A stretch of 64,000 nt of DNA from a virus, in the IMG/VR virus record IMGVR_UViG_3300031963_009342, positions 1 to 64,000 of that record. The stretch is one strand, 5' to 3'. A model generated the notes under the pieces. It saw only the letters and a list, made by a program, of their open reading frames with translations. It ran no database searches and had not been told where the DNA came from. This document shows positions 1 to 64,000 of this stretch, piece by piece (within the stretch, counting starts at the first letter, position 1; every line of letters begins with the position of its first letter). The position numbers were made by a program, and so were the translations under genes.

Positions 1-325
1 CAAGTGGTAGCAGTGGTACAAGTGGTAGCAGTGGTACAAGTGGTACAAGTGGTACAAGTGGTAGTAGTGGAACTGCCGGTACAAGTGGTAGCAGTGGTAC
101 AAGTGGTAGCAGTGGTACAAGTGGTAGCAGTGGTACAAGTGGTACAAGTGGTACAAGTGGTAGTAGTGGAACTGCCGGTACAAGTGGTAGCAGTGGTACA
201 AGTGGTAGCAGTGGTACAAGTGGTAGCAGTGGTACAAGTGGTACAAGTGGTACAAGTGGTAGTAGTGGAACTGCCGGTACAAGTGGTAGCAGTGGTACAA
301 GTGGTAGCAGTGGTACAAGTGGTAG
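1..325 (+). repeat. 99-bp perfect tandem repeat (about 3.3 copies) built from 9-bp AGTGGT(ACA/AGC/AGT) units; the degenerate 9-bp repeat continues to about 767
   Basis: GTAGTAGTGGAACTGCCGGT recurs at 61, 160 and 259; 1-60 is identical to 100-159. Confidence 0.95.
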
Positions 326-1361
326 TAGTGGAACTACAGGTACAAGTGGTAGCAGTGGTTCAACCGGTTCAAGAGGCAGTAGTGGTACAAGTGGTACAAC
401 CGGTACAAGTGGTAGCAGTGGTAGCAGTGGTAGCAGTGGCACAACCGGTACAAGTGGTAGTAGTGGTAGCGGTGGTACGAGTGGTACGAGTGGTAGTAGT
501 GGTGCAAACGGTGGTAATGGTACAAGTGGTACAAGTGGAAGTACAGGAAGTAACGGTACTAGTGGTAGTAGTGGAACTACCGGTACAAGTGGTAGTAGTG
601 GTACAAGTGGCGCCGGTGGTAGTAGCGGTAGTAGTGGTACCGGTGGTAGTAGTGGTGTAAGTGGCGTGGGTGGAACTAGTGGAACTAGCGGAAGTACTGG
701 AAGCAATGGTACAAGTGGTACTAGAGGAAGTAGTGGCACAAGTGGTAGTAGTGGAACAAGTGGAATCGGTGCTATAAGTGGTGGGTCGTTTACTAATACA
801 AATAGATTAATATATGATGATACGACCACATCTATAAAAGATAGTTCTTTTCTTTATCATGACACTACGAATAGTAGATTTGGTATAAATGTTGCTTCTC
901 CGGCCTTTAGATTAGATATGACCGATCAAGCGAGAATTGGAAAAGCTGAAATAGGTACTTGGCCGGCAGTTTCTACTTACGCTTATTTTGGACACGAAGC
1001 GTTGGATCATTCGGTCTTAGGAAATTACGCTTTATTACAATTTTCGGATGGAAACACATATTTGAACGCTGCGTCTGCGGCTAGTATATATTTACGTATA
1101 GACAATACAACTGCATTTGTAGTTGATTCAAATAGACGTACAGGAGTTGGAGCTGCACCGGATGTGAATGGAAGATTGTATGTATTTGGTGAAGGTTCAA
1201 CTAGTAATTTTCTTTCTATAGCGAATTGTAATGGAGATAAAACTGCTAGTACGACTGGATATACGTTTGCGGGATTTATTAGTATATATGTGAACAATAC
1301 TGTTACTGGATTTGGTTCTGCTAATGGAACGTATTATTTTCCAATTTACAGCAAACCATAA
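3..1361 (+). CDS. Gly-Ser/Thr collagen-like (G-X-Y) repeat fibre protein, 5'-partial
   Basis: Frame 3 is open from the window edge and reads SGSSGTSGSSGTSGT..., in frame with the listed ORF 666..1361. The C-terminal part has fibre-type motifs (RFGINVASPAFRLD, RTGVGAAP..GRLYV). Confidence 0.8.
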   Translation, partial: SGSSGTSGSSGTSGTSGTSGSSGTAGTSGSSGTSGSSGTSGSSGTSGTSGTSGSSGTAGTSGSSGTSGSSGTSGSSGTSGTSGTSGSSGTAGTSGSSGTSGSSGTSGSSGTTGTSGSSGSTGSRGSSGTSGTTGTSGSSGSSGSSGTTGTSGSSGSGGTSGTSGSSGANGGNGTSGTSGSTGSNGTSGSSGTTGTSGSSGTSGAGGSSGSSGTGGSSGVSGVGGTSGTSGSTGSNGTSGTRGSSGTSGSSGTSGIGAISGGSFTNTNRLIYDDTTTSIKDSSFLYHDTTNSRFGINVASPAFRLDMTDQARIGKAEIGTWPAVSTYAYFGHEALDHSVLGNYALLQFSDGNTYLNAASAASIYLRIDNTTAFVVDSNRRTGVGAAPDVNGRLYVFGEGSTSNFLSIANCNGDKTASTTGYTFAGFISIYVNNTVTGFGSANGTYYFPIYSKP

Positions 1362-1378
1362 TATAGTTATTACTAGTT

Positions 1379-1648
1379 ATGAATAATATAAGATATAGAA
1401 TTTCTAGATGTGACGAAGTTGCAAATTTGCAAGTGAAACATGTTTGTTTAAGTGTGGAACGTGAAGATAATGTTGGTGAACAAATATCTCATTGTATTGC
1501 ACTAAGTGGATCACAATATTTGGGAAAAACTAATCAAGAATGTGTAGATTTAGCGTTTAGTTTAATGAGCGAGTCTATTTCTCGTAGTGTTAGCAAATTA
1601 AGTTCCATTGATTATTCTATAGTTGGTAGTTATTATATACCGAATTGA
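1379..1648 (+). CDS. Hypothetical protein, possible fibre assembly/chaperone
   Basis: 89 aa ORF directly after the fibre gene; function inferred from position only. Confidence 0.5.
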   Translation: MNNIRYRISRCDEVANLQVKHVCLSVEREDNVGEQISHCIALSGSQYLGKTNQECVDLAFSLMSESISRSVSKLSSIDYSIVGSYYIPN

Positions 1649-2658
1649 AAACCATAACTTTAAGTTCGAACTATAGTTACGTTAGTGGATATGGTATTAT
1701 TTTAGAGTCTTTGTTGAAGGATTTACCCTATAATATAATACCCAGATCGTATGGTCCGATATCTTCTAGATTTGATGAATATTTCAATAAAAATTTTAAA
1801 TATTCATCTGATATTTTGGATTTAACGTTGTTGAGTATAAGTAATGATGTTGACGTTTTAAATCCGTTATTACATATATCTTTTGATAGACGCAGAGTTT
1901 TGTATACAATGTGGGAAAGTACTAGAGTTAACGATTTGATTATAGAAATTTTGAATAAATTCAAGTGTATTATAGTGCCAAACGATTATAACAAAATTAA
2001 CTTTATTAATCAAGGATTGAACGTTCCAGTTGAAGTTGTTAATTTATTTTGTGATACCGAGACATTTGTTTATAAAGCTCCGGAGAATAGATCTAAGTTT
2101 GTGTTTGGTATTTCAAACGAAGATCCTAGAAAAAATATAGATAAAGTTACCCGTTGTTTTTTAAAAGCTTTTAAAAATATAAAAAACGTGGAACTACAAG
2201 TTAAAACGTGTGGAGAAATTAAATATAAAAATATAGATTCTCGTATTGTTTATACTACAAACAAACTTTCTAAACTTGATTTGCGGAATTGGTATTATAA
2301 TTTGGATGTATATGTGAGTGGCGCTACGTGTGAAGGGTGGGGTATGATGCAACAGGAAAGTATGTGTTGTGGTCGTCCTTTGATATATACAGATTATGCT
2401 GGACTTTCTGAATTTGTTAACTATAATAATGGGTTTGAAGTTGGATATACAGAAGTATTTAGTACTAAACAGTGGGGTGGTTTTTGTGGAAAATGGAGTG
2501 AATTTAACGAAGAGGAATTGGTTGAAAAAATGGTATATTGTTATAATAATAAAAAAGATGTACAAGAACGTGGGTACATATCTTCGGTGGAAGCTAAAAG
2601 GTTTACCGTTAATAAATTTATAAATAATCTGACGGATGTGATTAATTTATATATATAG
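1645..2658 (+). CDS. Glycosyltransferase family 4 (GT-B)
   Basis: N-terminal SGYG, YTMWES, RKNID and the EX7E motif EGWGMMQQE followed by CGRPLI. Confidence 0.9.
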   Translation: MKTITLSSNYSYVSGYGIILESLLKDLPYNIIPRSYGPISSRFDEYFNKNFKYSSDILDLTLLSISNDVDVLNPLLHISFDRRRVLYTMWESTRVNDLIIEILNKFKCIIVPNDYNKINFINQGLNVPVEVVNLFCDTETFVYKAPENRSKFVFGISNEDPRKNIDKVTRCFLKAFKNIKNVELQVKTCGEIKYKNIDSRIVYTTNKLSKLDLRNWYYNLDVYVSGATCEGWGMMQQESMCCGRPLIYTDYAGLSEFVNYNNGFEVGYTEVFSTKQWGGFCGKWSEFNEEELVEKMVYCYNNKKDVQERGYISSVEAKRFTVNKFINNLTDVINLYI

Positions 2659-2662
2659 CATT

Positions 2663-2881
2663 ATGGATGTATCATATTTGCAATCAAAACCTATTTTTGA
2701 GTTTTCAGACTTGGAATTAAAAGCGTTTGGCTTTGAAATAAGTGAAATTATTTTAAATCACGAAAAAAATTTGAATATGATTCGGGTTGAATTAACCAGA
2801 AGATCTTTATCAAAAGTAGTCACTTCTGTAACAAACGATCAACTGAATAATATATTGACTCAAAATAAAAAAACAATATAA
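2663..2881 (+). CDS. Hypothetical protein
   Basis: 72 aa ORF tightly packed after the GT4 gene. Confidence 0.55.
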   Translation: MDVSYLQSKPIFEFSDLELKAFGFEISEIILNHEKNLNMIRVELTRRSLSKVVTSVTNDQLNNILTQNKKTI

Positions 2882-3000
2882 TATTGCCAGGTTAAATTAT
2901 ATAAAGTATAAGCATATTAAGCGCTTTTATTGATTGTAATATAAATTTCTTAACATAAGTTATATAGTATAGTGCTTGTAAATGCTTATATTTATTATAA

Positions 3001-4170
3001 ATGATTAGTAATAATTACAAAATATATGTGGATATGGATGGTGTGCTTAGCGATTGGGAAGCACAATTCAAACGTTATAGTGGTGGAATACCGGTAGATA
3101 CTTATGATAGTTTATATGGCAAGAAAAATAGATATAAACTAGTAAATAAAAATAGTCCTGGTTATTATGCTAATATGCCATGGATGAAAGATGGTAAATT
3201 GCTTTATAACTTTATTGATGGTTTTCCTGATGTGGAAATATTGAGTCATGCACCTGATAACAAATCAAAAATAGGCAAAGAACAATGGTTAGCTAATAAA
3301 AATATTAAATTTAAAGCAAATCTAGTATCTAATAGGCAAGATAAAGCTAAATATGCTACTTCAAATAGCGTATTGATAGATGACCGTGAAGATGTTGTAA
3401 ATGATTTTATTAATGCTGGTGGTAAAGCTATTCTTCATATCAATTCTATAAACACTATTAATCAATTAAAAGAATTGACGGGTATTAAAGAAAAACATAG
3501 AATATATAATAGTATACTAAATCCTACTATATGGTCTACAGAAAATAATTTAAGAACAGAAGTACTTAATGCTTTAATAAATGTTGCTGAAACTTTTTAC
3601 GAAGATAGTGAATTGAACGTTCCTCTTGAAGATGTTTACTTTCTTGGCAGTACAGCTGGATACAATTGGACGCCCACAAGCGATATAGATTTACATTTGG
3701 TGGTAGACTTTAGTAAGATTGGTACCAATCAAGAGTTAGTAAAGAATTATGTTGACGGCTTAAAAAATAAGTGGAATCAATCACATGATATAAAGATAGG
3801 CAATCATCCGGTTGAAGTTTATATTCAAGATATTAAAGAATTAAACAAAAGCCAATCGGTATATAGCTTGATGAAAAATCATTGGATTAAAAAACCAAAA
3901 CATGAAGATATTTATATTGATAAAGATACCATAAAAAAGAAATACAAACAACTGACACACTCAATAGATAGAGCTATATCAGACGCTGATATAGAGAAAA
4001 TAAAGAAGTTGATTAAACGTGTATATGATATACGACAATCTGGATTAGATAAAAGCGGAGAATACAGTACCGAGAATTTAGTGTTTAAACTTTTAAGATC
4101 AACTGGATATATAAATAAACTGAGAGACACAATCACTCAACTAACAGATAAAGAATTATCTAAAATATAA
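3001..4170 (+). CDS. Fusion of HAD 5'(3')-deoxyribonucleotidase-like domain and Pol-beta-superfamily nucleotidyltransferase domain
   Basis: N-terminal IYVDMDGVL, ILS, GKEQW and VLIDDR (HAD motifs I-IV); C-terminal GSTAGYNWTPTSDIDLH (GS..DxD) and PVEVYIQD. Confidence 0.85.
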   Translation: MISNNYKIYVDMDGVLSDWEAQFKRYSGGIPVDTYDSLYGKKNRYKLVNKNSPGYYANMPWMKDGKLLYNFIDGFPDVEILSHAPDNKSKIGKEQWLANKNIKFKANLVSNRQDKAKYATSNSVLIDDREDVVNDFINAGGKAILHINSINTINQLKELTGIKEKHRIYNSILNPTIWSTENNLRTEVLNALINVAETFYEDSELNVPLEDVYFLGSTAGYNWTPTSDIDLHLVVDFSKIGTNQELVKNYVDGLKNKWNQSHDIKIGNHPVEVYIQDIKELNKSQSVYSLMKNHWIKKPKHEDIYIDKDTIKKKYKQLTHSIDRAISDADIEKIKKLIKRVYDIRQSGLDKSGEYSTENLVFKLLRSTGYINKLRDTITQLTDKELSKI

Positions 4171-4231
4171 AAAACTTTGTATAAAATCAAATTTTATAAT
4201 ATTTATATCTAGAACATAATAAGGTAAAAAT

Positions 4232-4723
4232 ATGGCAGAACTACTAAATCCAAACGAAATATTTGCAACCGCATTCGAACCAAAAATCAAGAACAGATTT
4301 ATACTGTACGTCGACGGAATTCCATCTTTCATCATCAAGAAAACTGATCGCCCAAAACTAAGTCAAACCGCTAAAGAACTTGATCACATCAATATTCGTA
4401 CCTTCTATAAAGGTAAAAGCATTTGGCAAGCAATCACTATGGAACTGTATGATCCAATCGTACCAAGTGGTGCACAAGCTGTAATGGAATGGGTGCGTTT
4501 ACACCACGAATCTGTTACAGGTCGTGATGGTTATCAAGATTTCTACAAGAAAGATTTGACCGTAAATGTTCTCGGTCCTGTAGGCGACAAGGTAGAAGAA
4601 TGGAGTCTACGTGGATGCTTTATTACCGAGGCCAGTTTTGGTGATATGGATTGGAGTGACGATGGTAGTGCATTAACAATATCGTTGACCGTGCAGATGG
4701 ACTACGCAATCTTACAATATTAA
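4232..4723 (+). CDS. Tail tube protein (T4 gp19-like)
   Basis: EPKIKNRF, WQAITMELYDP, VMEW, YKKDLTVNVLGPVGDKVEEWSLRGCF and DMDWS follow the typical contractile tube pattern. Confidence 0.9.
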   Translation: MAELLNPNEIFATAFEPKIKNRFILYVDGIPSFIIKKTDRPKLSQTAKELDHINIRTFYKGKSIWQAITMELYDPIVPSGAQAVMEWVRLHHESVTGRDGYQDFYKKDLTVNVLGPVGDKVEEWSLRGCFITEASFGDMDWSDDGSALTISLTVQMDYAILQY

Positions 4724-4747
4724 TATCAATATAACCTTATTAAAAAG

Positions 4748-4775
4748 AACCCCGATGGAAACGTCGGGGTTTTTC
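4748..4775 (+). terminator. Rho-independent terminator
   Basis: AACCCCGATG-GAAA-CGTCGGGGTT hairpin followed by a T-run. Confidence 0.9.
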
Positions 4776-4788
4776 TATTTATTATTAT

Positions 4789-5700
4789 ATGAATCTAGGC
4801 AAGAAACTATTTGTAATTTATCCAGGCAGATTTCATCCCTGGCATAAAGGGCACAAAGGCGTATTTGATTATTTAAGTACAAAATACGGTGGTAACGAAG
4901 TATATATAACAACTACCGATAAAGTAGAGCTACCAAAGTCGCCATTTACGTTCGACGAAAAAGCTAAGATGATGGTTTTAACCGGTATACCGTTAAATAA
5001 AATAATAAAAGTAGTACAAAATTATAATGTACAAAATTTAGTGGGTAAAATTCCAATTGATATCAATAGAGACAGTATCATATTTGTTGTAAGTGAAAAA
5101 GATATGGCGGAAGATCCAAGATTTAGTAAATTTACTAAAAAGGATGGATCTCCAACTTATTTACAACCAATTCCTAAAAATTTAACCAAGTTACAACCAG
5201 CTATAACTCATGGATATATTGATACAGTACCCACAACAGATTTTACAGTATTGGGTATGCCAGCTAGAAGTGCTAGTCAATTAAGAACACAATATACAAA
5301 TTTGACTTCTCAAAACAGAAAAGAGTTTATTAAAGATTTATTTGGTAAGTATGATGACGGGGTATTTAATATTATGAACACAAAATTAGGTAATTCAGCT
5401 CAACCGATATCAGAAAACCAAAAGAATATATTAAAACGATTGATTCGTGGAGTTTTAAAAGAAGATGAATCTAAGGTTAAAAACATGAAGAAGTTAGCTG
5501 ATATGGCTTTGCAAAAACAAAGACAGGCAGAATTAGACGATGCAAATGAAAAATTAGATTCAGCCGAAGCACAACAAGACGTGGCTACATCTGATGAAGA
5601 TAAAAAGAAATCTGATGATGCTGTTAAAAGAGCTAAGGATATTGTTAAAAAAGCTGACATGATGCTTCAAGCGGCTAAACATCAAGTACAATCAAGTTAA
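4789..5700 (+). CDS. HIGH-family (cytidylyltransferase-like) nucleotidyltransferase with C-terminal coiled-coil extension
   Basis: YPGRFHPWHKGH (HxGH), SPFTFDEK and SASQLR; charged helical tail. Confidence 0.8.
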   Translation: MNLGKKLFVIYPGRFHPWHKGHKGVFDYLSTKYGGNEVYITTTDKVELPKSPFTFDEKAKMMVLTGIPLNKIIKVVQNYNVQNLVGKIPIDINRDSIIFVVSEKDMAEDPRFSKFTKKDGSPTYLQPIPKNLTKLQPAITHGYIDTVPTTDFTVLGMPARSASQLRTQYTNLTSQNRKEFIKDLFGKYDDGVFNIMNTKLGNSAQPISENQKNILKRLIRGVLKEDESKVKNMKKLADMALQKQRQAELDDANEKLDSAEAQQDVATSDEDKKKSDDAVKRAKDIVKKADMMLQAAKHQVQSS

Positions 5701-5745
5701 ATATAATAACAAAAAAGTTATAACAAGTTCTATATATTATAAGTT

Positions 5746-6558
5746 ATGAACGACGAAATTTTAATTACACGTAGTAATCAATCCAAAGAAGTTACACAAC
5801 CAACATATCCTACAGAACGTATAGATTTACCAAGCAAAGGTTATTTCTATAGTGAAAGTGATCCATTAAGTACGGGATATGTTGATATGAAGATGATGAC
5901 CGCTAAAGAAGAAGATATTCTCACCAGTCAAAATCTTATCAAAAAAGGCGTGGTATTGGATAAACTATTAGAAAGTTTGATAGTAACACCAGGCGTAAAT
6001 ATTGAAAGTTTATTATTGTGTGACAAAAACGCTTTGTTTGTAGCTGCTAGACGATTGGCATATGGTGATAGTTATGGACCTGTACAAGTTAGATGTCAAA
6101 AGTGTTATGAAGAATCTAAACAAGTTGTAAATTTAGGCGAGTTACGTGAAAAACCATACGAGTTTGAAAAGGTACAAAAAGGACATAATAATTTTCAGTT
6201 TGTATTACCTTATTCTAAAAAAACAGTTGTATTCAAACTATTGAGTTCAAAAGATGAAACCGATATTGATAATGAATTGAAAGCAACTGCTAAGTTTGTA
6301 AAGTCAGGTGGTAGTACTGAAATTACTACCCGTTTGAAAAAGATGATAGTTTCTATTGATGATAAATCGGATAGAGCTACCATTAATAAATTTGTTGATA
6401 ATGAACTTTTATCAAAAGACAGTATGGCTTTGAGATCTTACGCTAGACAAATTTCACCTGAATTAGACATGTCTTTCAATTTCACTTGTGCAAATTGCAG
6501 TCATGAAGAAAGGATGGATGTACCGATGACGGTACAGTTTTTTTGGCCTGAGTCCTGA
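5746..6558 (+). CDS. Baseplate hub / tail assembly chaperone (T4 gp26-like)
   Basis: IDLPSKG, MTAKEEDIL, two CxxC motifs and a terminal FFWP; lies upstream of the tape measure gene. Confidence 0.8.
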   Translation: MNDEILITRSNQSKEVTQPTYPTERIDLPSKGYFYSESDPLSTGYVDMKMMTAKEEDILTSQNLIKKGVVLDKLLESLIVTPGVNIESLLLCDKNALFVAARRLAYGDSYGPVQVRCQKCYEESKQVVNLGELREKPYEFEKVQKGHNNFQFVLPYSKKTVVFKLLSSKDETDIDNELKATAKFVKSGGSTEITTRLKKMIVSIDDKSDRATINKFVDNELLSKDSMALRSYARQISPELDMSFNFTCANCSHEERMDVPMTVQFFWPES

Positions 6559-6763
6559 GTATAGATTGCATCTTCACGAACAAATATTTCAGTTAAGTTA
6601 TTTCTCTAATGGAGCTATAAACGTAATTATAGCTTATAATCTGCCTGTATATCTACGCAACTTTTATTATAAACAACTTGTTAAATTCAAAGAACAAGAA
6701 AACAAATCATATGATAAAAGTTCATCTCCTCCGACAAAAACAAAAATAGATAAACCATTTTAA
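6539..6763 (+). CDS. gp51-like hub/tail chaperone segment, probably made as a frameshifted extension of 5746..6558
   Basis: Frame opens at 6530, has no ATG, and reads FFGLSPEYRLHLHEQIF...YNLPVYLRNFY from the T7 run at 6538-6544. Confidence 0.7.
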   Translation, partial: FFGLSPEYRLHLHEQIFQLSYFSNGAINVIIAYNLPVYLRNFYYKQLVKFKEQENKSYDKSSSPPTKTKIDKPF

Positions 6764-6797
6764 AATATAATATATCTATATTTATATTATATAATTT

Positions 6798-9263
6798 ATG
6801 GCAGATAAATTAACATCATCTGATTTAGATTCAATGAAAAAATCGTTGGATCTTATGACCGATTTGTCTAAAAATTTACGTAGTGAGTTTATTAAAATAA
6901 AGAACACAACTGACGTTTTAAGTCAGGATTTCAAGGACATTGTAAAATCCGCGACGGATAATAAAAATATAGCGGAAAGATATCTAATAACACAGAAAGT
7001 AATTGCTGTTTATTCTGAAAAAATTAACGAATTAAAATCCAAATCGGGATATTTAGACAAAGTTTCTCTGCAGTTTAAAAAGAACGAAGTACTTTTACAA
7101 AATCAAATCGTTAAACAAAATATTAATCTACTTACAGATCAGATAAACAAAGGTAAAATAGACGCGGCCGAAGGACTCAAACGAATTGAATCGTTAAAAA
7201 TGCAAAGAATTGAACGATTGGGAGAACTGAATGTTTTAGAACGATTAAACGGTAAGAACAATAAAACTCTTGACAACTTATACAAACAACGTGAATCCTC
7301 GGAAGAAATTATAAATAATATTGAATTAATCAGTGAAAATGAAAGCATAAGAAACAAACTTTTAGGAATAGGTAAAAAAATATTAGGCGATATGGGTACG
7401 CTCGGTTCAGCGATCACAAAATCGTTTGACGTGGAAAAATTAAATAAATGGAAAGTTGCCCTAGAACTCGTGACGCTTATTTTAGAAAAGGGTTACGAAA
7501 ATTTCAAATCATTCGATAAAACTGCAGTTTCGGTAAGATCTAATTTAGGCGTTCTTCCTGGTCAAGCAAATAAACTTGAATCATTAATTAAAGAAGTCGG
7601 CATCGATTCCATGCATTTGGGTGCAACGTTTGAAGATATAGGTAAATCTATAACGGCAATTGCTGGTGAGTTTAATTCTCTTGTTGCACAAGATAAAGAA
7701 TTGTTAAAAACAACAACTGCTTTAGCAAAACAGTTTGGAATTGCAGAAGGAACTAGTGTCAAGTTCTTGAAAACACTTGGTGGTATATCGGGCAGTTCTA
7801 CATCTTCACAGAGATCAATGGCAGGATTTGCACAAAAAATAGCACAAGCTGCGGGCGTACCTCTGGGAAAAATAATGGAAGATATTGCAAATGCAAGTGA
7901 TGATGTTAGAATATATGTTGGTAGTTCTGCTGTTTCTATGATAAAAGCTGCCGCTGCGGCAAGAATGATGGGTATTGATTTAAATAAAGCGGCTTCAAGT
8001 GCAGAAAAACTTCTTCAATTTGAAACTAGTATAAATGCGGAATTAAAAGCGAGTGCTTTACTAGGTCAAAATATTAATTTTAATTATGCTCGACAGTTGT
8101 CATTTAACAAAAATATAATTGGAGCTAATCAAGAAATATTAAAAATTGCAAAACAAGTTAATTTCAATCAACTAAATCCAATTCAACAAAAAGCATTTGC
8201 CGATGCAGCGGGTAAGAGTGTAGGTGAATTACAAGATATGTTGACACAAGAGAAGAATATACAACTTGTCAGAGACGGTACTAACGAAAAAGCAAAGAAA
8301 GCTTTGGCAGATTACGAACGATTAATGCAATTGAAAGAAGAAGAAGCAAAAAATATAGGTAAAGTCGCAGAACAGGAAATTTTGAGAAAAGCTAATCAAG
8401 AAAAATTAGCACAAATACAAAATAAATTTAACCAACTCATGAGTGAGTTATCTGAACCTGTTATGGAAATTACGGGATATCTACTAGATATAGCAATCGG
8501 CATAATGCCTCTTGTTACAAATGTTGTCAAATCGGGAATATTTATGTTTAAAGGATTATCCGTAATAGTTGGTTTTGTATCAACCAAGCTTGGAGAATGG
8601 ATAACAAAAATTTCGGCGTTTGTTGGTCCACTAAGTCGTTCAAGTAAAATTTTGTTAAGCATTGGAAAGTTTATACTTCCAATTATCACAGCTTTCGGAA
8701 AATGGTTAACTCCGATTGGATGGGTAATAACAGCTTTTATGGGACTTAAAAGCTTAATGGATGGTTTCAAAAAATATTGGGATGAAAGTGCCGATTGGCC
8801 ATCAAAAATGTGGACTGGATTAAAATTATTAGCAAAAGCTATAATTGAAGCATTTTTACCATTTGAAGATGTACGTAAATATTTAGACAAATGGTTTTTC
8901 GGAAAATCTCCATCAATGGCCGGAAAATTAATAATGAAAGGATTTTCTTCAATAGGTCCTGAATTACACGATTCTTTAACAAGACCGATGGAGAGTGCTT
9001 ATAAAGATATTGAAGACATGTCTCCACCTGGAATAAACGTAGAAAATACTACTACAAACAAACTTGTTGAAAAATCGGATAACGAATTGATATCTGCTAT
9101 TAATACAAGTAACCAACAATTAATTGCAAAAATGGACCAGTTAATAAATTTGATGGCAAATGGTGGTATTGCTGTAAACATGGATGGTCAACGTGTACAA
9201 AATGCTTTATCAAGAGTTAACTATAGATCAGGTGGATTTGGTCAATCAACAACATTAGCTTAA
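6798..9263 (+). CDS. Tail tape measure protein
   Basis: 821 aa helical, Ala/Gln/Leu-rich protein with hydrophobic segments near aa 570-680; follows the chaperone genes. Confidence 0.85.
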   Translation: MADKLTSSDLDSMKKSLDLMTDLSKNLRSEFIKIKNTTDVLSQDFKDIVKSATDNKNIAERYLITQKVIAVYSEKINELKSKSGYLDKVSLQFKKNEVLLQNQIVKQNINLLTDQINKGKIDAAEGLKRIESLKMQRIERLGELNVLERLNGKNNKTLDNLYKQRESSEEIINNIELISENESIRNKLLGIGKKILGDMGTLGSAITKSFDVEKLNKWKVALELVTLILEKGYENFKSFDKTAVSVRSNLGVLPGQANKLESLIKEVGIDSMHLGATFEDIGKSITAIAGEFNSLVAQDKELLKTTTALAKQFGIAEGTSVKFLKTLGGISGSSTSSQRSMAGFAQKIAQAAGVPLGKIMEDIANASDDVRIYVGSSAVSMIKAAAAARMMGIDLNKAASSAEKLLQFETSINAELKASALLGQNINFNYARQLSFNKNIIGANQEILKIAKQVNFNQLNPIQQKAFADAAGKSVGELQDMLTQEKNIQLVRDGTNEKAKKALADYERLMQLKEEEAKNIGKVAEQEILRKANQEKLAQIQNKFNQLMSELSEPVMEITGYLLDIAIGIMPLVTNVVKSGIFMFKGLSVIVGFVSTKLGEWITKISAFVGPLSRSSKILLSIGKFILPIITAFGKWLTPIGWVITAFMGLKSLMDGFKKYWDESADWPSKMWTGLKLLAKAIIEAFLPFEDVRKYLDKWFFGKSPSMAGKLIMKGFSSIGPELHDSLTRPMESAYKDIEDMSPPGINVENTTTNKLVEKSDNELISAINTSNQQLIAKMDQLINLMANGGIAVNMDGQRVQNALSRVNYRSGGFGQSTTLA

Positions 9264-9278
9264 TACTATTTATAATAA

Positions 9279-11783
9279 ATGGCAAATAGTCAAACATACG
9301 TAGATGGATTTACACCAACCGGCACACAGTTAACCACATTATCTGATATTCAAGGATCTGGCTTGAGATTACCCGCGCCTACGGCAAATTATATTAACAT
9401 ACGTTCTCCAGGCAAAATAGAAACGTTATTTAACGCACAAGGCAATTCAAATACCTTATATACAACAAATAAACCTCAAGATTTATACCTAAAAGGACCA
9501 TTTGCCAGTCAAATGTTCGTATATAAAAGTATAGAGGAAGGTCAACGAAATAAACTTACAACAGTATTTCAAGCATCACGTCAAGATACAACTAGAGTAA
9601 CTAAATTCTTAGGATCCGCTGCGGGAACACGTTTTATACTAAAACAACTCACACTTCAAGGTTTTCAACCACACGATGAAACTAAAGTATACAATCCAGC
9701 TTCGCCTATTATAGCGGCTTTAAGATTGGCGTCGCTTGGCTCAATTGATAGACCGACTCGTCACTTGGATACGAGTAATATAGTTGGTGGATTGTTAGGG
9801 GCTAGCGGCCTGGGCAGTGTCGTAAGAACCGTAGGAGGACTATTTGGGGGTGGTGGACCATCTATACCAGCACCTCCTAGAAGTAGCGTTGCAAGTGAAG
9901 CTAGTGGTGGATTAGGATTGTCTACATTTACTTCTTTACTTGGTGGAGCTGATCGATCTGATAGAGTTGTCGCTCCTTTAGCAAGGCCTGATGTAAGAGA
10001 TTTATTGAGAGGACAAACTGCTACAAATGCTTACAACGCTACTCGTTACGGCAAGCTGGTAGCGAGTGGTGGTGGTAACTTTTTTACGAGATTGTTAGGC
10101 GGAGTAGGAAACTTTTTACAAAACAATACTTTGATCGGCGGCATTATACCTCCTAAACAACCGTGGAAAGCTAATTATCGTGCTGATGAACAGACTTATG
10201 ATTTGTATTTGAACGCAGGAGGACTATTTGATACTTTTAATGTTACCCCAACAAAAAGTGGTGGTATTTTAAGTGGATTGAAGAAAACACTTGGTATAGG
10301 AACAACACAAAAATTTACAGGAGTAAGAACCAATCAAAGATTCTATCATGGAAGTACAAACCCTTCATCCATGCTTAGATCTGATAACTATATAAAAACA
10401 TTTGGAGACCAATATCAACAGACCGCTGTTGGTGTAGTTACATTTCAAGGATCAACTAATTACAACAATGTTGAACAATTACAAAGTTCAGACTTCAGTC
10501 GGACTGCTAAAGATAGTTTTGGTAATCCAATTGTTGTAGATGGCAAGAGCACCAGTCAACTTAAATATACAGATGTAGTTAAAGCTGATAGAAATAATGG
10601 TACCAATCTAGAACAAAGCGATCAATTATTAAACTATAAAGTATTAATTGAAAACGTTGATAATTTACAAGACACGTTTAGCGATCAGACAAAAGTTCCT
10701 ACAGACTTAATAATAAAAAATTTAGATAAAGCAATTGAAAATATAGTAGGAAACTCGGCAAATGATTTATATTCTATTAACTCTATAGGAAACAAAAACG
10801 CTAAACCACTTCAGTTTGCTAAATATGGAAACCAAAGTGAAGTTGGTATGAGTTATCTTGAAGATGTAAAAACCAAATATACTGACAAATTTACCGGATC
10901 TCCTGATAATTTAAATTTTCCAACCAGACTAGGAAAAAAATATGGAAAAGACAGATTTATACAACCCACAAATAATGTGGATTACGTAAACTCGTTGAAT
11001 GTATTAAACCAAGAACAGTTTGATAAACAATACGGAAAAGATTCTGAATATGGTGGTTTTGGACCTGATATAATAAAATTTTATTTTTATGATATTATTA
11101 ATCAAAAATATATACCATTTAGTGCTACTATAAAAGGCATTCAAGACAGTAATACGGCTGAATGGGAAACAATTGAATATTTAGGAAGACCTGATAAACT
11201 TTACTATTACAAAGGATTTACGAGAGAAGTGGGGTTCAGTTTTACAGTTAACGCACATAGTATTAAAGAACTGTTACCGATGTGGTCAAGAATAAATTAT
11301 CTAATAGGATTGACACGACCTGCTAATTACACACTTGGTGACGTTGGTGGATACGTAGTTCCGCCGATGGTTCAATTAACTCTCGGAGATTTTTACAAGA
11401 ACCATTTTGTACTAATAAGAACGTGTAATATTACTATACCAGACGACGCAACTTGGGAAACCATACCAGAAAACATGACATCTCCAAATGACACGTGGAG
11501 TTGGGGATCCAACAGAGCTTACAAATGGGACAGTAATAAAAATTTATTAAATTCGAGAAATGACAAGAGTTCTTCGGAAGGACGATTCGCTCAATTTCCT
11601 AGAACAGCCGAAATAAATTTACAAATGAATGTTCTAGAAAAAGATAAGCCAAAAACAGGTAGAGCTGTTTGGGGAGATGCTCCGATCCGTGAAAATGAAT
11701 CGTTTTTTGAAACTGTTAAAGGCGACACATTTAGTGAAAATGTACGATTTCCAATAGGAACACAATTGAATTATACTTCATAA
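9279..11783 (+). CDS. Baseplate / tail-tube initiator protein (gp48/gp54-like C-terminal domain)
   Basis: C-terminal tube-like motif W..IEYLGRPDKLYYYKGFTREVGFSF...PPMVQLTLGD; lies after the tape measure gene. Confidence 0.65.
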   Translation: MANSQTYVDGFTPTGTQLTTLSDIQGSGLRLPAPTANYINIRSPGKIETLFNAQGNSNTLYTTNKPQDLYLKGPFASQMFVYKSIEEGQRNKLTTVFQASRQDTTRVTKFLGSAAGTRFILKQLTLQGFQPHDETKVYNPASPIIAALRLASLGSIDRPTRHLDTSNIVGGLLGASGLGSVVRTVGGLFGGGGPSIPAPPRSSVASEASGGLGLSTFTSLLGGADRSDRVVAPLARPDVRDLLRGQTATNAYNATRYGKLVASGGGNFFTRLLGGVGNFLQNNTLIGGIIPPKQPWKANYRADEQTYDLYLNAGGLFDTFNVTPTKSGGILSGLKKTLGIGTTQKFTGVRTNQRFYHGSTNPSSMLRSDNYIKTFGDQYQQTAVGVVTFQGSTNYNNVEQLQSSDFSRTAKDSFGNPIVVDGKSTSQLKYTDVVKADRNNGTNLEQSDQLLNYKVLIENVDNLQDTFSDQTKVPTDLIIKNLDKAIENIVGNSANDLYSINSIGNKNAKPLQFAKYGNQSEVGMSYLEDVKTKYTDKFTGSPDNLNFPTRLGKKYGKDRFIQPTNNVDYVNSLNVLNQEQFDKQYGKDSEYGGFGPDIIKFYFYDIINQKYIPFSATIKGIQDSNTAEWETIEYLGRPDKLYYYKGFTREVGFSFTVNAHSIKELLPMWSRINYLIGLTRPANYTLGDVGGYVVPPMVQLTLGDFYKNHFVLIRTCNITIPDDATWETIPENMTSPNDTWSWGSNRAYKWDSNKNLLNSRNDKSSSEGRFAQFPRTAEINLQMNVLEKDKPKTGRAVWGDAPIRENESFFETVKGDTFSENVRFPIGTQLNYTS

Positions 11784-11820
11784 ACAACAACCGACGCAAA
11801 TATACACAAATACGTTTAAT

Positions 11821-12111
11821 ATGAGATATCAATTTACACCAGTTCAAAAACGATGGGACGGTAAAAATACATACAAAACTACGTATTATCCCATCATACC
11901 AGAATCGCCTGACGATTTTTATATTACTGTAAGTGAAGTTGATTATCTCGACAGTTTGGCTAAAAAATATTATGGCGATGAAAGTTTATGGTGGATCATT
12001 GCTAGAGCAAATAATTTAACTGGATATAAATTATCTGTCAATAACAATAAACAACTACGTATACCTGCTAACACATCTATCATATTTAATAATTTAAAAA
12101 ATATAAATTGA
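11821..12111 (+). CDS. LysM-type baseplate wedge protein (gp53-like)
   Basis: DYLDSLAKKYYGDESLWWIIARANNL...QLRIP. Confidence 0.85.
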   Translation: MRYQFTPVQKRWDGKNTYKTTYYPIIPESPDDFYITVSEVDYLDSLAKKYYGDESLWWIIARANNLTGYKLSVNNNKQLRIPANTSIIFNNLKNIN

Positions 12112-12115
12112 CCGT

Positions 12116-15100
12116 ATGGCACAAAATCAAGAAATATCTAATACGGCCCCATTGTGGTGGGAGTTGCAAAACATTCCGACGCAAGTTGTGAGAGAGTTGA
12201 GAAGACGTAGCAATTCTCAAAACATAGGATTGAGTGTTCCGTCTCCCTACATACCAACTTCAACATTTAATTTTGAATCCAACTATAACTCGTATAAGGG
12301 TCCGATGACTCCGTGGGTTAGAGTGTTTAGTAACAGTACAGGAAAATCCATAAACGGAATGGTACCACATAGTTCTTATTTAGACAGATATTATGTACCG
12401 GTTGATTATGATGGATTTATTTTAAAAGGAGGTGACGGTTTTTACGATGCTTTTGGATATGATTCAAAAATAGGTTTTAATCAAACAAATGCTATAATTG
12501 GTTACCAAGCCGATGGAAAACCTCATTTCATAGACGGATTATATCGTACACAACTAAACTATACAACGAGAACTGAAGGATATTTTCCACAAAATAATCA
12601 AACTCCATCGGTGTTACCGCCTCCTGGAATAACTCAGGTTACTGTTAAACAAAGCAAAGAATTTTTAACATACGCTACTATTAACTTTAAATGTTATGGG
12701 TTAGCACAACTAGAGTATTTAACTCCGTTTTTTCTGACTGCTGGAATAAATGTTTTTGTTGAGTTTGGATGGAACTTATTTAATCAAAAATCAATACTAA
12801 ATTTAGCAGATGAAAAGGAATGTTGGGAAATTATAGAAAAACCACAAACGGCTCTAGACAGAGCTAATGCATCAAATGGTAATTATGGATGTGTAAGTGG
12901 AATTGTAACCAAATATTCATTTGTTACGGTTGATGGATATACATATGATTGCACTACTGAACTTATTTCTAGACAAGGATTGTTCGCCGGTATGCGAACG
13001 GATACAAATGCTAAAATATCTGTAGGAGACAAAGACGGTGATAAAAATGATAAAGAATTCTTAGATTTAAGAACATTTTTTAAACTTTATTTGCCATCAA
13101 TAAATCAAGTATTGATGGAAAATCAAAATGAACCAAAAGCTAATTTTTTGAATTATATTATAGATAAAATAGATTCTATAAAACCTGATAAGTCACAAAA
13201 AGACGCCGACGCAAACGCGCAACAATCGGAGAAAAGTATAAGAACTGTTATTGAAACCGTTAAAAATTACAATAAAACCTTTTATGATGGTAAACCCGAA
13301 GATAGAGTTTTTATTGGCAGATTGGAAGAAGTTTACAAAAAGAAAAATTCCGTGAGTTCCGGACCTGTTATTAGTTATAGAAATATTAAACCGTTTTCAA
13401 AAGCACCGACATTAAGCCAGCTTTCTGACATTGATGTTAAAACTGATTTTGACGGTAAAGACGGCGCAAAAGAGGTTTGGATGCAATTAGATTTTGTGTT
13501 TGAATTGGTAAATCTGTTTATGTCAAATAGAAATACAAACCAATTTTTAATTGATATAAAAGATGTTATAGTAAATGCTCACCCAAACTTAATATCATGT
13601 GATAAAAATGTATTAATACCAAATCCGGTTGCGCCTAAAGTAAATAAAGGTACGGTTTATAAAAAAGGATCTCCAAACAGTGGTTATATTAAAACTAAAG
13701 ATACTTATGAAGATTTAACAATGTCAGATACAAGAGCTGTAACGGATTTTTTAAGCATAACACAGTTACAAAATTTTGATGTAGATCCGTTTATTTCACA
13801 ATTACAAGATATAACGGTTGAAAGAAATATAGAATTGGAAAATAAATATAAAAAAGCTAAAGATGAAAACGAGTTAAAAGAATTTTACAAAAGATTAACT
13901 GTAGAAGAAAGTTATTATTTGGCGTGTGAATCTGCTAGAAAAGCTTTTAAAACCGCCGGCCGTGTAAGAGACAATCTGGATATCGTTATTAATTATTTAT
14001 ATTATAATAGTATAAATAAAAACGCAGAGTCTATAGCAGCTTTTCCTTTTGCAAAAGAAACAAATGGTTACAAACAATACTATTATGGATACTTAAAACA
14101 CATTTATATCAGTAAAACAAAATTAATAGAAATTGTAAAATCCGAAGAAACAAAGGGATACAAACAGTTTATAACAGCTATATTAAATACACTAAATTCG
14201 TCAACTGAAAATTTTTGGAAGTTTGAAATTGTTGAAGGACAAGACAAAGATGGAAAGTCGACGGTGTCAATTATAGATAAAAATACGTCAAATTTGGATG
14301 CTTTAAAACAGATTTATACATTTGAATTGGGTAGTACAAATAATGTTGTACGAAGTATAGATTTCAATGTTAATTTAACAAATGAACAGGCTATAAACGT
14401 TTTGTTTGGAGGTCAAAATTCCGCTGTAGCTGGATTGAAAGACAAATATACATCTTCTATAAAAAATGCACAATCTGTTGGTGATGTTGAGGGTACATTG
14501 ACCGATTTAAGCAAAGTGCCATTTTTGAAATTTGTTGATAGAATGGATCGTTATCAACTAACCTTATTAGCTGAAAAACAAAAAGAACAATTAAAATCTT
14601 CACCTACATCTTCAACTGTACCTGGTACAACATCTGGTATAGAAAACGATAATAGTATGATTGAGTCTATACAAAAATATGGTCCGCAAGAATCAAATGG
14701 AATACTGTGTATGACTTTTAAACAAGTTTCGTCTGTATATGAAAACGACATAAAAATAATACAGAACGTTATAGGAACAGGCCGCGCGGACGCGTCTATT
14801 CGTGGACCGGCGCTTAAAAGATTAGATAATGTTCCTAAAAACTATAAATATTTGTGTCTGCCAAATGAACTTAGAGGTAAATTATTACAAATGTTAGACG
14901 ACGGTGATTATAGACATAATGCAGCAAAATATAGCGGCGTAGCAGATAATTTTACCGTAATTATAAAACTTGATGGTATTTTTTCATTTAAAAATCTACA
15001 AGTATTTGCTATAAATAATTTACCAAAACCATATGTGCCTGGAAATGTAATATTTCAAGTATTAGAAGTTGATCACGTTTTGACCGCTGGAAAATGGGAA

Positions 15101-15163
15101 ACGGTGGTCAACGCTTTGGTACGTTGTATCGGAGGCACAGACCTTGAATATGTTGTTATATGA
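12116..15163 (+). CDS. Large baseplate hub-like structural protein
   Basis: 1015 aa in the baseplate module; PPPGITQVTV..VFVEFGW and C-terminal FQVLEVDHVLTAGKWET resemble gp27/hub ends. Confidence 0.6.
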   Translation: MAQNQEISNTAPLWWELQNIPTQVVRELRRRSNSQNIGLSVPSPYIPTSTFNFESNYNSYKGPMTPWVRVFSNSTGKSINGMVPHSSYLDRYYVPVDYDGFILKGGDGFYDAFGYDSKIGFNQTNAIIGYQADGKPHFIDGLYRTQLNYTTRTEGYFPQNNQTPSVLPPPGITQVTVKQSKEFLTYATINFKCYGLAQLEYLTPFFLTAGINVFVEFGWNLFNQKSILNLADEKECWEIIEKPQTALDRANASNGNYGCVSGIVTKYSFVTVDGYTYDCTTELISRQGLFAGMRTDTNAKISVGDKDGDKNDKEFLDLRTFFKLYLPSINQVLMENQNEPKANFLNYIIDKIDSIKPDKSQKDADANAQQSEKSIRTVIETVKNYNKTFYDGKPEDRVFIGRLEEVYKKKNSVSSGPVISYRNIKPFSKAPTLSQLSDIDVKTDFDGKDGAKEVWMQLDFVFELVNLFMSNRNTNQFLIDIKDVIVNAHPNLISCDKNVLIPNPVAPKVNKGTVYKKGSPNSGYIKTKDTYEDLTMSDTRAVTDFLSITQLQNFDVDPFISQLQDITVERNIELENKYKKAKDENELKEFYKRLTVEESYYLACESARKAFKTAGRVRDNLDIVINYLYYNSINKNAESIAAFPFAKETNGYKQYYYGYLKHIYISKTKLIEIVKSEETKGYKQFITAILNTLNSSTENFWKFEIVEGQDKDGKSTVSIIDKNTSNLDALKQIYTFELGSTNNVVRSIDFNVNLTNEQAINVLFGGQNSAVAGLKDKYTSSIKNAQSVGDVEGTLTDLSKVPFLKFVDRMDRYQLTLLAEKQKEQLKSSPTSSTVPGTTSGIENDNSMIESIQKYGPQESNGILCMTFKQVSSVYENDIKIIQNVIGTGRADASIRGPALKRLDNVPKNYKYLCLPNELRGKLLQMLDDGDYRHNAAKYSGVADNFTVIIKLDGIFSFKNLQVFAINNLPKPYVPGNVIFQVLEVDHVLTAGKWETVVNALVRCIGGTDLEYVVI

Positions 15164-15543
15164 TAAAAGATACCCCCGATAATATTGCATCAATTGTAGG
15201 ATTAAATTCGTATACATACACGAATCCTACCACATACACCCCCGTCATAAGTGAAAACGATTATGATTATGGATATATCAGCAGATTTTTCGTCGCAAAA
15301 ATTAATTATTTTGATGTATACGAAACCAATAACAAAGATTTTAATTTGGCGAATGATTCTTTTTATAAAAAAATAAAGATTGATTGGAAGATTACTGGAC
15401 CAGAATTCAATATATACAAAGGCAAGGTTTTAGAAACAACAGGAGTTGTTAATTATAACGTTTTACAAATCAAAGCAGCATCTTCGTATATACCAAACAT
15501 CGGGGTTATTTTAAATAATCCAAAACAGTTTTGGAAAGGATAA
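15160..15543 (+). CDS. Hypothetical (baseplate-associated) protein
   Basis: 127 aa, overlaps the upstream stop (ATGA coupling). Confidence 0.6.
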   Translation: MIKDTPDNIASIVGLNSYTYTNPTTYTPVISENDYDYGYISRFFVAKINYFDVYETNNKDFNLANDSFYKKIKIDWKITGPEFNIYKGKVLETTGVVNYNVLQIKAASSYIPNIGVILNNPKQFWKG

Positions 15544-15546
15544 TAG

Positions 15547-15574
15547 TTGACTTTTATTTTACTATGTGTAGTAT
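15547..15574 (+). promoter_or_regulatory. sigma70-like promoter
   Basis: TTGACT-16-TAGTAT ending 6 nt before GTG 15581. Confidence 0.6.
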
Positions 15575-15580
15575 TAAGAT

Positions 15581-16876
15581 GTGAAGTACACATCAAAAAT
15601 TTACCTTAAATTAATAACCAGAGACAACAATTGTCACAGTAAAAGTGACAATATAATCGCGGCGTTTGTTTATGATTTTGGTACCCGACAAAAATATTAC
15701 TATAATATAAGTCATCCGGACGTTGCAACGAATTCATCGCTTGACGAGATAAAGAATGAGTTAAAAAACAGTTCGTATTCGGTTTATGTAAAAAATAAAA
15801 AAACTTATAAGTATTACATTGATTGTAACTTATTTGACGTGAATCTTTTTAGTTTTATTAATAACAATCAAATATTAAATGACATTAGTTGTGAATGTAA
15901 AGATTTTTTGCAGAACAACTATCACAACATTAAAGATTATAACGTAATCGTTCCGTATGTGACACACCAGCGCTGTTTTGATGATGAAGTGGAACAAATC
16001 AAACATTTATCAAACGAAGACGTTGATACGTATTGTTACAAATTTTTCAACAACGTTATTACTGATACGTTATATGAAGTTGAAAAAAATGGACTAAAAA
16101 TAGATTCCGACTTGTTTAAAACTCATTTTAAAGCCCGTACTTATGATGGATATGTTTATACAAGTTATAATATTTACAATCCCACGGGTAGACCCAGTAA
16201 TTCATATGATGGCGTAAACTACGTAGCTTTAAAGAAAGATAATGGATGTAGATCCAGTTTTATATCCAGATATGGAATTTCTGGTTACTTATTGATGGTA
16301 GATTTTACAGGTTTTCATCCTTATATTGTTGCCAATTTAATTGATTATAAAGTACCTGAATCAGAGACGATATATGAGTATTTAGCCAAACAATATTACA
16401 ACACCGATTCAATTTCGTCTGAACTGCTTAATAAGGCTAAAAAGTTGACATTGGTTAATTTATACGGTCAAATAAATGATGACTATATAAACATAGATTA
16501 TTTTAAAAAAACAGAACAATTAAAAACTGAGTATTGGAACAAATTTCTTAAAAAAGGTTATGTTACAACACCTATTTATAAACGAAAAATAACAACTAAA
16601 CACGTATCGGATCCAAATAAAAACAAATTATTTGCGTATATTATTCAAGCTGCGGAAACTGAATATGGTATGGATAGATTAAAGTCGTGTCTTAAATTTT
16701 CATCCGACAAACAAATAACTACTGTATTGTACAATTACGATGCTATATTATTTGACGTGGGGATAGTAGATGCAAATGATATACGTGATTTAGTTGATAT
16801 AATAAAAAACAAAAAATTCAAAGTTAAGGTTTATAAAGGAAATAATTATAATGATTTGAAATTAGTGTCGTTGTAA
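15581..16876 (+). CDS. Compact, divergent family A DNA polymerase
   Basis: VEKNGLKID, TGRPS, motif A-like DFTGFHP, motif B-like AKKLTLVNLYG, IQAAET and motif C-like YNYDAILFD. Confidence 0.8.
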   Translation: MKYTSKIYLKLITRDNNCHSKSDNIIAAFVYDFGTRQKYYYNISHPDVATNSSLDEIKNELKNSSYSVYVKNKKTYKYYIDCNLFDVNLFSFINNNQILNDISCECKDFLQNNYHNIKDYNVIVPYVTHQRCFDDEVEQIKHLSNEDVDTYCYKFFNNVITDTLYEVEKNGLKIDSDLFKTHFKARTYDGYVYTSYNIYNPTGRPSNSYDGVNYVALKKDNGCRSSFISRYGISGYLLMVDFTGFHPYIVANLIDYKVPESETIYEYLAKQYYNTDSISSELLNKAKKLTLVNLYGQINDDYINIDYFKKTEQLKTEYWNKFLKKGYVTTPIYKRKITTKHVSDPNKNKLFAYIIQAAETEYGMDRLKSCLKFSSDKQITTVLYNYDAILFDVGIVDANDIRDLVDIIKNKKFKVKVYKGNNYNDLKLVSL

Positions 16877-16903
16877 ATATATTTATATCTATATTTATAA
16901 TAG

Positions 16904-19198
16904 ATGAACTTTAAATCATTAATAAACGATATTTGTTGTGACGGTCGTATAAAGGGTGGATTCATAGATCTTAAAAACGCAGATCATGTTTTTGTGCTTC
17001 AAGAATATCTTGAAAAGAATGGTTACGACGTAAATGAAATAGTAGAAAAAACCGCTGACTTATTTGAAGCTGGTAGATTTCCTGAAAGACAGGCATATAA
17101 CAAAGACGGTATATTGGTAACATTTCCAAACAAATCTTATAGAGATCGTGCAGTAAACAAAGGTACACATTTTGCTGAAAATCCAAAAAAAGCTGATACT
17201 AATATTTTTACAACTCCTCCGCCTGATGTATCTACTAATACCGAACCAAGTAAAAAAACAGTTTCTATAGACCAGGAATTAACTGGAGACGTCGAGGATA
17301 CTCAACAAGACAAGAGAACCTCTCAAGAAAAAGAATTTGATGCTAACGACGTATTGTCTATGCTTATAGGACAATCACCACTCGTAAATTACAGTGTAGA
17401 TGAAGCTAAACGATTTGGTTTTTATAAAAAAGGTTTTAAATGGTATAATTCTGAGGGTGAATATATTGGACAACAAATATACGATGAATCCGTTTCTAAA
17501 AAAGTAATTGTGTCGGATGCTATATCTCCCACCGTATATATGAAAAAAGCGGAAAAGATCAAAGATTTAATACATCCCGATCTTTTAAAAAAGCTTGATT
17601 TCTTAAAATCAGCAGATAAAACAAAACGAACTCAAATATTTGAAACAATTCCTATATTAACCGCTTTTGGTATTACAGAGTTTGAAAATCTCCAAACAGG
17701 AGGAGACTATATTGATTACGCAATAGGTTTTTTAAACGATTGGGGTAAGTTGAGATCAAAACTTGAAACGATACAAAATCCTAAAGCAAAAGAAGAAAAC
17801 TTAAAAATATATGAGTTAGTAGACAAAGATTTAAAAAATATAGGAGGTGAAGGTGTAACTCTGGCGGAACTTGGTACCCCTAGCGATTTTATACACAAAT
17901 CTATACGAACATTTTATGATGCAGCTAACGTATACAATAATAAATTTTTAAAAGGACAAAAAGAAACAAAAGAAAATACAGCTGATATCATTTTAATATA
18001 TGGAGGAAAATCCAACGATGTTATAACTGCTTTGAAAAATGGTCAAATAGAAGACACGGATGTAGATTCAATGGCGAAAATTAAAGATAAAAATATAAAA
18101 TTTGCTTTAATTAGTTTAAAGGCCGGTACTGCTCGTTTGGGACACGTATTAACACAATTGGCACAATATGTAGGTCAAACTCTGTCAGCACAGCCATCGT
18201 CTGAGAAATTGAACGAAGGTATAATTGACACAATTTCAAATAGCATAAAAACCGCTATAGATAAAATAAAAAATATTCCTGATATCGTTAAAAACTATTA
18301 TGAATCTTTTATAAAATCTATAAATCCATTTACCAACAAAATACACAACTTCTTTTTTAAAGAACTCAACGTTGATGTAACTCAAATTGAATCTACTGCG
18401 TTTAAAAAACTAGAAAGTTTAGAAAATGAAATTGAAAAAGAAATAGGATCGCTAAATGAAGACGTTGAAAAATGTGATGATGCTCATGCGTTATATACAG
18501 GAACAATTGATAAAAATCTAAAATCGTTCAAAACTGTACTACAGTCTAATGTGGAAGATATATCACTTTTAAACAAAATAATAGAATTGTCAAACAATCA
18601 AATATTGATTGAATTTTTTCCTATCAGTATAGAAAAACTGGAAATGGAACAAATTAAAAATCTTAAAAAATCTATTGTATATACTATAGACCAAATACAA
18701 AAGGATTATAGTATTAACGACTGCTTAGAAAGAGATACACTAAGACCTATATTTAAATACAGAGCTAATGTTTTAGCTTTAAAATATATTGATCTCATAA
18801 TGAATAATGTGCTTAAAGATGTCAATACATCTAATCCAAATCTAATACGAGACGAATTTATTAAACTTTCAAGCTTGTTATCATCTGAAGCTGTATTTGG
18901 TACAAATGTTAGTTTGCCTCTGATTAAATTTACCGGTAAAAAAATAGAAAAACTAAAATATAAGAGCAATTTTAAATTAGAACTACCTGAAAAGTATAAA
19001 GATATAAAATTGGGAAAGATTCGTATCAATGTAGTACCGGATGAGGGTTATTTAACTGTAAATTTATATTTGTTTATAGGTATCACAATGAAAGATGACA
19101 TCGCGACACCTACATATGCCAACTATTTAATGGATAGTAGCAGTGGAAGCAAATTTACATTCAAAGTTGAAGGGCAGAAAGTAGTGGAAAAATTATGA
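16904..19198 (+). CDS. Large hypothetical protein, possible virion-packaged PD-(D/E)XK nuclease
   Basis: 764 aa; ENTADIIL...ISLK motif; preceded by a double TATTTATA. Confidence 0.5.
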   Translation: MNFKSLINDICCDGRIKGGFIDLKNADHVFVLQEYLEKNGYDVNEIVEKTADLFEAGRFPERQAYNKDGILVTFPNKSYRDRAVNKGTHFAENPKKADTNIFTTPPPDVSTNTEPSKKTVSIDQELTGDVEDTQQDKRTSQEKEFDANDVLSMLIGQSPLVNYSVDEAKRFGFYKKGFKWYNSEGEYIGQQIYDESVSKKVIVSDAISPTVYMKKAEKIKDLIHPDLLKKLDFLKSADKTKRTQIFETIPILTAFGITEFENLQTGGDYIDYAIGFLNDWGKLRSKLETIQNPKAKEENLKIYELVDKDLKNIGGEGVTLAELGTPSDFIHKSIRTFYDAANVYNNKFLKGQKETKENTADIILIYGGKSNDVITALKNGQIEDTDVDSMAKIKDKNIKFALISLKAGTARLGHVLTQLAQYVGQTLSAQPSSEKLNEGIIDTISNSIKTAIDKIKNIPDIVKNYYESFIKSINPFTNKIHNFFFKELNVDVTQIESTAFKKLESLENEIEKEIGSLNEDVEKCDDAHALYTGTIDKNLKSFKTVLQSNVEDISLLNKIIELSNNQILIEFFPISIEKLEMEQIKNLKKSIVYTIDQIQKDYSINDCLERDTLRPIFKYRANVLALKYIDLIMNNVLKDVNTSNPNLIRDEFIKLSSLLSSEAVFGTNVSLPLIKFTGKKIEKLKYKSNFKLELPEKYKDIKLGKIRINVVPDEGYLTVNLYLFIGITMKDDIATPTYANYLMDSSSGSKFTFKVEGQKVVEKL

Positions 19199-19590
19199 TA
19201 ACACAAAAGCAATTGCTTTGTACATTTTCAAATAACGTTCAATATACAGAGACACTAAAAGAAATTAACAAACAGTACCATTTAATAGATGGTAAAATTT
19301 TTGTATTTGCTAACGAAAAAAATTTAAGAGAACTTTATTTAACATTTAACGTTGTAAAAAAAGAAGAAATTCGTAGATATAAAGGTACCATAAGCATACA
19401 TCGTAAAAAACAAACAAATACGTTATACACATTAAACGCCATGAATCGTTTAATTGAAGATGAGAATAATGGTGTATTTGACAAAAATTTTCAATTAAAT
19501 TGGAACAATTATAAAAATTCAATTATTTTAACAAATGAAATAGGAGTTAAAATTGTTTCATTAAAATTATTTTCTGTGTTTGATGTTTGA
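19195..19590 (+). CDS. Hypothetical phage protein
   Basis: 131 aa (QLLCTF...IHRKKQTNTLYTLNAMN), ATGA-coupled to the upstream gene and preceding gp32. Confidence 0.7.
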   Translation: MITQKQLLCTFSNNVQYTETLKEINKQYHLIDGKIFVFANEKNLRELYLTFNVVKKEEIRRYKGTISIHRKKQTNTLYTLNAMNRLIEDENNGVFDKNFQLNWNNYKNSIILTNEIGVKIVSLKLFSVFDV

Positions 19591-19594
19591 TAGT

Positions 19595-19708
19595 TATTTA
19601 TAACTTGATTTTGACATATACACGTTGTATGATCAAATCAAGTTGGTTATCTGAGTCGTGTGACTCAAAATAATTAACTAATTAAACAATTAAACAATTA
19701 AATAAATT
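19595..19708 (+). promoter_or_regulatory. gp32 leader: TATTTATA motif, sigma70-like promoter, two hairpins and AATTAAAC repeats
   Basis: TATTTATA at 19595; TTGATT-17-TATGAT at 19605-19633; inverted repeat AACTTGATTT/AAATCAAGTT; TGAGTC-gtgt-GACTCA; tandem AATTAAAC. Confidence 0.65.
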
Positions 19709-20539
19709 ATGGCATTAGATATTAGTAAGCTAAAGAGTCGTTTGAACTCTCTTTCAAACACAAATCAAAAATCCAACCTTATTTGGAAACCCAAGCCAGG
19801 CAAACAAGTCGTTCGTATTGTACCTTATAAGTACGTTCCTGAGAATCCCTTCATTGAGCTAAAGTTTCACTACAATCTCAATAACAAGACTTATCTATCT
19901 CCCGATAGTTTCGGTCGTCCAGATCCAATCGTTGAGTTTAGTAATCGTTTGAAGAAGACTGGTTCTAAGGAAGATTGGCAGATGGGTCGCAAGATGGAAC
20001 CAAAGATGCGTACATTTGCGCCGGTAATCGTTCGTGGCGAAGAACATGAAGGTGTAAAGTTCTGGGGATTTGGTAAGCAAGTATATCAGGAACTTCTATC
20101 TATTATCAGCGATCCTGATTTTGGTGATATTACTGATCTAACCAGTGGTCGTGACATCGTTGTTGAATTCAAGACTGCTGAAGGTGGCGCTAGTTTCCCA
20201 GAAACCAGCATTCGTGTTAAGCCAAATGTAAGTGTTGCTATTGATCCAAAGAATACTCAGTTGCTTGATGCTCTAAAGGCACAAGTTAACATTCTGGATC
20301 TATTCCCAGAACTTTCTTATGATGAACTCAAGGAAGTTATGGATAAGTGGTTAAATCCGGAAACATCGGCCGAGTCAACTGTTCCAACTGAAACAGCTGC
20401 TTCTGTTGATGATGATGATGTTCCATTTGCAACACCAGCTAAAGCTACCGTAGCTACAGCACCAGCTTCACCAACTGCTGCTAAAGCAAAGGGTAAGGAT
20501 AGTGTAGAACAAGCATTTGATGACTTGTTTAACTCCTAA
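19709..20539 (+). CDS. Single-stranded DNA-binding protein (T4 gp32-like)
   Basis: WKP..GKQVVRIVP, GVKFWGFGKQVY, DITD..SGRD and an acidic tail ending AFDDLFNS. Confidence 0.9.
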   Translation: MALDISKLKSRLNSLSNTNQKSNLIWKPKPGKQVVRIVPYKYVPENPFIELKFHYNLNNKTYLSPDSFGRPDPIVEFSNRLKKTGSKEDWQMGRKMEPKMRTFAPVIVRGEEHEGVKFWGFGKQVYQELLSIISDPDFGDITDLTSGRDIVVEFKTAEGGASFPETSIRVKPNVSVAIDPKNTQLLDALKAQVNILDLFPELSYDELKEVMDKWLNPETSAESTVPTETAASVDDDDVPFATPAKATVATAPASPTAAKAKGKDSVEQAFDDLFNS

Positions 20540-20550
20540 AAAATAAAAAT

Positions 20551-20583
20551 AAGCCGGTGGAGTTTTTATACACCACCGGTTTT
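20551..20583 (+). terminator. Rho-independent terminator
   Basis: GCCGGTGG...CCACCGGT stem followed by a T-run. Confidence 0.8.
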
Positions 20584-20598
20584 CTAGTTATATACATT

Positions 20599-21741
20599 AT
20601 GGCAAAAAAAAGTGTTACGAAAGAAACTGGACAACGAGACGAATTAGTTGAGTTGTTAGCAAACGAACTAAACAAAGCAAACAAAGATGGTGGCAAGATT
20701 GCTTACTTTCTAGATGAACAAGAAAACCCAGCCGAAATTAGCGACTGGATTAGTACAGGTTCTTCTATTCTGGATCTAGCAATTAGTAACCGTCCGCATG
20801 GAGGTTTGCCTGTTGGTAAGATGATAGAATTCAACGGTTTGGAAGGAACTGGTAAGAGTCTAGTTTCAGCCCACGTTGTTGCTGATACCCAACGAAAGGG
20901 TGGAGTTGCGGTAGTAATTGATACTGAAAACGCAGCTGCTCCTGAGTTCTGGAAGAGTTTGGGTGTAGATCTATCTAAGTTACTGTATGTTCAATGTGAA
21001 ACCGTTGAAGATATTTTTGCTCAGATGGAGAAAATGATTGCAATTGTTCGTAAGAGCAACAAAGATCGTATTCTAACAATCATTGTTGATTCTGTAGCAG
21101 CAGCATCAACAAAGGCAGAACTAGAAAGTGATCATGGCAAGGATGGTTTTGCCACGGGTAAGAGTATTATTATCAGTAAAGCAATGCGTAAGATTACCAC
21201 TATGATTGGTCGTCAAAAGGTTCTTACTGTATTTACTAACCAACTACGTCAGAATCTAAATGCTATGGCATTTGGTGACAAGTATGTAGTAAGTGGTGGT
21301 AAGGCACTAGCTTATCATTGTAGTGTACGTGTTCGTTTGAACAACACTGGTAAACTCAAGAAGGGTGAAGAAATCATTGGTAATGCGTGTAAAGCAGTTG
21401 TTGTTAAAAACAGAATGGGACCACCACAACGTCAAGCAAGTTTTGATATCTATTTCGATAGCGGAATTGCTGACTATAGTAGCTGGATTAAAGTTCTAAA
21501 AGAACAAAATCTGGTTAAACAAGGTGGTGCTTATTACACATACAAAAAAGACGATGGTACTGAATGGAAGTTCCAATCCAAGGACTTTGTGACGACAATG
21601 CAGAGTGACAAACAATTGAGTGAAGAAATTTACTTGAAGATTTGTGATGCTGTTATCATGAAGTACAAAGATCCTAACAGCCAGATCGTCGATGATGCTA
21701 TCGTAGATACAGACGAAGAAACCGCTGGAAACGAAGAATAA
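20599..21741 (+). CDS. uvsX: RecA/UvsX recombinase
   Basis: ISTGS..LDLA..GGLP.G, Walker A GLEGTGKS, IDTENA, IIVDSVAA, FTNQLR and SGGKAL. Start moved to ATG 20599 because the listed GTG lies inside the terminator. Confidence 0.95.
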   Translation: MAKKSVTKETGQRDELVELLANELNKANKDGGKIAYFLDEQENPAEISDWISTGSSILDLAISNRPHGGLPVGKMIEFNGLEGTGKSLVSAHVVADTQRKGGVAVVIDTENAAAPEFWKSLGVDLSKLLYVQCETVEDIFAQMEKMIAIVRKSNKDRILTIIVDSVAAASTKAELESDHGKDGFATGKSIIISKAMRKITTMIGRQKVLTVFTNQLRQNLNAMAFGDKYVVSGGKALAYHCSVRVRLNNTGKLKKGEEIIGNACKAVVVKNRMGPPQRQASFDIYFDSGIADYSSWIKVLKEQNLVKQGGAYYTYKKDDGTEWKFQSKDFVTTMQSDKQLSEEIYLKICDAVIMKYKDPNSQIVDDAIVDTDEETAGNEE

Positions 21742-21745
21742 AAAT

Positions 21746-22810
21746 ATGAGTGGATTCAGTTCATCTGAAAAGAAAAGACTGTTTTCTCTCTTTGAAAATA
21801 TCAAGGAGGATGTTGGAACGGGTCTCAAAAAGAATACCAATTCTGACATCCTCCTTGTTGACGGTTTAAATAATTACATCAGATGTTTCGCTTCTATTCC
21901 ATCTTTGAATGAAGACGGATTGCATACGGGTGGTATTGCTGGATTTTTAAAGAGCGTTGGCTTTGCAATTAAACTACTTTCTCCTACCAGAGTCATTATT
22001 GTATTTGATGGTAAAGGTGGCAGTCAAAAACGTAGAAAGATATATCCTGGTTATAAGAATGGTAGAAAAACGGATATTAAACTCAATCGTAATTATGAAG
22101 AATTGTCTTCTTCACAAATTGAATCTGTTAATTTCAAGAAAGAACTTATTCGTACAGTAAATTATTTGGATACACTGCCTGTAACTGTAATGGCAATTGA
22201 TCAAATAGAAGCAGACGACACAATAGCTTATTTAGCTAAAGATACATTCAAAGACAGTAATGTAACCATTATGTCTACTGATAAAGACTTTCTTCAATTA
22301 TCAAGTGATAAGATTAAAATCTGGAGTCCTACTAAAAAGAAGATTTTTGGCTGCAAAGAAATATTAGATGAATATGGAATTACTTGTAATAACTTTATTT
22401 TCTATAGAATTATGGAAGGTGATACAAGTGACAATATTCCTGGGTTAGATGGAGTTGGATTAAAAAGAGTTGTTAAAGCATTTCCTTTTTTAGCCAACGA
22501 ACAACAAGCTTGTTTACAACAAATTTATAATTATTCTGAAAATTATAAAAGCAAATACAAGATTTATGAAACTGTATTAGATAATAAGTTATTACTTGAA
22601 CGTAATTATGAATTGATGCAGTTACATAACACTCAGATACAGTCTTTTACACAACTACGTGTAGAAGAGATTATTAATACCCCAGTTAAAAAGATAGATA
22701 AAATTAGCTTCTCCAAGTTAATTACAGAAGATAAAATGTGGAACAACATTCCAAATTATCACATTTGGTTAAACGAATGTTTCGGTAAATTAAATAGTTT
22801 CGTAGAATAA
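21746..22810 (+). CDS. 5'-3' exonuclease / flap endonuclease (T4 RNase H, PolI N-terminal-like)
   Basis: LLVDG, VFDG, YK.GR, EADD, STDKDFLQL and GDTSDNIPGLDGVG. Confidence 0.95.
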   Translation: MSGFSSSEKKRLFSLFENIKEDVGTGLKKNTNSDILLVDGLNNYIRCFASIPSLNEDGLHTGGIAGFLKSVGFAIKLLSPTRVIIVFDGKGGSQKRRKIYPGYKNGRKTDIKLNRNYEELSSSQIESVNFKKELIRTVNYLDTLPVTVMAIDQIEADDTIAYLAKDTFKDSNVTIMSTDKDFLQLSSDKIKIWSPTKKKIFGCKEILDEYGITCNNFIFYRIMEGDTSDNIPGLDGVGLKRVVKAFPFLANEQQACLQQIYNYSENYKSKYKIYETVLDNKLLLERNYELMQLHNTQIQSFTQLRVEEIINTPVKKIDKISFSKLITEDKMWNNIPNYHIWLNECFGKLNSFVE

Positions 22811-22830
22811 AAAAAAGTTGGTAATAAAAG

Positions 22831-22859
22831 TTGAGGTACACTAAAAACAGTGATAAAGT
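22831..22859 (+). promoter_or_regulatory. Possible sigma70-like promoter
   Basis: TTGAGG-17-TAAAGT with a TGn extension. Confidence 0.4.
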
Positions 22860-22870
22860 AGTATTATCTT

Positions 22871-24253
22871 ATGGAAAATAAAAAAGCAATTGATTCATTA
22901 ATTAAATATGGTCGGGATTTTCAACTCAAGTGCATTTCGTGCTTAATATCTGATCGTTCGTTTATTGAACGTATTCATGATATTATTGAAGTCGAGTTCT
23001 TTGAGAGTGATGCTAATAAATGGATTCTAAAAGAAAGTTTATCTTACTTTAGTGAATATAAGGACTTGCCTACACTAACAGTATTTAAAATTAAAATTGA
23101 TTCTGTATCGGACGATGTGCTTAAAAAGAGCATTGTAGATAATCTTAAATTGATATACCAAAAAGTTACAGATAATGATCTAAAGTTTGTAAAAGAACAG
23201 TTTCTAGAGTTCTGTAAGAACCAAAAGTTAAAGAATGCTATTATTGAAAGTGCAGATCTACTAGAGATCGGTCAATATGAAAAGATTAAACACGTTGTAG
23301 ACCAAGCTATGAAAGCTGGTATGGAACGTAATATTGGTCACGATTATTCGGAAGACGTTGAAAAACGTATGAGTGTAATGAGTCGTAATTGTGTCAAAAC
23401 CAATTGGGTTGAAATTGATACCATTATGGATGGTGGACTAGCGGCTGGTGAACTTGGTATTATTACAGCTTGTGCTGGTAGTGGTAAGAGTTGGGTACTC
23501 AGCAAACTTGGTGCGGAAGCAATGAAACAAGGTAAGAATGTAGTTCATTTTACTCTTGAGTTGAATGAAAACTATGTAGGATTGAGATACGATAGTTGTT
23601 TTACTGGAATTGATTTCCAGAATATCCGTAACAATGTTGATATTGTAAGAAATAAAATTGCGGAAGTTCCTGGTAAATTAAAGATTAAATACTTCCCAAT
23701 TAAAACAGTCAGTGCATATAGTTTAAAAGCACATTGCGAACGATTGGCTGTATTGGGTACCAAGGTAGATATGATTATTGTTGATTATGCTGATATTCTA
23801 CGTCCATCACAAAGTGAACGTAATAGTAACAGTTATAGTGAAGCTGGTGGTATTTATGAAGAACTTCGTGGTGTAGCTGGTGAATTGCAAGTTCCAATTT
23901 GGAGTGCTTCACAGAGTAACCGGGCTGCTATGGATGAAGATATTATTCAGGCTAACAACATCGCTGATAGTTATCGTAAGATTATGACGGCTGACTTCGT
24001 TATGAGTTTGAGTCGTAAGGTAAATGACAAACAGGCAAATACAGCACGATTCCACGTAATTAAGAATCGTTTTGGTCCAGATGGTTTGACATTCCCAAGC
24101 AAGATGAATGCTGGTTGTGGTCAGATTGAAATCTATAGTGAGAACTCCAAGGAGGGTATGGGTATTCTTAATGAGATGATGGATGGTGAAAATCAAGTTA
24201 AGAAAGCACTAAAATCCAAGTGGAACGTTCATAATAGCGATGATGAAGAATAA
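22871..24253 (+). CDS. Replicative DnaB-like helicase (T4 gp41-like)
   Basis: GGLAAGELG, GSGKS, FTLE, IIVDYAD, SASQSNR and KNRFG. Confidence 0.95.
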   Translation: MENKKAIDSLIKYGRDFQLKCISCLISDRSFIERIHDIIEVEFFESDANKWILKESLSYFSEYKDLPTLTVFKIKIDSVSDDVLKKSIVDNLKLIYQKVTDNDLKFVKEQFLEFCKNQKLKNAIIESADLLEIGQYEKIKHVVDQAMKAGMERNIGHDYSEDVEKRMSVMSRNCVKTNWVEIDTIMDGGLAAGELGIITACAGSGKSWVLSKLGAEAMKQGKNVVHFTLELNENYVGLRYDSCFTGIDFQNIRNNVDIVRNKIAEVPGKLKIKYFPIKTVSAYSLKAHCERLAVLGTKVDMIIVDYADILRPSQSERNSNSYSEAGGIYEELRGVAGELQVPIWSASQSNRAAMDEDIIQANNIADSYRKIMTADFVMSLSRKVNDKQANTARFHVIKNRFGPDGLTFPSKMNAGCGQIEIYSENSKEGMGILNEMMDGENQVKKALKSKWNVHNSDDEE

Positions 24254-24355
24254 TTTATAGTGTGTTGATCAACAAAAACGTGCAAAAAAATTATTAAAAA
24301 AGTTATAATCCAAACACAAAATGAACTATCCAAACGATAGTTATTTTTTATCCGT

Positions 24356-26644
24356 ATGAATAAAGAAATTTTTATAAAGAAGAGAAATGGTAATACTGAG
24401 AAATTCAACGCAGACAAGATCAACAAGATCTTACAATGGGCTACGGAGGATATAAAAGGTGTTAGTTTTGAAGAAGTCGCAATGAATGCTCATCTGTCAT
24501 TCTTTGATGGAATGACATCTAAAGATATTCATTCTATGTTAATTGAAGCTTCTGCTAATCTAATTACAGAAGAAAAACCAAATTATCAATATGTAGCATC
24601 TCGTTTGCTAAATTATCAATTGAGAAAGAATGTTTGGGGAGGTAAAAATCCACCTAAACTATATGATCTAGTAAAAACCAATATTGATGCTTTGGTTTAT
24701 GATGGCGGTATTCTTGACTGGTACAGTAAACAAGAATTTGATAAACTAGATGAGTTTTTAAAGCATGATCGTGATTTTAATTTCACTTATGCTGGTATCA
24801 AACAGTTGTGTGATAAGTACTTGGTACAAAATCGTATTACTAAGACAATTTATGAAACTCCCCAGTTTGCATATATGCTTATCGCCATGACTTTCTTTAA
24901 GGACTATAAAGAAAAGAGACTGGATTATATAAAGAAAGCATACAACTACTTTAGTAAGCATAAGATTAATCTGCCAACGCCTATTATGGCGGGTGTAAGA
25001 ACTCCTATGAAGAGTTATGCTAGTTGTTCTCTCTTTACAGTAGATGATGATCTACGTAGTATTTTTAGTAATAATAGTGCTGTAGGTTTTGCTACCGCTA
25101 GTCGTTATGGAATTGGATTGAATCTATCCAGACTACGTGCTACAAACGCTCCTATTCGTAACGGAGAAGTTGTACACACAGGTCCAATTCCATTCGCTAA
25201 AGCATTTGAATCTACGGTAAAGAGTTGTCACCAAAATGGTATTCGTGGTGGTAGTGCTACGGTAAACTTTGCTTGGTTCCATTATGATATTCTAGATATT
25301 CTTGTATTGAAGAACAACCAAGGTACCGATGATAATCGTGTTCGTAAACTAGACTATTGTGTTGGTTTGGATAAGTTAATCTTTGAAAGATTTCTACAAA
25401 ATAAAGATGTAACACTATTCAGCTATCACGAATGTCCATCACTTTGGAATACATTTGGTATGGAAGGTTTCAAAGAAAAGTATGAAAAGGTTGAAGCTAA
25501 CAAGAACATTAAGTTTAAAAAGAAAGTACCTGCTCGTGAATTGATGGGACTACTTGCTAAAGAACGTCTTGAAACCGGACGTATTTATACAATGTTCGTA
25601 GATCATGCTAATGAACATGGTAGTTGGTTGGATCAGGTAGATACAAGCAATCTATGTCTTGAAGTAAATCATCCATTGACTCCAATTTATGATGTTAATG
25701 ATCCAAACGGTGAAATCGGCGTTTGTGTGTTAGCAGCACTAAATTGGCTGGAGATTAAAGATGATGATGAAATGGCAAGTGTGTGTGACATCATCGTTAG
25801 AATGTTGGATGCTTTGATTGATCATCAAGAATATTTCGTACCAGCAGCAAAGAATTTTGCTACTAAACGTCGTAGTCTAGGTGTAGGTGTAAGTAACTTG
25901 GCTGCTCTATTGGCTAAAGAAGGTTTGAAGTATTGGGATAATAAGGCTCCAAACTTTGTTGCCAAGTGGATGGAAAAGACCAGTTATTATCTAATCAAGG
26001 CTAGTGTACAAATGGCTAAAGAAATTGGTAAGTGTGAGAAGTTTGAACGTACTAAGTTTAGTCAAGGAGTATTACCAATTGATACTTATAAAAAGGATGT
26101 AGATGAATTCATTACTGAACCACTACATTGTGACTGGGAATCTCTACGTGAAGAAATCAAGAAATATGGTATGAGACATAGCACACTTACTGCTTGTATG
26201 CCAGTTGAATCTAGTAGTGTAATTCAAAGTAGTACCAATGGTATTGAACCACCTCGTAGTGCTATTAGTTTCAAGGGAAGCAAGAGTAACATTTTGCCTG
26301 TAGTTGTTCCTAATATTGACAAGTACAAAGAAGATTATACTTTTGCTTTTGATATGCCAAGTAATGAAGGTTACTTGAAGGTAGCAGCTGCTATTCAAAA
26401 ATTTACGGATATGAGTATTAGTACAAATACTTACTATATTCCATCTCGTTATGATAAAAATAAAGTTCCTGTTCAAGAAGTAATTAAGGATATGTTATTG
26501 GCTTACAAATATGGTCTAAAGAACTTGTATTATGCTAATACTGATGACGGTGATAAACAAACCGTTATGGACGAAAAGAAGACAGAAACAAAACAACCAG
26601 TAGTACAAGAATCCGGTTGTGAAAGCGGAGCTTGTGCTCTATAA
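24356..26644 (+). CDS. nrdA: Ribonucleotide reductase class Ia alpha subunit with ATP cone
   Basis: IKKRNG..EKFN cone, PTPIMAG, ASCSL, SNLCLE, GLKNLYY and C-terminal CESGAC. Confidence 0.97.
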   Translation: MNKEIFIKKRNGNTEKFNADKINKILQWATEDIKGVSFEEVAMNAHLSFFDGMTSKDIHSMLIEASANLITEEKPNYQYVASRLLNYQLRKNVWGGKNPPKLYDLVKTNIDALVYDGGILDWYSKQEFDKLDEFLKHDRDFNFTYAGIKQLCDKYLVQNRITKTIYETPQFAYMLIAMTFFKDYKEKRLDYIKKAYNYFSKHKINLPTPIMAGVRTPMKSYASCSLFTVDDDLRSIFSNNSAVGFATASRYGIGLNLSRLRATNAPIRNGEVVHTGPIPFAKAFESTVKSCHQNGIRGGSATVNFAWFHYDILDILVLKNNQGTDDNRVRKLDYCVGLDKLIFERFLQNKDVTLFSYHECPSLWNTFGMEGFKEKYEKVEANKNIKFKKKVPARELMGLLAKERLETGRIYTMFVDHANEHGSWLDQVDTSNLCLEVNHPLTPIYDVNDPNGEIGVCVLAALNWLEIKDDDEMASVCDIIVRMLDALIDHQEYFVPAAKNFATKRRSLGVGVSNLAALLAKEGLKYWDNKAPNFVAKWMEKTSYYLIKASVQMAKEIGKCEKFERTKFSQGVLPIDTYKKDVDEFITEPLHCDWESLREEIKKYGMRHSTLTACMPVESSSVIQSSTNGIEPPRSAISFKGSKSNILPVVVPNIDKYKEDYTFAFDMPSNEGYLKVAAAIQKFTDMSISTNTYYIPSRYDKNKVPVQEVIKDMLLAYKYGLKNLYYANTDDGDKQTVMDEKKTETKQPVVQESGCESGACAL

Positions 26645-26656
26645 TAGGAGGAACAG

Positions 26657-27715
26657 ATGAAGAGTGTATTAAATAAAAAGAATATAGACCAATTAAGAAA
26701 TCCAATGTTTCTAGGAGAAGATCTATCTCTACAGAGATATGATTTGATCAAGTATCCTAAATTCTATGAGTTGTATGATCAACAATTAAACTTTTTCTGG
26801 AGACCACAAGAAGTTTCTCTAGTTAAAGATATTAGTGATTACAAAAATCTTTCACCAGAAGAACGATTTGTATTTGATAGTAACTTGAAGTTTCAAACTA
26901 TGACTGACAGTATGTTGAGTCGTAGTATTCACGAACTAATGAAACACGTTACTAATAGTGAACTAGAAATTTGTATGAATACGTGGAGTTTCTTTGAAAC
27001 TATTCATAGTAACAGTTATACATACATTCTTAATAATGTTTATCCAGACGCTACCAAGTTTTTTGATAGTATCTTGAATGATGAAGAAATTGTTAAGAGA
27101 GCCACTGCTATTAGTAAGAAATATGACGAACTATTAACACCATCAGATGATGTTAAACAACAATTGTTTGATGCTGTATTAGCTACTCAGATTACTGAAG
27201 GGTTAATCTTCTATGTAAGTTTTGCTTGTAGTTTTTATTTCGGATATCGTGGAAAGATGGAGGGTAATAGTAAGATTATTAAATTTATCAGTAGAGATGA
27301 AAATCTTCACGTAGCTATTACCCAAAACATTATGAAGAACTGGATTAATAATCCAGATGAAGGATTCCAAGATATTGTTAAAAAGAATGAAGACAAGATA
27401 TATGCTGCTTATGAAATGGCAGTAAATGCAGAAAAAGACTGGGCTGACTATCTATTCAGTAAAGGTAATCTAGTAGGTCTAACAAGTGAAAGTCTAAAAC
27501 ACTATGTTGAATGGTTAGCAAATAATAGACTAAGTAGTCTTGGGTATAAAAAGTTGTATCCTAATGCCAAGACTAATCCGTTGAGTGGATGGTTGGATAG
27601 TTACTATGATAGTAAGAAATTGCAAGTAGCCCCCCAAGAAACCGAACTAAGTAGTTATGTAAAAGGTGTAGATAATACGATCACCGAAGGTGCATTTGAT
27701 GACTTTAAATTGTGA
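26657..27715 (+). CDS. nrdB: Ribonucleotide reductase class Ia beta subunit
   Basis: FFWRPQEV, FETIHSNSY, EGLIFYVSF, RDENLH and QVAPQETE. Confidence 0.97.
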   Translation: MKSVLNKKNIDQLRNPMFLGEDLSLQRYDLIKYPKFYELYDQQLNFFWRPQEVSLVKDISDYKNLSPEERFVFDSNLKFQTMTDSMLSRSIHELMKHVTNSELEICMNTWSFFETIHSNSYTYILNNVYPDATKFFDSILNDEEIVKRATAISKKYDELLTPSDDVKQQLFDAVLATQITEGLIFYVSFACSFYFGYRGKMEGNSKIIKFISRDENLHVAITQNIMKNWINNPDEGFQDIVKKNEDKIYAAYEMAVNAEKDWADYLFSKGNLVGLTSESLKHYVEWLANNRLSSLGYKKLYPNAKTNPLSGWLDSYYDSKKLQVAPQETELSSYVKGVDNTITEGAFDDFKL

Positions 27716-27741
27716 TATTGGATGTAAATAATCAAAAATGT

Positions 27742-27770
27742 AACGGGTACTTAAATAGTATCCGTTTTTT
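27742..27770 (+). terminator. Rho-independent terminator
   Basis: AACGGGTACT...AGTATCCGTT stem followed by a T-run. Confidence 0.8.
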
Positions 27771-27793
27771 TATATATTTATATATACTTAATT

Positions 27794-28348
27794 ATGGAAA
27801 CATTTTTTAACTATTTAGAAAAAATAATTGTAATAAGCGCTGCTGGAGGAGTACTTTTTGGTGCTTTTAAATGGGTATTTATATTAAATAAAAATATTAA
27901 GGAAATTTTATCCGAAGTCAAACCAAATTCAGGCACTTCTTTGAAAGATCATATTTCTAAAATAGAAAAACAAGTATGCCATGACAGCAATTTGATACAA
28001 ACTATTTGTATTAGACAAAAATGGTTATTAGATAATCGTCCAGAACCCATATTTGAATGTGATACGCATGGTAATTGTACGTGGGTAAATGAAAAATATT
28101 GTCAGTTATTAAAACACGACGTTGAATATTTTTTGAATAATGGATGGAAAAACGGCGTACACCCAGAAGATTTAGAATATGTAGAAAAAGAATGGGAAAA
28201 AACCATAAAAGATAAAAGAAGTAGTGTTAGTACTCATAGGGTGGTTGATAGAGAAGGTACGATTTATAACGTGCGCGTAATCGCTACACGAAACGACAAT
28301 CACGGATATATAGGACACATAGAAGTGTTATCCAATAAAAAAGAATAA
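27794..28348 (+). CDS. Membrane-anchored single PAS-domain protein
   Basis: N-terminal hydrophobic helix IIVISAAGGVLFGAFKWVFI; PAS signature PIFECDTHGNCTWVNEKYCQLL...GW..GVHPEDL...HRVVDREG. Confidence 0.85.
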   Translation: METFFNYLEKIIVISAAGGVLFGAFKWVFILNKNIKEILSEVKPNSGTSLKDHISKIEKQVCHDSNLIQTICIRQKWLLDNRPEPIFECDTHGNCTWVNEKYCQLLKHDVEYFLNNGWKNGVHPEDLEYVEKEWEKTIKDKRSSVSTHRVVDREGTIYNVRVIATRNDNHGYIGHIEVLSNKKE

Positions 28349-28378
28349 TAATTGATCCACAAACACTATTTATATAGT

Positions 28379-29011
28379 ATGAAACATTCCAAAGAATTAG
28401 TAAATAAATTAGTTAAAGAAACTCTTGAACAAAAATATACAAACGCATCCGCTTCTTGGTCTGATTTAATTGATGAATTATCCAAAGATATAAAAAAACC
28501 AATTGTATTGGACGATGCTGGTAATTATAACGTATGTGAATGTGAACCGTATCATATTAGTATACGTCCTATAATACACGGTATCTGTGACGTACAAGCA
28601 TTTAAAGATTACAGCGACAGAACGAAGAAATTGTTTAAAACATTTGATGAAGTTAAAAAGTTTGTCAAAGAATATCTAAATAGTAAAGATTCAAATTATG
28701 TTGATTCTGCTTATCAACGCAATGTTGAAAATAGTAAAGATAAAGAGGGTGGTAAAAAGGCAGATAAAGCTTCTGATGAACAAAACTTAATTGATCCGGA
28801 AAAAAACAACAAAGTGGTGAAAAACATCAAGGCCGACCCAATGAATAAAGAAATTGACGATCCTACTCAACCAATGCGTGAGGTAGAAAAATTTGAAAAA
28901 CAAATTGATCGTAAAAGCAAAAAACCAAGTTATACTCCTCCTACTCTTCCTAAAAATTTGCAAAAATTGGTTGTTAAGTATACAAAAGCTGGTAAGAAGA
29001 AAAAGAAATAA
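28379..29011 (+). CDS. Hypothetical Lys-rich late protein
   Basis: ATG 28379 lies 4 nt after TATTTATA; LVKETLE resembles head-protein processing leaders. Confidence 0.6.
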   Translation: MKHSKELVNKLVKETLEQKYTNASASWSDLIDELSKDIKKPIVLDDAGNYNVCECEPYHISIRPIIHGICDVQAFKDYSDRTKKLFKTFDEVKKFVKEYLNSKDSNYVDSAYQRNVENSKDKEGGKKADKASDEQNLIDPEKNNKVVKNIKADPMNKEIDDPTQPMREVEKFEKQIDRKSKKPSYTPPTLPKNLQKLVVKYTKAGKKKKK

Positions 29012-29033
29012 TTTTATTTTAGTTTAAATTTTT

Positions 29034-29273
29034 ATGATACCAGAATACAATCCAAACGATTATAACGCAGTAATATCACGAATTGATGTAAGTTTAAAAA
29101 ATATTACTGATAAATTAACAGCGATAGAAACTAGTGTAAACGCAAACGTAATTCAAGTAGAAAAACGATTGACTTTGTTAGAACAGTTTAAATGGAAGTT
29201 GATAGGAATAAGTACAGGTATAACCTCTATATTTGCAACATTAGTACATTATTTTACAAATAAACAATCATAA
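29034..29273 (+). CDS. Coiled-coil plus C-terminal TM protein (XhlA/holin-like)
   Basis: VEKRLTLLEQFKWKLIGISTGITSIFATLV architecture. Confidence 0.55.
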   Translation: MIPEYNPNDYNAVISRIDVSLKNITDKLTAIETSVNANVIQVEKRLTLLEQFKWKLIGISTGITSIFATLVHYFTNKQS

Positions 29274-29297
29274 TAATTTTTATCGTCCAATCAAACC

Positions 29298-29324
29298 AAA
29301 AACCATCTAACCGATGGTTTTTTT
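29298..29324 (+). terminator. Rho-independent terminator
   Basis: AAAAACCATC-taacc-GATGGTTTTT. Confidence 0.75.
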
Positions 29325-29334
29325 ATTTTTTGTG

Positions 29335-29362
29335 TTGACTTCTTATAAGTCCGTGGTAAGAT
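29335..29362 (+). promoter_or_regulatory. sigma70-like promoter
   Basis: TTGACT-16-TAAGAT with TGn. Confidence 0.7.
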
Positions 29363-29384
29363 GGATTTACGGTAAGAAAAACAT

Positions 29385-30356
29385 ATGAAAAATAAAAACT
29401 CACTAAGTCTGGTTACTAGCAAGGATTTTGATATTAAAAGTTATCTAAATACCTGTGTCAATCTTCGTCCTTCTTCTTTGATCATGGACGATCTAAAGTG
29501 GAAGTATATGGTACGTAGTGCTATTCGTGGCAAGAACATTCTGCTTCTTGGTCCAACTGGCTGTGGTAAGACTCTATCTGCACAGACTGTAGCTAAGGCT
29601 ATTGGTCGTGAAGATAACTTCTTCTATTTTAATTTGGGGGCTACGCAAGATGCTCGTAGTGCTTTGATCGGTAATACCCACTTTGATAAGAAGACGGGTA
29701 CTTTGTTTAAGGAGTCTAGCTTCATCAAAGCGATTCGTACTCCAAATGCCATCATTCTTCTTGACGAAATTTCTCGTAGCCATCATGATGGTGTAAATAT
29801 TCTAATGACTGTTCTGGACGATCTACAACGTTATCTACGTCTTGATGAAAAGGACGATTGTGAAGTTGTCAAGGTTGCTGATGGCGTTACTTTTATTGCT
29901 ACAGCTAACGTAGGTAACGAGTATACCGCTACACGTGTAATGGATCGTGCTCTGCTTTCACGTTTTCCGGTAAAGATTGAAGTAGTTCCTCTTGACAAGG
30001 ATAGTGAATATAATCTACTAAAGAGTCGTTTCAATATCGTAGGCGAAGATCAGCTTGAGATTCTCAAGTCTGTTTGTGAAATTGCCGAACATACACGTAA
30101 GCAGGTTAAGCAGGATGACAGCAAGCTAACGAATTTTATTCCTACACGTTCAACTGTTGAGATTGCTGAACTTATTGTTGATGGATTTAATTTGCTTGAA
30201 ATTGCAGAGTCAACCATCTATCCTAACTTCAGCGATGACGGAGGTGTAGACAGCGAACGTACTTATATTCGTCAGCTTGTACAGAAGTACATCAAGGTCG
30301 AGTCTAAGGAGAAGTTGTTCAATGATCCGTTAAAGAACGATCAGCCTCCTTTCTAA
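29385..30356 (+). CDS. MoxR/CbbQ/CobS-like AAA+ ATPase
   Basis: GPTGCGKT, ILLDEISR, IATAN and MDRALLSRF. Confidence 0.92.
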   Translation: MKNKNSLSLVTSKDFDIKSYLNTCVNLRPSSLIMDDLKWKYMVRSAIRGKNILLLGPTGCGKTLSAQTVAKAIGREDNFFYFNLGATQDARSALIGNTHFDKKTGTLFKESSFIKAIRTPNAIILLDEISRSHHDGVNILMTVLDDLQRYLRLDEKDDCEVVKVADGVTFIATANVGNEYTATRVMDRALLSRFPVKIEVVPLDKDSEYNLLKSRFNIVGEDQLEILKSVCEIAEHTRKQVKQDDSKLTNFIPTRSTVEIAELIVDGFNLLEIAESTIYPNFSDDGGVDSERTYIRQLVQKYIKVESKEKLFNDPLKNDQPPF

Positions 30357-30381
30357 TAACTAAATAAACAAACAAACTATT

Positions 30382-32460
30382 ATGAGTAACTATAGTGATT
30401 TCTGGTTGAAAGACAACCATTACGAATGGGATTGGGAAGATGAACTAAATGTGGCTATTGAAGAAGAAGCTGGCACGGATACCAATGTTGATGCTGAGGA
30501 TCGTGTTAGTGAGAATACCGCTAGATTGATTCGTCTTTCGTCCGCTCGTCGTGCTGTTGCTAATTATGTCAGTATTCTTACGAATCAGAATGTACCTGTA
30601 GTATTCAATGATAGTGCAGTAAATTGTACTGATGGTAAGGTGGTTTATATCAGTAGCGATATTACTAAGAAGGACAATTTTGATGTGGCTGTCGGACTAG
30701 CCTTACACGAAGGCAGCCACATCAAATATTCTGACTTTGAAATGCTCAAGACTGTATGGATGAATGTACCCCGTGACATTTATAACTACTCTGAAAAGTT
30801 GAATATTTCAAAGGACGAGGTAGGTAAGACTTGTCAGACAATTCTAAACTATGTAGAAGATCGTTTTATCGATTATACAGTACATCGTAATGCTCCTGGT
30901 TATCGTGGATATTATGATGCTTTGTATGATGAATACTTTAATAACAAGGTAGTCACCGATGCTTTGGAAAGTGATTTGTATCGTACATTGAGCATTGAGT
31001 CTTATTTGTATCGTATTATTAATCTTACAAATCCAAGTACCAATCTAAAGGCACTGCCTGGTTTGTATGATATCGCTAAAGAACTAGATCTTACCAATAT
31101 TAGTCGTTTGATTACTGCTAAGTATCGGTTGAACGTTGCTTATAAAATTGCTGAAATTGTGTTTAAGAATATCAATGAACATACTCAACAGCAAGGTGAA
31201 ATGACGCTGGGTCAAGATGTAGGTATCGGAGAAGGTACTTCGTCTGGGACTTCTATGTCTACTGATAGTAGCAAAGATGCATCTGATGTACTTGGTGGTA
31301 CAGAATCAACTGTAACCACTGATAATACAACTGTTGTTTCAGATATTGGCAACGATCCTAACGTTAGCAAGACCAAACAAAGTAAGATTACAAAGGCTTT
31401 TGAAAAACAGAAGAATTTTATTGCTGGTAAGATCAAGAAGAAGAAGGTTTCTAAACGTGAAAAGGCACTATTGGACGTTCTTGAAAAGAGTCAGATCGAT
31501 CTAGTGCCGGTAGCGCAAGAAATGCTTAAGGCTAGTGGTATGATTGGAAATATTGAGTGTATTCTTGTAAAGAATATGACTAAGGATCTTATTATGTCTG
31601 AGGAATTTCCTATGGGTATTGGTAGTAATAATGAAATTACTCGCAAGGAACTTCAAAAAAACATAGATGATGGTATTGTATTGGGTACAAAACTAGGTCG
31701 TCGTCTTCAAATTCGTAATGAAATTAATATTGATAAGTTTACTCGTCGTAATTTGGGCAAGATTGACAAACGGTTGATGCACGAATTGGGGTTTGAAACC
31801 GATAGCAATATCTTTTACAACACATTTACAACTAAATATAAGAAGGTTAATTTTCATATTAGTGTAGATGCTAGTTCTAGTATGCGAGGCAGTAAGTGGA
31901 ATCGTACAATCAAGTTGTGTGTAGCACTAGCTAAGGCTACATCTATGATTGATAATGTGGATCTTACTATTAGTTTTCGTACAACTATGAGTAATAATCC
32001 ATATATTCTAGTTGCTTATAATTCTAAAGTAGATAAATTTATTAAAATTAAGAATTTGTTTTCTTATTTAATTCCTGTAAATACAACTCCTGAAGGATTG
32101 TGTTTTGAGGCACTAATGAAGTTCTTGCCAAAAGCCGATGGTAGTACAAATAGTTATTTTGTTAATATTAGCGATGGTGAACCTTGTTTTTTCTATAACA
32201 ATACAGTAACTCACATTTCATTTGCTTATCGTGATAAGGAAGCTTGTGAACATACACGTAAACAAGTAAAGAAAATCAAGGAATCTGGATATAATATTAT
32301 TTCATACTTTGTATCGGATTATGATACATTCGGCCTTGACGTTACACGTAATAACTTTAAGACTATGTATGGTAGTGATTCACATTTTATTAATGTAGAG
32401 AATCTGAATCAGATTGTAAAAACTGTTAATAGCAAGATGATGGAAGCTATTGACTTATAA
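30382..32460 (+). CDS. VWA-domain protein with N-terminal HExxH metallopeptidase-like domain (CobT-like)
   Basis: LHEGSH..NYVEDRFID; MIDAS DASSSM, TPEG and ISDGEP. Confidence 0.88.
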   Translation: MSNYSDFWLKDNHYEWDWEDELNVAIEEEAGTDTNVDAEDRVSENTARLIRLSSARRAVANYVSILTNQNVPVVFNDSAVNCTDGKVVYISSDITKKDNFDVAVGLALHEGSHIKYSDFEMLKTVWMNVPRDIYNYSEKLNISKDEVGKTCQTILNYVEDRFIDYTVHRNAPGYRGYYDALYDEYFNNKVVTDALESDLYRTLSIESYLYRIINLTNPSTNLKALPGLYDIAKELDLTNISRLITAKYRLNVAYKIAEIVFKNINEHTQQQGEMTLGQDVGIGEGTSSGTSMSTDSSKDASDVLGGTESTVTTDNTTVVSDIGNDPNVSKTKQSKITKAFEKQKNFIAGKIKKKKVSKREKALLDVLEKSQIDLVPVAQEMLKASGMIGNIECILVKNMTKDLIMSEEFPMGIGSNNEITRKELQKNIDDGIVLGTKLGRRLQIRNEINIDKFTRRNLGKIDKRLMHELGFETDSNIFYNTFTTKYKKVNFHISVDASSSMRGSKWNRTIKLCVALAKATSMIDNVDLTISFRTTMSNNPYILVAYNSKVDKFIKIKNLFSYLIPVNTTPEGLCFEALMKFLPKADGSTNSYFVNISDGEPCFFYNNTVTHISFAYRDKEACEHTRKQVKKIKESGYNIISYFVSDYDTFGLDVTRNNFKTMYGSDSHFINVENLNQIVKTVNSKMMEAIDL

Positions 32461-32477
32461 TATAATTGTGGTATAAT
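32450..32477 (+). promoter_or_regulatory. sigma70-like promoter
   Basis: TTGACT-16-TATAAT with TGn. Confidence 0.7.
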
Positions 32478-32528
32478 ATATAAATGGTGATATATTCACT
32501 AAACAAACATAATAAGAAAGGATAAAAC

Positions 32529-32918
32529 ATGAAAAAGACAGATCGAAAGAATAAGACAAACCTAACAGTAACATGGCCCTCAAACATCTTTACTATTAAA
32601 GAGTTGAATGTTCTGAACCCGGATTTCGTAGAAATTACACTACGAGTTCGTATAAAGAAAGCAATAGAGAGTTCTGAAATTACTGATATTGGTGTACTTC
32701 ACAATGGTAAAGGCCGTCCTACATTGGTATTTGTACACGGCACTCCAACCAAAGAACATCTTGAGGAGGCTAAGTCAAGACAGGTAATTTTGAAGGATTC
32801 AACTACTGTTAACGTAGTTAACATTAATTCTAAAAAACAAATCGTATCTATTTTTGATGATGCAAAGACAACGAAAAGTGTAATTGAGATGAGTGAAAAT
32901 AAACCGGTTAATGTATAA
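32529..32918 (+). CDS. Putative winged-helix DNA-binding protein
   Basis: FTIKEL...ITLRVRI...GKGRPTLVF matches a wHTH wing pattern. Confidence 0.55.
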   Translation: MKKTDRKNKTNLTVTWPSNIFTIKELNVLNPDFVEITLRVRIKKAIESSEITDIGVLHNGKGRPTLVFVHGTPTKEHLEEAKSRQVILKDSTTVNVVNINSKKQIVSIFDDAKTTKSVIEMSENKPVNV

Positions 32919-32922
32919 TAAA

Positions 32923-33162
32923 TTAAGGATTGTGTGACCAAAGCGGATTGTACGTAAGCAATCCGCTTTTTTCTTTTACATAATAATTTATTTCTGCTTT
33001 TGGCATATTTTTCTTTATTGATCGTATAATACCGGATGTCATGTTCCAACTTCCATGATAAATTGGTTCGTCCATTTCACTGTCCAATACGAGAAACTTT
33101 GTTGAAGAAATTTCAAATATATAAAACAACTTTTCTTTTGGGTTGATTTTTTTGAATGTCAT
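32923..33162 (-). CDS. Hypothetical protein
   Basis: 79 aa ORF filling the gap between two plus-strand genes. Confidence 0.5.
   Translation of the reverse strand: MTFKKINPKEKLFYIFEISSTKFLVLDSEMDEPIYHGSWNMTSGIIRSIKKNMPKAEINYYVKEKSGLLTYNPLWSHNP
32940..32972 (+). terminator. Rho-independent terminator overlapping the 3' end of a convergent ORF
   Basis: AAAGCGGATTG-8-CAATCCGCTTT followed by a T-run. Confidence 0.85.
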
Positions 33163-33170
33163 GTTACTAT
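33143..33170 (+). promoter_or_regulatory. sigma70-like promoter
   Basis: TTGATT-16-TACTAT with TGn. Confidence 0.5.
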
Positions 33171-33180
33171 AGTTATAAAT

Positions 33181-34365
33181 ATGAACGTATTACAAGAATA
33201 TTTCGGCATTGAGTCTTTTGATTTTGGAACAAATAAAAAGAAATTGGTAGATAATCTCAATTTCTTAAAATCAATGTCTGTTGAAGAACAAACTTTTTAT
33301 AAAAAATGGTTAGAAGTACAAAACTATAGAAATGTTGCTAATAAATTAAATACGATAAAAGCTCGTATATGGAGACCTACGGATTTTAATAATGAAACAC
33401 TTACAATTAAAGAAATTGAAAGCTGTCAACCAGAATTGGTTTATGTAGAAACCAAACAACAAAATGAAGATTGGACTTTATTGCGAATATTTGTAAGCAC
33501 ATTTGAGTTTAGTCAAACTCCGGGTCGGTTTCTTAAGTTTCTTATAGTTGATAAAAATAAACCAGAAACTCCATACATCGGAGTTTTAGCTGTTAGTAGC
33601 GATGTAATTACTATTACGGACCGTGACAATTATATTGGGTGGAATTCTGATAATAAAATTAAAGATAAAAAATTAGCACACAGTGCTATTGGTAGTAGTA
33701 TTATTAGTACACAACCATTTGGATATAATTTTCTGGGTGGTAAATTGGCAGCCGCGATGGTTGTTAGTAGCGGTGTAAGAGATTTATGGAAGAAACTATA
33801 TAATCAAACTCTTGTAGGCATGACCACTACATCGTTGTATGGCAGCTACAGTATGTATAACAGTTTAAAATGGTGGCATAAATGTGGAACTAGTGCTGGT
33901 AAAGTTGCTATAAAACCAGATGATGAAATTTATAAAGTGTGGCACAATTGGGTAAAAGAAAATTGTACTGAAAAATATGATAAAGCTATGACTCAAAAAG
34001 AAGGAGTAAGTGGACCTGTAACCGGTGCTAAATCAAGAGTCATAGGAATGATCTTTAGCAAGTGTGATATAAAACAAAGTCATTATATGCACGGTTATGA
34101 ACGAGGTGTATATTACAGTTGTTTTTATGATAACAGCAAAGAATTCTTTCAAAATAAAATTACCGAAGATAAATTGGTGATGAAGAAGTTATTTGTTGAT
34201 GATAATAAAGCCATTATGGAATGGTGGAAACCAAAGGCTATTGAAAGATATAAGAAATTAAAGAGTGAAGGTAATTTAAAAACTGATATACACTTTTATA
34301 ATCAAATGATCGGCATGACATATGATGAAGCAAAGAGTGTTTATTTTCACGAAGTTGGTCGTTGA
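33181..34365 (+). CDS. DUF4338 / Druantia DruA-like protein
   Basis: PGRFLKFLIVD, RDNYIGW, QPFGYNFLGGKL and TTTSLYG..SMYN. Confidence 0.75.
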   Translation: MNVLQEYFGIESFDFGTNKKKLVDNLNFLKSMSVEEQTFYKKWLEVQNYRNVANKLNTIKARIWRPTDFNNETLTIKEIESCQPELVYVETKQQNEDWTLLRIFVSTFEFSQTPGRFLKFLIVDKNKPETPYIGVLAVSSDVITITDRDNYIGWNSDNKIKDKKLAHSAIGSSIISTQPFGYNFLGGKLAAAMVVSSGVRDLWKKLYNQTLVGMTTTSLYGSYSMYNSLKWWHKCGTSAGKVAIKPDDEIYKVWHNWVKENCTEKYDKAMTQKEGVSGPVTGAKSRVIGMIFSKCDIKQSHYMHGYERGVYYSCFYDNSKEFFQNKITEDKLVMKKLFVDDNKAIMEWWKPKAIERYKKLKSEGNLKTDIHFYNQMIGMTYDEAKSVYFHEVGR

Positions 34366-34390
34366 CATTTTATAATTTGTGATGTAATAT
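34362..34390 (+). promoter_or_regulatory. sigma70-like promoter
   Basis: TTGACA-17-TAATAT ending 6 nt before ATG 34397. Confidence 0.75.
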
Positions 34391-34396
34391 TATAAA

Positions 34397-35314
34397 ATGA
34401 TGAAAAAATCACTATGTTGCATCAGTCTCAAACTTCAAGAGCAAGGAATCAAAGGGTCAACCATGACCAAAACACGATTTCTTGCTCTTGATCGTAAAAA
34501 TGCAGAAAAAATTGTTGCAGATCGTACTCTCAACAATGTTTTTGTTACGCGTAAAACTCTGGAATTTTGTGTTTCTAAAAAATGGAACTATCGTGTTACA
34601 AGTGGTATGATGCCGTTGGAAACACTTCCCGAAGCAAATTTGTTACTAGAATCTGCCTATAATTTCAAGTCTATCAAAAACGAATTTGATTTGTGTGTTA
34701 AAGTAATCAAGGATAACAATATTCGTTGTAGCACGCATCCGGATCAATTTGTTGTACCGGCTAGTTCAAACTCAGCTGTAGTAACCAAATCCATCGAAGA
34801 ACTAAAGATGCATGCCAAAATGATGGATATGCTTGGTTTACCACAATCATATGAATCTCCTATCAACATTCATATGAACTGTTACAAGGGTGATGTAAAA
34901 GATATCGCCTTGCGTTTTATTGATGTCTATAAAACATTTCCTGACAATGTGAAGTCAAGACTGGTTTTGGAGAACGAAGACAAACCTAATAGTTGGAAAG
35001 TTGAAGAACTGTATGATTTGATTTATTCTCAAACCGGTATTCCGATTACATATGACAATCTTCATTTTCGTTGTAATCCAGGCAAACTATCCGCTAAAGA
35101 TGCAGTAAAACTTGCAAAATCTACTTGGGGTAAGTATACGCCACTGTTTCATTTTAGTGATAACGATTTAAATAATAGTAATCCACGTGCACATGGTGAT
35201 TATGTACGTAACATTCCTGACGAATATGTAGGTGAATATGATGTGGATTATGAGTTTGAATTTAAGGCTAAAGATTACGCGATTGAAAAATTTGAAAAAG
35301 AGTTTAATCTATAA
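34397..35314 (+). CDS. uvsE: UV damage endonuclease
   Basis: YRVTS, HPDQF, INIH, RLVLENED, ITYDNLH, FHFS, RAH.D and EFKAKD. Confidence 0.92.
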   Translation: MMKKSLCCISLKLQEQGIKGSTMTKTRFLALDRKNAEKIVADRTLNNVFVTRKTLEFCVSKKWNYRVTSGMMPLETLPEANLLLESAYNFKSIKNEFDLCVKVIKDNNIRCSTHPDQFVVPASSNSAVVTKSIEELKMHAKMMDMLGLPQSYESPINIHMNCYKGDVKDIALRFIDVYKTFPDNVKSRLVLENEDKPNSWKVEELYDLIYSQTGIPITYDNLHFRCNPGKLSAKDAVKLAKSTWGKYTPLFHFSDNDLNNSNPRAHGDYVRNIPDEYVGEYDVDYEFEFKAKDYAIEKFEKEFNL

Positions 35315-35325
35315 ATAATAATATT

Positions 35326-35925
35326 ATGGAAAATATTTGTCCGATCATTGTACTAAACCACATTACGGATCGTATCAATCAACATCACAAATTGTATAAA
35401 ACTTTACCTGTAAAAGACATATATTGGGAATATATACTTTCAAATTCATTAAAAGATGCAAATTTTAAGTGTAAATGGGATGGTGATAGTCACGATGCGG
35501 GTAAAGACATTATTGTTGAGGATATGAAATATAAACGTATTTCTTGTAAATCAGGAAAGTTATCGTTTAGTAAAAGAAAAAATAAAATTGAAACGTTGAA
35601 CATTAGTGGATTTCGCACAACGTCACAAAAAACTTTAGAAGAAAAACTCAATTATATTGACAATAATCATGAGGATATTGTATACTCATTAAGTTCAACA
35701 TTATTTAAATCACATAAAAAATATGTTTTAACTATCTTTACTCCACCTAAGTTTAAAGATTTAACGTGGACCGAGAGTTATACAAAGAAAAATAAAGTAA
35801 ATTATAAGTCATCTAAATTAAACGGCGTTTATGCTAAGATATTGTCATCGTGTAGCGACCAGTTATGGTATTGGATAGATTATGATTGTTCCTTAATACT
35901 AGAAAAGTATGATATTCAACTTTAA
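35326..35925 (+). CDS. Putative PD-(D/E)XK restriction endonuclease
   Basis: WEYIL...SHDAGKDII...ISCKS; overlaps the downstream methyltransferase gene. Confidence 0.5.
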   Translation: MENICPIIVLNHITDRINQHHKLYKTLPVKDIYWEYILSNSLKDANFKCKWDGDSHDAGKDIIVEDMKYKRISCKSGKLSFSKRKNKIETLNISGFRTTSQKTLEEKLNYIDNNHEDIVYSLSSTLFKSHKKYVLTIFTPPKFKDLTWTESYTKKNKVNYKSSKLNGVYAKILSSCSDQLWYWIDYDCSLILEKYDIQL

Positions 35926-36922
35926 ATTAGAAAATTTTATAAATCATAGAAATTCAACAAGAAATTTGAATGATCAAGAATTTGAAATAGCAAAAGTAGA
36001 ATTAGCTTATCAACTCGAGAATTATGATTATAAGATAAAATTTACAGATAAAGAATTACGGAGTGATTGGAATAATTTATGTAAATTTAATGAAGATGTT
36101 AAAGAAATTAGTTCTACAGTTAGACATGGAATGAAATTATCGGAACATTTCATGGATAATTTTTATGATATTAAAGATCCAAAAGGTAGAAGTTTTTCAA
36201 ATCAATGGACTTCCTCAAATCTACAAAAAATACTAACGTGGAATAGAAAATCTCACAGTACTCCTTATCTTTCTGAAATTAAAAGAGGAGTATATTTCTG
36301 TACAGGTATGACCAAAAATACAATGTACAGACCGACGTTGACTAAACTTATATGTAATAAATATGCTAAGTGTGGTTATGTATTAGATCCGTGTTGTGGA
36401 TGGGGTGGCAGAATGATGGGTACAGTCGCGTCCGGTGCACATTATATTGGTTTTGAACCTAATACCAAAACGTATAATAATTTATTAAAAATTGTATCTT
36501 TTTTGGGAATAAATCATCTTGTCACGATACACAATGATGTCGCGGAAAATATTCACAAATACGATTTACCAAAAATTAATTTAATTATTACAAGTCCTCC
36601 TTACTATAATTTAGAAATTTATTCGGACGAAATCACACAATCTGTAAAAAACAATCAATCATATGAACAGTGGATTGATTGTTTTTTAAAACCGGTAATT
36701 AAATCATGTTTGGATAAAGGGTGTGAGGATGTAGTCAGTGCGTGGAACGTAATGAACTTTGGTAAGATAAAAATGATAACCGACGTAGAAAAAATACATA
36801 ACGAGTTTGGATATGTTAATATAGACAAATACAACGTTGTGAGTAGTAAACGACAATCTAATCAAAATAAAACTAAAAATGAGAAAAATAACGATTCAAC
36901 TATTTGTTATAGCAAAATATAA
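35909..36922 (+). CDS. Amino (N4-C/N6-A) DNA methyltransferase
   Basis: Motif I VLDPCCGWGGR, IGFEPN and motif IV TSPPY. Confidence 0.88.
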   Translation: MIFNFKLENFINHRNSTRNLNDQEFEIAKVELAYQLENYDYKIKFTDKELRSDWNNLCKFNEDVKEISSTVRHGMKLSEHFMDNFYDIKDPKGRSFSNQWTSSNLQKILTWNRKSHSTPYLSEIKRGVYFCTGMTKNTMYRPTLTKLICNKYAKCGYVLDPCCGWGGRMMGTVASGAHYIGFEPNTKTYNNLLKIVSFLGINHLVTIHNDVAENIHKYDLPKINLIITSPPYYNLEIYSDEITQSVKNNQSYEQWIDCFLKPVIKSCLDKGCEDVVSAWNVMNFGKIKMITDVEKIHNEFGYVNIDKYNVVSSKRQSNQNKTKNEKNNDSTICYSKI

Positions 36923-36934
36923 TTAATAAACAAG

Positions 36935-36963
36935 TTGACGTTTTGAAAAATTAGTGTTAATAT
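36935..36963 (+). promoter_or_regulatory. sigma70-like promoter
   Basis: TTGACG-17-TAATAT with TGn. Confidence 0.7.
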
Positions 36964-37025
36964 AAATTTAAGTTAGTAACATACTAACGAAACAAAAACA
37001 AATAAAAAAGAAAGAAAAAATAAAT

Positions 37026-37232
37026 ATGTATACACGCACAAATACTCGTAATAAAACTAACTTCGTAGGTCACAATACAACCGGCGTAGAGATTTATCTA
37101 TCTACCCCCGTTGCAAAGGCTAAGAAGGCGTCTCGCTTGACTCTACGTACCGGTAATACCCGTATCGATCTAGACGGTCGCCAAATTAAGGCTCTACGTG
37201 AAGTCTTGAGTCTGGGTTATAAGAATGCCTGA
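37026..37232 (+). CDS. Small basic hypothetical protein
   Basis: 68 aa; own promoter, A-rich leader, and CGT/CTA/AAG codon usage like the replication genes. Confidence 0.7.
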   Translation: MYTRTNTRNKTNFVGHNTTGVEIYLSTPVAKAKKASRLTLRTGNTRIDLDGRQIKALREVLSLGYKNA

Positions 37233-37259
37233 TAACTAAATCGGTTCATATATATTAAT

Positions 37260-37511
37260 ATGAACTGCGATTTTAATCACATAATGTTATGGTTGCTAAT
37301 TGTGTTAGCAACCATAATTTCTTTTTTATCTATATTTTTGAGTTTAAGACTTGTTAAAAAATTTGATGAATTTGAACTTATTACATCTAACGCCATTGAA
37401 ATACTAAATAACGAACGAATAAATTTGTTAAAACAAGTTGAAATATTATATCGTCGTGGTAGAATATTAAATAATGAAACAAAGGAAAATAACAGAAAAC
37501 GTAACAAATAA
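37260..37511 (+). CDS. Small membrane protein
   Basis: N-terminal TM helix followed by a coiled coil. Confidence 0.55.
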   Translation: MNCDFNHIMLWLLIVLATIISFLSIFLSLRLVKKFDEFELITSNAIEILNNERINLLKQVEILYRRGRILNNETKENNRKRNK

Positions 37512-37950
37512 ATCCCGCGGATTATTTGACCATGTAAATCATATACGGGAAATTAAAAATCCAGACTATTATGCAAGTCTAACTGACTCTGAAAAAACAT
37601 CTTTCAATAAATATATGATCGTTAGAATATTAAGCATGGATAGTGATCTAATTGAAGAAATGGCACTCATATCTAAATATTTTCAGATTATTCCAAACGA
37701 ACAATTTTACAAGATAATGATTGAAGTAGTTCCAAAAGGTAGAAAATTTTGTAAGTATATAAAGGGTTCGTTGGATAATATAAACAAAACTGTACTGGAA
37801 TGCATTTGTAAAAAGTTCTCTGTTGGAGAGTCCGACGCTAAAGATTATTATAATGTATTTATTTCTTCTGAAACAGGCATAAAAGATTTAGTTTGCTTAA
37901 TTGAAGGATTTGGTTTTTCTGAAAAAGAAGTGGAAAAAATGTTATCATGA
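37474..37950 (+). CDS. Clamp loader small subunit (T4 gp62-like)
   Basis: LFDHVNHI...FNKYMIVRILSM...PKGRKFCKYIK pattern. Confidence 0.7.
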   Translation: MKQRKITENVTNKSRGLFDHVNHIREIKNPDYYASLTDSEKTSFNKYMIVRILSMDSDLIEEMALISKYFQIIPNEQFYKIMIEVVPKGRKFCKYIKGSLDNINKTVLECICKKFSVGESDAKDYYNVFISSETGIKDLVCLIEGFGFSEKEVEKMLS

Positions 37951-38579
37951 AAATTATTGGTGTATCCGGATTTGCTAGAAGTGGTAAAGACTTGTTTACC
38001 AGTGTAGCCCAAAACATATTATCTGAACTGGGAATTAAATCGGAAAAGTATGCTTTGGCATATGAACTTAAAAATGATTTAAAAGATCTTATTAAGGAAA
38101 AAGTAAATATAGATGTTTTTACAGAAAATACTTCCGAAAAAAGTATTATACGACCTTTATTAGTTGCGTATGGCGATTTAATGCGTAAAACAAGCGAAGG
38201 CAAATATTGGACTTCTAAAGTAGAAAACAGAATCGTTGATAGTAAAGCTGACGTGGTATTTATAACAGATATTCGTTATGATGTTTATCCGGAAGACGAA
38301 TGTACATGGCTACAGAAGAAAATGTCTGGAAAATTAGTTCATATTACAAAATATAAACTGTCACCGATACCTTCAGGCAACCGTTTTAGTAAAAATAAAA
38401 TTACTAAAATATATGATTCGGCTCCAAATGAACATGAGTTATTAAACAATCCCAAGATTTTGAAACGTGCAGATGTTGCTTTGGAATGGCAAGACTTTTC
38501 GGATTATTGTGATATTAAAACACATCCAACAATTCGGACTACTGTATCGGACGTACTAAAAAAGATCAACGTAATTTAA
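37947..38579 (+). CDS. Deoxynucleoside monophosphate kinase
   Basis: IIGVSGFARSGKD, RPLLVAYG..MR and ITDIRY. Confidence 0.85.
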   Translation: MKIIGVSGFARSGKDLFTSVAQNILSELGIKSEKYALAYELKNDLKDLIKEKVNIDVFTENTSEKSIIRPLLVAYGDLMRKTSEGKYWTSKVENRIVDSKADVVFITDIRYDVYPEDECTWLQKKMSGKLVHITKYKLSPIPSGNRFSKNKITKIYDSAPNEHELLNNPKILKRADVALEWQDFSDYCDIKTHPTIRTTVSDVLKKINVI

Positions 38580-38847
38580 ACCGTTTTATTTCGTGATTAC
38601 TGCCGTGTGTGAAAATGATAATGTCATCGGTTGTTTTTGACTTAAAATATTCTAATAAACCGGTACAATTTGAATTTACAAATTGAATGTATATATTGTT
38701 ACATTCTTCCGATTTTTGAGCTTTTTTTTGTTTTTGACACGAACAGATTTTACCCACGCTTAATATACAAGAACGCAAATTTGATACGGACGGAATATTA
38801 TCAGATCCTATAAAATTTAATAATGCTTGTGGTCCACTTATATTCAT
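38566..38847 (-). CDS. Cys-rich hypothetical protein
   Basis: 93 aa with a CSC motif; last gene of the minus-strand operon. Confidence 0.6.
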   Translation of the reverse strand: MNISGPQALLNFIGSDNIPSVSNLRSCILSVGKICSCQKQKKAQKSEECNNIYIQFVNSNCTGLLEYFKSKTTDDIIIFTHGSNHEIKRFKLR

Positions 38848-39221
38848 AATAATTTTTTAACTATTAGGTATAGACTAAGGCTAACGATATAATTTATTGG
38901 AAATACCATACTAGCAAACACAAAATGATATTCCAAAACAAATGTTAACAAGTTTACTGAAAACAAAGTGGTCCAAAAACACAAACATATCGGACATGAC
39001 AGTAGTTTGGTTAAATAACCCGGATACATACCATAAATAAATTCTGGATAAGTAGACATTACATCAATTTCCGATTTATATCTATTAAACTCGTTTACTT
39101 TTAATAAATTTCTTGTATTGGTTAAATTAGCAATAGTTACAACAATATCACTTTCAAACCAAACGATCATTATAAATGTTACCCAACATATAATTGGAAT
39201 ATTAAAATCAGTAAAGCTCAT
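38844..39221 (-). CDS. Membrane protein with CxxC (DUF1360-like)
   Basis: LLSCPICLCFW and about three hydrophobic helices. Confidence 0.6.
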   Translation of the reverse strand: MSFTDFNIPIICWVTFIMIVWFESDIVVTIANLTNTRNLLKVNEFNRYKSEIDVMSTYPEFIYGMYPGYLTKLLSCPICLCFWTTLFSVNLLTFVLEYHFVFASMVFPINYIVSLSLYLIVKKLL

Positions 39222-39226
39222 ATAAT

Positions 39227-40429
39227 TTATAATAGTTTTTCACAATACCAACTATCCTCTATTTTAATTAAATTTTTACTATAATCAGATAGTTTATTTA
39301 TTTTTAATTTAAACATTTCATATTCAAACTCTCCAATTTGACCACTATCTTCTAACATCAATTGTAACATATTAAAGAATTCAAAACCTTGATTGGTCAA
39401 TTTAGTCGCGTCAAATTCAATTAATACGTCATTTGTTTTTTGATCGTCATATCTCTTCAATTTCTTTTTAAGATCAAATTTAGTATTTTTTTGTTCTGCT
39501 TGAATATAACGTTCATAAGGAACATCGGTATAGATTGAGTCACACCACGGTTCCAATAACATCAATTTATATTCATCACAGTTGCGAACTGTGAATCCTA
39601 CATCATATCGTTTTGGTACAATAGGCTTCATGGTATCATTATGTTTAACAAAATGACCCCATTTACGAATAAAGTTTCTAGCACTACGGTTGTTTTGAGC
39701 TAACCACTCATCGCTTTCTTTACCTACTGTAGTTAGCGTAGGATTATATCTACTACCTCTACAAGTCATGTGATAAACACATCCTTCCCAAGTTTGTACA
39801 AACTTATATCCATTCAACAGAAAACGATTAAAGATGTCACTGTCTTCTTTGCTTTGGGGTGCATATAGGTCATCATGGCCACCTATAGACTGAAAATCAG
39901 TCTTATAAATGGCCCAAGGCGCAAAAATTCCCTCTGTGGTTTTATCTTTTCTTGTTAAACGGGTATCATTGAACCATTTCAAGAATCCAGCTTCATTAAA
40001 CTCTTCTGGCTCGGTGCCAAATGCTTGTACAATTTTTTCTGGACCTGGAGGATGTAGAGGTGGTTCGATACGAGTCAAACTAACAATCGTGCCTGGCGCA
40101 ATATATTTTTCAACATATTTGTCAAAGTTAGGACAAGCATACATATCAGCGTGATATATCATTACTACATCGTTAGTAGCTACTTCATTGATGAGACGAT
40201 CATATAGGATTGTGTGACCCAATCTGGTTGGTCCATCATTACGAATGAATTTGAAGTGCGGATCTTTTTCTGCGGTTTCTTTACACCATTCTAGTGTGCC
40301 GTCATTACTAAAGTCGTCTGCAACACAGATTTCATGTTCTTTGTGACTTAAATTTTTACGAATAGCTTCGTAACTCCATTTAAGATATTTTAGGTTGTTT
40401 CTGCTTGGTTGAATAAAACTAATTTTCAT
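39227..40429 (-). CDS. Glycosyltransferase family 2
   Basis: ISFIQPSRN, ADDFSNDGT, HAD, GGHD..EDSD and YH. Confidence 0.9.
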   Translation of the reverse strand: MKISFIQPSRNNLKYLKWSYEAIRKNLSHKEHEICVADDFSNDGTLEWCKETAEKDPHFKFIRNDGPTRLGHTILYDRLINEVATNDVVMIYHADMYACPNFDKYVEKYIAPGTIVSLTRIEPPLHPPGPEKIVQAFGTEPEEFNEAGFLKWFNDTRLTRKDKTTEGIFAPWAIYKTDFQSIGGHDDLYAPQSKEDSDIFNRFLLNGYKFVQTWEGCVYHMTCRGSRYNPTLTTVGKESDEWLAQNNRSARNFIRKWGHFVKHNDTMKPIVPKRYDVGFTVRNCDEYKLMLLEPWCDSIYTDVPYERYIQAEQKNTKFDLKKKLKRYDDQKTNDVLIEFDATKLTNQGFEFFNMLQLMLEDSGQIGEFEYEMFKLKINKLSDYSKNLIKIEDSWYCEKLL

Positions 40430-40431
40430 AT

Positions 40432-41376
40432 TTAAAACTGTATTTTAATTTGTTCCATCAATTTACTATAATCATGTATACCTGTTTTTACAACACTATT
40501 GTCAATTACAGGAATAACATTAGCATTTGATAGCTTACGGAAATAACTATTAGGCCCAAAGTAATTAGGGCGTAATTCTTTTCCTTTATGAATATAACTA
40601 ATAACGGTGCCTCCGAAAAGTGACGATAATATTGAATTTCCACCACAAACTGTAACAAATTTATCACAATTAGCCATTATTTTTAATTGCGTTTCATTAT
40701 AACTGTACTTTGATTCTTTGACTAAATCATCGATCAGTATTACGTTATCAAAATATCTACATAAATCGAAGTCAGTTATAGTTCCAATATCTTCCACATT
40801 TGCTGTAATATCATGGTACCCTTGTTTTAATGAATTATATTCGTTTTGGTCTATTGTGAATTCTTTTTCTTTATTGGTAGCTCTTTTATAGATTACAATA
40901 TATCCCTTTTCTTTGAAATAATCAAACATTTTATAGAGACATGGTATATTAAAATAACCTAAAGGAATCTCACCGTGTTCCATATTATATTTGTTTGTTA
41001 TAAACACTATTGGTTTATCAAATTTATATTCTTCATTTTTATAGTAATCTTTAAATGGAGGACAAATCCATTGACTATAATCTAGAACTCCATTTACCTG
41101 ATATTGTTCTTGTTCTGTTAGATGATGATACTCTTTGCCCATAACCGCTAGCGAATTGTGGTGTATCCATTTATTTGGAACTCCTACTAAAGCGGCATCA
41201 TTATCAATTGTTCTAGATAAAAATTCTTCTTTAACATTATCGCAGAAGAAATAATATGGACGCATTCCTTTACTAGTAACAACACCTTCTAATTGTTTAT
41301 TTTGATGTAACCAATAAGCAAATGGTACTGCTAGTGCTAGTTCAATGCCAAATTCAGGATTTACTTTTAGTATCAT
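40432..41376 (-). CDS. Putative GT-B-fold glycosyltransferase
   Basis: EFGIEL..VP and CDKFVTVCGGNSILSSLFG are GT9-like elements; glycan-locus context. Confidence 0.45.
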   Translation of the reverse strand: MILKVNPEFGIELALAVPFAYWLHQNKQLEGVVTSKGMRPYYFFCDNVKEEFLSRTIDNDAALVGVPNKWIHHNSLAVMGKEYHHLTEQEQYQVNGVLDYSQWICPPFKDYYKNEEYKFDKPIVFITNKYNMEHGEIPLGYFNIPCLYKMFDYFKEKGYIVIYKRATNKEKEFTIDQNEYNSLKQGYHDITANVEDIGTITDFDLCRYFDNVILIDDLVKESKYSYNETQLKIMANCDKFVTVCGGNSILSSLFGGTVISYIHKGKELRPNYFGPNSYFRKLSNANVIPVIDNSVVKTGIHDYSKLMEQIKIQF

Positions 41377-41378
41377 AT

Positions 41379-42455
41379 TTACTCACATTTATCATCTAAA
41401 CAAACGTCTTCTTTTAGTACAGCGGCTGAAGCTAATCTTTTAGAATGTTTTTCAATTACATATTCTGACAGTGGTTCTTCTGATTTTTCCAAACCCAATG
41501 CTTTGCGATAACTAATTGATATTGGTCGTCCGTGATCTTTTTCAGCCATTTTATTCTTAGCTGATACTTGGCACATCTTACACATTTCCCACATATCAGA
41601 CTTTTTATTTATCTGCGCATTTCCTTTTTCATCAACGCCGGACCAATCGGTGAATGAATCGGGTAAAGTTTTTCTATTGTATCCATTTAATTTAAACAAT
41701 CTCGCAATAGCTGACCCATTTGAACAAGGCCAATATCCATCAAATGAATAATTTACTCCACATCTATTTGGAATATTACACTGTGGTATCATTTCTTGAC
41801 CGGAGTCATAGGGAGCTACTAAACTACAACGGTGAATCTCACCTTTTTCGTCTAGTGGTGTGAAATTTGTAACGGGTATACCTCTGAAAAAATTTACTCT
41901 TGATAAAATTTCTTTTAATGAAATCTGATTAGGCATTTCAAATACAATTTTATCTAAATTATTTATGATTTGATCTTTGGTTACATTGTTTTGATTTATA
42001 TATTCATTTATTGATCTGAATATCGGATTGATGTGGTCAATATATGCCAATTTTATTTTGTTAATTTTTTCAAATGGAAAATATTTAATAACACGATCTG
42101 GTGTATCTAAAGTACCAGCTTTTAACATCTTTGGATGTAAATTTGAAATAATTACGATGTTTGGTACTGGATCTCCCCATAGATTATCACGTAATCTATC
42201 TACTATATCTGCTATATTTGGGTGAGTCAAAGGTTCTCCACCAATAATGTGTATACGTTCAATTTTACCTTGTTTCTTACAGTCACTTATTAATTTATCA
42301 ACGTGATCCATTGTCACATTTGTATTTTCATAGTAATTCAATCCAGCCGCATTATCTTTATCAAATGGATCGATTAATGCATTAAAATTGCTATGTCTGT
42401 TGCAGCTTGGACAACTAAAATTACATTGTAATGTAACATCAAATTCTATATTCAT
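41379..42455 (-). CDS. Radical SAM enzyme with C-terminal Cys-rich (twitch/SPASM-like) region
   Basis: CNFSCPSC, GGEP and ISN; further Cys residues including WPC and CKMC. Confidence 0.9.
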   Translation of the reverse strand: MNIEFDVTLQCNFSCPSCNRHSNFNALIDPFDKDNAAGLNYYENTNVTMDHVDKLISDCKKQGKIERIHIIGGEPLTHPNIADIVDRLRDNLWGDPVPNIVIISNLHPKMLKAGTLDTPDRVIKYFPFEKINKIKLAYIDHINPIFRSINEYINQNNVTKDQIINNLDKIVFEMPNQISLKEILSRVNFFRGIPVTNFTPLDEKGEIHRCSLVAPYDSGQEMIPQCNIPNRCGVNYSFDGYWPCSNGSAIARLFKLNGYNRKTLPDSFTDWSGVDEKGNAQINKKSDMWEMCKMCQVSAKNKMAEKDHGRPISISYRKALGLEKSEEPLSEYVIEKHSKRLASAAVLKEDVCLDDKCE

Positions 42456-43111
42456 ACAGTTTTATTTATCATCTTCAGTACTTTAAAAGCCTCCGCATAT
42501 TTGCATTGAGCTTGTATTCCTCTAAATTTAGCTAGAACTTCTAAATTAGATTTTACATTAAGTCCAACTTTTTCATATTTTGAAATTTGACTTTTGTGAC
42601 ACATAGATGCTTCAATTTTTTTATCAAATGAATTGTCTATATTTTCATAATAATTAATATCCATTTGATTTTCTGTCATTCTCGATATCGGTATTTGTTC
42701 ATAACAAAATACATTTGGAACATAACGAGCCGCAGCCATCGTAGTTTTAAAAGTTGAAATGTGATCTTGATTCGCGTCACCGGCCCAGTGAGTATAGATC
42801 GTATCAACTTTGTGTTTTTTGATCAGACTTTCAAGTTTACTTACAGAGTCAAAACTAAATGGTACGTGTAAATCTTTAAATGGTAAAAATTCTACTTGAT
42901 CGCACATTAATACATTTGACGCATTAATAGTTTCTAGTTTGTTTTCATCTGCGCTTCTTAATAAAGTTCCATTTGTACCATCTACTGATTCGGTATTAGT
43001 CATACATACATAAACCACAAAATCTCCTTTTAATTTGTGATTATAAAGTGTTCCACCGCAACCGAATTCGATGTCATCCGGATGTGCTCCTATTGCCATT
43101 ACACGTTTCAT
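42452..43111 (-). CDS. PIG-L/LmbE family N-deacetylase
   Basis: AHPDDIEFGCGG, QDH, HKSQ and YAEAF. Confidence 0.92.
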   Translation of the reverse strand: MKRVMAIGAHPDDIEFGCGGTLYNHKLKGDFVVYVCMTNTESVDGTNGTLLRSADENKLETINASNVLMCDQVEFLPFKDLHVPFSFDSVSKLESLIKKHKVDTIYTHWAGDANQDHISTFKTTMAAARYVPNVFCYEQIPISRMTENQMDINYYENIDNSFDKKIEASMCHKSQISKYEKVGLNVKSNLEVLAKFRGIQAQCKYAEAFKVLKMINKTV

Positions 43112-43112
43112 A

Positions 43113-43802
43113 TTAATTTAAAATTATATTTTTGCTATTTTCTCCTTCATTAAACAATAGATCTATTATACACATATATGGTTTGAAGTCACCATATAAT
43201 TGTGTATATGTTGGATGATTATAATGTTGCCAGATCAATTCTATATTATTGTCTTTAAATTCTTGTTCATTAATATACCTCATAGATCCTGGTCCTGTAC
43301 CTGAAATGTATTTGGTAGCATTCAATTTTTTTAATAGATACATTATACGATCTCCGCCAACAACATCAATAGGACATAATTCAGAACAAAACACCACTTC
43401 TGTTTTAATATCCATAACATTTAAAAAGTATTTAATCAAAGTGTTGTTTAGATCCGATAATGTTTTGTGATTGGTTTTTAAAATAGATTCTATATCTGAA
43501 TAATATTTGTTTATATATTTAGATTTTCTATAAAAGTTTTTTATTAGATTTAAATGATTTTCATTCCAACCATTATAATTAACTTCTATTTCATTGAAAT
43601 TTTTAAATTCACTTTTTCCATTTAATGGCACAGTTAACCATTTAGGATCTCCTTCAGTTTTGATCAAATTTCTGTGACCAAAATGTTGTTTTCCTCTTGG
43701 AAATTGAACATTGTCAAAAATAACAAAAATATCACTTTTTGCGATTTTATCAAAAAATCCAAGCCAAGGTAGATAATTGGGTTGATGTATACTTACTATC
43801 AT
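43113..43802 (-). CDS. wbqC: WbqC family protein (putative glycyl/acyl transferase)
   Basis: IHQPNYLPWLGFF, DNVQF, RNLIK, WLTVP and YTQ..IIDLLFN. Confidence 0.92.
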   Translation of the reverse strand: MIVSIHQPNYLPWLGFFDKIAKSDIFVIFDNVQFPRGKQHFGHRNLIKTEGDPKWLTVPLNGKSEFKNFNEIEVNYNGWNENHLNLIKNFYRKSKYINKYYSDIESILKTNHKTLSDLNNTLIKYFLNVMDIKTEVVFCSELCPIDVVGGDRIMYLLKKLNATKYISGTGPGSMRYINEQEFKDNNIELIWQHYNHPTYTQLYGDFKPYMCIIDLLFNEGENSKNIILN

Positions 43803-44941
43803 ACGATTTTATTAATTACATCCGCGACATAATCTACTTGTTCCATCGTCATTTCAACATACATAGGAATAGATAAGTGTCTAGTTAATAATCCATCGGC
43901 GGATTTATATGTTTGATTTTTTGTATATGGTTCAAATACTTTTTGTTGATGACAAGCGGGCCAATAAGCATTTGCGGTGGGTATATTATATTCTAAATAC
44001 AATTTTTTACAAAGTTCCGATCTTTCATTTAAAGTAGTAGATTTTGGTAATTCTATAATGTAATGCCACCATGTATTTACTATGTTACTTGGTACTTCAA
44101 CGAATTTTATTTTAGGGTTAACGATTTTTTCTCTATATCTTTTTGCTATTATATTTCTCTTTTCGACAAATTGATTGGCTCTTTTTAATTGACTGATGCC
44201 TAAAGCTGCAACCATTTCGGTCATTTTATAATTTGACGAGATAAATTCACAACTTACTCCAAAATCTACACCATTTACTGGAGTTGGATTTCTAACAGCC
44301 CCGTGATTTCTAAGTGTTTTGCAAGTTTCTGCGAATTTTTCATCATTGGTGGTGATTATTCCACCTTCACCTGTTGTTATAATCTTAGTAGCAAATAATG
44401 AGAAACAACCGGCATATCCTAAATTTCCTGAATGAATATTATCAATAGTAGAACCAACGGCGTGAGAAGCATCTTCAAACAATAAAAGGCCGCGTTCGTC
44501 ACACAATTTCTTGATGTTATAATAATCAGGTGTGATTAGTCCGGCCATATGAACCAACATTACACCAGCGACATCCGAATCTATAGCTTTTTCTATTATT
44601 TCCGCATTCAAACAATGTGTATTTTCATCAATATCGACGATTAATGGAATATTGTTGGATCTTACTATAGCACTTACACTAGCTATAAAAGTTTGAGTGG
44701 GTACTATGATTTTTTTTCCAACTAAACCAGATGCTCTTAACGCAACTTCTAAACAAGTCCCGCCGGAACAAGTAGCTATAGCGTATTTAGTACCACAATA
44801 CTTTGCAAATAAATTTTCAAACTCGGATACATACTTTGATTGTACCAGTGCTTCTGTATTCAGAATGTCTGATATTCTTTCTAATATTTCCTTATGATCT
44901 TCTTTTGGAATATAAGGTTTTGTTCTTGATAATTTATTCAT
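43799..44941 (-). CDS. DegT/DnrJ/EryC1/StrS sugar aminotransferase
   Basis: FE..FA.Y.G, EDASHA, FSLFATKIITTGEGG and NYKM. Confidence 0.95.
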   Translation of the reverse strand: MNKLSRTKPYIPKEDHKEILERISDILNTEALVQSKYVSEFENLFAKYCGTKYAIATCSGGTCLEVALRASGLVGKKIIVPTQTFIASVSAIVRSNNIPLIVDIDENTHCLNAEIIEKAIDSDVAGVMLVHMAGLITPDYYNIKKLCDERGLLLFEDASHAVGSTIDNIHSGNLGYAGCFSLFATKIITTGEGGIITTNDEKFAETCKTLRNHGAVRNPTPVNGVDFGVSCEFISSNYKMTEMVAALGISQLKRANQFVEKRNIIAKRYREKIVNPKIKFVEVPSNIVNTWWHYIIELPKSTTLNERSELCKKLYLEYNIPTANAYWPACHQQKVFEPYTKNQTYKSADGLLTRHLSIPMYVEMTMEQVDYVADVINKIV

Positions 44942-45753
44942 AACGTATTTTTAATATAGTCAAAAAATTCTGGTAGATTTTCTTTTGTACTTGTAAATTT
45001 TCTACCTAACTTTAACGGTGATAATAACAAATGTTCATCTATAAATGGAGACATAGTTCCGTTTTCAACGATATTTGCTTTTTTATTTAAAAACTGGCTT
45101 ATTTCTTCAATAAGTGTTTTTGAACTATAAACATCTTGATTAACAACGTTGTAACTATCTTTTGTATTAAATTTATTTGTGGTAGACATTTCTACTAGTA
45201 AATCAACTATATCATTGACCCAAATAAAACTCAATAGTTTATTACCAGCTCCAGAAACTTCTACTGGTTTGTTATTTACTATATTTCTTATATAATAACT
45301 CATTCTGGGTCTGGGACAATCTTGACCGACAATGTATGGTGGTCTTATTACCACGTAGTTTGTATCAATACTTTTGATTATGTTTTCACATTCTGCTTTT
45401 TCTACACCATAGTCCCCAAATGCCTTTAATCCTCCAATTGTCATATCTTCATTGTATGATAAACAATTAGAATCCTTATAAGCAGCTGCACTACTTATAA
45501 AGATATATTTTTGATCGGGTTTTAACCAACTTTTAAGATGTAAAGCTTGAGATGGTTTGAATAAACAAAAATCTAAAGTTACATTATAATCATTTTCAAT
45601 TGTCAGTGGATTGTTTCGGTCAAACTTAATTATTTTTACTTTATCTGGACCAGTGCCAGATCTATTGAGAACGGATACACTGGCTAATTTAGTTAACTCA
45701 TATGCTACTTTTTTTCCAACGAATCTGTTACCACCTATAACCAATATTTTCAT
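44938..45753 (-). CDS. NAD-dependent epimerase/dehydratase (SDR)
   Basis: GGNRFVG, YIFISS and YGVEK. Confidence 0.88.
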   Translation of the reverse strand: MKILVIGGNRFVGKKVAYELTKLASVSVLNRSGTGPDKVKIIKFDRNNPLTIENDYNVTLDFCLFKPSQALHLKSWLKPDQKYIFISSAAAYKDSNCLSYNEDMTIGGLKAFGDYGVEKAECENIIKSIDTNYVVIRPPYIVGQDCPRPRMSYYIRNIVNNKPVEVSGAGNKLLSFIWVNDIVDLLVEMSTTNKFNTKDSYNVVNQDVYSSKTLIEEISQFLNKKANIVENGTMSPFIDEHLLLSPLKLGRKFTSTKENLPEFFDYIKNTL

Positions 45754-46616
45754 TAGATTAATTCTTTGATTTCTTCGATTGTATATTGATCTACCTCATT
45801 GCTATAAGGACCATTTTCCAGAATCTTTTCGTGTTTATTTTCTCCTGGTTGCAGTCCAATTATTTTGATATTTGGTCTTGTGTCATTCGGAGAATACTTT
45901 TGAATAAGCGCTTCTAGTAGATTTCCAATACTCATGCCTTTCATAGTAGGAACGTATGGAGTGCTATCATTACAATTTTCAAGACAATTATAGATCAAAT
46001 CAATAGCTTGATCCACCGTCCAGAAGAAACGTGTAGCTTCTGGTTCTGTAACAATTAGATCCTTTCCGTCTTTAATTAGGTCTCGCCATTTACACAACAC
46101 CGATCCAGTGGAATACAAAACGTTTCCATATCTAACAATTCGATAATCCGTAGTTGGATTTAATTGTTCAAATTGTTTAAACAATCGTTCCATTAACAAT
46201 TTAGACGCGCCATATACTCCGGACACTTGAGCTGCCTTATCTGTACTAATTCCTATAACAAATTCTAGTTTATGATTCAACGATTCTTCTAAAATATAAA
46301 GAGAGCCAAGTGTGTTTGATTTTATACATTCACGTACTTGTTTCTCTGCAATTCCAATATGTTTTGATGCGGCTAGATGAAATACACCATTAACACCGTT
46401 CATTGCTTGTTTTACTTCAAATGGATCTGAAATATCACCTGTCAAAATTTCTATTGATGGGAATGACTGTTTGAGATCAATTAATTTTCCTTCGTCTCTA
46501 GATAAAACACGCACTTTTGCTCCATCTTTTAGAAGTCTTTGTACGAGTGGTTTTCCTAAAAATCCACTGCCACCTGTGATTAAAAACAACTTATTTTTAA
46601 AAATATATTTTTTCAT
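45753..46616 (-). CDS. UDP-GlcNAc 4,6-dehydratase (PseB/CapD-like)
   Basis: TGGSGFLG, SRDE, FHLAASKH, STDKA, YGASK, RYGNV, TRFF and PGENKHE. Confidence 0.9.
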   Translation of the reverse strand: MKKYIFKNKLFLITGGSGFLGKPLVQRLLKDGAKVRVLSRDEGKLIDLKQSFPSIEILTGDISDPFEVKQAMNGVNGVFHLAASKHIGIAEKQVRECIKSNTLGSLYILEESLNHKLEFVIGISTDKAAQVSGVYGASKLLMERLFKQFEQLNPTTDYRIVRYGNVLYSTGSVLCKWRDLIKDGKDLIVTEPEATRFFWTVDQAIDLIYNCLENCNDSTPYVPTMKGMSIGNLLEALIQKYSPNDTRPNIKIIGLQPGENKHEKILENGPYSNEVDQYTIEEIKELI

Positions 46617-47170
46617 AATTTAGCTACTAAAATTTCTCCTTTTGTCGGTAGATTCTCTTCGTTTATATTTTGATTCAGACTATATATTCTTTTTTGAGTG
46701 AAAATTTTGAAGTCTGGATTTATTTCTTTCAATATATTAGATATATCTTCTTTAGAAAGATTTTTAGCCCATCTTTCAAACGAATGATAATCATCTATCA
46801 ATATAATAATATTTTTATTTCGACAATACTTTTTGATTATTTTCAATTCTTCTAATAAAGGCGCATCTATATTTTGATCGGAAGCTCCGTGTGCATCTAA
46901 CCAAAAAGTTATATCTTGATATATTTTTTCATTTTCGAAAAAACTATTCAAAAAATCAACAGAATTCTGTTTAAAAATCTTAACCTTGTGATTATTGTAT
47001 ATATTTTTGGCATTTGAGACATACGATTCGTCGATATCACAACTGTATATTTTTTCAAAGCCACAGTCCAATGCTACTTTAATTCCGTATCCCAACCATA
47101 AACCTGTTTCTACAAATATATTTTTTTTGTATTGATTTAAAACAATTGGGTATAATGTATTGTATATCAT
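46613..47170 (-). CDS. Putative class I SAM methyltransferase
   Basis: FVETG...G, YSCD, FWLDAH and ILIDD. Confidence 0.65.
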   Translation of the reverse strand: MIYNTLYPIVLNQYKKNIFVETGLWLGYGIKVALDCGFEKIYSCDIDESYVSNAKNIYNNHKVKIFKQNSVDFLNSFFENEKIYQDITFWLDAHGASDQNIDAPLLEELKIIKKYCRNKNIIILIDDYHSFERWAKNLSKEDISNILKEINPDFKIFTQKRIYSLNQNINEENLPTKGEILVAKL

Positions 47171-47211
47171 ATCTAATTATACATACGATTCAATTCGTCT
47201 TAACTTTTTTT

Positions 47212-47766
47212 TTATTTGATAGATTTTATTACTCCGGTTTTTTCGTCATTTTCTAAAATGAAAGCCGGTCTTTTTACCTTATTAGAAACTTTTTTTATTA
47301 ACTCCATCTCAGCTTGGCGATTCAGATCGTGAAACATCATATGTACATCCGTATTGAATAAATTTAAGTATGTGTAAAATCCTCCTCGCCCGTAATTACC
47401 ATTTGGTCCGTCAATAATAATTAAATCATAATTTGGTATATTTTTTAATACAACTGATAATTTATCTGGATCATACCAAGCAACTTGTTTTTCTGAAAAC
47501 GGAAGACAACTTATACCGTCTGGCGATTTAAAATCTATATCATTATATTCTTTTAATGGTACGTGATAAGCGTTTGGATGATTTAACCACTGTATATTAT
47601 GTTCGATTGAGTAAACATTATACCAATTTAATAACAGTTTAGATGTAACTCCACATCCAAATTCTAGAATAGAAGACTTTTCGGGCAGTAAATATCTTAT
47701 TAAATCTACCGCTTGTTCTCCTATTGACCCTTTTATTAACGTTGGATATTTCTGACTAATTTGCAT
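47212..47766 (-). CDS. Putative class I SAM methyltransferase
   Basis: ILEFGCG, SIEH, YDLIIIDGP and FHD..R. Confidence 0.75.
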   Translation of the reverse strand: MQISQKYPTLIKGSIGEQAVDLIRYLLPEKSSILEFGCGVTSKLLLNWYNVYSIEHNIQWLNHPNAYHVPLKEYNDIDFKSPDGISCLPFSEKQVAWYDPDKLSVVLKNIPNYDLIIIDGPNGNYGRGGFYTYLNLFNTDVHMMFHDLNRQAEMELIKKVSNKVKRPAFILENDEKTGVIKSIK

Positions 47767-47778
47767 ATTACTAAATTG

Positions 47779-48528
47779 TTAGTTATATAATTTATTATAA
47801 GTTTTTTCCATCCAGTGATATGTCAGTTTATTTTCGATATTATTTGGTATAGCGTTAAATTGATATATTCCTTCTATTGATGTAAACAAGAGATCGTCTG
47901 CTAGTAAATTTTTACTATGTAAATCTGCCATACAATATCTATATGGTAAAATATTTACTGGTATATTAAACACGTTGTGAACAAAATGATTGATTAACGG
48001 TTGATCTGTTCCTGTTTTATATTTTTCTTGTACAAATCTTATTTTTTCTTGATTTTCTAAATAAAAATTTGTGAACGATTTTAGTAACTCCCTATGATTC
48101 TTATTTAAGACTATAAATCCAGCATTGAAATATTTCCAAAGATCAAATTTTTGGCCAAATATTTCATGTGCATAATTTTCCATACTTCTAATAGTCCAAT
48201 CATAACTACCATCTGTATGTGTTACCGTTAATTCACGGTTGGTTAATTTAAAGAAATCTGGACAATTTGGGTGAATTACCGCGTCTGCATCGGTTAGAAG
48301 AATTTGATCATATTCGATGCCCGAATTTTCTAATAGATCAAAACAAAAATATCTATAGAAATTTGGCTTCATCACATCGTTTGGGTACAGTTCTTGGTCC
48401 AAAACAACTAGTTTATAATCTCTAGCCTCACACCATCTTTTAAAACTTTCTATGCCAAATTTATAAGGCGCGGATCTTGATTCTTTTCCAGGCACCTTCA
48501 CGGCAGTCATAAATACTATATTTTTCAT
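47779..48528 (-). CDS. GT-A glycosyltransferase (GT8/GT34-like)
   Basis: DAD, YFNAGF and DQPLIN. Confidence 0.8.
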   Translation of the reverse strand: MKNIVFMTAVKVPGKESRSAPYKFGIESFKRWCEARDYKLVVLDQELYPNDVMKPNFYRYFCFDLLENSGIEYDQILLTDADAVIHPNCPDFFKLTNRELTVTHTDGSYDWTIRSMENYAHEIFGQKFDLWKYFNAGFIVLNKNHRELLKSFTNFYLENQEKIRFVQEKYKTGTDQPLINHFVHNVFNIPVNILPYRYCMADLHSKNLLADDLLFTSIEGIYQFNAIPNNIENKLTYHWMEKTYNKLYN

Positions 48529-49271
48529 TTATATCTTTCTTTTATGATATTCCAAGTGTCTTTCATTATACTTTCACGATGTTCAACTGGAAAGCCAGTA
48601 AAATGCCATATGTAAGCATATTTAATAAAATACGGCGTTGGATCATTGTTTAATTGCCAATTATGTTTAAACATATCTTTTCGATGTATTGAAATTAAAT
48701 TCCAACAAGGATCTAAAATTTTTTGTTTTACACTATTCTCAGTTAGATGATAGTTAATCAACGTTTGATCTTTACCCCCTCCTTTATCCCAATTATCTAA
48801 TTCATTTTTATTTTCGAAATAAAATTTTTGTAATTTATCAAATAAGAATAAATGATCTGACGTAAAAAACATAACGCCGGAATTTATATAATTATCTATA
48901 TTTAATTTTACATTTGGGAAAAATTTGTTGTATACTAAGATACTGTTGAGTATCCATCTATAATCCGATGTATCGACAACCCCGCAAAATTCATTCTCGT
49001 ACATTTCAAATATGTTAGGTGCATCCCAACGAATCATAGTGTCAGTATCCACTATTCCTATTTTTTTATATTTTTTGCCAATTTCGACAATGTTTGTTTT
49101 GTTCCACATTGCCTTTCCAAATTTCGGATCGCCAACTTTTTCAACAATTAAATCGACATTATTTTTTGAACACCAATATTTCCAAGTATTAATACAATAG
49201 TCCGCATAACTACTACATTTCGTCTTGGATTGATTGTGATCTATCGAAACTATATAAATTAGATTGTCCAT
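48525..49271 (-). CDS. GT-A glycosyltransferase (GT8/GT34-like), paralog of 47779..48528
   Basis: DTD, YINSGV, DQTLIN and WHFTG. Confidence 0.8.
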   Translation of the reverse strand: MDNLIYIVSIDHNQSKTKCSSYADYCINTWKYWCSKNNVDLIVEKVGDPKFGKAMWNKTNIVEIGKKYKKIGIVDTDTMIRWDAPNIFEMYENEFCGVVDTSDYRWILNSILVYNKFFPNVKLNIDNYINSGVMFFTSDHLFLFDKLQKFYFENKNELDNWDKGGGKDQTLINYHLTENSVKQKILDPCWNLISIHRKDMFKHNWQLNNDPTPYFIKYAYIWHFTGFPVEHRESIMKDTWNIIKERYK

Positions 49272-49272
49272 T

Positions 49273-50112
49273 TTACGTCGTAGCAGATTTTGATTTTTCC
49301 CAATCCTTGTTTTTACGCACAGATAAATTACGTTCCCAAACAGATTTTAATACAAATGGGTCTAATCCTTCCTTTTCGAACGTCTTTATAAATGCGTTTA
49401 TATCTTTTGGAAAACACGTACCACCAAATCCATAATCACCATCGTGACCAGGAACTTGATAATGACTTATGCCAATTCTACCATCTGACATTACGCCTCC
49501 TAAGACTTTATTCCAATTTAATCCTAGTTTATCAGACAAAAGATACATTTCATTGAAAAAAGATACTTTGGTAGCAAAGAATGTATTTGCAAAATACTTA
49601 ACAAACTCAGATTCATTGCTTGTCATAACATGACAGTTTACGCCTGGAAATCTTTCTTCGTATAATTTTTTAATAACATCCGTTCCATTTTCTTCACTGC
49701 CGCCCACAATATTTCTACTAGGCGTAATAAAATCTATCAAAGCAGTTTTAGCAGTTAAAAATTCTGGAGAATGTACAATTTTTAATGGTTTGAATTTCTC
49801 ACACAAACTTTTTGTTGTGCCTATAGGTACTGTAGATTTAATTACAAATACAGTTTCTGGATTATACGAGTAGGTAATTACATTATTAAAAAAGTTTGTA
49901 ATGTATGTTATATCACAATCCAACGTATTTTTAAACATGGGGGTAGGTAAACATACAAATACTATTTGTTGATTTATTACATTTTCAAATGTATCTGTTG
50001 AACGAGTTTGATCTACATCATAAACTTTAACTTCGTGGTAATAATTAAATCCTTTATTAACAGCATTACCAACAAACCCATTTCCGACTACTCCAATTTT
50101 AAATTTGTTCAT
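49273..50112 (-). CDS. UDP-glucose/GDP-mannose dehydrogenase family, short form
   Basis: GVVGNGFVG, CLPTP, KSTVPIGT, SPEFL and GFGGTCFPKD. Start moved to ATG 50112. Confidence 0.9.
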   Translation of the reverse strand: MNKFKIGVVGNGFVGNAVNKGFNYYHEVKVYDVDQTRSTDTFENVINQQIVFVCLPTPMFKNTLDCDITYITNFFNNVITYSYNPETVFVIKSTVPIGTTKSLCEKFKPLKIVHSPEFLTAKTALIDFITPSRNIVGGSEENGTDVIKKLYEERFPGVNCHVMTSNESEFVKYFANTFFATKVSFFNEMYLLSDKLGLNWNKVLGGVMSDGRIGISHYQVPGHDGDYGFGGTCFPKDINAFIKTFEKEGLDPFVLKSVWERNLSVRKNKDWEKSKSATT

Positions 50113-51049
50113 AAATTTTATTCCATTTTTGTAACCACATATTCTCCGTATATAACTTTCTATAATTATCTTTGCAGACATTAGAACAGTAATTATAAAA
50201 CTTTTTATCATCTCTCAGTTTAATTGTTAACTGATTTGCTTTTTCTATATCTCCTACATCGACCGATAAATCTGGATGTAAAATTTGTTGTGTGTCTAGT
50301 CCTTTATATCCTATACACGGAACGCCTAAATAAGCACAGTTGAGAGCGAATGTGCCAGCTGCATGTGTACGCATTAAGTGTATACCAATATTAAAATTAG
50401 CAAGTGTTTTAATCCACTCGTTCCACATCATATATGGCAGATGATGTAAACCTGGGAATTGTTCTTCGTTTTGTATCTTACGTCCCATACTTGGGATGAA
50501 TATAGGTTTATCAAAATTTCTCGCTACAAAGTAACTATCTACACCACCGTACCAACTACAGAAGTTACCACCTATAATGGGCATGCCATTATTTTCACGG
50601 GGTACGTCTTTAATTGTATCTTCGATCATAAGAGATTGCAGATTGAACGTCGGTTTTTTAAATATACCTTTAAAGTATGCAATATCACTTTTATTGTGTG
50701 TTAATAGAAAATCCATCTCACTCAGGAAGTTGATATAATTAACTTGATTGATATAATCGTAATCTTGATAATACCAAGTCGGACCTTCCTGCATTACTGT
50801 TACTTTTTTGCCAATTGATTTAACTAAATCCAACAATCTTGAACTGTCATAATTTTCTAATTTTTTTGGTAGTATAACAATTACTAAATCGTATCGAGGA
50901 ACACCTTTAAATGGTTTGCTTAAAATATAGTCTATAGGTAGATGATCAGCATCAAGTGCAATTTGCCACGAAAACTCTGTACGGCAGTTTTCAAATGTTC
51001 TTGGTATCTTACCAGTGTGACCGTTTTGACTGACAAAACAAATATTCAT
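50099..51049 (-). CDS. Putative GT-B glycosyltransferase
   Basis: AAGTFALNCAYLGVPCIG C-terminal GT-B pattern; context. Confidence 0.6.
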   Translation of the reverse strand: MNICFVSQNGHTGKIPRTFENCRTEFSWQIALDADHLPIDYILSKPFKGVPRYDLVIVILPKKLENYDSSRLLDLVKSIGKKVTVMQEGPTWYYQDYDYINQVNYINFLSEMDFLLTHNKSDIAYFKGIFKKPTFNLQSLMIEDTIKDVPRENNGMPIIGGNFCSWYGGVDSYFVARNFDKPIFIPSMGRKIQNEEQFPGLHHLPYMMWNEWIKTLANFNIGIHLMRTHAAGTFALNCAYLGVPCIGYKGLDTQQILHPDLSVDVGDIEKANQLTIKLRDDKKFYNYCSNVCKDNYRKLYTENMWLQKWNKIYEQI

Positions 51050-52032
51050 AGTTTATTTTTAAAGTCTTCGTATGTATAAAATTTACCGGTGTTATTAAAC
51101 AGTATATTTAAATTGTGTTGAGACATTTCTTTAAATATCTGCCACCAATCACCTTTTTCTTTTCCACAAAATCCCCTGGGATTATTTTCATTTACAATGT
51201 ACATTCGCTTGTTCGGATGTCGTCTAGCGTGTACCTTTAAAACATTTTTAAATATAATTTGAATATATTGATCTCCCTGTATCTTCTTAGCCATCAATGA
51301 TAAACTTTCATCGTCATTGTGTATGAAACAAGGTGGTATATTAACTCCACTTTTAATTAAATCACTTGTTAATACCAAACAAGATCCATCGATTTTTGGA
51401 TAATTAATTGATTGTATGTCTAATTCTTCTATTTTTGAATTAATTTGATTCATTTGTTCGATTGACATACAAGACTTTGCTTGATTTATATTATCAATGT
51501 CTTTATCGTCATATCGATGATTAATAAAATTAGGATGTACGGTTACGTCCCAACTGTTGTCCCACATCTTTCTATCAGCGAAACACGCTATGAATCTGTA
51601 AATTTCTTGTTTTCTTACAACGGGCGTTAGTTGTTCCAAAGATACTATAGCTTCTTTAGGAAAAAGACTGTCTGTTTCTCCCCAAATCAAATAGTCGGCT
51701 AGATAAGAATATTTAGTGTTAAATTCTCTTCTATAATTTGTTTGTGTATAAAATTCATTGTCATTATCAATAATTTTATAAAATTTATTAAACGTATTAG
51801 GTATTCTATGATATTGATCGTTAAATTTTTGTATTAGTTCTTTTTTGTTTATTTTAGTGGTATCTATTTTTTCAAAAAACTGAGAAACATTAAAAGCAAA
51901 GTCTAGGTATATATTTGATGGATTGTCTACAGTGGATAATAAATTTAATAAACCATCTATATAAGTTGACATCATTTCTATTTCATAGAACATAACGTGA
52001 ACTCCAATTGCATATTTTTGCTTTATAACCAT
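51046..52032 (-). CDS. Putative GT-A-fold glycosyltransferase
   Basis: YLIWGETDS (DxD-like) and DD..H elements; context. Confidence 0.45.
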   Translation of the reverse strand: MVIKQKYAIGVHVMFYEIEMMSTYIDGLLNLLSTVDNPSNIYLDFAFNVSQFFEKIDTTKINKKELIQKFNDQYHRIPNTFNKFYKIIDNDNEFYTQTNYRREFNTKYSYLADYLIWGETDSLFPKEAIVSLEQLTPVVRKQEIYRFIACFADRKMWDNSWDVTVHPNFINHRYDDKDIDNINQAKSCMSIEQMNQINSKIEELDIQSINYPKIDGSCLVLTSDLIKSGVNIPPCFIHNDDESLSLMAKKIQGDQYIQIIFKNVLKVHARRHPNKRMYIVNENNPRGFCGKEKGDWWQIFKEMSQHNLNILFNNTGKFYTYEDFKNKL

Positions 52033-52033
52033 A

Positions 52034-52651
52034 TCATTTCTTTTTTAGAACGATTAAAGACCCAGGCCAACCTTCATCAATACATTCTTCTATTATATTG
52101 TAGTAATCTAATACAGTTCTGTATCTGATTCTTTCCTTAAAATCGTGTATATACACGATACCATCTTCTGTTAAATAGTCAAGTGCTTTATAAGCACAAA
52201 ATACTCTTGCTCGTCCATCAACTAATACTTTATTGAATTTTTTATTATGTGTGGATATACTGTTAATATAATTTACGTAGCAATGCCAATCGTCTCCACC
52301 GCGTGTTTGAGCATAATATATTCCATCTTTAACCTGTACATTATTGGTTAATTTTAATAAATTTCGAGATTCTTTGTCTAAGTGACTATCCAAATTTATG
52401 GGATGATTGGTTACATGTTTATAAATTACATTTTTAATATTTCTATTTGTCAATACATTATTAACAGTATTATACCAGTTAAAATCGTGTTCTACTGAAT
52501 AGTATTCCTTAACATACTTACAGAAGTTATAGGTACTTCCTCCTGATCCCCACTCAAATACACAATCTGTTGGGGACAGATATTTAATTAAACAATCTAT
52601 TTGAGTTGCACTCATCATTATCTCTGGATGTTGATCTTTAAATAAGCTCAT
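52034..52651 (-). CDS. Class I SAM methyltransferase
   Basis: FEWGSGGST, SVEHD, VLVDGRAR and YIHD. Confidence 0.8.
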   Translation of the reverse strand: MSLFKDQHPEIMMSATQIDCLIKYLSPTDCVFEWGSGGSTYNFCKYVKEYYSVEHDFNWYNTVNNVLTNRNIKNVIYKHVTNHPINLDSHLDKESRNLLKLTNNVQVKDGIYYAQTRGGDDWHCYVNYINSISTHNKKFNKVLVDGRARVFCAYKALDYLTEDGIVYIHDFKERIRYRTVLDYYNIIEECIDEGWPGSLIVLKKK

Positions 52652-52652
52652 A

Positions 52653-53663
52653 TTAATTTATAATGTTTCTAACTACGTGCTGTATAATATATTCTGGCGA
52701 CGACAGTTCGTTAAATGTTTTTCTTTGATTTGAAATTAAATATTCGGATCGATTGTCATAATCAATTAAGTTTGATTCTATAATTTGATTTATATCTGAA
52801 AAATCATCTTTGCAATGTAAACAAGATGTGTCTTTATTGTAAATAAACGGACTTGTTTTAATATTTTGTATTGATGGCTTTATAATTACGGTGCCTGTTA
52901 ATAAACATTCTATTTCTCTAATATTAACTTCGCCGTATCCAAATGGAGAAATACAAAACTTACTATCTGACAAAACATTAAAGTATTCTTCTTTACTTAA
53001 TTTTCCTGTTTTTTCTGTAGTAATAACATTATATTTAAGTTTGTTTACTTCCTCAAATAATTTTAACCTCGATTTATTATAATAACCATCTGTGCGAATT
53101 CCGTGTTCATAATTTTCTTTAGATAATCCAATTAACACAGCAACGTCATATTTTTTATCTTTTTTAATAGTGCCCCAGTTAAACCCACATCCATATGTAT
53201 TCAACCAATTCGTACCACTGCTTACTAGTTTATCATTTAATAATGATAGATCTTCTTTGTTAATTTTGTATCCACTAATATCTGGACCCCAAAACCATCT
53301 TCCATTTGGATAAGGATTTAAATAACTTTCTTTATTTTTGTGTAGGACATTTTTAGCTAGTTTTAAACCAGGAAATTCTTTAAAAACTTCCCATACCCCC
53401 AATAATGTAGATGAATCTTGTCCGTCAAATAAAACATACGGTTTATCAAGATTTTTAATAAAATTAATACCAATTTCAATTGACTGATCAAGTGGTAGTT
53501 TTTTATTAATAATAGATGCCTGACCTACAAAATATATATCCGCTTTATCTGCGTCTTCTACAAATTCAATTCCATAATCACGAAAAGCTTCAGTTGAATA
53601 AAGATACGGTCTAAATGTCGTTTCGTTTCTATGTTTTTCTAATTCTAGAATTTTTATTTTCAT
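52653..53663 (-). CDS. Putative glycosyltransferase (GT-B / exostosin-like C-terminus)
   Basis: EYF..LSDSKFCISPFGYGE..REIE..G..IKP. Confidence 0.7.
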   Translation of the reverse strand: MKIKILELEKHRNETTFRPYLYSTEAFRDYGIEFVEDADKADIYFVGQASIINKKLPLDQSIEIGINFIKNLDKPYVLFDGQDSSTLLGVWEVFKEFPGLKLAKNVLHKNKESYLNPYPNGRWFWGPDISGYKINKEDLSLLNDKLVSSGTNWLNTYGCGFNWGTIKKDKKYDVAVLIGLSKENYEHGIRTDGYYNKSRLKLFEEVNKLKYNVITTEKTGKLSKEEYFNVLSDSKFCISPFGYGEVNIREIECLLTGTVIIKPSIQNIKTSPFIYNKDTSCLHCKDDFSDINQIIESNLIDYDNRSEYLISNQRKTFNELSSPEYIIQHVVRNIIN

Positions 53664-53739
53664 ATTTTGGAAAATAGGTTGACAAACTCTGAATATTTAA
53701 ATTCTCATGTTTTCTTAATTCTTAATTGGTCATAAAATA

Positions 53740-54387
53740 TTACTTTATAGTATATCCTTTATTTTCCTCTTGGGTAAATAATTGATTATAATTTATATTT
53801 GTTTGTCTTTGTTTTTCTATGCTTTTTTCGTGAATTATAGCATAATCTTTTTGTGGTGGTATAAATGTATAACTTTTATAACCTTCAACTTTTTCATGTA
53901 GTCTCCGTTGATATCTAATATTTGAACTATTGCGGTATAAACGTGATTGATAATCAGGAAAATTAATCATTCCATCATGAAGCTGCCATCCCCACATTTG
54001 TATATCTTGCTGAGTAACTCCTATAAAATAGTTTAGTCTTGGTAACCATATAACTTCATTTTCATCATTCGATTCTAATATAACATCAATATTTTCAATT
54101 AAACCGTCAGTCGGTAATTCGTCTGCATCCAATTGAAATATCCACTTTCCTTTACATAATTCAATTCCATAATTTTTATGAGCGCCATAGTTTTTATCTA
54201 ACTTATGTTGATAAAAATTTATTTGATTTTTATACTTTTGTATAATTTCAACAGTATCTTGATTATCTGAATAATCATCAAGAAGAATAATTTCATGATT
54301 ATATTTTTTGTATTTAATTAATTTAGATAATAGTTTTTCTAAACTATCGGTTTCATTGTGACTTGTTACTAAATAAGACAAAAACAT
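53740..54387 (-). CDS. Glycosyltransferase family 2
   Basis: LDDYS, WIFQLDADE, PDYQ.RL and LHE. Confidence 0.9.
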   Translation of the reverse strand: MFLSYLVTSHNETDSLEKLLSKLIKYKKYNHEIILLDDYSDNQDTVEIIQKYKNQINFYQHKLDKNYGAHKNYGIELCKGKWIFQLDADELPTDGLIENIDVILESNDENEVIWLPRLNYFIGVTQQDIQMWGWQLHDGMINFPDYQSRLYRNSSNIRYQRRLHEKVEGYKSYTFIPPQKDYAIIHEKSIEKQRQTNINYNQLFTQEENKGYTIK

Positions 54388-54388
54388 A

Positions 54389-55729
54389 TTAAAGAATTTT
54401 TAATTTTGGCAAAGTAATTTGATTTGATTCGTTGGATGTGTTAGTCATAGCTTTTAATTTTGGCAGTACAAACTGATTTTGTACAGCAAACTGAGGTACG
54501 TACTTGTCAAGTATGTCCCATAAACGTTTGTCCATAGACGGAATACTAAATTTCTCAGCGTTTTCCTTACGTAGAAGTTCGGCATTTTTAGTAAACTTAT
54601 CACTTTTACGAGCGAAATAAATTTGTTTCATTTTATCTTCTGCTAATGAATAAGCTACTTTGAACCATTTGCTTTCTTTGATAATCCATTGATTGACTGA
54701 TTTTTTATCTACATCAACAAGAGTACCTGGTAATAAATTAGCATAAGTCGGATTTAGATAATCTAATTGACCACTCCAATTTGGTGCTAATAATGGTTTT
54801 CCACTTAGAGTAGCCAATAACAATGGATGTCCATAACCTTCACCGTGAGTAAAAGATACGTGAGCTATAACTTTTTCATGGTTTAACAACGCATTCATTT
54901 CTTTTTCACTAAGTTCGCCGTGTAACAAATATACACTTGGTACATTACCGCCAATACTATCACGAATCTTTTTAATCTTACTCAACATGTCGAATCTGTC
55001 TACGGTAGAGTAACTATGACCACTCGTTTTAACAATCAAACATGGACGATCATTTTCCGATTGATTTTTGAAGGCACTACAAAATGTTTTGATCAGATTA
55101 CCAATGTCTTTACGATCATTATACAATCCACCATGAGTCCACTGACCAACAAATAAAAACGCACTAGATTCTTTTATCTTAGATAAAGCATTTTCAACAG
55201 TTTGTATTTTATCTTCTGTTTTTTTGAAAATGTTGGTATCGGCCCCCCAAAAACACACTTCAATTGGTTTTTCTACTTGAACAGGAACTTGTTGACCATT
55301 TTCTAGTTGTTTGGCCATTTTAATTTCCGAGAAAGTTTTCTTTACATGATTAGATAGACCGATTGTTAAATTCATTTTATTAACGCCTTCGATCCAACTA
55401 CCGGGTGGAATGGTTGTTTCAATACCAGCCGTCATACCGATATTATATTTGCCAACAGGATGAAATTCTTCTGGAATTGTTAACTGTATAAAAACATCTG
55501 GTTGTCTATCTAAGTTTCCTTGAAGAAATTTAGTTGCTAATAATTTATCTTCTGGATCGGTTAAATCTTCAAGAAAACGTTTGCTTTGACAATTGCCCCA
55601 TCTAGTGGGCGCTATTTTTACATCAAATTTATCATAACGAATAATGCTTTTTGCAACTGTTGTTGCCCAGTCACCATATCCGCTACGGTTAAATACTGGT
55701 CCTGAAATTAGACATAGTGGTTTACTCAT
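54389..55729 (-). CDS. Glycosyltransferase family 4
   Basis: RSGYG, GIET, FLFVGQW, RKDI, GEGYG.PL and WSGQLD. Confidence 0.88.
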   Translation of the reverse strand: MSKPLCLISGPVFNRSGYGDWATTVAKSIIRYDKFDVKIAPTRWGNCQSKRFLEDLTDPEDKLLATKFLQGNLDRQPDVFIQLTIPEEFHPVGKYNIGMTAGIETTIPPGSWIEGVNKMNLTIGLSNHVKKTFSEIKMAKQLENGQQVPVQVEKPIEVCFWGADTNIFKKTEDKIQTVENALSKIKESSAFLFVGQWTHGGLYNDRKDIGNLIKTFCSAFKNQSENDRPCLIVKTSGHSYSTVDRFDMLSKIKKIRDSIGGNVPSVYLLHGELSEKEMNALLNHEKVIAHVSFTHGEGYGHPLLLATLSGKPLLAPNWSGQLDYLNPTYANLLPGTLVDVDKKSVNQWIIKESKWFKVAYSLAEDKMKQIYFARKSDKFTKNAELLRKENAEKFSIPSMDKRLWDILDKYVPQFAVQNQFVLPKLKAMTNTSNESNQITLPKLKIL

Positions 55730-55730
55730 A

Positions 55731-56423
55731 TTATTTATTAAATTGTTTTGTATCTCGTTCGCTAACTAATTGACTATATTTTTTATTTGGTGTAGGTATT
55801 CCTCCCAAACTATTATAGAGTGCTTCCATTTTGCTCATTTGTATCTGAGCTATGTCAGCTTTTTCTCCTTTTTTAACATCTGTACTACCAAATCCACCTT
55901 CGCCTCTAGTGGTAGAATCTAATTCATTTACCAATATGAATTCTACATCTTCTACTCTGGTTACTTTGAGTTGACAAATTTTATCGCCTTTTTTATAGAT
56001 CTTGTTGTTATTAACAATTCCTTCTAATAGACTATCTTTATTAATTTTAAAATCTTCTGGTTGCCATATATATTTGAAACGAAGTAATACTTCTCCGCGA
56101 TAATCCGCGTCAATCAACCCAATACAATTAGCTAATACTAGATTGTATTTACTCACGCTACTACGAGGAAATGCTAGAATATCATAATCAATAGCGGTAT
56201 ATATAAACCCACTGTATTGTCTTACTTCTTGTACAGCTAGTTTAAGATTTGTTTTATACTGAATATAATCAATTCGTTTATATGTACCGTTGTCATACAT
56301 TTCTCCAACGATTTCTGGTTCACTTGTAGTAATTACATCATATCCAGTAGCTCGATTCGTACCTTTCTTGGGTAGACGTTCTACATCTTGATAATCTTCG
56401 TTTTTTAATACTTGAATTTTCAT
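55731..56423 (-). CDS. dut: Trimeric dUTPase
   Basis: TGYD, PRSS, GLIDADYRGE, KICQL and RGEGGFGST. Confidence 0.95.
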   Translation of the reverse strand: MKIQVLKNEDYQDVERLPKKGTNRATGYDVITTSEPEIVGEMYDNGTYKRIDYIQYKTNLKLAVQEVRQYSGFIYTAIDYDILAFPRSSVSKYNLVLANCIGLIDADYRGEVLLRFKYIWQPEDFKINKDSLLEGIVNNNKIYKKGDKICQLKVTRVEDVEFILVNELDSTTRGEGGFGSTDVKKGEKADIAQIQMSKMEALYNSLGGIPTPNKKYSQLVSERDTKQFNK

Positions 56424-57385
56424 GAAACTGTTTTCTTAATAGCTTCTAAATTTACAACGTGTAAATCAAATCCCAATTTGCCGTTTGGTAGATTTTTAAT
56501 ATCATAACCATTTTCAGTAAAAATGTCAAATGTTTTAACGGGTGTAAAGTTATTTAATGTGAAATCCATTGCTTTAATAAATTGATCACACATATTTTTA
56601 CTATTGATTCCGCCTTCGTTTATAGCCCATTTACGACCTTCGACACCATATTGTTCACGTATTTCACTACCAATAACATACCAATACCCAATAGCATCAG
56701 CGATATCTTTATAATTAACTAAGTCATCCATGATGTAAGGAGTTGGAGGACTGCCTTGTAGATTTTGTACTTTAGCCCACACAGGCTTTGCCCATACCCC
56801 GTGTTTAGTGTATCGTCCTGTAACATTTGTACCGAATTCTAAATTGAATTCTACAGGTTTACCTTCGTCAGTAACAATTCCCAATTGATCTTGTAAACCT
56901 CCTGTTACGGTGGCTATTACCGGTGTACCACACATGATACTCTCTGCAATACTTAAACCAAATCCTTCATTTGAACTTACATTCACGGTAACATCTGCTA
57001 AGTTATAGAACGCCACCATTTCTTCGGGGGTTCTACGCGTTTCATCTAATACAACTTTATATTCTGGACATATTGCTTGAATTGTAGCTACGAGATCTGT
57101 ACCGGCTTCACATACTTTGTCTGTATGCATTATCAAAGCACATTTTTTAGCTTCTTCTTGATCAATTGAAGCACAGAATGATTTAAATGCTAGTATTAGA
57201 TTTGCTGGATGTTTACGATGTGCGTTTCTACTATTGAATGCTACGATAAATTTATATTCTTTATCGCCGAGTAATTCTTTTTTTAATTTTAAAACCGACG
57301 AATCTCCTTTTGGTAGCGGTTTAAATTCGTTTGGATTGATACCATGTGGTACATAATGTAATAGATGTTTTTCTTGTACTGGCAT
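56420..57385 (-). CDS. Glycosyltransferase family 4, C-terminal half
   Basis: YVPHG, RN..RK, EGFGLSIAE and GGLQDQ; AGGA SD 10 nt upstream. Confidence 0.85.
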   Translation of the reverse strand: MPVQEKHLLHYVPHGINPNEFKPLPKGDSSVLKLKKELLGDKEYKFIVAFNSRNAHRKHPANLILAFKSFCASIDQEEAKKCALIMHTDKVCEAGTDLVATIQAICPEYKVVLDETRRTPEEMVAFYNLADVTVNVSSNEGFGLSIAESIMCGTPVIATVTGGLQDQLGIVTDEGKPVEFNLEFGTNVTGRYTKHGVWAKPVWAKVQNLQGSPPTPYIMDDLVNYKDIADAIGYWYVIGSEIREQYGVEGRKWAINEGGINSKNMCDQFIKAMDFTLNNFTPVKTFDIFTENGYDIKNLPNGKLGFDLHVVNLEAIKKTVS

Positions 57386-57402
57386 AATAAATGTTTCCTA
57401 AA

Positions 57403-57915
57403 TTAGTCTGTTAACTTAATACAATTTTCTGGTCCTAACACTTGTTCAACAATATTGTGAGTTTGTTTGCTAATGGAAAACAAAGCATCACAGCTTTGAT
57501 AAAACGGTTTGTTCCACATTGGGTATGGTAAATCGTCCCATATTGTCAAATATGTTAATGGAATTTTGCTACGAATTTGATGTTCTATATTATAGAGCCA
57601 ACCCCAAAAACGAGGATCTGTAAAGTGCATAATTGCATCGGGTTTTTCTAATGCCATAATTTGATACAACACTTCTTCATCTCCGTATCCATCCACAGGG
57701 TATAGTTTTAGATAATTATCTGTTCTACCATTTAACTTATCACAAGCATCCTTCATATCTACTATCTTTCCTTGTTCAGGATGTTTAATAGCACCGGCAA
57801 TTTGTACCCAATCATAATGATGAAGTGTGCCTAATACCAATTCTCTACTCATTGTAGCCACACCACTATGCATTCTTAAATCATCGCTCAATAATAATAT
57901 TTTTTTCTTTTTCAT
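57403..57915 (-). CDS. Glycosyltransferase family 4, N-terminal half
   Basis: KILLLSDD..SGVA, EKPD..FTDP, IWD and ISKQ. Confidence 0.8.
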   Translation of the reverse strand: MKKKKILLLSDDLRMHSGVATMSRELVLGTLHHYDWVQIAGAIKHPEQGKIVDMKDACDKLNGRTDNYLKLYPVDGYGDEEVLYQIMALEKPDAIMHFTDPRFWGWLYNIEHQIRSKIPLTYLTIWDDLPYPMWNKPFYQSCDALFSISKQTHNIVEQVLGPENCIKLTD

Positions 57916-58127
57916 TTAGAATCCTTTGATAATGAAAATGGAGCATTGAAACTTAACCTTTGACAAATACTTTCGCTGATTTCAGAACGAAATTTGGAAT
58001 CGTTCAAATATCTTTCCAAACATTTATTGACAAAATCTTGAAAAGATATTTTACCTCTTATATTTAGTTCTTTAAACTGGTTATATAACTCTTGGTTAAG
58101 TTTTACCGTTGTAACAAATTGATCCAT
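57912..58127 (-). CDS. Ribbon-helix-helix DNA-binding protein
   Basis: TTVKL (beta strand), NQELYNQFK (helix), SFQDFVNKCLERYL (helix). Start moved to ATG 58127. Confidence 0.7.
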   Translation of the reverse strand: MDQFVTTVKLNQELYNQFKELNIRGKISFQDFVNKCLERYLNDSKFRSEISESICQRLSFNAPFSLSKDSK

Positions 58128-58128
58128 A

Positions 58129-58166
58129 ACATATGTACATATATAGATATACACATATGTATATAT
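58129..58166. promoter_or_regulatory. Twin ACATATGT palindromes, candidate RHH operator
   Basis: ACATATGT at 58129-58136 and 58153-58160. Confidence 0.5.
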
Positions 58167-58169
58167 TTA

Positions 58170-59060
58170 TTATAATTTAGTGGCTTTACCATCACAGATC
58201 TTTTTGTAGTGTACACAGTACTTACAATTCTTTTTACCATTACCAGGTACTTTTATATATTGATTGGTTTCATTGTATGTACCATCTGGATTGAATCCGT
58301 AATCTAAAAACTCAATAAAGCTTTGAATACTTTCTTTAATAGCTGTTGGCCCTGCGGTAGGTTTAAATAACTGAATTCTACTTTGTGGAAAACTTACATT
58401 TTCGTATAATTTACGTTTGACGATAAAGAACTCTACGTCAATATTATTTAAAGGTACGTTGAATTTTTTACTGTAAACACTCTTGTATAGATGTAACTGC
58501 GCAATCTTACTTACATCTTCTTTCATGTAAATATTCCAACCATTGCTTGATGTCTTAAAATCAATGATACGATAGATTTCTTTATTTCGTTCTTTTAACA
58601 CTATATCAATAAATCCTACAAACTCCACGTTGTTCTTAATAGAAATTTCCAGTGGAATTTCAATACCAACCAATTCATATTCTTTAGTCGGAAAATATTT
58701 CAATCTATTAGCACTTTTACAAAAAGTATCGATAATATCATTACCATCAAAAATAAAGTCGGTAAATTCATTATCATCTACATCTTTTACTTTTTTAATT
58801 TCTTCATTGAATTTGTCTAAGAACAACTTCTTGACATCCAATGAGTCTGCAATACCTACACCTTCATTATAAAGTGATGTGAGATAAGTTTGAAATGCAT
58901 GGTGAATGGCAGTTCCAAATGTGGTGTTAATATTATCATCTTTAACCCTAAGATTCTTAACATAATCCAAATACCACTTGTGAGGACATTTTAAAAATGT
59001 TGAATATTGACTAAAACTGACTCGTTTCTTTTTTATTTCTTTATTTTCTTCAATTGACAT
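58170..59060 (-). CDS. Cas4/RecB-like PD-(D/E)XK exonuclease
   Basis: SFSQ..CP, FGTAIH, GFID, IIDFKT, QL.LY and C-terminal CKYC..C (Fe-S staple). Confidence 0.88.
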   Translation of the reverse strand: MSIEENKEIKKKRVSFSQYSTFLKCPHKWYLDYVKNLRVKDDNINTTFGTAIHHAFQTYLTSLYNEGVGIADSLDVKKLFLDKFNEEIKKVKDVDDNEFTDFIFDGNDIIDTFCKSANRLKYFPTKEYELVGIEIPLEISIKNNVEFVGFIDIVLKERNKEIYRIIDFKTSSNGWNIYMKEDVSKIAQLHLYKSVYSKKFNVPLNNIDVEFFIVKRKLYENVSFPQSRIQLFKPTAGPTAIKESIQSFIEFLDYGFNPDGTYNETNQYIKVPGNGKKNCKYCVHYKKICDGKATKL

Positions 59061-59066
59061 TCTACC

Positions 59067-59094
59067 ATCTTAAAGTATAATTAAGAAAAGTCAA
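59067..59094 (-). promoter_or_regulatory. sigma70-like promoter heading the minus-strand operon
   Basis: TTGACT-16-TAAGAT on the minus strand, ending 6 nt before ATG 59060. Confidence 0.7.
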
Positions 59095-59117
59095 TCTATA
59101 AAAACTATATATTACAT

Positions 59118-59849
59118 ATGAAAAAATTACTAACTATTTTATTGACGGCATTAAATCTACACGCAAACGATCTATTTCTATATGATAAAAACAACGATGT
59201 GGAATTGACCGAGGTTATTAACAATAAACTAAACGTTTTGTCCACTATCGCAGGTAAAACATATACAATTACTAACAGTCTCAATATCAATACAACCAAC
59301 TCTAGTACATCATACATACTACCATATCGTATTTCAGTATTTCAGAAAGAAAACACATCTACATATTTTAATCAAACCAGTACTGAATATGTAAATAATT
59401 TTAAATTACCTGAGGTGGTTAAAGTAAAAGATGCAATGTTTAACTTTACCGTCAATGGTGAATTATATTGTGTTAGTGAAAGTACTAATCTAAATACATT
59501 ACTCACAACACTGTGTAGTGTAACATTTAAACAATCATCATTCTTTGTTAAATCTAATGAGAAGTATACACATTTATATGTGGTTAGTGGCACAGTGACA
59601 GTATTGGACAATAAATCAAAGAAGAAGAAAGAATTAAAAGACGGCGATTATTTAGTTGTTACTCCACAAATCGTCATGAGTGCTAGAGAAGCTAGTGTTA
59701 CTAAGATGGGTAATAGTTTTAGTGTAAAAGAAGTGGAGGATGAAGAAAAAGAAGTTCACATCAAGGAACTTATACTACTTAAATCTAAGTTAGATAACAC
59801 ATTATTTGTAAACTACGGCCAGAACATCTTTGGAATTAAATTAAAATGA
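59118..59849 (+). CDS. Exported protein with FecR-like beta domain
   Basis: Signal peptide MKKLLTILLTALNLHA; F.V....T.LYVVSGTVTV....L.DG pattern. Confidence 0.6.
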   Translation: MKKLLTILLTALNLHANDLFLYDKNNDVELTEVINNKLNVLSTIAGKTYTITNSLNINTTNSSTSYILPYRISVFQKENTSTYFNQTSTEYVNNFKLPEVVKVKDAMFNFTVNGELYCVSESTNLNTLLTTLCSVTFKQSSFFVKSNEKYTHLYVVSGTVTVLDNKSKKKKELKDGDYLVVTPQIVMSAREASVTKMGNSFSVKEVEDEEKEVHIKELILLKSKLDNTLFVNYGQNIFGIKLK

Positions 59850-60073
59850 AATTAGATCACCTACAGTCTCTTACAGAAGATGAATTAGCAATGTTGTGGT
59901 TTTGTATTAATAAGGTAAATCCTCCGGTATTGTCGGGGGAAGAACTTGAACCCTCTTTATTTGTTGCAATTAAACACAAAAGATTGATGGATAGAATATT
60001 ACAATGTGCACAACATGTAAAAGAAGAACATCACGCTGTTTTTACTGGACTTGTGAATAAATTGAAAGTATGA
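59846..60073 (+). CDS. Hypothetical protein
   Basis: 75 aa, ATGA-coupled to the upstream gene. Confidence 0.6.
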   Translation: MKLDHLQSLTEDELAMLWFCINKVNPPVLSGEELEPSLFVAIKHKRLMDRILQCAQHVKEEHHAVFTGLVNKLKV

Positions 60074-60083
60074 TGGTGTTATC

Positions 60084-62612
60084 ATGTATCAAAATATTTT
60101 TATTTCAAAGAAGGACAATACGGTCCATTTGTGGGACGATAAACGTGGATATGTAAAGTTTCCATATCAACCATATGCTTATCGTAAGCGTAAGGGTGGT
60201 ATGTATAAGAGTATTTATGGCGATGAACTTGAAAAAGTATATAAGTTCAGTCCTAAAGACCCAAGTCTGTTTGAGAGTGATGTTCCAGCCGAAACTCGGG
60301 TTTTGATTGATGCCTATGAAGACAGCGATGATTCATCTGTAGGCCATCGTGTTGTTTATTATGACATTGAAGTTAGTACCGAAGGTGGATTTCCAAAGGT
60401 AGATGAAGCTGATAAAGAAATTACTGCTATTGCGTTGTATGACGCTGCAGCAGAACAGTATACCGCATTTATCTTGGATAAGGAACATCGTCTAGAAGAC
60501 TACAAAAAAGAAAATGTAGAAGTTCGTGGATTTCAAGACGAATCAAGTCTACTAATGCACTTTTTGACAAAGTGGGAAGAAATTCAACCAACGATTGCTA
60601 CTGGATGGAATATTGATGAGTTTGATACTCCTTATGTATTTAATAGAATTAAACGTGTATTGAGTGATCGCGAATCTAAACGATTGAGTCCAATTAATGT
60701 TTGTTATAAGAACGATTGGAGTGGTAAGATCGTTGTAGCAGGTGTTTCATTTATTGATTACATGGTCTTGTATAAGAAGTGGAATATCAAGCAAGAACCA
60801 AGTTATGCATTGGGTGCAATTGGTAAGAAAGTGGTGGGCATGGAAAAGATTACCTATCGTGGTAGTTTGGATGATTTGTATAAGAGTGATCTAAACAAGT
60901 ATATTGAATATAACTTAAATGACGTAAAGATCATTGTTGCTCTAGAAAAGAAACTTCAATTTATTGAACAGGCAAGAGCTATCTGTCACAAAGGACATGT
61001 ACCATATGATTGTTTTACAATGAGTTCACGATTTATTGAAGGTGCTATTCTTATGTATCTTCGTCGTAAGGGTCAAGTAGCTAAAAATAAACCTATTGAT
61101 GGTAGAGAAGAATATGAAAACCAGATGGAACAAGGAGAAGAGGGATTTGAAGGTGCATATGTTAAAGATCCTGTTCCTGGTCGTTATGATTGGGTCTTTG
61201 ATTTGGATCTCACATCAATGTATCCGAATATCATCATCAGTCTTAACATTTCACCTGAAACTAAAATAGCTAAAGCTGAGAATTGGGATTTTGAGAAATA
61301 TATGAAGGGTGAGATTGATACGATTCAAGTTGGGTCAGCTTCATATACAAAAGAACAATTTACTAAATTATTGAAATCTTCCAATTACAGTATTGCTAGT
61401 AATGGAGTAATGTACAATCAGTCATTTCAAGGTGTTATTCCTGAAATTCTAGTAAAGTGGTTCGATGAACGTAAAGATCTTCGTAAACTAGCTAAAAAAC
61501 ATGCTGATGCTAAAGAATGGGAAAAATATGAATTTTATGATAGTCGTCAAAAAGTACAAAAAGTATTACTTAATTCAATCTATGGTGTATTGGGCCTACC
61601 GATCTTTAGATTTTATGATAAGGATAATGCGAGTGCTGTTACCTTAACTGGTCAAGATATTATTAAGACCGCTAACAAAGCAATCAATCAATATTATAAA
61701 AAGACATTAAACGATACTGAAAACAAGGATTATGTTATCTATGTTGATACAGATTCTTGTTTTGCTAGTGCTTTGCCAATCATTAAACACAAAATGCCTG
61801 ATATTGATCTTAATGATGAAAAACAGATGACCGAGGCTATTTTGAAGGTTTGTACAGAAGCTCAGAAACATGTTAATGACACATTTAACGTAATGGCAGA
61901 TCGTATGTTTAATGTTCAAAAACATCGGTTTGATGCAAAACAAGAAGTTATTGCAAAGACCAGTTTTTGGCTGGCTAAGAAACGATATGCTCAGTTCATC
62001 ATCAACAAAGGTGGTATTGAGTGTGATGAATTGGAAGTCAAGGGTATTGACGTTGTACGTACTAGCTTTCCAATTAGGTTTCGTAAGTTTATGGAACAGT
62101 TTTTACAGAATATACTTCGTAAAGTTCCTAAAGAAGAAATTGATGAGTCTATTCTTAAGTTTAAGGAGAGTATGACTAGTTATTCGGTTATTGAGATTGC
62201 TAAAAATACCAGTGTTAAATTCGTTAGCCAAGATAAGGTAAACGATTATAATCCAAAGAGTAGACATCCGTTTCAAATGATCAAGGGCGCTCCTGCTCAA
62301 GTAAAAGCTGGTTGTTATTACAATGATTTGTTGAAGTTGTGGCAATTGGACAATGAGATTCCAGAAATCTTTCATGGTCAGAAAATCAAGTGGGTATATC
62401 TAAAGCAAAATCCGTTTGGCATGGAATGTATTGCAATGAAGGCTGACGGTACAGATCCACAACGTATTTTGGAGTTTATTGAACAATATGTTGATAGAGA
62501 TGCAATGTATGAACAAGAGCTCAAGAGCAAGTTGATTGATTTTTATAATGTGTTGAGTTGGGATTATCCAAATGAAACAGATGCTAAATTAGGAGAATTC
62601 TTTAGTTTTTGA
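60084..62612 (+). CDS. Family B DNA polymerase (T4 gp43-like)
   Basis: Exonuclease motifs DIE, GWN..FD and YN..D; polymerase motifs DLTSMYP, K..LNSIYG, YVDTDS, KKRY and KG. Confidence 0.98.
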   Translation: MYQNIFISKKDNTVHLWDDKRGYVKFPYQPYAYRKRKGGMYKSIYGDELEKVYKFSPKDPSLFESDVPAETRVLIDAYEDSDDSSVGHRVVYYDIEVSTEGGFPKVDEADKEITAIALYDAAAEQYTAFILDKEHRLEDYKKENVEVRGFQDESSLLMHFLTKWEEIQPTIATGWNIDEFDTPYVFNRIKRVLSDRESKRLSPINVCYKNDWSGKIVVAGVSFIDYMVLYKKWNIKQEPSYALGAIGKKVVGMEKITYRGSLDDLYKSDLNKYIEYNLNDVKIIVALEKKLQFIEQARAICHKGHVPYDCFTMSSRFIEGAILMYLRRKGQVAKNKPIDGREEYENQMEQGEEGFEGAYVKDPVPGRYDWVFDLDLTSMYPNIIISLNISPETKIAKAENWDFEKYMKGEIDTIQVGSASYTKEQFTKLLKSSNYSIASNGVMYNQSFQGVIPEILVKWFDERKDLRKLAKKHADAKEWEKYEFYDSRQKVQKVLLNSIYGVLGLPIFRFYDKDNASAVTLTGQDIIKTANKAINQYYKKTLNDTENKDYVIYVDTDSCFASALPIIKHKMPDIDLNDEKQMTEAILKVCTEAQKHVNDTFNVMADRMFNVQKHRFDAKQEVIAKTSFWLAKKRYAQFIINKGGIECDELEVKGIDVVRTSFPIRFRKFMEQFLQNILRKVPKEEIDESILKFKESMTSYSVIEIAKNTSVKFVSQDKVNDYNPKSRHPFQMIKGAPAQVKAGCYYNDLLKLWQLDNEIPEIFHGQKIKWVYLKQNPFGMECIAMKADGTDPQRILEFIEQYVDRDAMYEQELKSKLIDFYNVLSWDYPNETDAKLGEFFSF

Positions 62613-62640
62613 TTGACATTGAATGATAATATGTTATCAT
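62613..62640 (+). promoter_or_regulatory. sigma70-like promoter
   Basis: TTGACA-16-TATCAT with TGn, ending 6 nt before ATG 62647. Confidence 0.7.
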
Positions 62641-62646
62641 ATCTAA

Positions 62647-63060
62647 ATGAAGTCTTCTGCGCAAAAATTAACATTACCTTTAAATGGTGATAAAATATCA
62701 CTATATACAAAATATCCATCCTATTCTGCTATTGCAGAACAATATCAACGTGTAGTAATAGGACAACGAGGACCATATATAGAATTTACAAAAAATCAAA
62801 TATGTGACAAACTTTTATATATTCCTAAAAATCAGTTATATCGTTTAAGCGATCCTAAAGTCTACTACATAGAGTTTAGATCTATAGAAAACGATGTGAA
62901 AGTTTATTATCAAATGCGAAATGTAGCATATGCCGATTATCTTATAAATCATTTTTATATCTCTCCAATTGATTTATACAAAGAAGATGGTACTAAATGT
63001 TTAAATACGGACTTGGTAATTAACGAAAATTTAAATGAATTTTTTGAATTCAAAAATTGA
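62647..63060 (+). CDS. Hypothetical protein
   Basis: 137 aa with its own promoter; YQRVVIGQRGPYIEF and YYQ...V.YADY motifs. Confidence 0.7.
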   Translation: MKSSAQKLTLPLNGDKISLYTKYPSYSAIAEQYQRVVIGQRGPYIEFTKNQICDKLLYIPKNQLYRLSDPKVYYIEFRSIENDVKVYYQMRNVAYADYLINHFYISPIDLYKEDGTKCLNTDLVINENLNEFFEFKN

Positions 63061-63085
63061 CAAAACAAACAATCAGAATTAGAAT
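63057..63085 (+). promoter_or_regulatory. sigma70-like promoter
   Basis: TTGACA-17-TAGAAT. Confidence 0.7.
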
Positions 63086-63093
63086 AATAGAGT

Positions 63094-63831
63094 ATGAAGA
63101 AACAAGTAATAAATACGTTTATAGATAAATATTCACTCAACGGATCCATTGAAAGTGTAAAATGGGTTGTTGATACCACCAACAAACAAATCAAAACGTC
63201 ATCTATTAGCGATGACAAAAATGTTTTGAGTTATGTAGTAATTAAAGACGACGCGGGATTAACCGATAGTGAATTTGGTATTAATGATACGACCAAATTT
63301 AAGAAACTGTTGAACGTTCTCTCAGACGATGTTAACGTATCATTTAACAAACGTGACGATAAGATCGTCTCACTTTCACTAAATTGTGAAACGACAGAGG
63401 TGCAATATGTTACAGCAGATCTTAATGTAATTCCAAAGGTACCGGATCTAAAGAAGTTGCCTCCGTTCAATTTGGAAATTCCATTAACCAAAGAGTTTGT
63501 AACTACATTTGTAAAAGCTAAAAGTGCGTTGAGTGACGTTGATACCATGACTTTTACAAAGGATAAAAAAGATAAGATCAAACTTATAATCGGATACAGT
63601 AATGTTAATAGCAATCGTATTAATATTGATGTAAAGCCAGTGGAAGGTAAAGATGGTCTTGTTAAGACTATTCACTTTAGCGCGAAGTATCTTAAAGAAA
63701 TTCTCACTAGTAACAGTGATTGTGAAAATGCAGTACTTAAGATTAGCGACCAGGGTATTATGCATGTAGAGTTCAATAATGATTTGTTCAATAGCAATTA
63801 TTATCTAATTGAAATCAAGAGTGTAGATTAA
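63094..63831 (+). CDS. Sliding clamp (T4 gp45-like)
   Basis: 245 aa; FGINDTTKFKKLL and F..KYLKEIL motifs; lies between PolB and the clamp loader. Confidence 0.8.
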   Translation: MKKQVINTFIDKYSLNGSIESVKWVVDTTNKQIKTSSISDDKNVLSYVVIKDDAGLTDSEFGINDTTKFKKLLNVLSDDVNVSFNKRDDKIVSLSLNCETTEVQYVTADLNVIPKVPDLKKLPPFNLEIPLTKEFVTTFVKAKSALSDVDTMTFTKDKKDKIKLIIGYSNVNSNRINIDVKPVEGKDGLVKTIHFSAKYLKEILTSNSDCENAVLKISDQGIMHVEFNNDLFNSNYYLIEIKSVD

Positions 63832-63833
63832 TT

Positions 63834-64000
63834 ATGAATTTCTTTGTTGAAGAAAAGTCTGTAAATATAGAACAACACAGTTTATGGGCCGAACGATATC
63901 GTCCTGATACTGTAGAAAATTACATTTGTAGTGATCAATTGAGAAGTATCTTGAAGGATTTTATTTCTAAAAAGGACATTCCTCACTTGTTGTTTCATGG
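63834..64000 (+). CDS. Clamp loader large subunit (gp44/RFC-like), 3'-partial
   Basis: Not in the ORF track. ATG 63834 reads MNFFVEEKSVNIEQHSLWAERYRPDTVENYI...IPHLLFH. Confidence 0.92.
   Translation, partial: MNFFVEEKSVNIEQHSLWAERYRPDTVENYICSDQLRSILKDFISKKDIPHLLFH

Follow-up and report, generated by a model that had tools for sequence, protein, structure and literature searches.

The time point of host lysis determines the fitness and the burst size of a phage. To our knowledge, lysis inhibition in phage T4, where a periplasmic antiholin reports superinfection, is the only well-understood case in which this timing depends on a signal. The mycobacteriophage Ms6 proteins Gp4/Gp5 and the PBSX proteins XhlA/XhlB are small cassette proteins with a single transmembrane (TM) segment that co-determine lysis timing beside a separate holin, and the PAS receptor VqmA-Phi of vibriophage VP882 links a small-molecule cue to the lysis decision as a soluble, DNA-binding transcription factor that acts on the lysogeny switch. 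T4 lysis inhibition comprises the class III holin T and the antiholins RI and RIII (PMC11413866, PMC8385771). The 'GAF-like domain' that the initial annotation had attributed to holin T was not found in PMC11413866.

Here, we analysed a window of 64,000 nucleotides of the IMG/VR record IMGVR_UViG_3300031963_009342, derived from a large uncultured phage, which encodes the PAS protein ORF1. Like ORF1, T4 holin T is a single-TM protein of about 200 amino acids with a globular soluble domain; T is a late protein, as ORF1 probably is, and in T4 a soluble domain receives the signal that sets the lysis time, as we propose for ORF1. The lysis genes of T4 are scattered over the genome and not grouped in a cassette, as would also be the case in the ORF1 phage. 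In contrast, T is oriented N-in with a periplasmic domain, whereas ORF1 is predicted to be N-out with a cytoplasmic domain, and in T4 it is a separate antiholin that reads the signal, whereas ORF1 carries the PAS sensor domain on its own polypeptide. Phage_holin_T (PF11031) matched neither ORF1 (E ≤ 1) nor the genomes G001 and G002 of its lineage (E ≤ 0.1), and the T4 T chain was absent among the best 50 of at least 500 Foldseek PDB matches to ORF1. A relationship to holin T was hence discarded, as neither HMM nor fold evidence was obtained. VqmA-Phi differs likewise, since it possesses a DNA-binding domain, while ORF1 is membrane-anchored and devoid of one. The region comprises the following features:

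27742 to 27766, plus strand: intrinsic-terminator-like hairpin with T run downstream of nrdB, seen in the sequence and kept in 12 related loci
27773 to 27782, plus strand: late-type promoter-like motif TATATTTATA, 12 nt 5′ of the ORF1 ATG, invariant in 12 orthologous intergenic regions
27794 to 28348, plus strand: ORF1 (184 aa), which spans the membrane once and carries a PAS domain, predicted to be cytoplasmic, but lacks an output domain
27824 to 27886, plus strand: ORF1 TM helix, residues ~11-31, a hydrophobic stretch predicted N-out/C-in
27914 to 27949, plus strand: signature motif of the family in the ORF1 linker, E-V-K-P-N-S-G-T-S-L-K-D (residues 41-52)
28025 to 28333, plus strand: ORF1 PAS domain, residues ~78-180 (Pfam, AF2, Foldseek), with a long helix ahead of it (residues 50-80)
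28365 to 28374, plus strand: second late-type motif ACTATTTATA, 4 nt 5′ of the ORF2 ATG at 28379, invariant in 11 loci with varying flanks
28379 to 29011, plus strand: ORF2, 210 aa, in which a small N-terminal alpha/beta domain is followed by a disordered acidic/basic segment and a Lys-rich tail that is conserved
29034 to 29273, plus strand: ORF3, 79 aa, a long helix with a C-terminal TM segment (residues ~54-73)
29298 to 29322, both strands: bidirectional terminator-like hairpin that ends the unit and precedes the promoter of the AAA+ gene
29335 to 29362: sigma-70-like promoter of the AAA+ gene, TTGACT-16-TAAGAT

Architecture and predicted orientation of ORF1

Assignment to the PAS superfamily was based on HMM scores above the curated gathering threshold, which ORF1 exceeded for PAS_3 (E 6.9e-9; 36.3 bits, cut-off 25.6), PAS_4 (31.8 bits, cut-off 23.1) and PAS (24.7 bits, cut-off 22.6). 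The AF2 model (pLDDT 82 overall and ~90 across residues 60-180) and Foldseek confirmed the PAS fold, a five-stranded antiparallel sheet with flanking helices. Foldseek matched ORF1 with a probability of 1.0 to FixL, the LIC_11128 PAS domain, RsLOV and short LOV proteins, the TM-scores (target) to solved PAS domains reaching at most 0.82. Only about four residues follow the PAS domain, and no HisKA or HATPase match was obtained with Pfam. We therefore rejected ORF1 as a sensor histidine kinase, as the DHp and catalytic ATP-binding domains are absent downstream of the sensor.

The PAS-only sensors RsLOV, PpSB1-LOV and the heme-PAS domain of FixL resemble ORF1 in having an N-terminal dimerisation helix and no enzymatic output. 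However, these are soluble flavin- or heme-binding proteins, whereas the LOV cysteine motif is absent from ORF1. LOV-type or heme-type sensing by ORF1 was considered and dropped, and we assign no cofactor: the fold agrees, but sequence identity amounts to 10-20% and ORF1 lacks the LOV motif. The cysteines of the PAS region (C72, C89, C95, C103) were likewise dismissed as redox- or metal-binding residues; they are kept in close relatives and lost in distant members, which argues against a family-wide cofactor site.

The N-terminal part conforms to a signature that we term the PNGG anchor, consisting of an N-terminal TM helix, the motif E-x-x-P-N-x-G-x-S-[ILMV]-[KR]-D and a following helix. In the AF2 model, the motif sits at a low-pLDDT break that separates the two helices. 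E41, N45, G47, S49 and D52 are invariant. Motif statistics covered 134 proteins, and this motif, placed in the cytoplasm by the predicted topology, is conserved more strongly than the PAS domain itself. Of 149 family members, 145 have more Lys and Arg residues on the C-terminal flank of the TM segment than on the other (mean 3.7 versus 0.34), and given the positive-inside bias the C-terminal part of ORF1, including the PAS domain, is predicted to be cytoplasmic with about 10 residues outside. ORF1 thus resembles the holin class, being a small protein with at least one TM segment and a charged C-terminal part that is cytoplasmic in the predicted topology. With 184 amino acids, it is larger than most holins and smaller than T4 T. 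In line with the initial annotation, ORF1 is a membrane protein of the TM-linker-PAS type without a kinase or other output domain. Of the comparison with T4 holin T drawn there, the single TM segment and a soluble domain, here of the PAS type, are shared, whereas the predicted orientation is the opposite.

Putative transcription signals and conserved neighbourhood

The hairpin downstream of nrdB exhibits compensatory stem changes among the related loci (GGGTAC/GTATCC to GAGTAC/GTACTC), and in one locus (L041) the stem is entirely different. The core of the motifs TATATTTATA and ACTATTTATA is also present upstream of tail genes at 6798, 9279 and 16904, and the 10-mer TATATTTATA itself recurs at 6777, before the gene in the tape-measure position, and before the gene at 16904. 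Moreover, the sequence CTAT(AT)TTAT occurs six times in the window, in all six cases on the plus strand and in five directly 5′ of start codons. The number of copies of the 10-mer, taken alone, is not above chance (4 found versus 1.66 expected), and the case for a late-type motif is therefore built on its position and phylogenetic invariance and not on the 10-mer count. As the conserved motif is common to tail genes, ORF1 is probably expressed late. A TTG codon at 28352 was tried as the start of ORF2 and dropped in favour of the ATG at 28379, which is preceded by ACTATTTATA.

ORF1 is located in a replication and nucleotide-metabolism region next to nrdAB, a gene for a K-rich protein and an AAA+/vWA gene pair, and the order nrdA-nrdB-PAS-ORF2-[slot]-AAA-vWA is conserved across 45 related IMG/VR loci. 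Wherever this gene order is retained, ORF1 is followed by ORF2, even at a PAS identity of 32-40%, and enlarged ORF2 homologs are retained between the PAS and AAA genes in distant phages (L130, L132, L135; hhalign 98-99%). More than 200 close homologs were found, none with a Pfam domain or a name; ORF2 itself yielded no Pfam match above the cut-off, its one PHROG match, phrog_15023 (E 0.029), is weak and below the threshold, and its AF2 model is poor (pLDDT 62) and returned no fold match in Foldseek. We did not observe any link of ORF2 to lysis. Judged from these comparisons, ORF2 is a conserved syntenic neighbour, which, like ORF3, is left aside in the mechanism proposed below.

In contrast to ORF2, ORF3 has nine homologs only and is present in 4 of the 45 related loci (L030-L033); L011 and L037 contain distant forms. 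Across the 45 loci, the position after ORF2 is mostly filled by another gene, encoding a secreted, signal-peptide-bearing, His-tailed protein with PQPVVY repeats. By its gene distribution, ORF3 is optional, exchangeable cargo at a variable position, and we rejected the three-gene operon as a functional module, since most relatives lack ORF3 and use the slot otherwise. With its length and its order of an N-terminal helix and a C-terminal TM segment, ORF3 fits the XhlA-like architecture (~70-90 aa, N-terminal helix or coiled coil and C-terminal TM), and its ESM Atlas model aligned over one long helix. However, the likeness is confined to architecture: XhlA (PF10779) was not matched in Pfam even at E ≤ 10, and the ESM Atlas neighbours of ORF3 are viral DUF7201 proteins and not XhlA.

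Taken together, the late motifs of ORF1 and ORF2, the Lys-rich second protein and the helical third protein with a hydrophobic segment were described correctly in the initial annotation, while its naming of ORF3 as XhlA-like had to be given up. Of the terminator-bounded three-gene unit, the three reading frames and both hairpins stand, but not its conservation as a module.

In agreement with the absence of a recognisable endolysin noted at the outset, no endolysin or other lysis gene was found near ORF1 in the window, nor near its counterparts in about 50 related loci, where no endolysin is present within 8 kb. Likewise, the endolysin of the lineage was not located in related records that are 45-73% complete: the sole match is a lysozyme domain (Phage_lysozyme) within a 721-aa ORF of G001, Amidase_2 yielded a sub-threshold match with internal stops in the PAS-gene region of G002, and Peptidase_M15_4, CHAP and SLT gave no match. 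Related records of 173 kb and 132 kb each contain a single anchor-family member of the ORF1 type and no T4-type holin. A tblastn search for cultured-phage relatives of ORF1 in 50,697 phage records returned none at E ≤ 0.01, and a prophage search of 185,579 species genomes yielded five matches only, weak to moderate. In the cultured-phage search, a weak match to Caudovirales sp. ct2KA10 was observed, which is limited to the N-terminus.

The PNGG-anchor family and its short forms

The anchor of ORF1 is homologous to phrog_9869 (E 4.7e-7), a group of phage membrane proteins of 63-100 aa that end after a short coiled coil and are annotated 'unknown function'; the linker motif aligns with phrog_9869 positions 62-95. 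Both share the N-terminal TM segment, the N-out/C-in charge bias, the motif and the following helix, but phrog_9869 proteins are shorter and lie beside endolysin genes, whereas ORF1 continues into the PAS domain and has no adjacent endolysin. Correspondingly, hhalign of the N-termini of PAS forms (~70 residues) against 33 short forms gave a probability of 98.7% (E 1.7e-16) over 58 columns, a short stretch that is partly TM helix. When 1.84 billion representatives were searched with a profile built from PAS-form N-termini (71-97 residues), 713 clusters were retrieved. Proteins of 63-140 aa comprising only the TM segment, the motif and the helix make up about one third of the matches listed, and these match phrog_9869 at E values down to 2.6e-14.

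These short forms are positioned after tail genes and adjoin hydrolases. A gene for a peptidoglycan-hydrolase-like protein is present within ±3 genes of the short form in 66 of 99 IMG/VR loci, against an estimated background of ~10%, and directly beside it (±1) in 47 of 99. The association extends over 18 of 27 sequence clusters and several gene orders, and within one short-form cluster the hydrolase type swaps between the unrelated CHAP and VldE/M15-like enzymes, the M15-like neighbours being called hydrolases from SxHxxGxAxD/HxH motifs and an ESM Atlas match, as they have no Pfam match. VldE is a characterised L,D-endopeptidase (PMC11667670). Several of the cassettes hold a second small hydrophobic protein. 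The idea that such neighbours of 61-85 aa are r1t-type holins found no Pfam support and was abandoned. The short forms themselves show weak similarity (E ~0.006) to a PHROG called holin. These neighbourhoods suggest that the short PNGG proteins are probably an unannotated, common component of lysis cassettes. They may act like Gp4/Gp5 of Ms6 or XhlA/XhlB, to which no sequence relationship was detected; XhlA was not matched by Pfam in ORF1, ORF3 or the short forms.

Beyond ORF1, the PAS-fused anchor is found in about 90 further 50%-identity clusters, the PAS domain being present in 90 of 102 long forms, and the family, known from lake and other water samples, extends over several phage lineages that are unrelated to each other. 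Some PAS forms likewise have lysis-type neighbours. In L152, the PAS form is preceded by a multi-TM protein of 103 aa and followed by a signal-anchored protein of 151 aa and a Peptidase_M15_4 endolysin, and in three further loci (L148, L245, L279) the genes after it encode a membrane protein of 70 aa and a weakly papain-like protein of 308 aa. No endolysin adjoins the 65% relative of the L152 PAS form in L275.

Proposed signal-gated lysis timing and alternative roles

As the stand-alone relatives of the anchor usually adjoin cell-wall-cutting enzymes, ORF1 may tie the bursting of the host to a signal from inside the cell. According to this model, the PAS domain would sense a cytoplasmic ligand or a redox or energy cue, and the signal would pass via the helical linker to the anchor. 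There, it would alter how the anchor associates with itself or with the hole-forming protein of the phage, so that permeabilisation of the membrane would be advanced or delayed. ORF1 would hence represent a sensor-gated, holin- or antiholin-like factor of lysis timing. We tentatively favour this role for ORF1, a probably late, single-pass inner-membrane PAS protein, and regard it as a serious possibility rather than a settled assignment. A PAS-bearing holin or antiholin had already been proposed in the initial annotation; the homology of the anchor to the endolysin-linked phrog_9869 and neighbourhoods of the L152 type support it indirectly, but no endolysin lies near ORF1. The homolog neighbourhoods that it had named as a check are correspondingly divided, as many short forms and some PAS forms are found near lysis-type genes, but ORF1 and its counterparts in about 50 related loci are not.

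Somewhat unlikely, in our estimation, is an interference with host signalling, in which the membrane-tethered PAS domain pairs with PAS domains of host sensor kinases, chemoreceptors or other PAS proteins as a decoy or poison subunit, or reports redox or energy state to a second phage protein, for example ORF2. The PNGG anchor would then be a generic membrane-anchoring and dimerising module that is also used by lysis cassettes. This would fit the lack of an output domain, the nearest structures, which are dimerising sensor PAS domains (FixL, short LOV, RsLOV), and the insulation of ORF1 in a moron-like manner by its own promoter-like motif and terminator. Moreover, PAS forms are found in many contexts outside lysis. 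Their genomic surroundings are of at least five unrelated kinds, including the gap between terminase and portal genes in T5-like fragments, which also weighs against a role in lysis timing. The constant position of ORF2 after ORF1 points in the same direction, but this synteny is confined to a single lineage of phages, which are collinear over the entire region. Nor does interference explain why the PNGG motif is conserved more than the PAS domain, or why the anchor alone occurs in lysis cassettes, and we know of no phage PAS decoy.

Superinfection exclusion, or another membrane-level defence that blocks secondary phages or modifies the envelope and in which the PAS domain would serve regulation or interaction, appears improbable. 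ORF1 is indeed a small single-pass membrane protein encoded by a movable, self-contained gene found in diverse phages, and the adjacent slot carries exchangeable genes for membrane or secreted cargo. However, exclusion proteins are mostly early genes, whereas the motif upstream of ORF1 matches that before tail genes and the anchor relatives are tied to endolysins rather than to early regions; the bulk of the protein is also predicted to face the cytoplasm. Highly improbable, finally, is a role of ORF1 as a membrane-anchored assembly or packaging helper produced along with the structural proteins, comparable to membrane-bound head-assembly chaperones and with the Lys-tailed ORF2 as a packaged DNA-binding protein: the tail-gene promoter-like motif common to ORF1 and ORF2 and the PAS form between terminase and portal genes would agree with it, but there is no similarity to known assembly proteins, the position differs between lineages, the short forms lie after tail genes by hydrolases, and we know of no assembly role of a PAS domain.

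Returning to lysis timing, the PAS-fused anchors, with hundreds of 50%-identity clusters in the family, could conceivably constitute a widespread class of phage proteins that join a PAS domain to a lysis-type anchor and act as signal-gated holins or antiholins in one polypeptide, though we propose this with slightly more reserve than the role of ORF1 itself. With the same reserve, their mechanism would be unlike that of T4 lysis inhibition. If this holds true, the phage would read the internal state of its host and act on the membrane directly, a solution different from that of T4. As PAS-fused proteins make up most of the listed clusters among the 713 and occur in several lineages, one experiment with a culturable member would annotate many genes. 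Even if the link to lysis fails, the family would still represent an unexplained and highly conserved membrane sensor of phages.

Gene organization and promoter-like elements around ORF1

The window, with a GC content of ~31%, derives from a large uncultured phage, to which none of the cultured phages is close. All three ORFs of the initial annotation are present and, in line with that annotation, terminator-like hairpins flank the group. Tail genes lie upstream of the block, and downstream it is followed by a long glycosyltransferase operon on the opposite strand.

Features of the ORF1-3 block
24356-26644, +: NrdA
26657-27715, +: NrdB
27742-27766: terminator-like hairpin
27794-28348, +: ORF1, 184 aa
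28379-29011: ORF2, 210 aa
29034-29273: ORF3, 79 aa
29298-29322: terminator-like hairpin
29385-30356, +: AAA+ ATPase, MoxR/CbbQ/CobS type
30382-32460, +: large AAA+ partner, 692 aa
33181-34365, +: DruA-like protein (PF14236, E 9e-20)
adjoining the DruA-like gene, +: UvdE UV-endonuclease gene
same block, +: gp32-like SSB, RecA/UvsX-like protein, 5'-3' exonuclease, DnaB-like helicase

The AAA+ ATPase matches AAA_5, CbbQ_C slightly under the cut-off, and phrog_249 ('porphyrin biosynthesis', CobS-like). Its 692-aa partner yielded no Pfam or PHROG family match and is read as vWA/CobT-like solely from its position beside the ATPase. This pair has a sigma-70-like promoter and is kept directly after the PAS/ORF2 pair in all related phages. 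The DruA-like protein clearly matches DruA of the Druantia defence system.

Alignment of the intergenic region preceding ORF1 across 12 loci revealed a variable terminator stem with compensatory changes, wholly different in one locus (L041), and the invariant 10-mer TATATTTATA 12 nt 5' of the ORF1 ATG. Moreover, ACTATTTATA is invariant between variable flanks 5' of ORF2 in 11 loci, and its distance to the start is 4 nt in the window (ATG 28379) and 4-13 nt in the others; this placement therefore fixes the real ORF2 start at ATG 28379. Six copies of CTAT(AT)TTAT are present in the window, all on the + strand, five of them directly 5' of start codons (genes at 4789, 6798, 9279 and 16904, and ORF2). 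The exact 10-mer TATATTTATA occurs four times, always before the starts of the 6798 and 16904 genes and ORF1, its count alone not being significant (4 found vs 1.66 expected).

Shared core TATTTATA in the window
+ strand: 4200, 6779, 9267, 16880, 16892, 27775, 28367

The T4 late-promoter consensus, TATAAATA, is this core in reverse complement. The cores are located only 4-25 nt 5' of start codons, and the leaders of these genes would therefore be very short or absent. Other genes, such as that of the AAA+ ATPase, are preceded by sigma-70-like TTGACx-N16-18-TAnnAT elements. Late motifs had been proposed for the whole group; ORF1 and ORF2 do share a conserved element with tail genes, whereas ORF3 lacks the motif. 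We accept the element as a conserved regulatory signal that ORF1 and ORF2 have in common with tail genes, and we only infer late timing.

ORF2, ORF3 and conservation of the gene order

ORF2, taken from ATG 28379, has >200 close homologs, none of which carries a Pfam domain or name. Its C-terminal tail is conserved (P-P-T-L-P-K-x-L-Q-K-L-V, then lysines), and its AF2 model, poor at pLDDT 62, gave no significant fold match. ORF3 consists of a long helix and a C-terminal TM segment and has only nine homologs. It had been described as XhlA-like, a family that the Pfam scan did not match; the ESM Atlas lead is viral DUF7201 (score 0.95), which the Pfam scan did not report.

The gene order is constant in the 45 IMG/VR loci with ORF1 relatives: nrdA, nrdB, PAS, ORF2, a variable slot, AAA+ and the large partner. 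ORF3 occupies the slot solely in L030-L033 (87% identity), with longer, distant versions in L011 and L037. Most of the 45 loci encode there a secreted protein, in which a signal peptide and a conserved GDREWATVGKVLTG segment are accompanied by 6-10 repeats resembling PQPVVY and by a C-terminus rich in His (often HHHHHH). It is missing from window positions 29012-29384, where ORF3 takes its place; both proteins are present in L030-L033, L011 and L037.

Secreted repeat protein, ORF2-AAA+ slot
L001: 9267-9584
L012: 9285-9605
L039: 9278-9634
also in most other related loci

As ORF3 is missing from most related loci and the slot is otherwise filled, the three genes do not form the conserved module originally envisaged, and ORF3 is exchangeable cargo. 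The genes of more distant PAS proteins (L130, L132 and L135; 32-41% identity) are likewise flanked by a helicase or class II-like RNR on one side and by the AAA+/large-partner pair on the other; an enlarged ORF2 homolog (hhalign 98-99%) comes next in each case, at times with one inserted gene in between.

In two loci nrdA is split: into three pieces with gaps of ~1.2 and ~1.5 kb in L038 (1750-6827), and into two with a gap of ~0.45 kb in L041 (3982-6754). The first break is common to both (residues ~434-449), and the interruptions resemble insertions of introns, inteins or homing endonucleases.

ORF1 architecture and its membrane anchor

ORF1 comprises a hydrophobic helix (~11-31), a conserved linker, a long helix (50-80) and a PAS domain extending almost to the stop codon. 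Its scores exceed the Pfam cut-offs for PAS_3, PAS_4 and PAS, and the AlphaFold2 model (21 homologs) has a mean pLDDT of 82, about 90 in the PAS core; a break of low confidence falls at residues 43-46, within the linker motif (41-52). The best 50 Foldseek matches listed against the PDB are PAS domains only (probability 1.0, identity 10-20%), including FixL, the Leptospira LIC_11128 PAS domain, RsLOV, short LOV proteins, Aer and NifL; chains of T4 holin T are absent from this list. No kinase, cyclase or DNA-binding domain was found in ORF1, so that the proposed TM-linker-PAS architecture lacking an output domain is borne out by Pfam, model and Foldseek. Homologs number 45 in a set of 5.8 billion proteins (44-97% identity, nearly all 180-215 aa), and BFVD holds further ~170-205 aa 'PAS domain' proteins of uncultured Caudovirales that align to ORF1 over their full length.

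The linker motif (E41, P44, N45, G47, S49, K51, D52) is better conserved than the PAS domain, and residues 35-68 match phrog_9869 (98 positions, annotated as of unknown function; E 4.7e-7). A profile of this PNGG anchor, built from the N-terminal 71-97 residues of nine PAS proteins and searched against 1.84 billion cluster representatives, retrieved 713 clusters at E<=0.001. Among the 149 matches listed, 101 are 160-400 aa and 48 are 69-158 aa long. PAS Pfam domains are present in 90 of the 102 long forms listed (window protein counted in); most of the 48 shorter proteins comprise only the TM helix, motif and a short coiled coil, and a few resemble truncated PAS forms. All ten short forms scanned match phrog_9869 (E down to 2.6e-14), and profile-profile comparison aligned PAS-form N-termini with 33 short forms at 98.7% probability (E 1.7e-16, 58 columns). 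The consensus of 134 proteins reads I-x-x-E-[LVI]-x-P-N-G-G-x-S-[IL]-[KR]-D-x-[IV]-N-R-I-E. Of 149 proteins, 145 have more K+R in the 15 positions following the TM helix than in the 15 preceding it (means 3.7 vs 0.34), a bias that predicts an external N-terminus and a cytoplasmic location of the motif and, in ORF1, of the PAS domain.

Genomic settings of the anchor family and possible function of ORF1

A degenerate DNA pattern of the linker motif identified at least 120 stretches in IMG/VR, nearly all encoding short forms of 63-77 aa. Tail proteins are encoded upstream, and the neighbours fall into few families. The largest cluster (37 distinct sequences, 102-181 aa; offsets +1, -1 or -2) has SxHxxGxAxD and HxH motifs, matches phrog_32486 and groups at 0.96 with viral PF26571 VldE clusters by ESM Atlas features; VldE has been characterised as an L,D-endopeptidase of pneumococcus (PMC11667670). 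The second is a CHAP endolysin (Pfam CHAP, E 1.7e-10; phrog_21357 'endolysin', E 1.4e-61). A hydrolase lies within three genes of the short form in 66 of the 99 loci listed (18 of 27 when counted per sequence cluster) and immediately adjacent in 47, the estimated chance baseline for a random gene in a genome of 50-80 genes being ~10%. Within one short-form cluster the +1 gene encodes an M15/VldE-like enzyme in some phages and a CHAP enzyme in others. Several cassettes contain another small hydrophobic protein, and short forms weakly match a PHROG named 'holin' (E ~0.006). Since hydrolases are nearby in most loci, the short PNGG proteins are, judged from their neighbours, probably lysis-cassette components, which may serve as holin, co-holin or antiholin.

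One 8.7-kb viral contig (L146) carries two near-identical short PNGG genes 4.7 kb apart, at 83-274 (+) and 4934-5125 (-), which could be an inverted repeat or assembly artefact. Only five matches to the short PNGG protein were found in 185,579 species genomes, hence the family is rare in prophages; the best (L280, CAYVBV010000005.1; 47% identity) lies on a 40.9-kb contig binned with Polynucleobacter (MAG), which may point to the host or may be phage DNA binned wrongly.

PAS forms were located in 24 loci (19 distinct proteins listed).

Contexts of PAS forms
A: window type
B: between terminase large subunit plus HNH-like gene and T5-like portal (PDB matches E 3e-13, 2e-85)
C: PAS form, then 70-aa membrane protein and 308-aa weakly papain-family protein; kept in L148, L245 and L279
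D (L152): tail fibres, 103-aa multi-TM protein, PAS form, signal-anchored 151-aa protein, Peptidase_M15_4 endolysin (Pfam E 2.3e-10; phrog_2649 'endolysin', E 9e-23)
E: after a 1814-aa protein

With at least five contexts, the PAS forms behave as movable, self-contained genes. L275, whose PAS protein is 65% identical to that of L152, has no adjacent endolysin. Directly 3' of the PAS form, a GIY-YIG-like gene (N-terminal IGIYKITSP motif; L275:3505-4125, L276:330-950) occupies the place of L152's spanin-like gene and endolysin. Some PAS forms are in lysis-type groups; many others, including ORF1, are not. Two related large records, of 173 kb (73% complete) and 132 kb (45% complete), contain neither a second anchor-family member nor a T4-type holin; the only lysozyme domain detected there belongs to a 721-aa ORF ~55 kb away, the size of which suggests a tail-associated enzyme.

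The best-supported explanation, which we put forward tentatively, is that ORF1 is a sensor-gated lysis-timing protein, in which a continuous helix would link an anchor of lysis-cassette type to a PAS domain in the cytoplasm. No paper that connects PAS domains with holins or antiholins was found in full-text literature searches. The main rival, which we regard as rather unlikely, takes the anchor as a generic membrane/dimerisation module; the PAS domain would then disturb PAS signalling in the host or serve ORF2. The PAS-ORF2 adjacency says little on function, because the whole region is collinear in the phages with distant PAS proteins. A role in superinfection exclusion is less likely than this rival and appears improbable, and a morphogenetic role has still less to recommend it. 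If ORF1 times lysis, it is unlikely to do so as an antiholin that mixes with a holin of its own family, since the anchor family has no second member in the related genomes; ORF1 would act alone or on an unrelated holin.

Follow-up and report, generated by a model that had tools for sequence, protein, structure and literature searches.

What does a large aquatic phage glycosylate with some 20 kb of glycan genes, and how much of the work can it do without its host? The question is raised by a minus-strand operon of abutting genes at 38566-59060 of the window, the whole 64,000-nucleotide stretch of viral DNA that we analysed. A sequence-only reading had proposed an autonomous virion glycosylation system here, bounded at 38566-58127 and holding about ten glycosyltransferase (GT)-like genes. 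The abutting operon is real, but its upper end lies further out, at 59060. It encodes nine supported GTs and one lead (40432-41376), three methyltransferase-like proteins, a short NDP-sugar dehydrogenase, and an amino-sugar cassette (PseB/PseC-type, PIG-L, WbqC, and radical SAM proteins).

Operon setting and promoters

The first gene of the operon (58170-59060, minus strand) encodes a PD-(D/E)XK (Cas4/RecB-like) nuclease (Pfam PDDEXK_1, 1e-20), which adjoins the GT core in approximately 115 loci. The same adjacency holds in two cultured phages, immuto of Flavobacterium and Mel-JY01 of Microcystis, and the gene probably serves replication or recombination, not glycan synthesis. The operon as a whole is set in a replication and nucleotide-metabolism module, with a dNMP kinase-like gene, a dUTPase, the nuclease, and PolB as neighbors. 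A pattern scan placed a sigma70-like promoter (TTGACT-N16-TAAGAT; 59067-59094, minus strand) at its head and a divergent twin (59054-59081, plus strand) at the head of the PolB unit; such sites are overrepresented in the window, with 15 observed against 6.8 ± 2.4 expected. Promoter scanning also identified sigma70-like sites inside the operon, for the dUTPase gene (56501-56529) and between two methyltransferase-like genes (47176-47203). The promoters on the operon are of this early, sigma70-like type, and the late promoter motif was not found there.

Two further sets of small genes accompany the enzymes. A conserved protein at 57912-58154 (minus strand; 102 homologs) is a candidate ribbon-helix-helix protein by its beta-alpha-alpha pattern and a ParG match at E 0.22, had no match in Pfam or PHROG, and probably starts at an internal Met near 58127. 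At the opposite end, 38566-39221 (minus strand) encodes a 93-aa protein and a 125-aa membrane protein (38844-39221; about three transmembrane segments by hydropathy, the sole transmembrane protein of the operon). Family searches with these two gave no match, and both genes are retained at the operon end in the related loci L091-L093.

Conserved core and variable island

The locus is bipartite, consisting of a conserved core and an adjoining mosaic island, and this two-part structure is new here. The core comprises the nuclease, the small protein, a split GT4, a 446-aa GT4-like protein, and a 215-aa GT2, and is retained in approximately 115 loci with median identities of 71-85%, similar to PolB; it occurs in more than 100 viral contigs in addition to immuto and Mel-JY01. 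The two GT2 and two GT4 enzymes of the sequence-only reading, one of the latter split, were borne out. In the split GT4, a separate polypeptide (57403-57915, minus strand; 55% identical to its immuto and Mel-JY01 counterparts) forms the N-terminal Rossmann domain, and a second (56420-57385, minus strand; Pfam Glycos_transf_1 2.4e-12, GT4-conflict 6.7e-8, PHROG 2170) forms the C-terminal donor-binding domain. The two halves are separate in approximately 93 loci and Mel-JY01, whereas immuto and 23 distant loci have them as one protein (455-498 aa). The 446-aa GT4-like protein (54389-55729, minus strand; weak Pfam match, PHROG 2170 6.7e-10) is the most conserved glycan gene product, with 77-89% identity on contigs whose PolB is 72-74% identical, more than 7000 metagenomic homologs, and approximately 40% identity to immuto and Mel-JY01. 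The 215-aa GT2 (53740-54387, minus strand; GT-A, Pfam Glycos_transf_2 4e-18) is found in 112 loci and both cultured relatives.

A 230-aa dUTPase (55731-56423, minus strand; Pfam, PHROG, and NCBIfam), which had gone unnoticed in the sequence-only reading, interrupts the GT core, an insertion specific to this clade; immuto, Mel-JY01, and the distant group lack it there.

The same module, along with a common virion and replication backbone, is present in phages of Flavobacterium and Microcystis, and the three core GTs are approximately 40-55% identical between these phages of Bacteroidota and Cyanobacteria, two different phyla. Among 185,579 species genomes searched, the 446-aa GT was found in no isolate genome; its matches were MAG contigs only, most of them carrying the same phage module. 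In these sequence comparisons the core occurs on phage DNA only, and it appears to be vertically inherited within the lineage.

The island, conversely, changes quickly, and ranges in length from approximately 5.5 kb (L091 and L093) to 19.5 kb in this phage. In locus L060, whose PolB is 98% identical, core genes are 83-96% identical and most recognizable island genes only 32-43%; the exception is the homolog of 50099-51049, at 88%. This gene (minus strand), widely retained even in the smallest islands, encodes a GT-B enzyme with a GT4-like C-terminus (profile match to BshA 1.3e-3; NCBIfam BshA 0.01). Alongside it among the four GTs previously called divergent, 51046-52032 (minus strand) has a GT-A fold (AF2 pLDDT 90.7), with Foldseek matches of 6e-8 to 3e-6 to LH3, AvpGT, COLGALT1, Mnn9, LARGE1, TarP, and SpsA, and 52653-53663 (minus strand; AF2 pLDDT 85) has an exostosin (GT47)-like GT-B fold, with EXT1/EXT2 best (4.7e-8) and other GT-B enzymes following. 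The fourth, a 314-aa protein (40432-41376, minus strand), had no match in Pfam, PHROG, NCBIfam, or PDB searches and is a lead only, possibly GT9-like, from an Atlas viral cluster of which 30% of members carry Glyco_transf_9. The two proteins read earlier as GT8/34-like (47779-48528 and 48525-49271, minus strand) are paralogs, 21% identical, with invariant DxD, N-x-G, and H; their profile matches are solely to glycogenin/GT8 and weak (E 0.02-0.08), in keeping with a putative GT8-like pair. The island is closed by a 400-aa GT2 (39227-40429, minus strand; Pfam 1.9e-11, weak NCBIfam matches of EpsD/PglI type), which is conserved at the far island end in relatives (84% identity in L091 and L093, 47% to immuto gp169).

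Three SAM methyltransferase-like genes had also been proposed. The product of 46613-47170 (minus strand) matches class-I methyltransferase folds only, at best 1.4e-3, and shares motif I with those of 47212-47766 and 52034-52651 (both minus strand). The Methyltransf_24 assignment of the last is a lead only, from an Atlas neighbor cluster (21% of members, score 0.94). Given the weak matches behind them, we treat these three, the GT8-like pair, and 40432-41376 as tentative assignments.

The predicted sugar-modification cassette of six genes was recovered in full by Pfam and NCBIfam (41379-46616, minus strand), and comprises a PseB/FnlA-like 4,6-dehydratase, an SDR, a PseC-like aminotransferase, a WbqC-like protein, a PIG-L deacetylase, and a radical SAM protein; the best NCBIfam matches (PseB 1.7e-51, PseC 8.5e-72, BshB1 3.4e-18) all fall under equivalog cut-offs. 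The UDP-sugar dehydrogenase is also real (49273-50211, minus strand; Pfam, NCBIfam NDP-sugDHase 2.9e-50), though it is a short form with N-terminal and central domains and no C-terminal domain. Homologs in the same position have 247-279 aa, and the true start is probably 50112. Such enzymes would be expected to yield a UDP-GlcNAc-derived 4-amino-4,6-dideoxy-hexosamine, which may then be de-N-acetylated and undergo other modification, and perhaps a second sugar of uronic-acid type.

Acceptor of the glycan

By hydropathy, no enzyme of the operon has a transmembrane segment. As the sequence-only reading had noticed for flippase, Wzy, and initiating transferase, lipid-carrier and export functions are missing: searches of the operon and of five related genomes, of which three are complete, detected neither an initiating phosphoglycosyl transferase nor a flippase or Wzy/ligase. 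Bac_transf, Glycos_transf_4, Wzy_C, and Polysacc_synt had no match in G005 (CheckV 100%), G004, G001, immuto, or Mel-JY01, while these profiles matched in 10-13 of 14 reference genomes used as positive controls.

We hypothesize that the locus is a virus-autonomous, cytoplasmic, two-layer glycosylation system with virion proteins as the most likely acceptors, a reading that we favor at somewhat less than even odds. In the first layer, the two-polypeptide GT4, the 446-aa GT4-like protein, and the small GT2 would attach the conserved inner part of the glycan to an acceptor that the phage itself provides. An acceptor intrinsic to the phage is favored by the inheritance of a core found only on phage DNA across phages of different-phylum hosts. 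In the second, the mosaic, often exchanged island would make nucleotide sugars and extend and methylate the glycan with up to six or seven extra transferases and three methyltransferase-like proteins, giving strain-specific outer structures. Made early alongside replication proteins, the sugars and transferases might be ready before the late proteins appear. The soluble enzymes, the missing carrier and export genes, and the phage-only core partly support the autonomy first proposed, although nothing ties the operon to virion proteins; the replication-module site, the sigma70-like promoters, and the fact that host initiating transferases or exporters could be used all count against this explanation.

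In this clade the acceptors would include Pro-free collagen-like fibers with a GT4 of their own. One such fiber runs off the window start (3-1361, plus strand; from its translation and PHROG tail fiber families), with approximately 95 Gly-Ser/Thr-Ser/Thr triplets lacking Pro followed by a C-terminal domain. The earlier placement of this fiber at 1-2658, with a GT4 two genes later, holds as to the linked GT4, but the GT4 is itself 1645-2658 (plus strand; Pfam Glycos_transf_1, PHROG 2170). It is preceded by a G-X-Y ORF in 14 of 16 related loci and by a 1652-aa fiber-like ORF in G005; in Mel-JY01 the homologous GT4 domain forms part of a methyltransferase-GT fusion of 1226 aa, which is encoded downstream of the fiber. 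The locus itself had been linked specifically to Ser/Thr fibers, with its frequent presence in phages lacking Ser/Thr-rich structural proteins named beforehand as counter-evidence. No Gly-Ser/Thr repeat gene was found in immuto and G005 (both complete) or G004 (89% complete), though all three carry the core; the fiber link is therefore weakened, and such fibers are not the universal acceptor.

An unlikely alternative is remodeling of the host envelope, the usual proposal for LPS-like clusters of large cyanomyoviruses and the reading given in the literature to the GT-rich clusters of P-SSM2, S-SCSM1, and S-SCSM2R (PMC12801897). Here the target would be LPS, capsule, or S-layer glycan on the host surface, built or modified on a host lipid carrier by means of the host's own initiating transferase, flippase, and ligase, with superinfection blocked or the cell surface changed as the effect. 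Early-type promoters are compatible with host takeover, the hypervariable island resembles O-antigen loci, and the 400-aa GT2 has its EpsD/PglI-type matches; against this, the operon enzymes have no membrane anchor, initiating, flipping, and polymerizing functions are missing throughout three complete relatives, the core GTs retain their similarity across phages whose different-phylum hosts have unrelated envelope glycans, and the 446-aa GT family was found in none of the isolate bacterial genomes searched.

We consider it slightly less probable still that the island supplies donors for a cytoplasmic acceptor outside the virion, be it a non-structural protein of the phage, a protein of the host that is taken over or inactivated, or a small molecule or metabolite derived from nucleotides. 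The soluble enzymes, the position among early replication and nucleotide genes, and the match of the split GT4 C-domain to the Pfam conflict-system family would suit such a role. However, eight to ten transferases with methyltransferases imply a large, elaborate glycan, unusual for inactivation or a metabolite, and the fiber-linked GT4 points to structural proteins as acceptors in the lineage.

DNA glycosylation, in which the core GTs would put sugars on a modified phage base and island genes would vary the resulting structure, has precedents in T-even glucosyltransferases, RB69-type arabinosyl transferases, and 5hmC-glycan clusters, but nine or ten transferases exceed any DNA glycan known to us, and we regard it, as did the sequence-only reading, as the less likely acceptor, indeed a very improbable one. 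In its favor are a core flanked by a dNMP-kinase-like gene, dUTPase, PD-(D/E)XK nuclease, and PolB, the T4 alpha-glucosyltransferase among Foldseek GT-B neighbors of the 52653-53663 model, and the known recruitment to phage DNA of LPS/teichoic-acid type GT-A and GT-B enzymes, which add at most three sugars (bioRxiv 10.1101/2023.12.21.572611; PMC13326640). Conversely, immuto has the orthologous core, yet LC-UV-MS of its virion DNA found canonical dA, dC, and dT, with only formyl-preQ1 replacing dG and no glycosylated base (bioRxiv 10.1101/2023.04.13.536721). The core is likewise present in G005, which CheckV rates as complete and which has no PF00303 thymidylate-synthase homolog; Tet_JBP was not found in five genomes in a search without a positive control, and no hydroxymethylase-like gene was recognized among the annotated genes of the window.

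Comparison with known systems

Giant viruses offer a parallel to glycosylation of virion proteins. Chlorovirus PBCV-1 bears capsid glycans and Mimivirus fibril glycans, the latter with bacillosamine and viosamine pathways; these viruses encode rare amino-sugar synthesis (4,6-dehydratase, aminotransferase, and modifying enzymes) with soluble GTs and methyltransferases, and assemble the glycans, within the cytoplasm, on surface proteins of the virion, some of them collagen-like. The likeness seen here is one of enzyme classes, and giant viruses infect eukaryotes and have unrelated virion architecture. Glycosylated Thr in collagen-like G-X-Y (G-X-Thr) repeats without hydroxyproline is known from BclA of the Bacillus exosporium and from cuticle collagens of invertebrates; the O-glycans decorate the triple helix and, in cuticle collagens, also stabilize it, and the BclA glycan has a methylated, N-acylated 4-amino-4,6-dideoxy sugar from a similar enzyme set. 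The phage fiber shares the collagen-like repeat type with these cellular proteins. Split GT-B enzymes are likewise known from Alg13/Alg14 and Cps14F/G-type pairs, with N- and C-terminal Rossmann domains on two polypeptides as in the core GT4; those pairs, however, are GT1/GT28-like with lipid-linked acceptors and one membrane-anchored half, whereas here both halves are soluble GT4 and fused orthologs exist.

As in clusters that glycosylate phage DNA, GT-A and GT-B enzymes adjoin nucleotide-metabolism genes, expression would precede packaging, and sugars would vary among relatives. Those clusters, which include T4 alpha- and beta-GT, 5hmC-glycan BGCs (bioRxiv 10.1101/2023.12.21.572611), and arabinosyl-5hoC in RB69 and DLP3 (PMC13326640), need a thymidylate-synthase homolog, or a methyltransferase with a TET-type dioxygenase, for the hydroxylated base. 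No such gene was found here or in the complete relative, and the DNA of cultured immuto differs from theirs in having no glycosylated base. Cyanomyoviruses P-SSM2, S-SCSM1, and S-SCSM2R are also large aquatic phages with GT-rich LPS/cell-wall clusters, holding at least 12 GTs and nucleotide-sugar epimerases of putative function (PMC12801897); those clusters are accessory, some with export or Kdo genes, while here three core GTs are as conserved as PolB.

A further parallel is offered by mycobacteriophages of the Che8, Corndog, and Myrna type, in which, according to Freeman et al. 2023 as cited in PMC12619734, mass spectrometry located glycans on capsid and tail tube. There, soluble cytoplasmic GTs, accompanied in some phages by methyltransferases, modify structural proteins of the phage and need no export, as is proposed here; their two to four GT genes lie inside the structural module, whereas the main operon here, read from genes alone, lies in the replication module and combines nine or ten GTs, a lineage-wide GT core, and sugar-nucleotide synthesis. 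What is new is the bipartite structure of the locus, a core as conserved as PolB joined to a fast-changing sugar island in a widespread virus lineage.

Organisation and gene content of the glycan operon

The source of the window is a large tailed phage, whose tail and baseplate genes (collagen-like fibre, tail tube and baseplate hub) lie at 3-19.6 kb, followed at 19.7-38.6 kb by a block of replication and nucleotide genes (SSB, UvsX-like recombinase, exonuclease, DnaB-type helicase, ribonucleotide reductase, clamp-loader subunit and a dNMP-kinase-like gene) and by a family B DNA polymerase (PolB) at 60084-62612. From 38566 to 59060 minus-strand ORFs abut or overlap, and both GC and AT skew are reversed across the same span. 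A sequence-only reading of this DNA had described an abutting operon of glycan genes here, and that description is confirmed, with support graded by gene. Pfam, PHROGs and NCBIfam profiles recovered two GT2 glycosyltransferases (one of 215 aa at 53740-54387), a 446-aa GT4-like enzyme (54389-55729), a GT4 split into an N-domain and a C-domain ORF, an NDP-sugar dehydrogenase, and a sugar-modification cassette comprising a PseB/FnlA-like dehydratase, an SDR, a PseC-like aminotransferase, a WbqC-like protein, a PIG-L deacetylase and a radical SAM enzyme. The same profiles identified a dUTPase inside the locus, overlooked in that reading; a role for it as a dCTPase-like part of DNA modification was considered and rejected, as it is a clade-specific insertion matching ordinary dUTPases.

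Eleven operon ORFs lacked a family match, PHROGs and NCBIfam giving nothing useful for these orphans, and most were resolved through alignments built from their homologues in related loci. The paralogues within 47779-49271 match glycogenin/GT8 alone, weakly, with an invariant DxD; the product of 50099-51049 matches the GT4 enzyme BshA; and the matches of 46613-47170 are restricted to class-I methyltransferase folds, with 52034-52651 and 47212-47766 as further methyltransferase-like leads. Profile searches of the PDB with 51046-52032, 52653-53663 and 40432-41376 returned no match, nor did the 446-aa enzyme as a single-sequence query. Structure prediction resolved the first two, giving a GT-A fold for 51046-52032 (pLDDT 90.7; structural neighbours LH3, AvpGT, COLGALT1, Mnn9, LARGE1, TarP and SpsA) and a GT-B fold for 52653-53663 (pLDDT 85; exostosins nearest). 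The ORF at 40432-41376 is left as a GT9-like lead only. An RHH identity for the small protein of the conserved core is plausible from its sequence pattern. The conserved product of 38844-39221, at the 3' end of the operon, is 125 aa long and carries about three TM segments along with a C-P-I-C-x-x-x-W motif; having no match to GtrA or any other family, it was rejected as a GtrA-like flippase.

The predicted enzymes outline a possible sugar pathway, in which the dehydratase and aminotransferase would turn UDP-GlcNAc into a UDP-4-amino-4,6-dideoxy-HexNAc, removal of the 2-N-acetyl group could fall to the PIG-L enzyme, and WbqC, radical SAM and SDR proteins might modify the sugar further. A literature search on WbqC function found nothing. 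The short dehydrogenase, which is conserved in relatives at 247-279 aa without the C-terminal domain, may yield a uronic acid, and the three methyltransferase-like proteins point to O- or N-methylation. The best NCBIfam scores, 175 bits to PseB (cut-off 408) and 242 bits to PseC (cut-off 423), denote related enzymes rather than equivalogs. Since neither a nonulosonic acid synthase nor a CMP-activating enzyme was found among the operon's 27 ORFs, the product of the cassette is probably not pseudaminic acid. A cytidylyltransferase-like ORF does lie among the tail genes (4789-5700), with a weak match to NMN adenylyltransferase and a longer homologue in a similar position in Microcystis phage Mel-JY01 (11243-13162); its product may serve NAD salvage rather than sugar activation.

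We also identified two classes of putative promoter. The motif TATTTATA occurs on the plus strand at 4200-4207, 6779-6786, 9267-9274, 16880-16899 and 27775-27782, where it precedes tail and late genes (4232, 6798, 9279, 16904 and 27794) by 10-25 nt, and may represent the late-promoter motif of this phage; the coding strand of the operon does not contain it. Its reverse complement, TATAAATA, was rejected as a T4-type late promoter, showing no overall enrichment in the window (22 found against 17.7 expected), and only TATTTATA stands upstream of the tail genes. The operon is instead preceded by a sigma70-like promoter on the minus strand (TTGACT-N16-TAAGAT, 59067-59094), back-to-back with that of the PolB unit on the plus strand (TTGACA-N16-TATAAT), the pair spanning 59054-59094, and the same motif precedes an ATPase gene at 29385. 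Sites of the form TTGAC-N16-19-TAnnAT are over-represented in the window (15 where 6.8 +/- 2.4 were expected, a count reached by no shuffle), while a generic promoter scan of this AT-rich sequence was uninformative (122 found, 123 expected). We infer that the operon is expressed early or middle, alongside the replication genes. Within the replication block itself, an ORF at 33181-34365 has a Pfam match (9e-20) to the Druantia DruA family, known elsewhere as part of a bacterial defence system against phages, and a UV-damage endonuclease UvdE homologue (34397-35314) and a DNA methylase-like ORF (35909-36922) lie upstream of the clamp-loader gene.

A conserved core and a variable island among related phages

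Searches of IMG/VR yielded 59 loci with PolB and 68 with the 446-aa glycosyltransferase as query. One block order recurs in all of them: PD-(D/E)XK nuclease, small protein, GT4 N-domain, GT4 C-domain, 446-aa glycosyltransferase and 215-aa GT2, with a dUTPase between the GT4 C-domain and the 446-aa enzyme in the nearer clade only. The median identity of this core block, 71-85%, is on par with that of PolB from the same contigs. Past the 215-aa GT2, gene content varies between loci, from islands of about 5.5 kb holding a homologue of 50099-51049, a 400-aa GT2 and a short dehydrogenase to the 19.5 kb island of the window, and at the far end the 400-aa GT2, two small genes and the dNMP-kinase-like gene serve as an anchor. 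In the related locus L060, whose PolB is 98% identical, the core is 83-96% identical, whereas most recognisable island genes are only 32-43% identical (the 50099-51049 homologue, at 88%, aside), a contrast that indicates recombinational replacement of the island. The GT4 is fused (455-498 aa) in 23 distant loci and in Flavobacterium phage immuto, but in about 93 loci, as in Mel-JY01, it is divided at the linker between its domains; because the split recurs so widely, it appears to be an inherited, functional two-piece enzyme rather than an error.

The closest cultured phage by PolB is Mel-JY01, at 44% identity. Immuto and Mel-JY01 share a gene order of nuclease, GT4, glycosyltransferase and GT2, followed by variable aminotransferase, methyltransferase, epimerase and glycosyltransferase genes, and the window phage and these two form one broad lineage. 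A second glycan cluster was observed in L001 (PolB 98% identical), where the 10 kb or so that follow PolB (12537-21561) encode NTP_transferase, clamp-loader ATPase, GT4, Anp1/GT2-like, methyltransferase-like and GT11 proteins, so that in this relative glycan genes flank the polymerase on both sides. The window stops at 64000, short of the corresponding region, and its first ORFs past PolB are unlike those of L001.

Beyond these loci, the 446-aa enzyme has more than 7000 metagenomic homologues. Among 185,579 prokaryote species, each represented by one genome, it was found in no isolate genome and occurred in MAG contigs only, most of them carrying the same phage module. The labels of these MAGs (contigs L184-L204) are implausibly diverse, including Saccharibacteria, Methanobacteriota, Woesearchaeota, Gracilibacteria, Pelagibacter and others, and the contigs, some of 184-248 kb, are probably phage sequences mis-binned into MAGs. 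On this distribution, we read the core as a putatively virus-only gene set.

Candidate acceptors of the glycan

The collagen-like fibre gene at 3-1361 (plus strand) encodes about 95 Gly-Ser/Thr-Ser/Thr triplets and no proline. The GT4 reported two genes downstream of it is indeed present (1645-2658, plus strand), and in 14 of 16 related loci a G-X-Y ORF precedes the homologue of this GT4. In the complete related genome G005 the gene before the homologue is a 1652-aa fibre-like ORF without G-X-Y repeats, and Mel-JY01 carries the homologous domain within a 1226-aa FkbM-methyltransferase-GT fusion, which comes shortly after a Gly-Ser/Thr repeat gene and a structural protein. Gene context thus provides good evidence for glycosylation of fibres in the lineage, though it applies to the fibre-linked GT4 and not to the large operon: where glycosyltransferases in or beside structural genes are taken as the mark of virion glycosylation, 1645-2658 adjoins the fibre and the 20-kb operon sits in the replication module. 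The expectation that the large locus would accompany Ser/Thr-rich G-X-Y fibres is weakened. Gly-Ser/Thr repeat genes are present in the related genomes G001, G002 and G008 and in Mel-JY01 and absent from immuto, G005 and G004, and these last three carry the core, so this fibre type is not the sole acceptor of the core enzymes.

Three further features of this region were observed. The ORF at 3001-4170, located after the fibre-linked GT4 and before the tail tube gene, has a 5'-3' deoxyribonucleotidase/HAD-like N-terminus fused to a Pol-beta-type nucleotidyltransferase-like part (PHROG 2643 and 36119; weak Pfam NTP_transf_2). Assemblies repeatedly break within the Gly-Ser/Thr repeat gene (the contig starts of L132-L147, G002 and G008, and bases 1-3 of the window), and such fibres are thus systematically truncated or missed in metagenomic contigs. 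For the Mel-JY01 repeat (68-1113, plus strand), the annotation instead shows hypothetical genes running on the other strand.

A glycan assembled on a lipid carrier for the host surface would agree with the combination of nucleotide-sugar synthesis genes and several glycosyltransferases in one operon, a trait of surface-polysaccharide loci. The flippase, Wzy and initiating transferase that the sequence-only reading did not recognise are, however, missing well beyond the window: Bac_transf (PF02397), WecA/MraY-type (PF00953), Wzx (PF01943) and Wzy_C/ligase (PF04932) families are absent from G005 (295.8 kb, CheckV 100% complete), G004, G001, immuto and Mel-JY01, by profiles that were positive in 10-13 of 14 control genomes. 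Moreover, the operon enzymes are all predicted to be soluble, and the operon encodes no multi-TM protein, its only membrane protein being the 125-aa product, with no family match. Nor does the locus resemble gtrABC, given that this product does not match GtrA and that both GT2 enzymes lack TM segments, leaving no membrane-anchored GtrB/GtrC.

Transfer to DNA fares worse. Known glycosylated pyrimidines depend on a thymidylate-synthase homologue or on a methyltransferase with a TET-type dioxygenase (bioRxiv 10.1101/2023.12.21.572611; PMC13326640). Thymidylate-synthase homologues do occur in 8 of 13 other relatives, with scores (E 1e-80 to 1e-97 across the whole model) that make them look like ordinary ThyA; PF00303 is absent from the complete G005, in which the core is present. 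A Tet_JBP (PF12851) search of five genomes, run without a positive control, returned none, and no base-hydroxylating enzyme was recognised among the annotated genes of the window. Most telling, LC-UV-MS of immuto virion DNA detected dA, dC, dT and formyl-preQ1 only (bioRxiv 10.1101/2023.04.13.536721). Together these observations make DNA an unlikely acceptor, and the earlier ranking of DNA behind virion proteins stands. Finally, a lipid-carrier route completed by host enzymes retains some probability, although a host-specific acceptor is at odds with core glycosyltransferases that are 36-55% identical between Flavobacterium-host and Microcystis-host phages.

We therefore favour, at somewhat less than an even chance, an acceptor that is phage-intrinsic and most likely a virion protein; no published data on the virion glycans of immuto or Mel-JY01 were found, and a literature search for Mel-JY01 found nothing. 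A fuller and rather unlikely version of the virion-protein reading is that, in widespread marine and freshwater phages with hosts in several phyla, the core would provide self-contained cytoplasmic protein O-glycosylation, with the hypervariable island specifying a strain-specific virion glycan coat. In many members this coat might be carried on proline-free Gly-Ser/Thr collagen-like fibres, where Ser/Thr glycosylation would replace hydroxyproline in stabilising the triple helix, as a phage counterpart of giant-virus fibril glycosylation.

Comparison with known systems

Phage glycosyltransferase clusters are usually classed as host-surface modifiers or DNA protectors, with no test made. The comparative data narrow these options through a virus-only core, conservation at the level of PolB, unrelated hosts, no lipid-carrier machinery and unglycosylated DNA in a cultured relative. 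If virion proteins are the target, aquatic viromes would commonly contain phages with glycan coats, with a bearing on adsorption, host range, particle stability and grazing, and the island would amount to a phage 'serotype' locus. The question can be put to a direct test in two cultured relatives, immuto (grown on Flavobacterium sp. LMO8) and Mel-JY01 (grown on Microcystis).

Mycobacteriophages and giant viruses are established cases of virion glycosylation. Clusters rich in glycosyltransferases are already known from large aquatic myoviruses, their function untested there (PMC12801897), and the freshwater jumbo 'moraphages' possess four core glycosyltransferase orthogroups, described without a functional decision, together with a hallmark of heat-shock (DnaK/DnaJ) genes in all members (PMC12619734). 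HSP70 was found in none of G005, G004, G001, immuto and Mel-JY01, so identity of the present lineage with the published moraphages was rejected, and these are a parallel case in a separate lineage. New relative to these systems are the absence of lipid-carrier machinery across whole genomes, the recourse to published DNA chemistry in ranking the DNA route lower, and a two-layer architecture with a virus-only core common to phages across host phyla.
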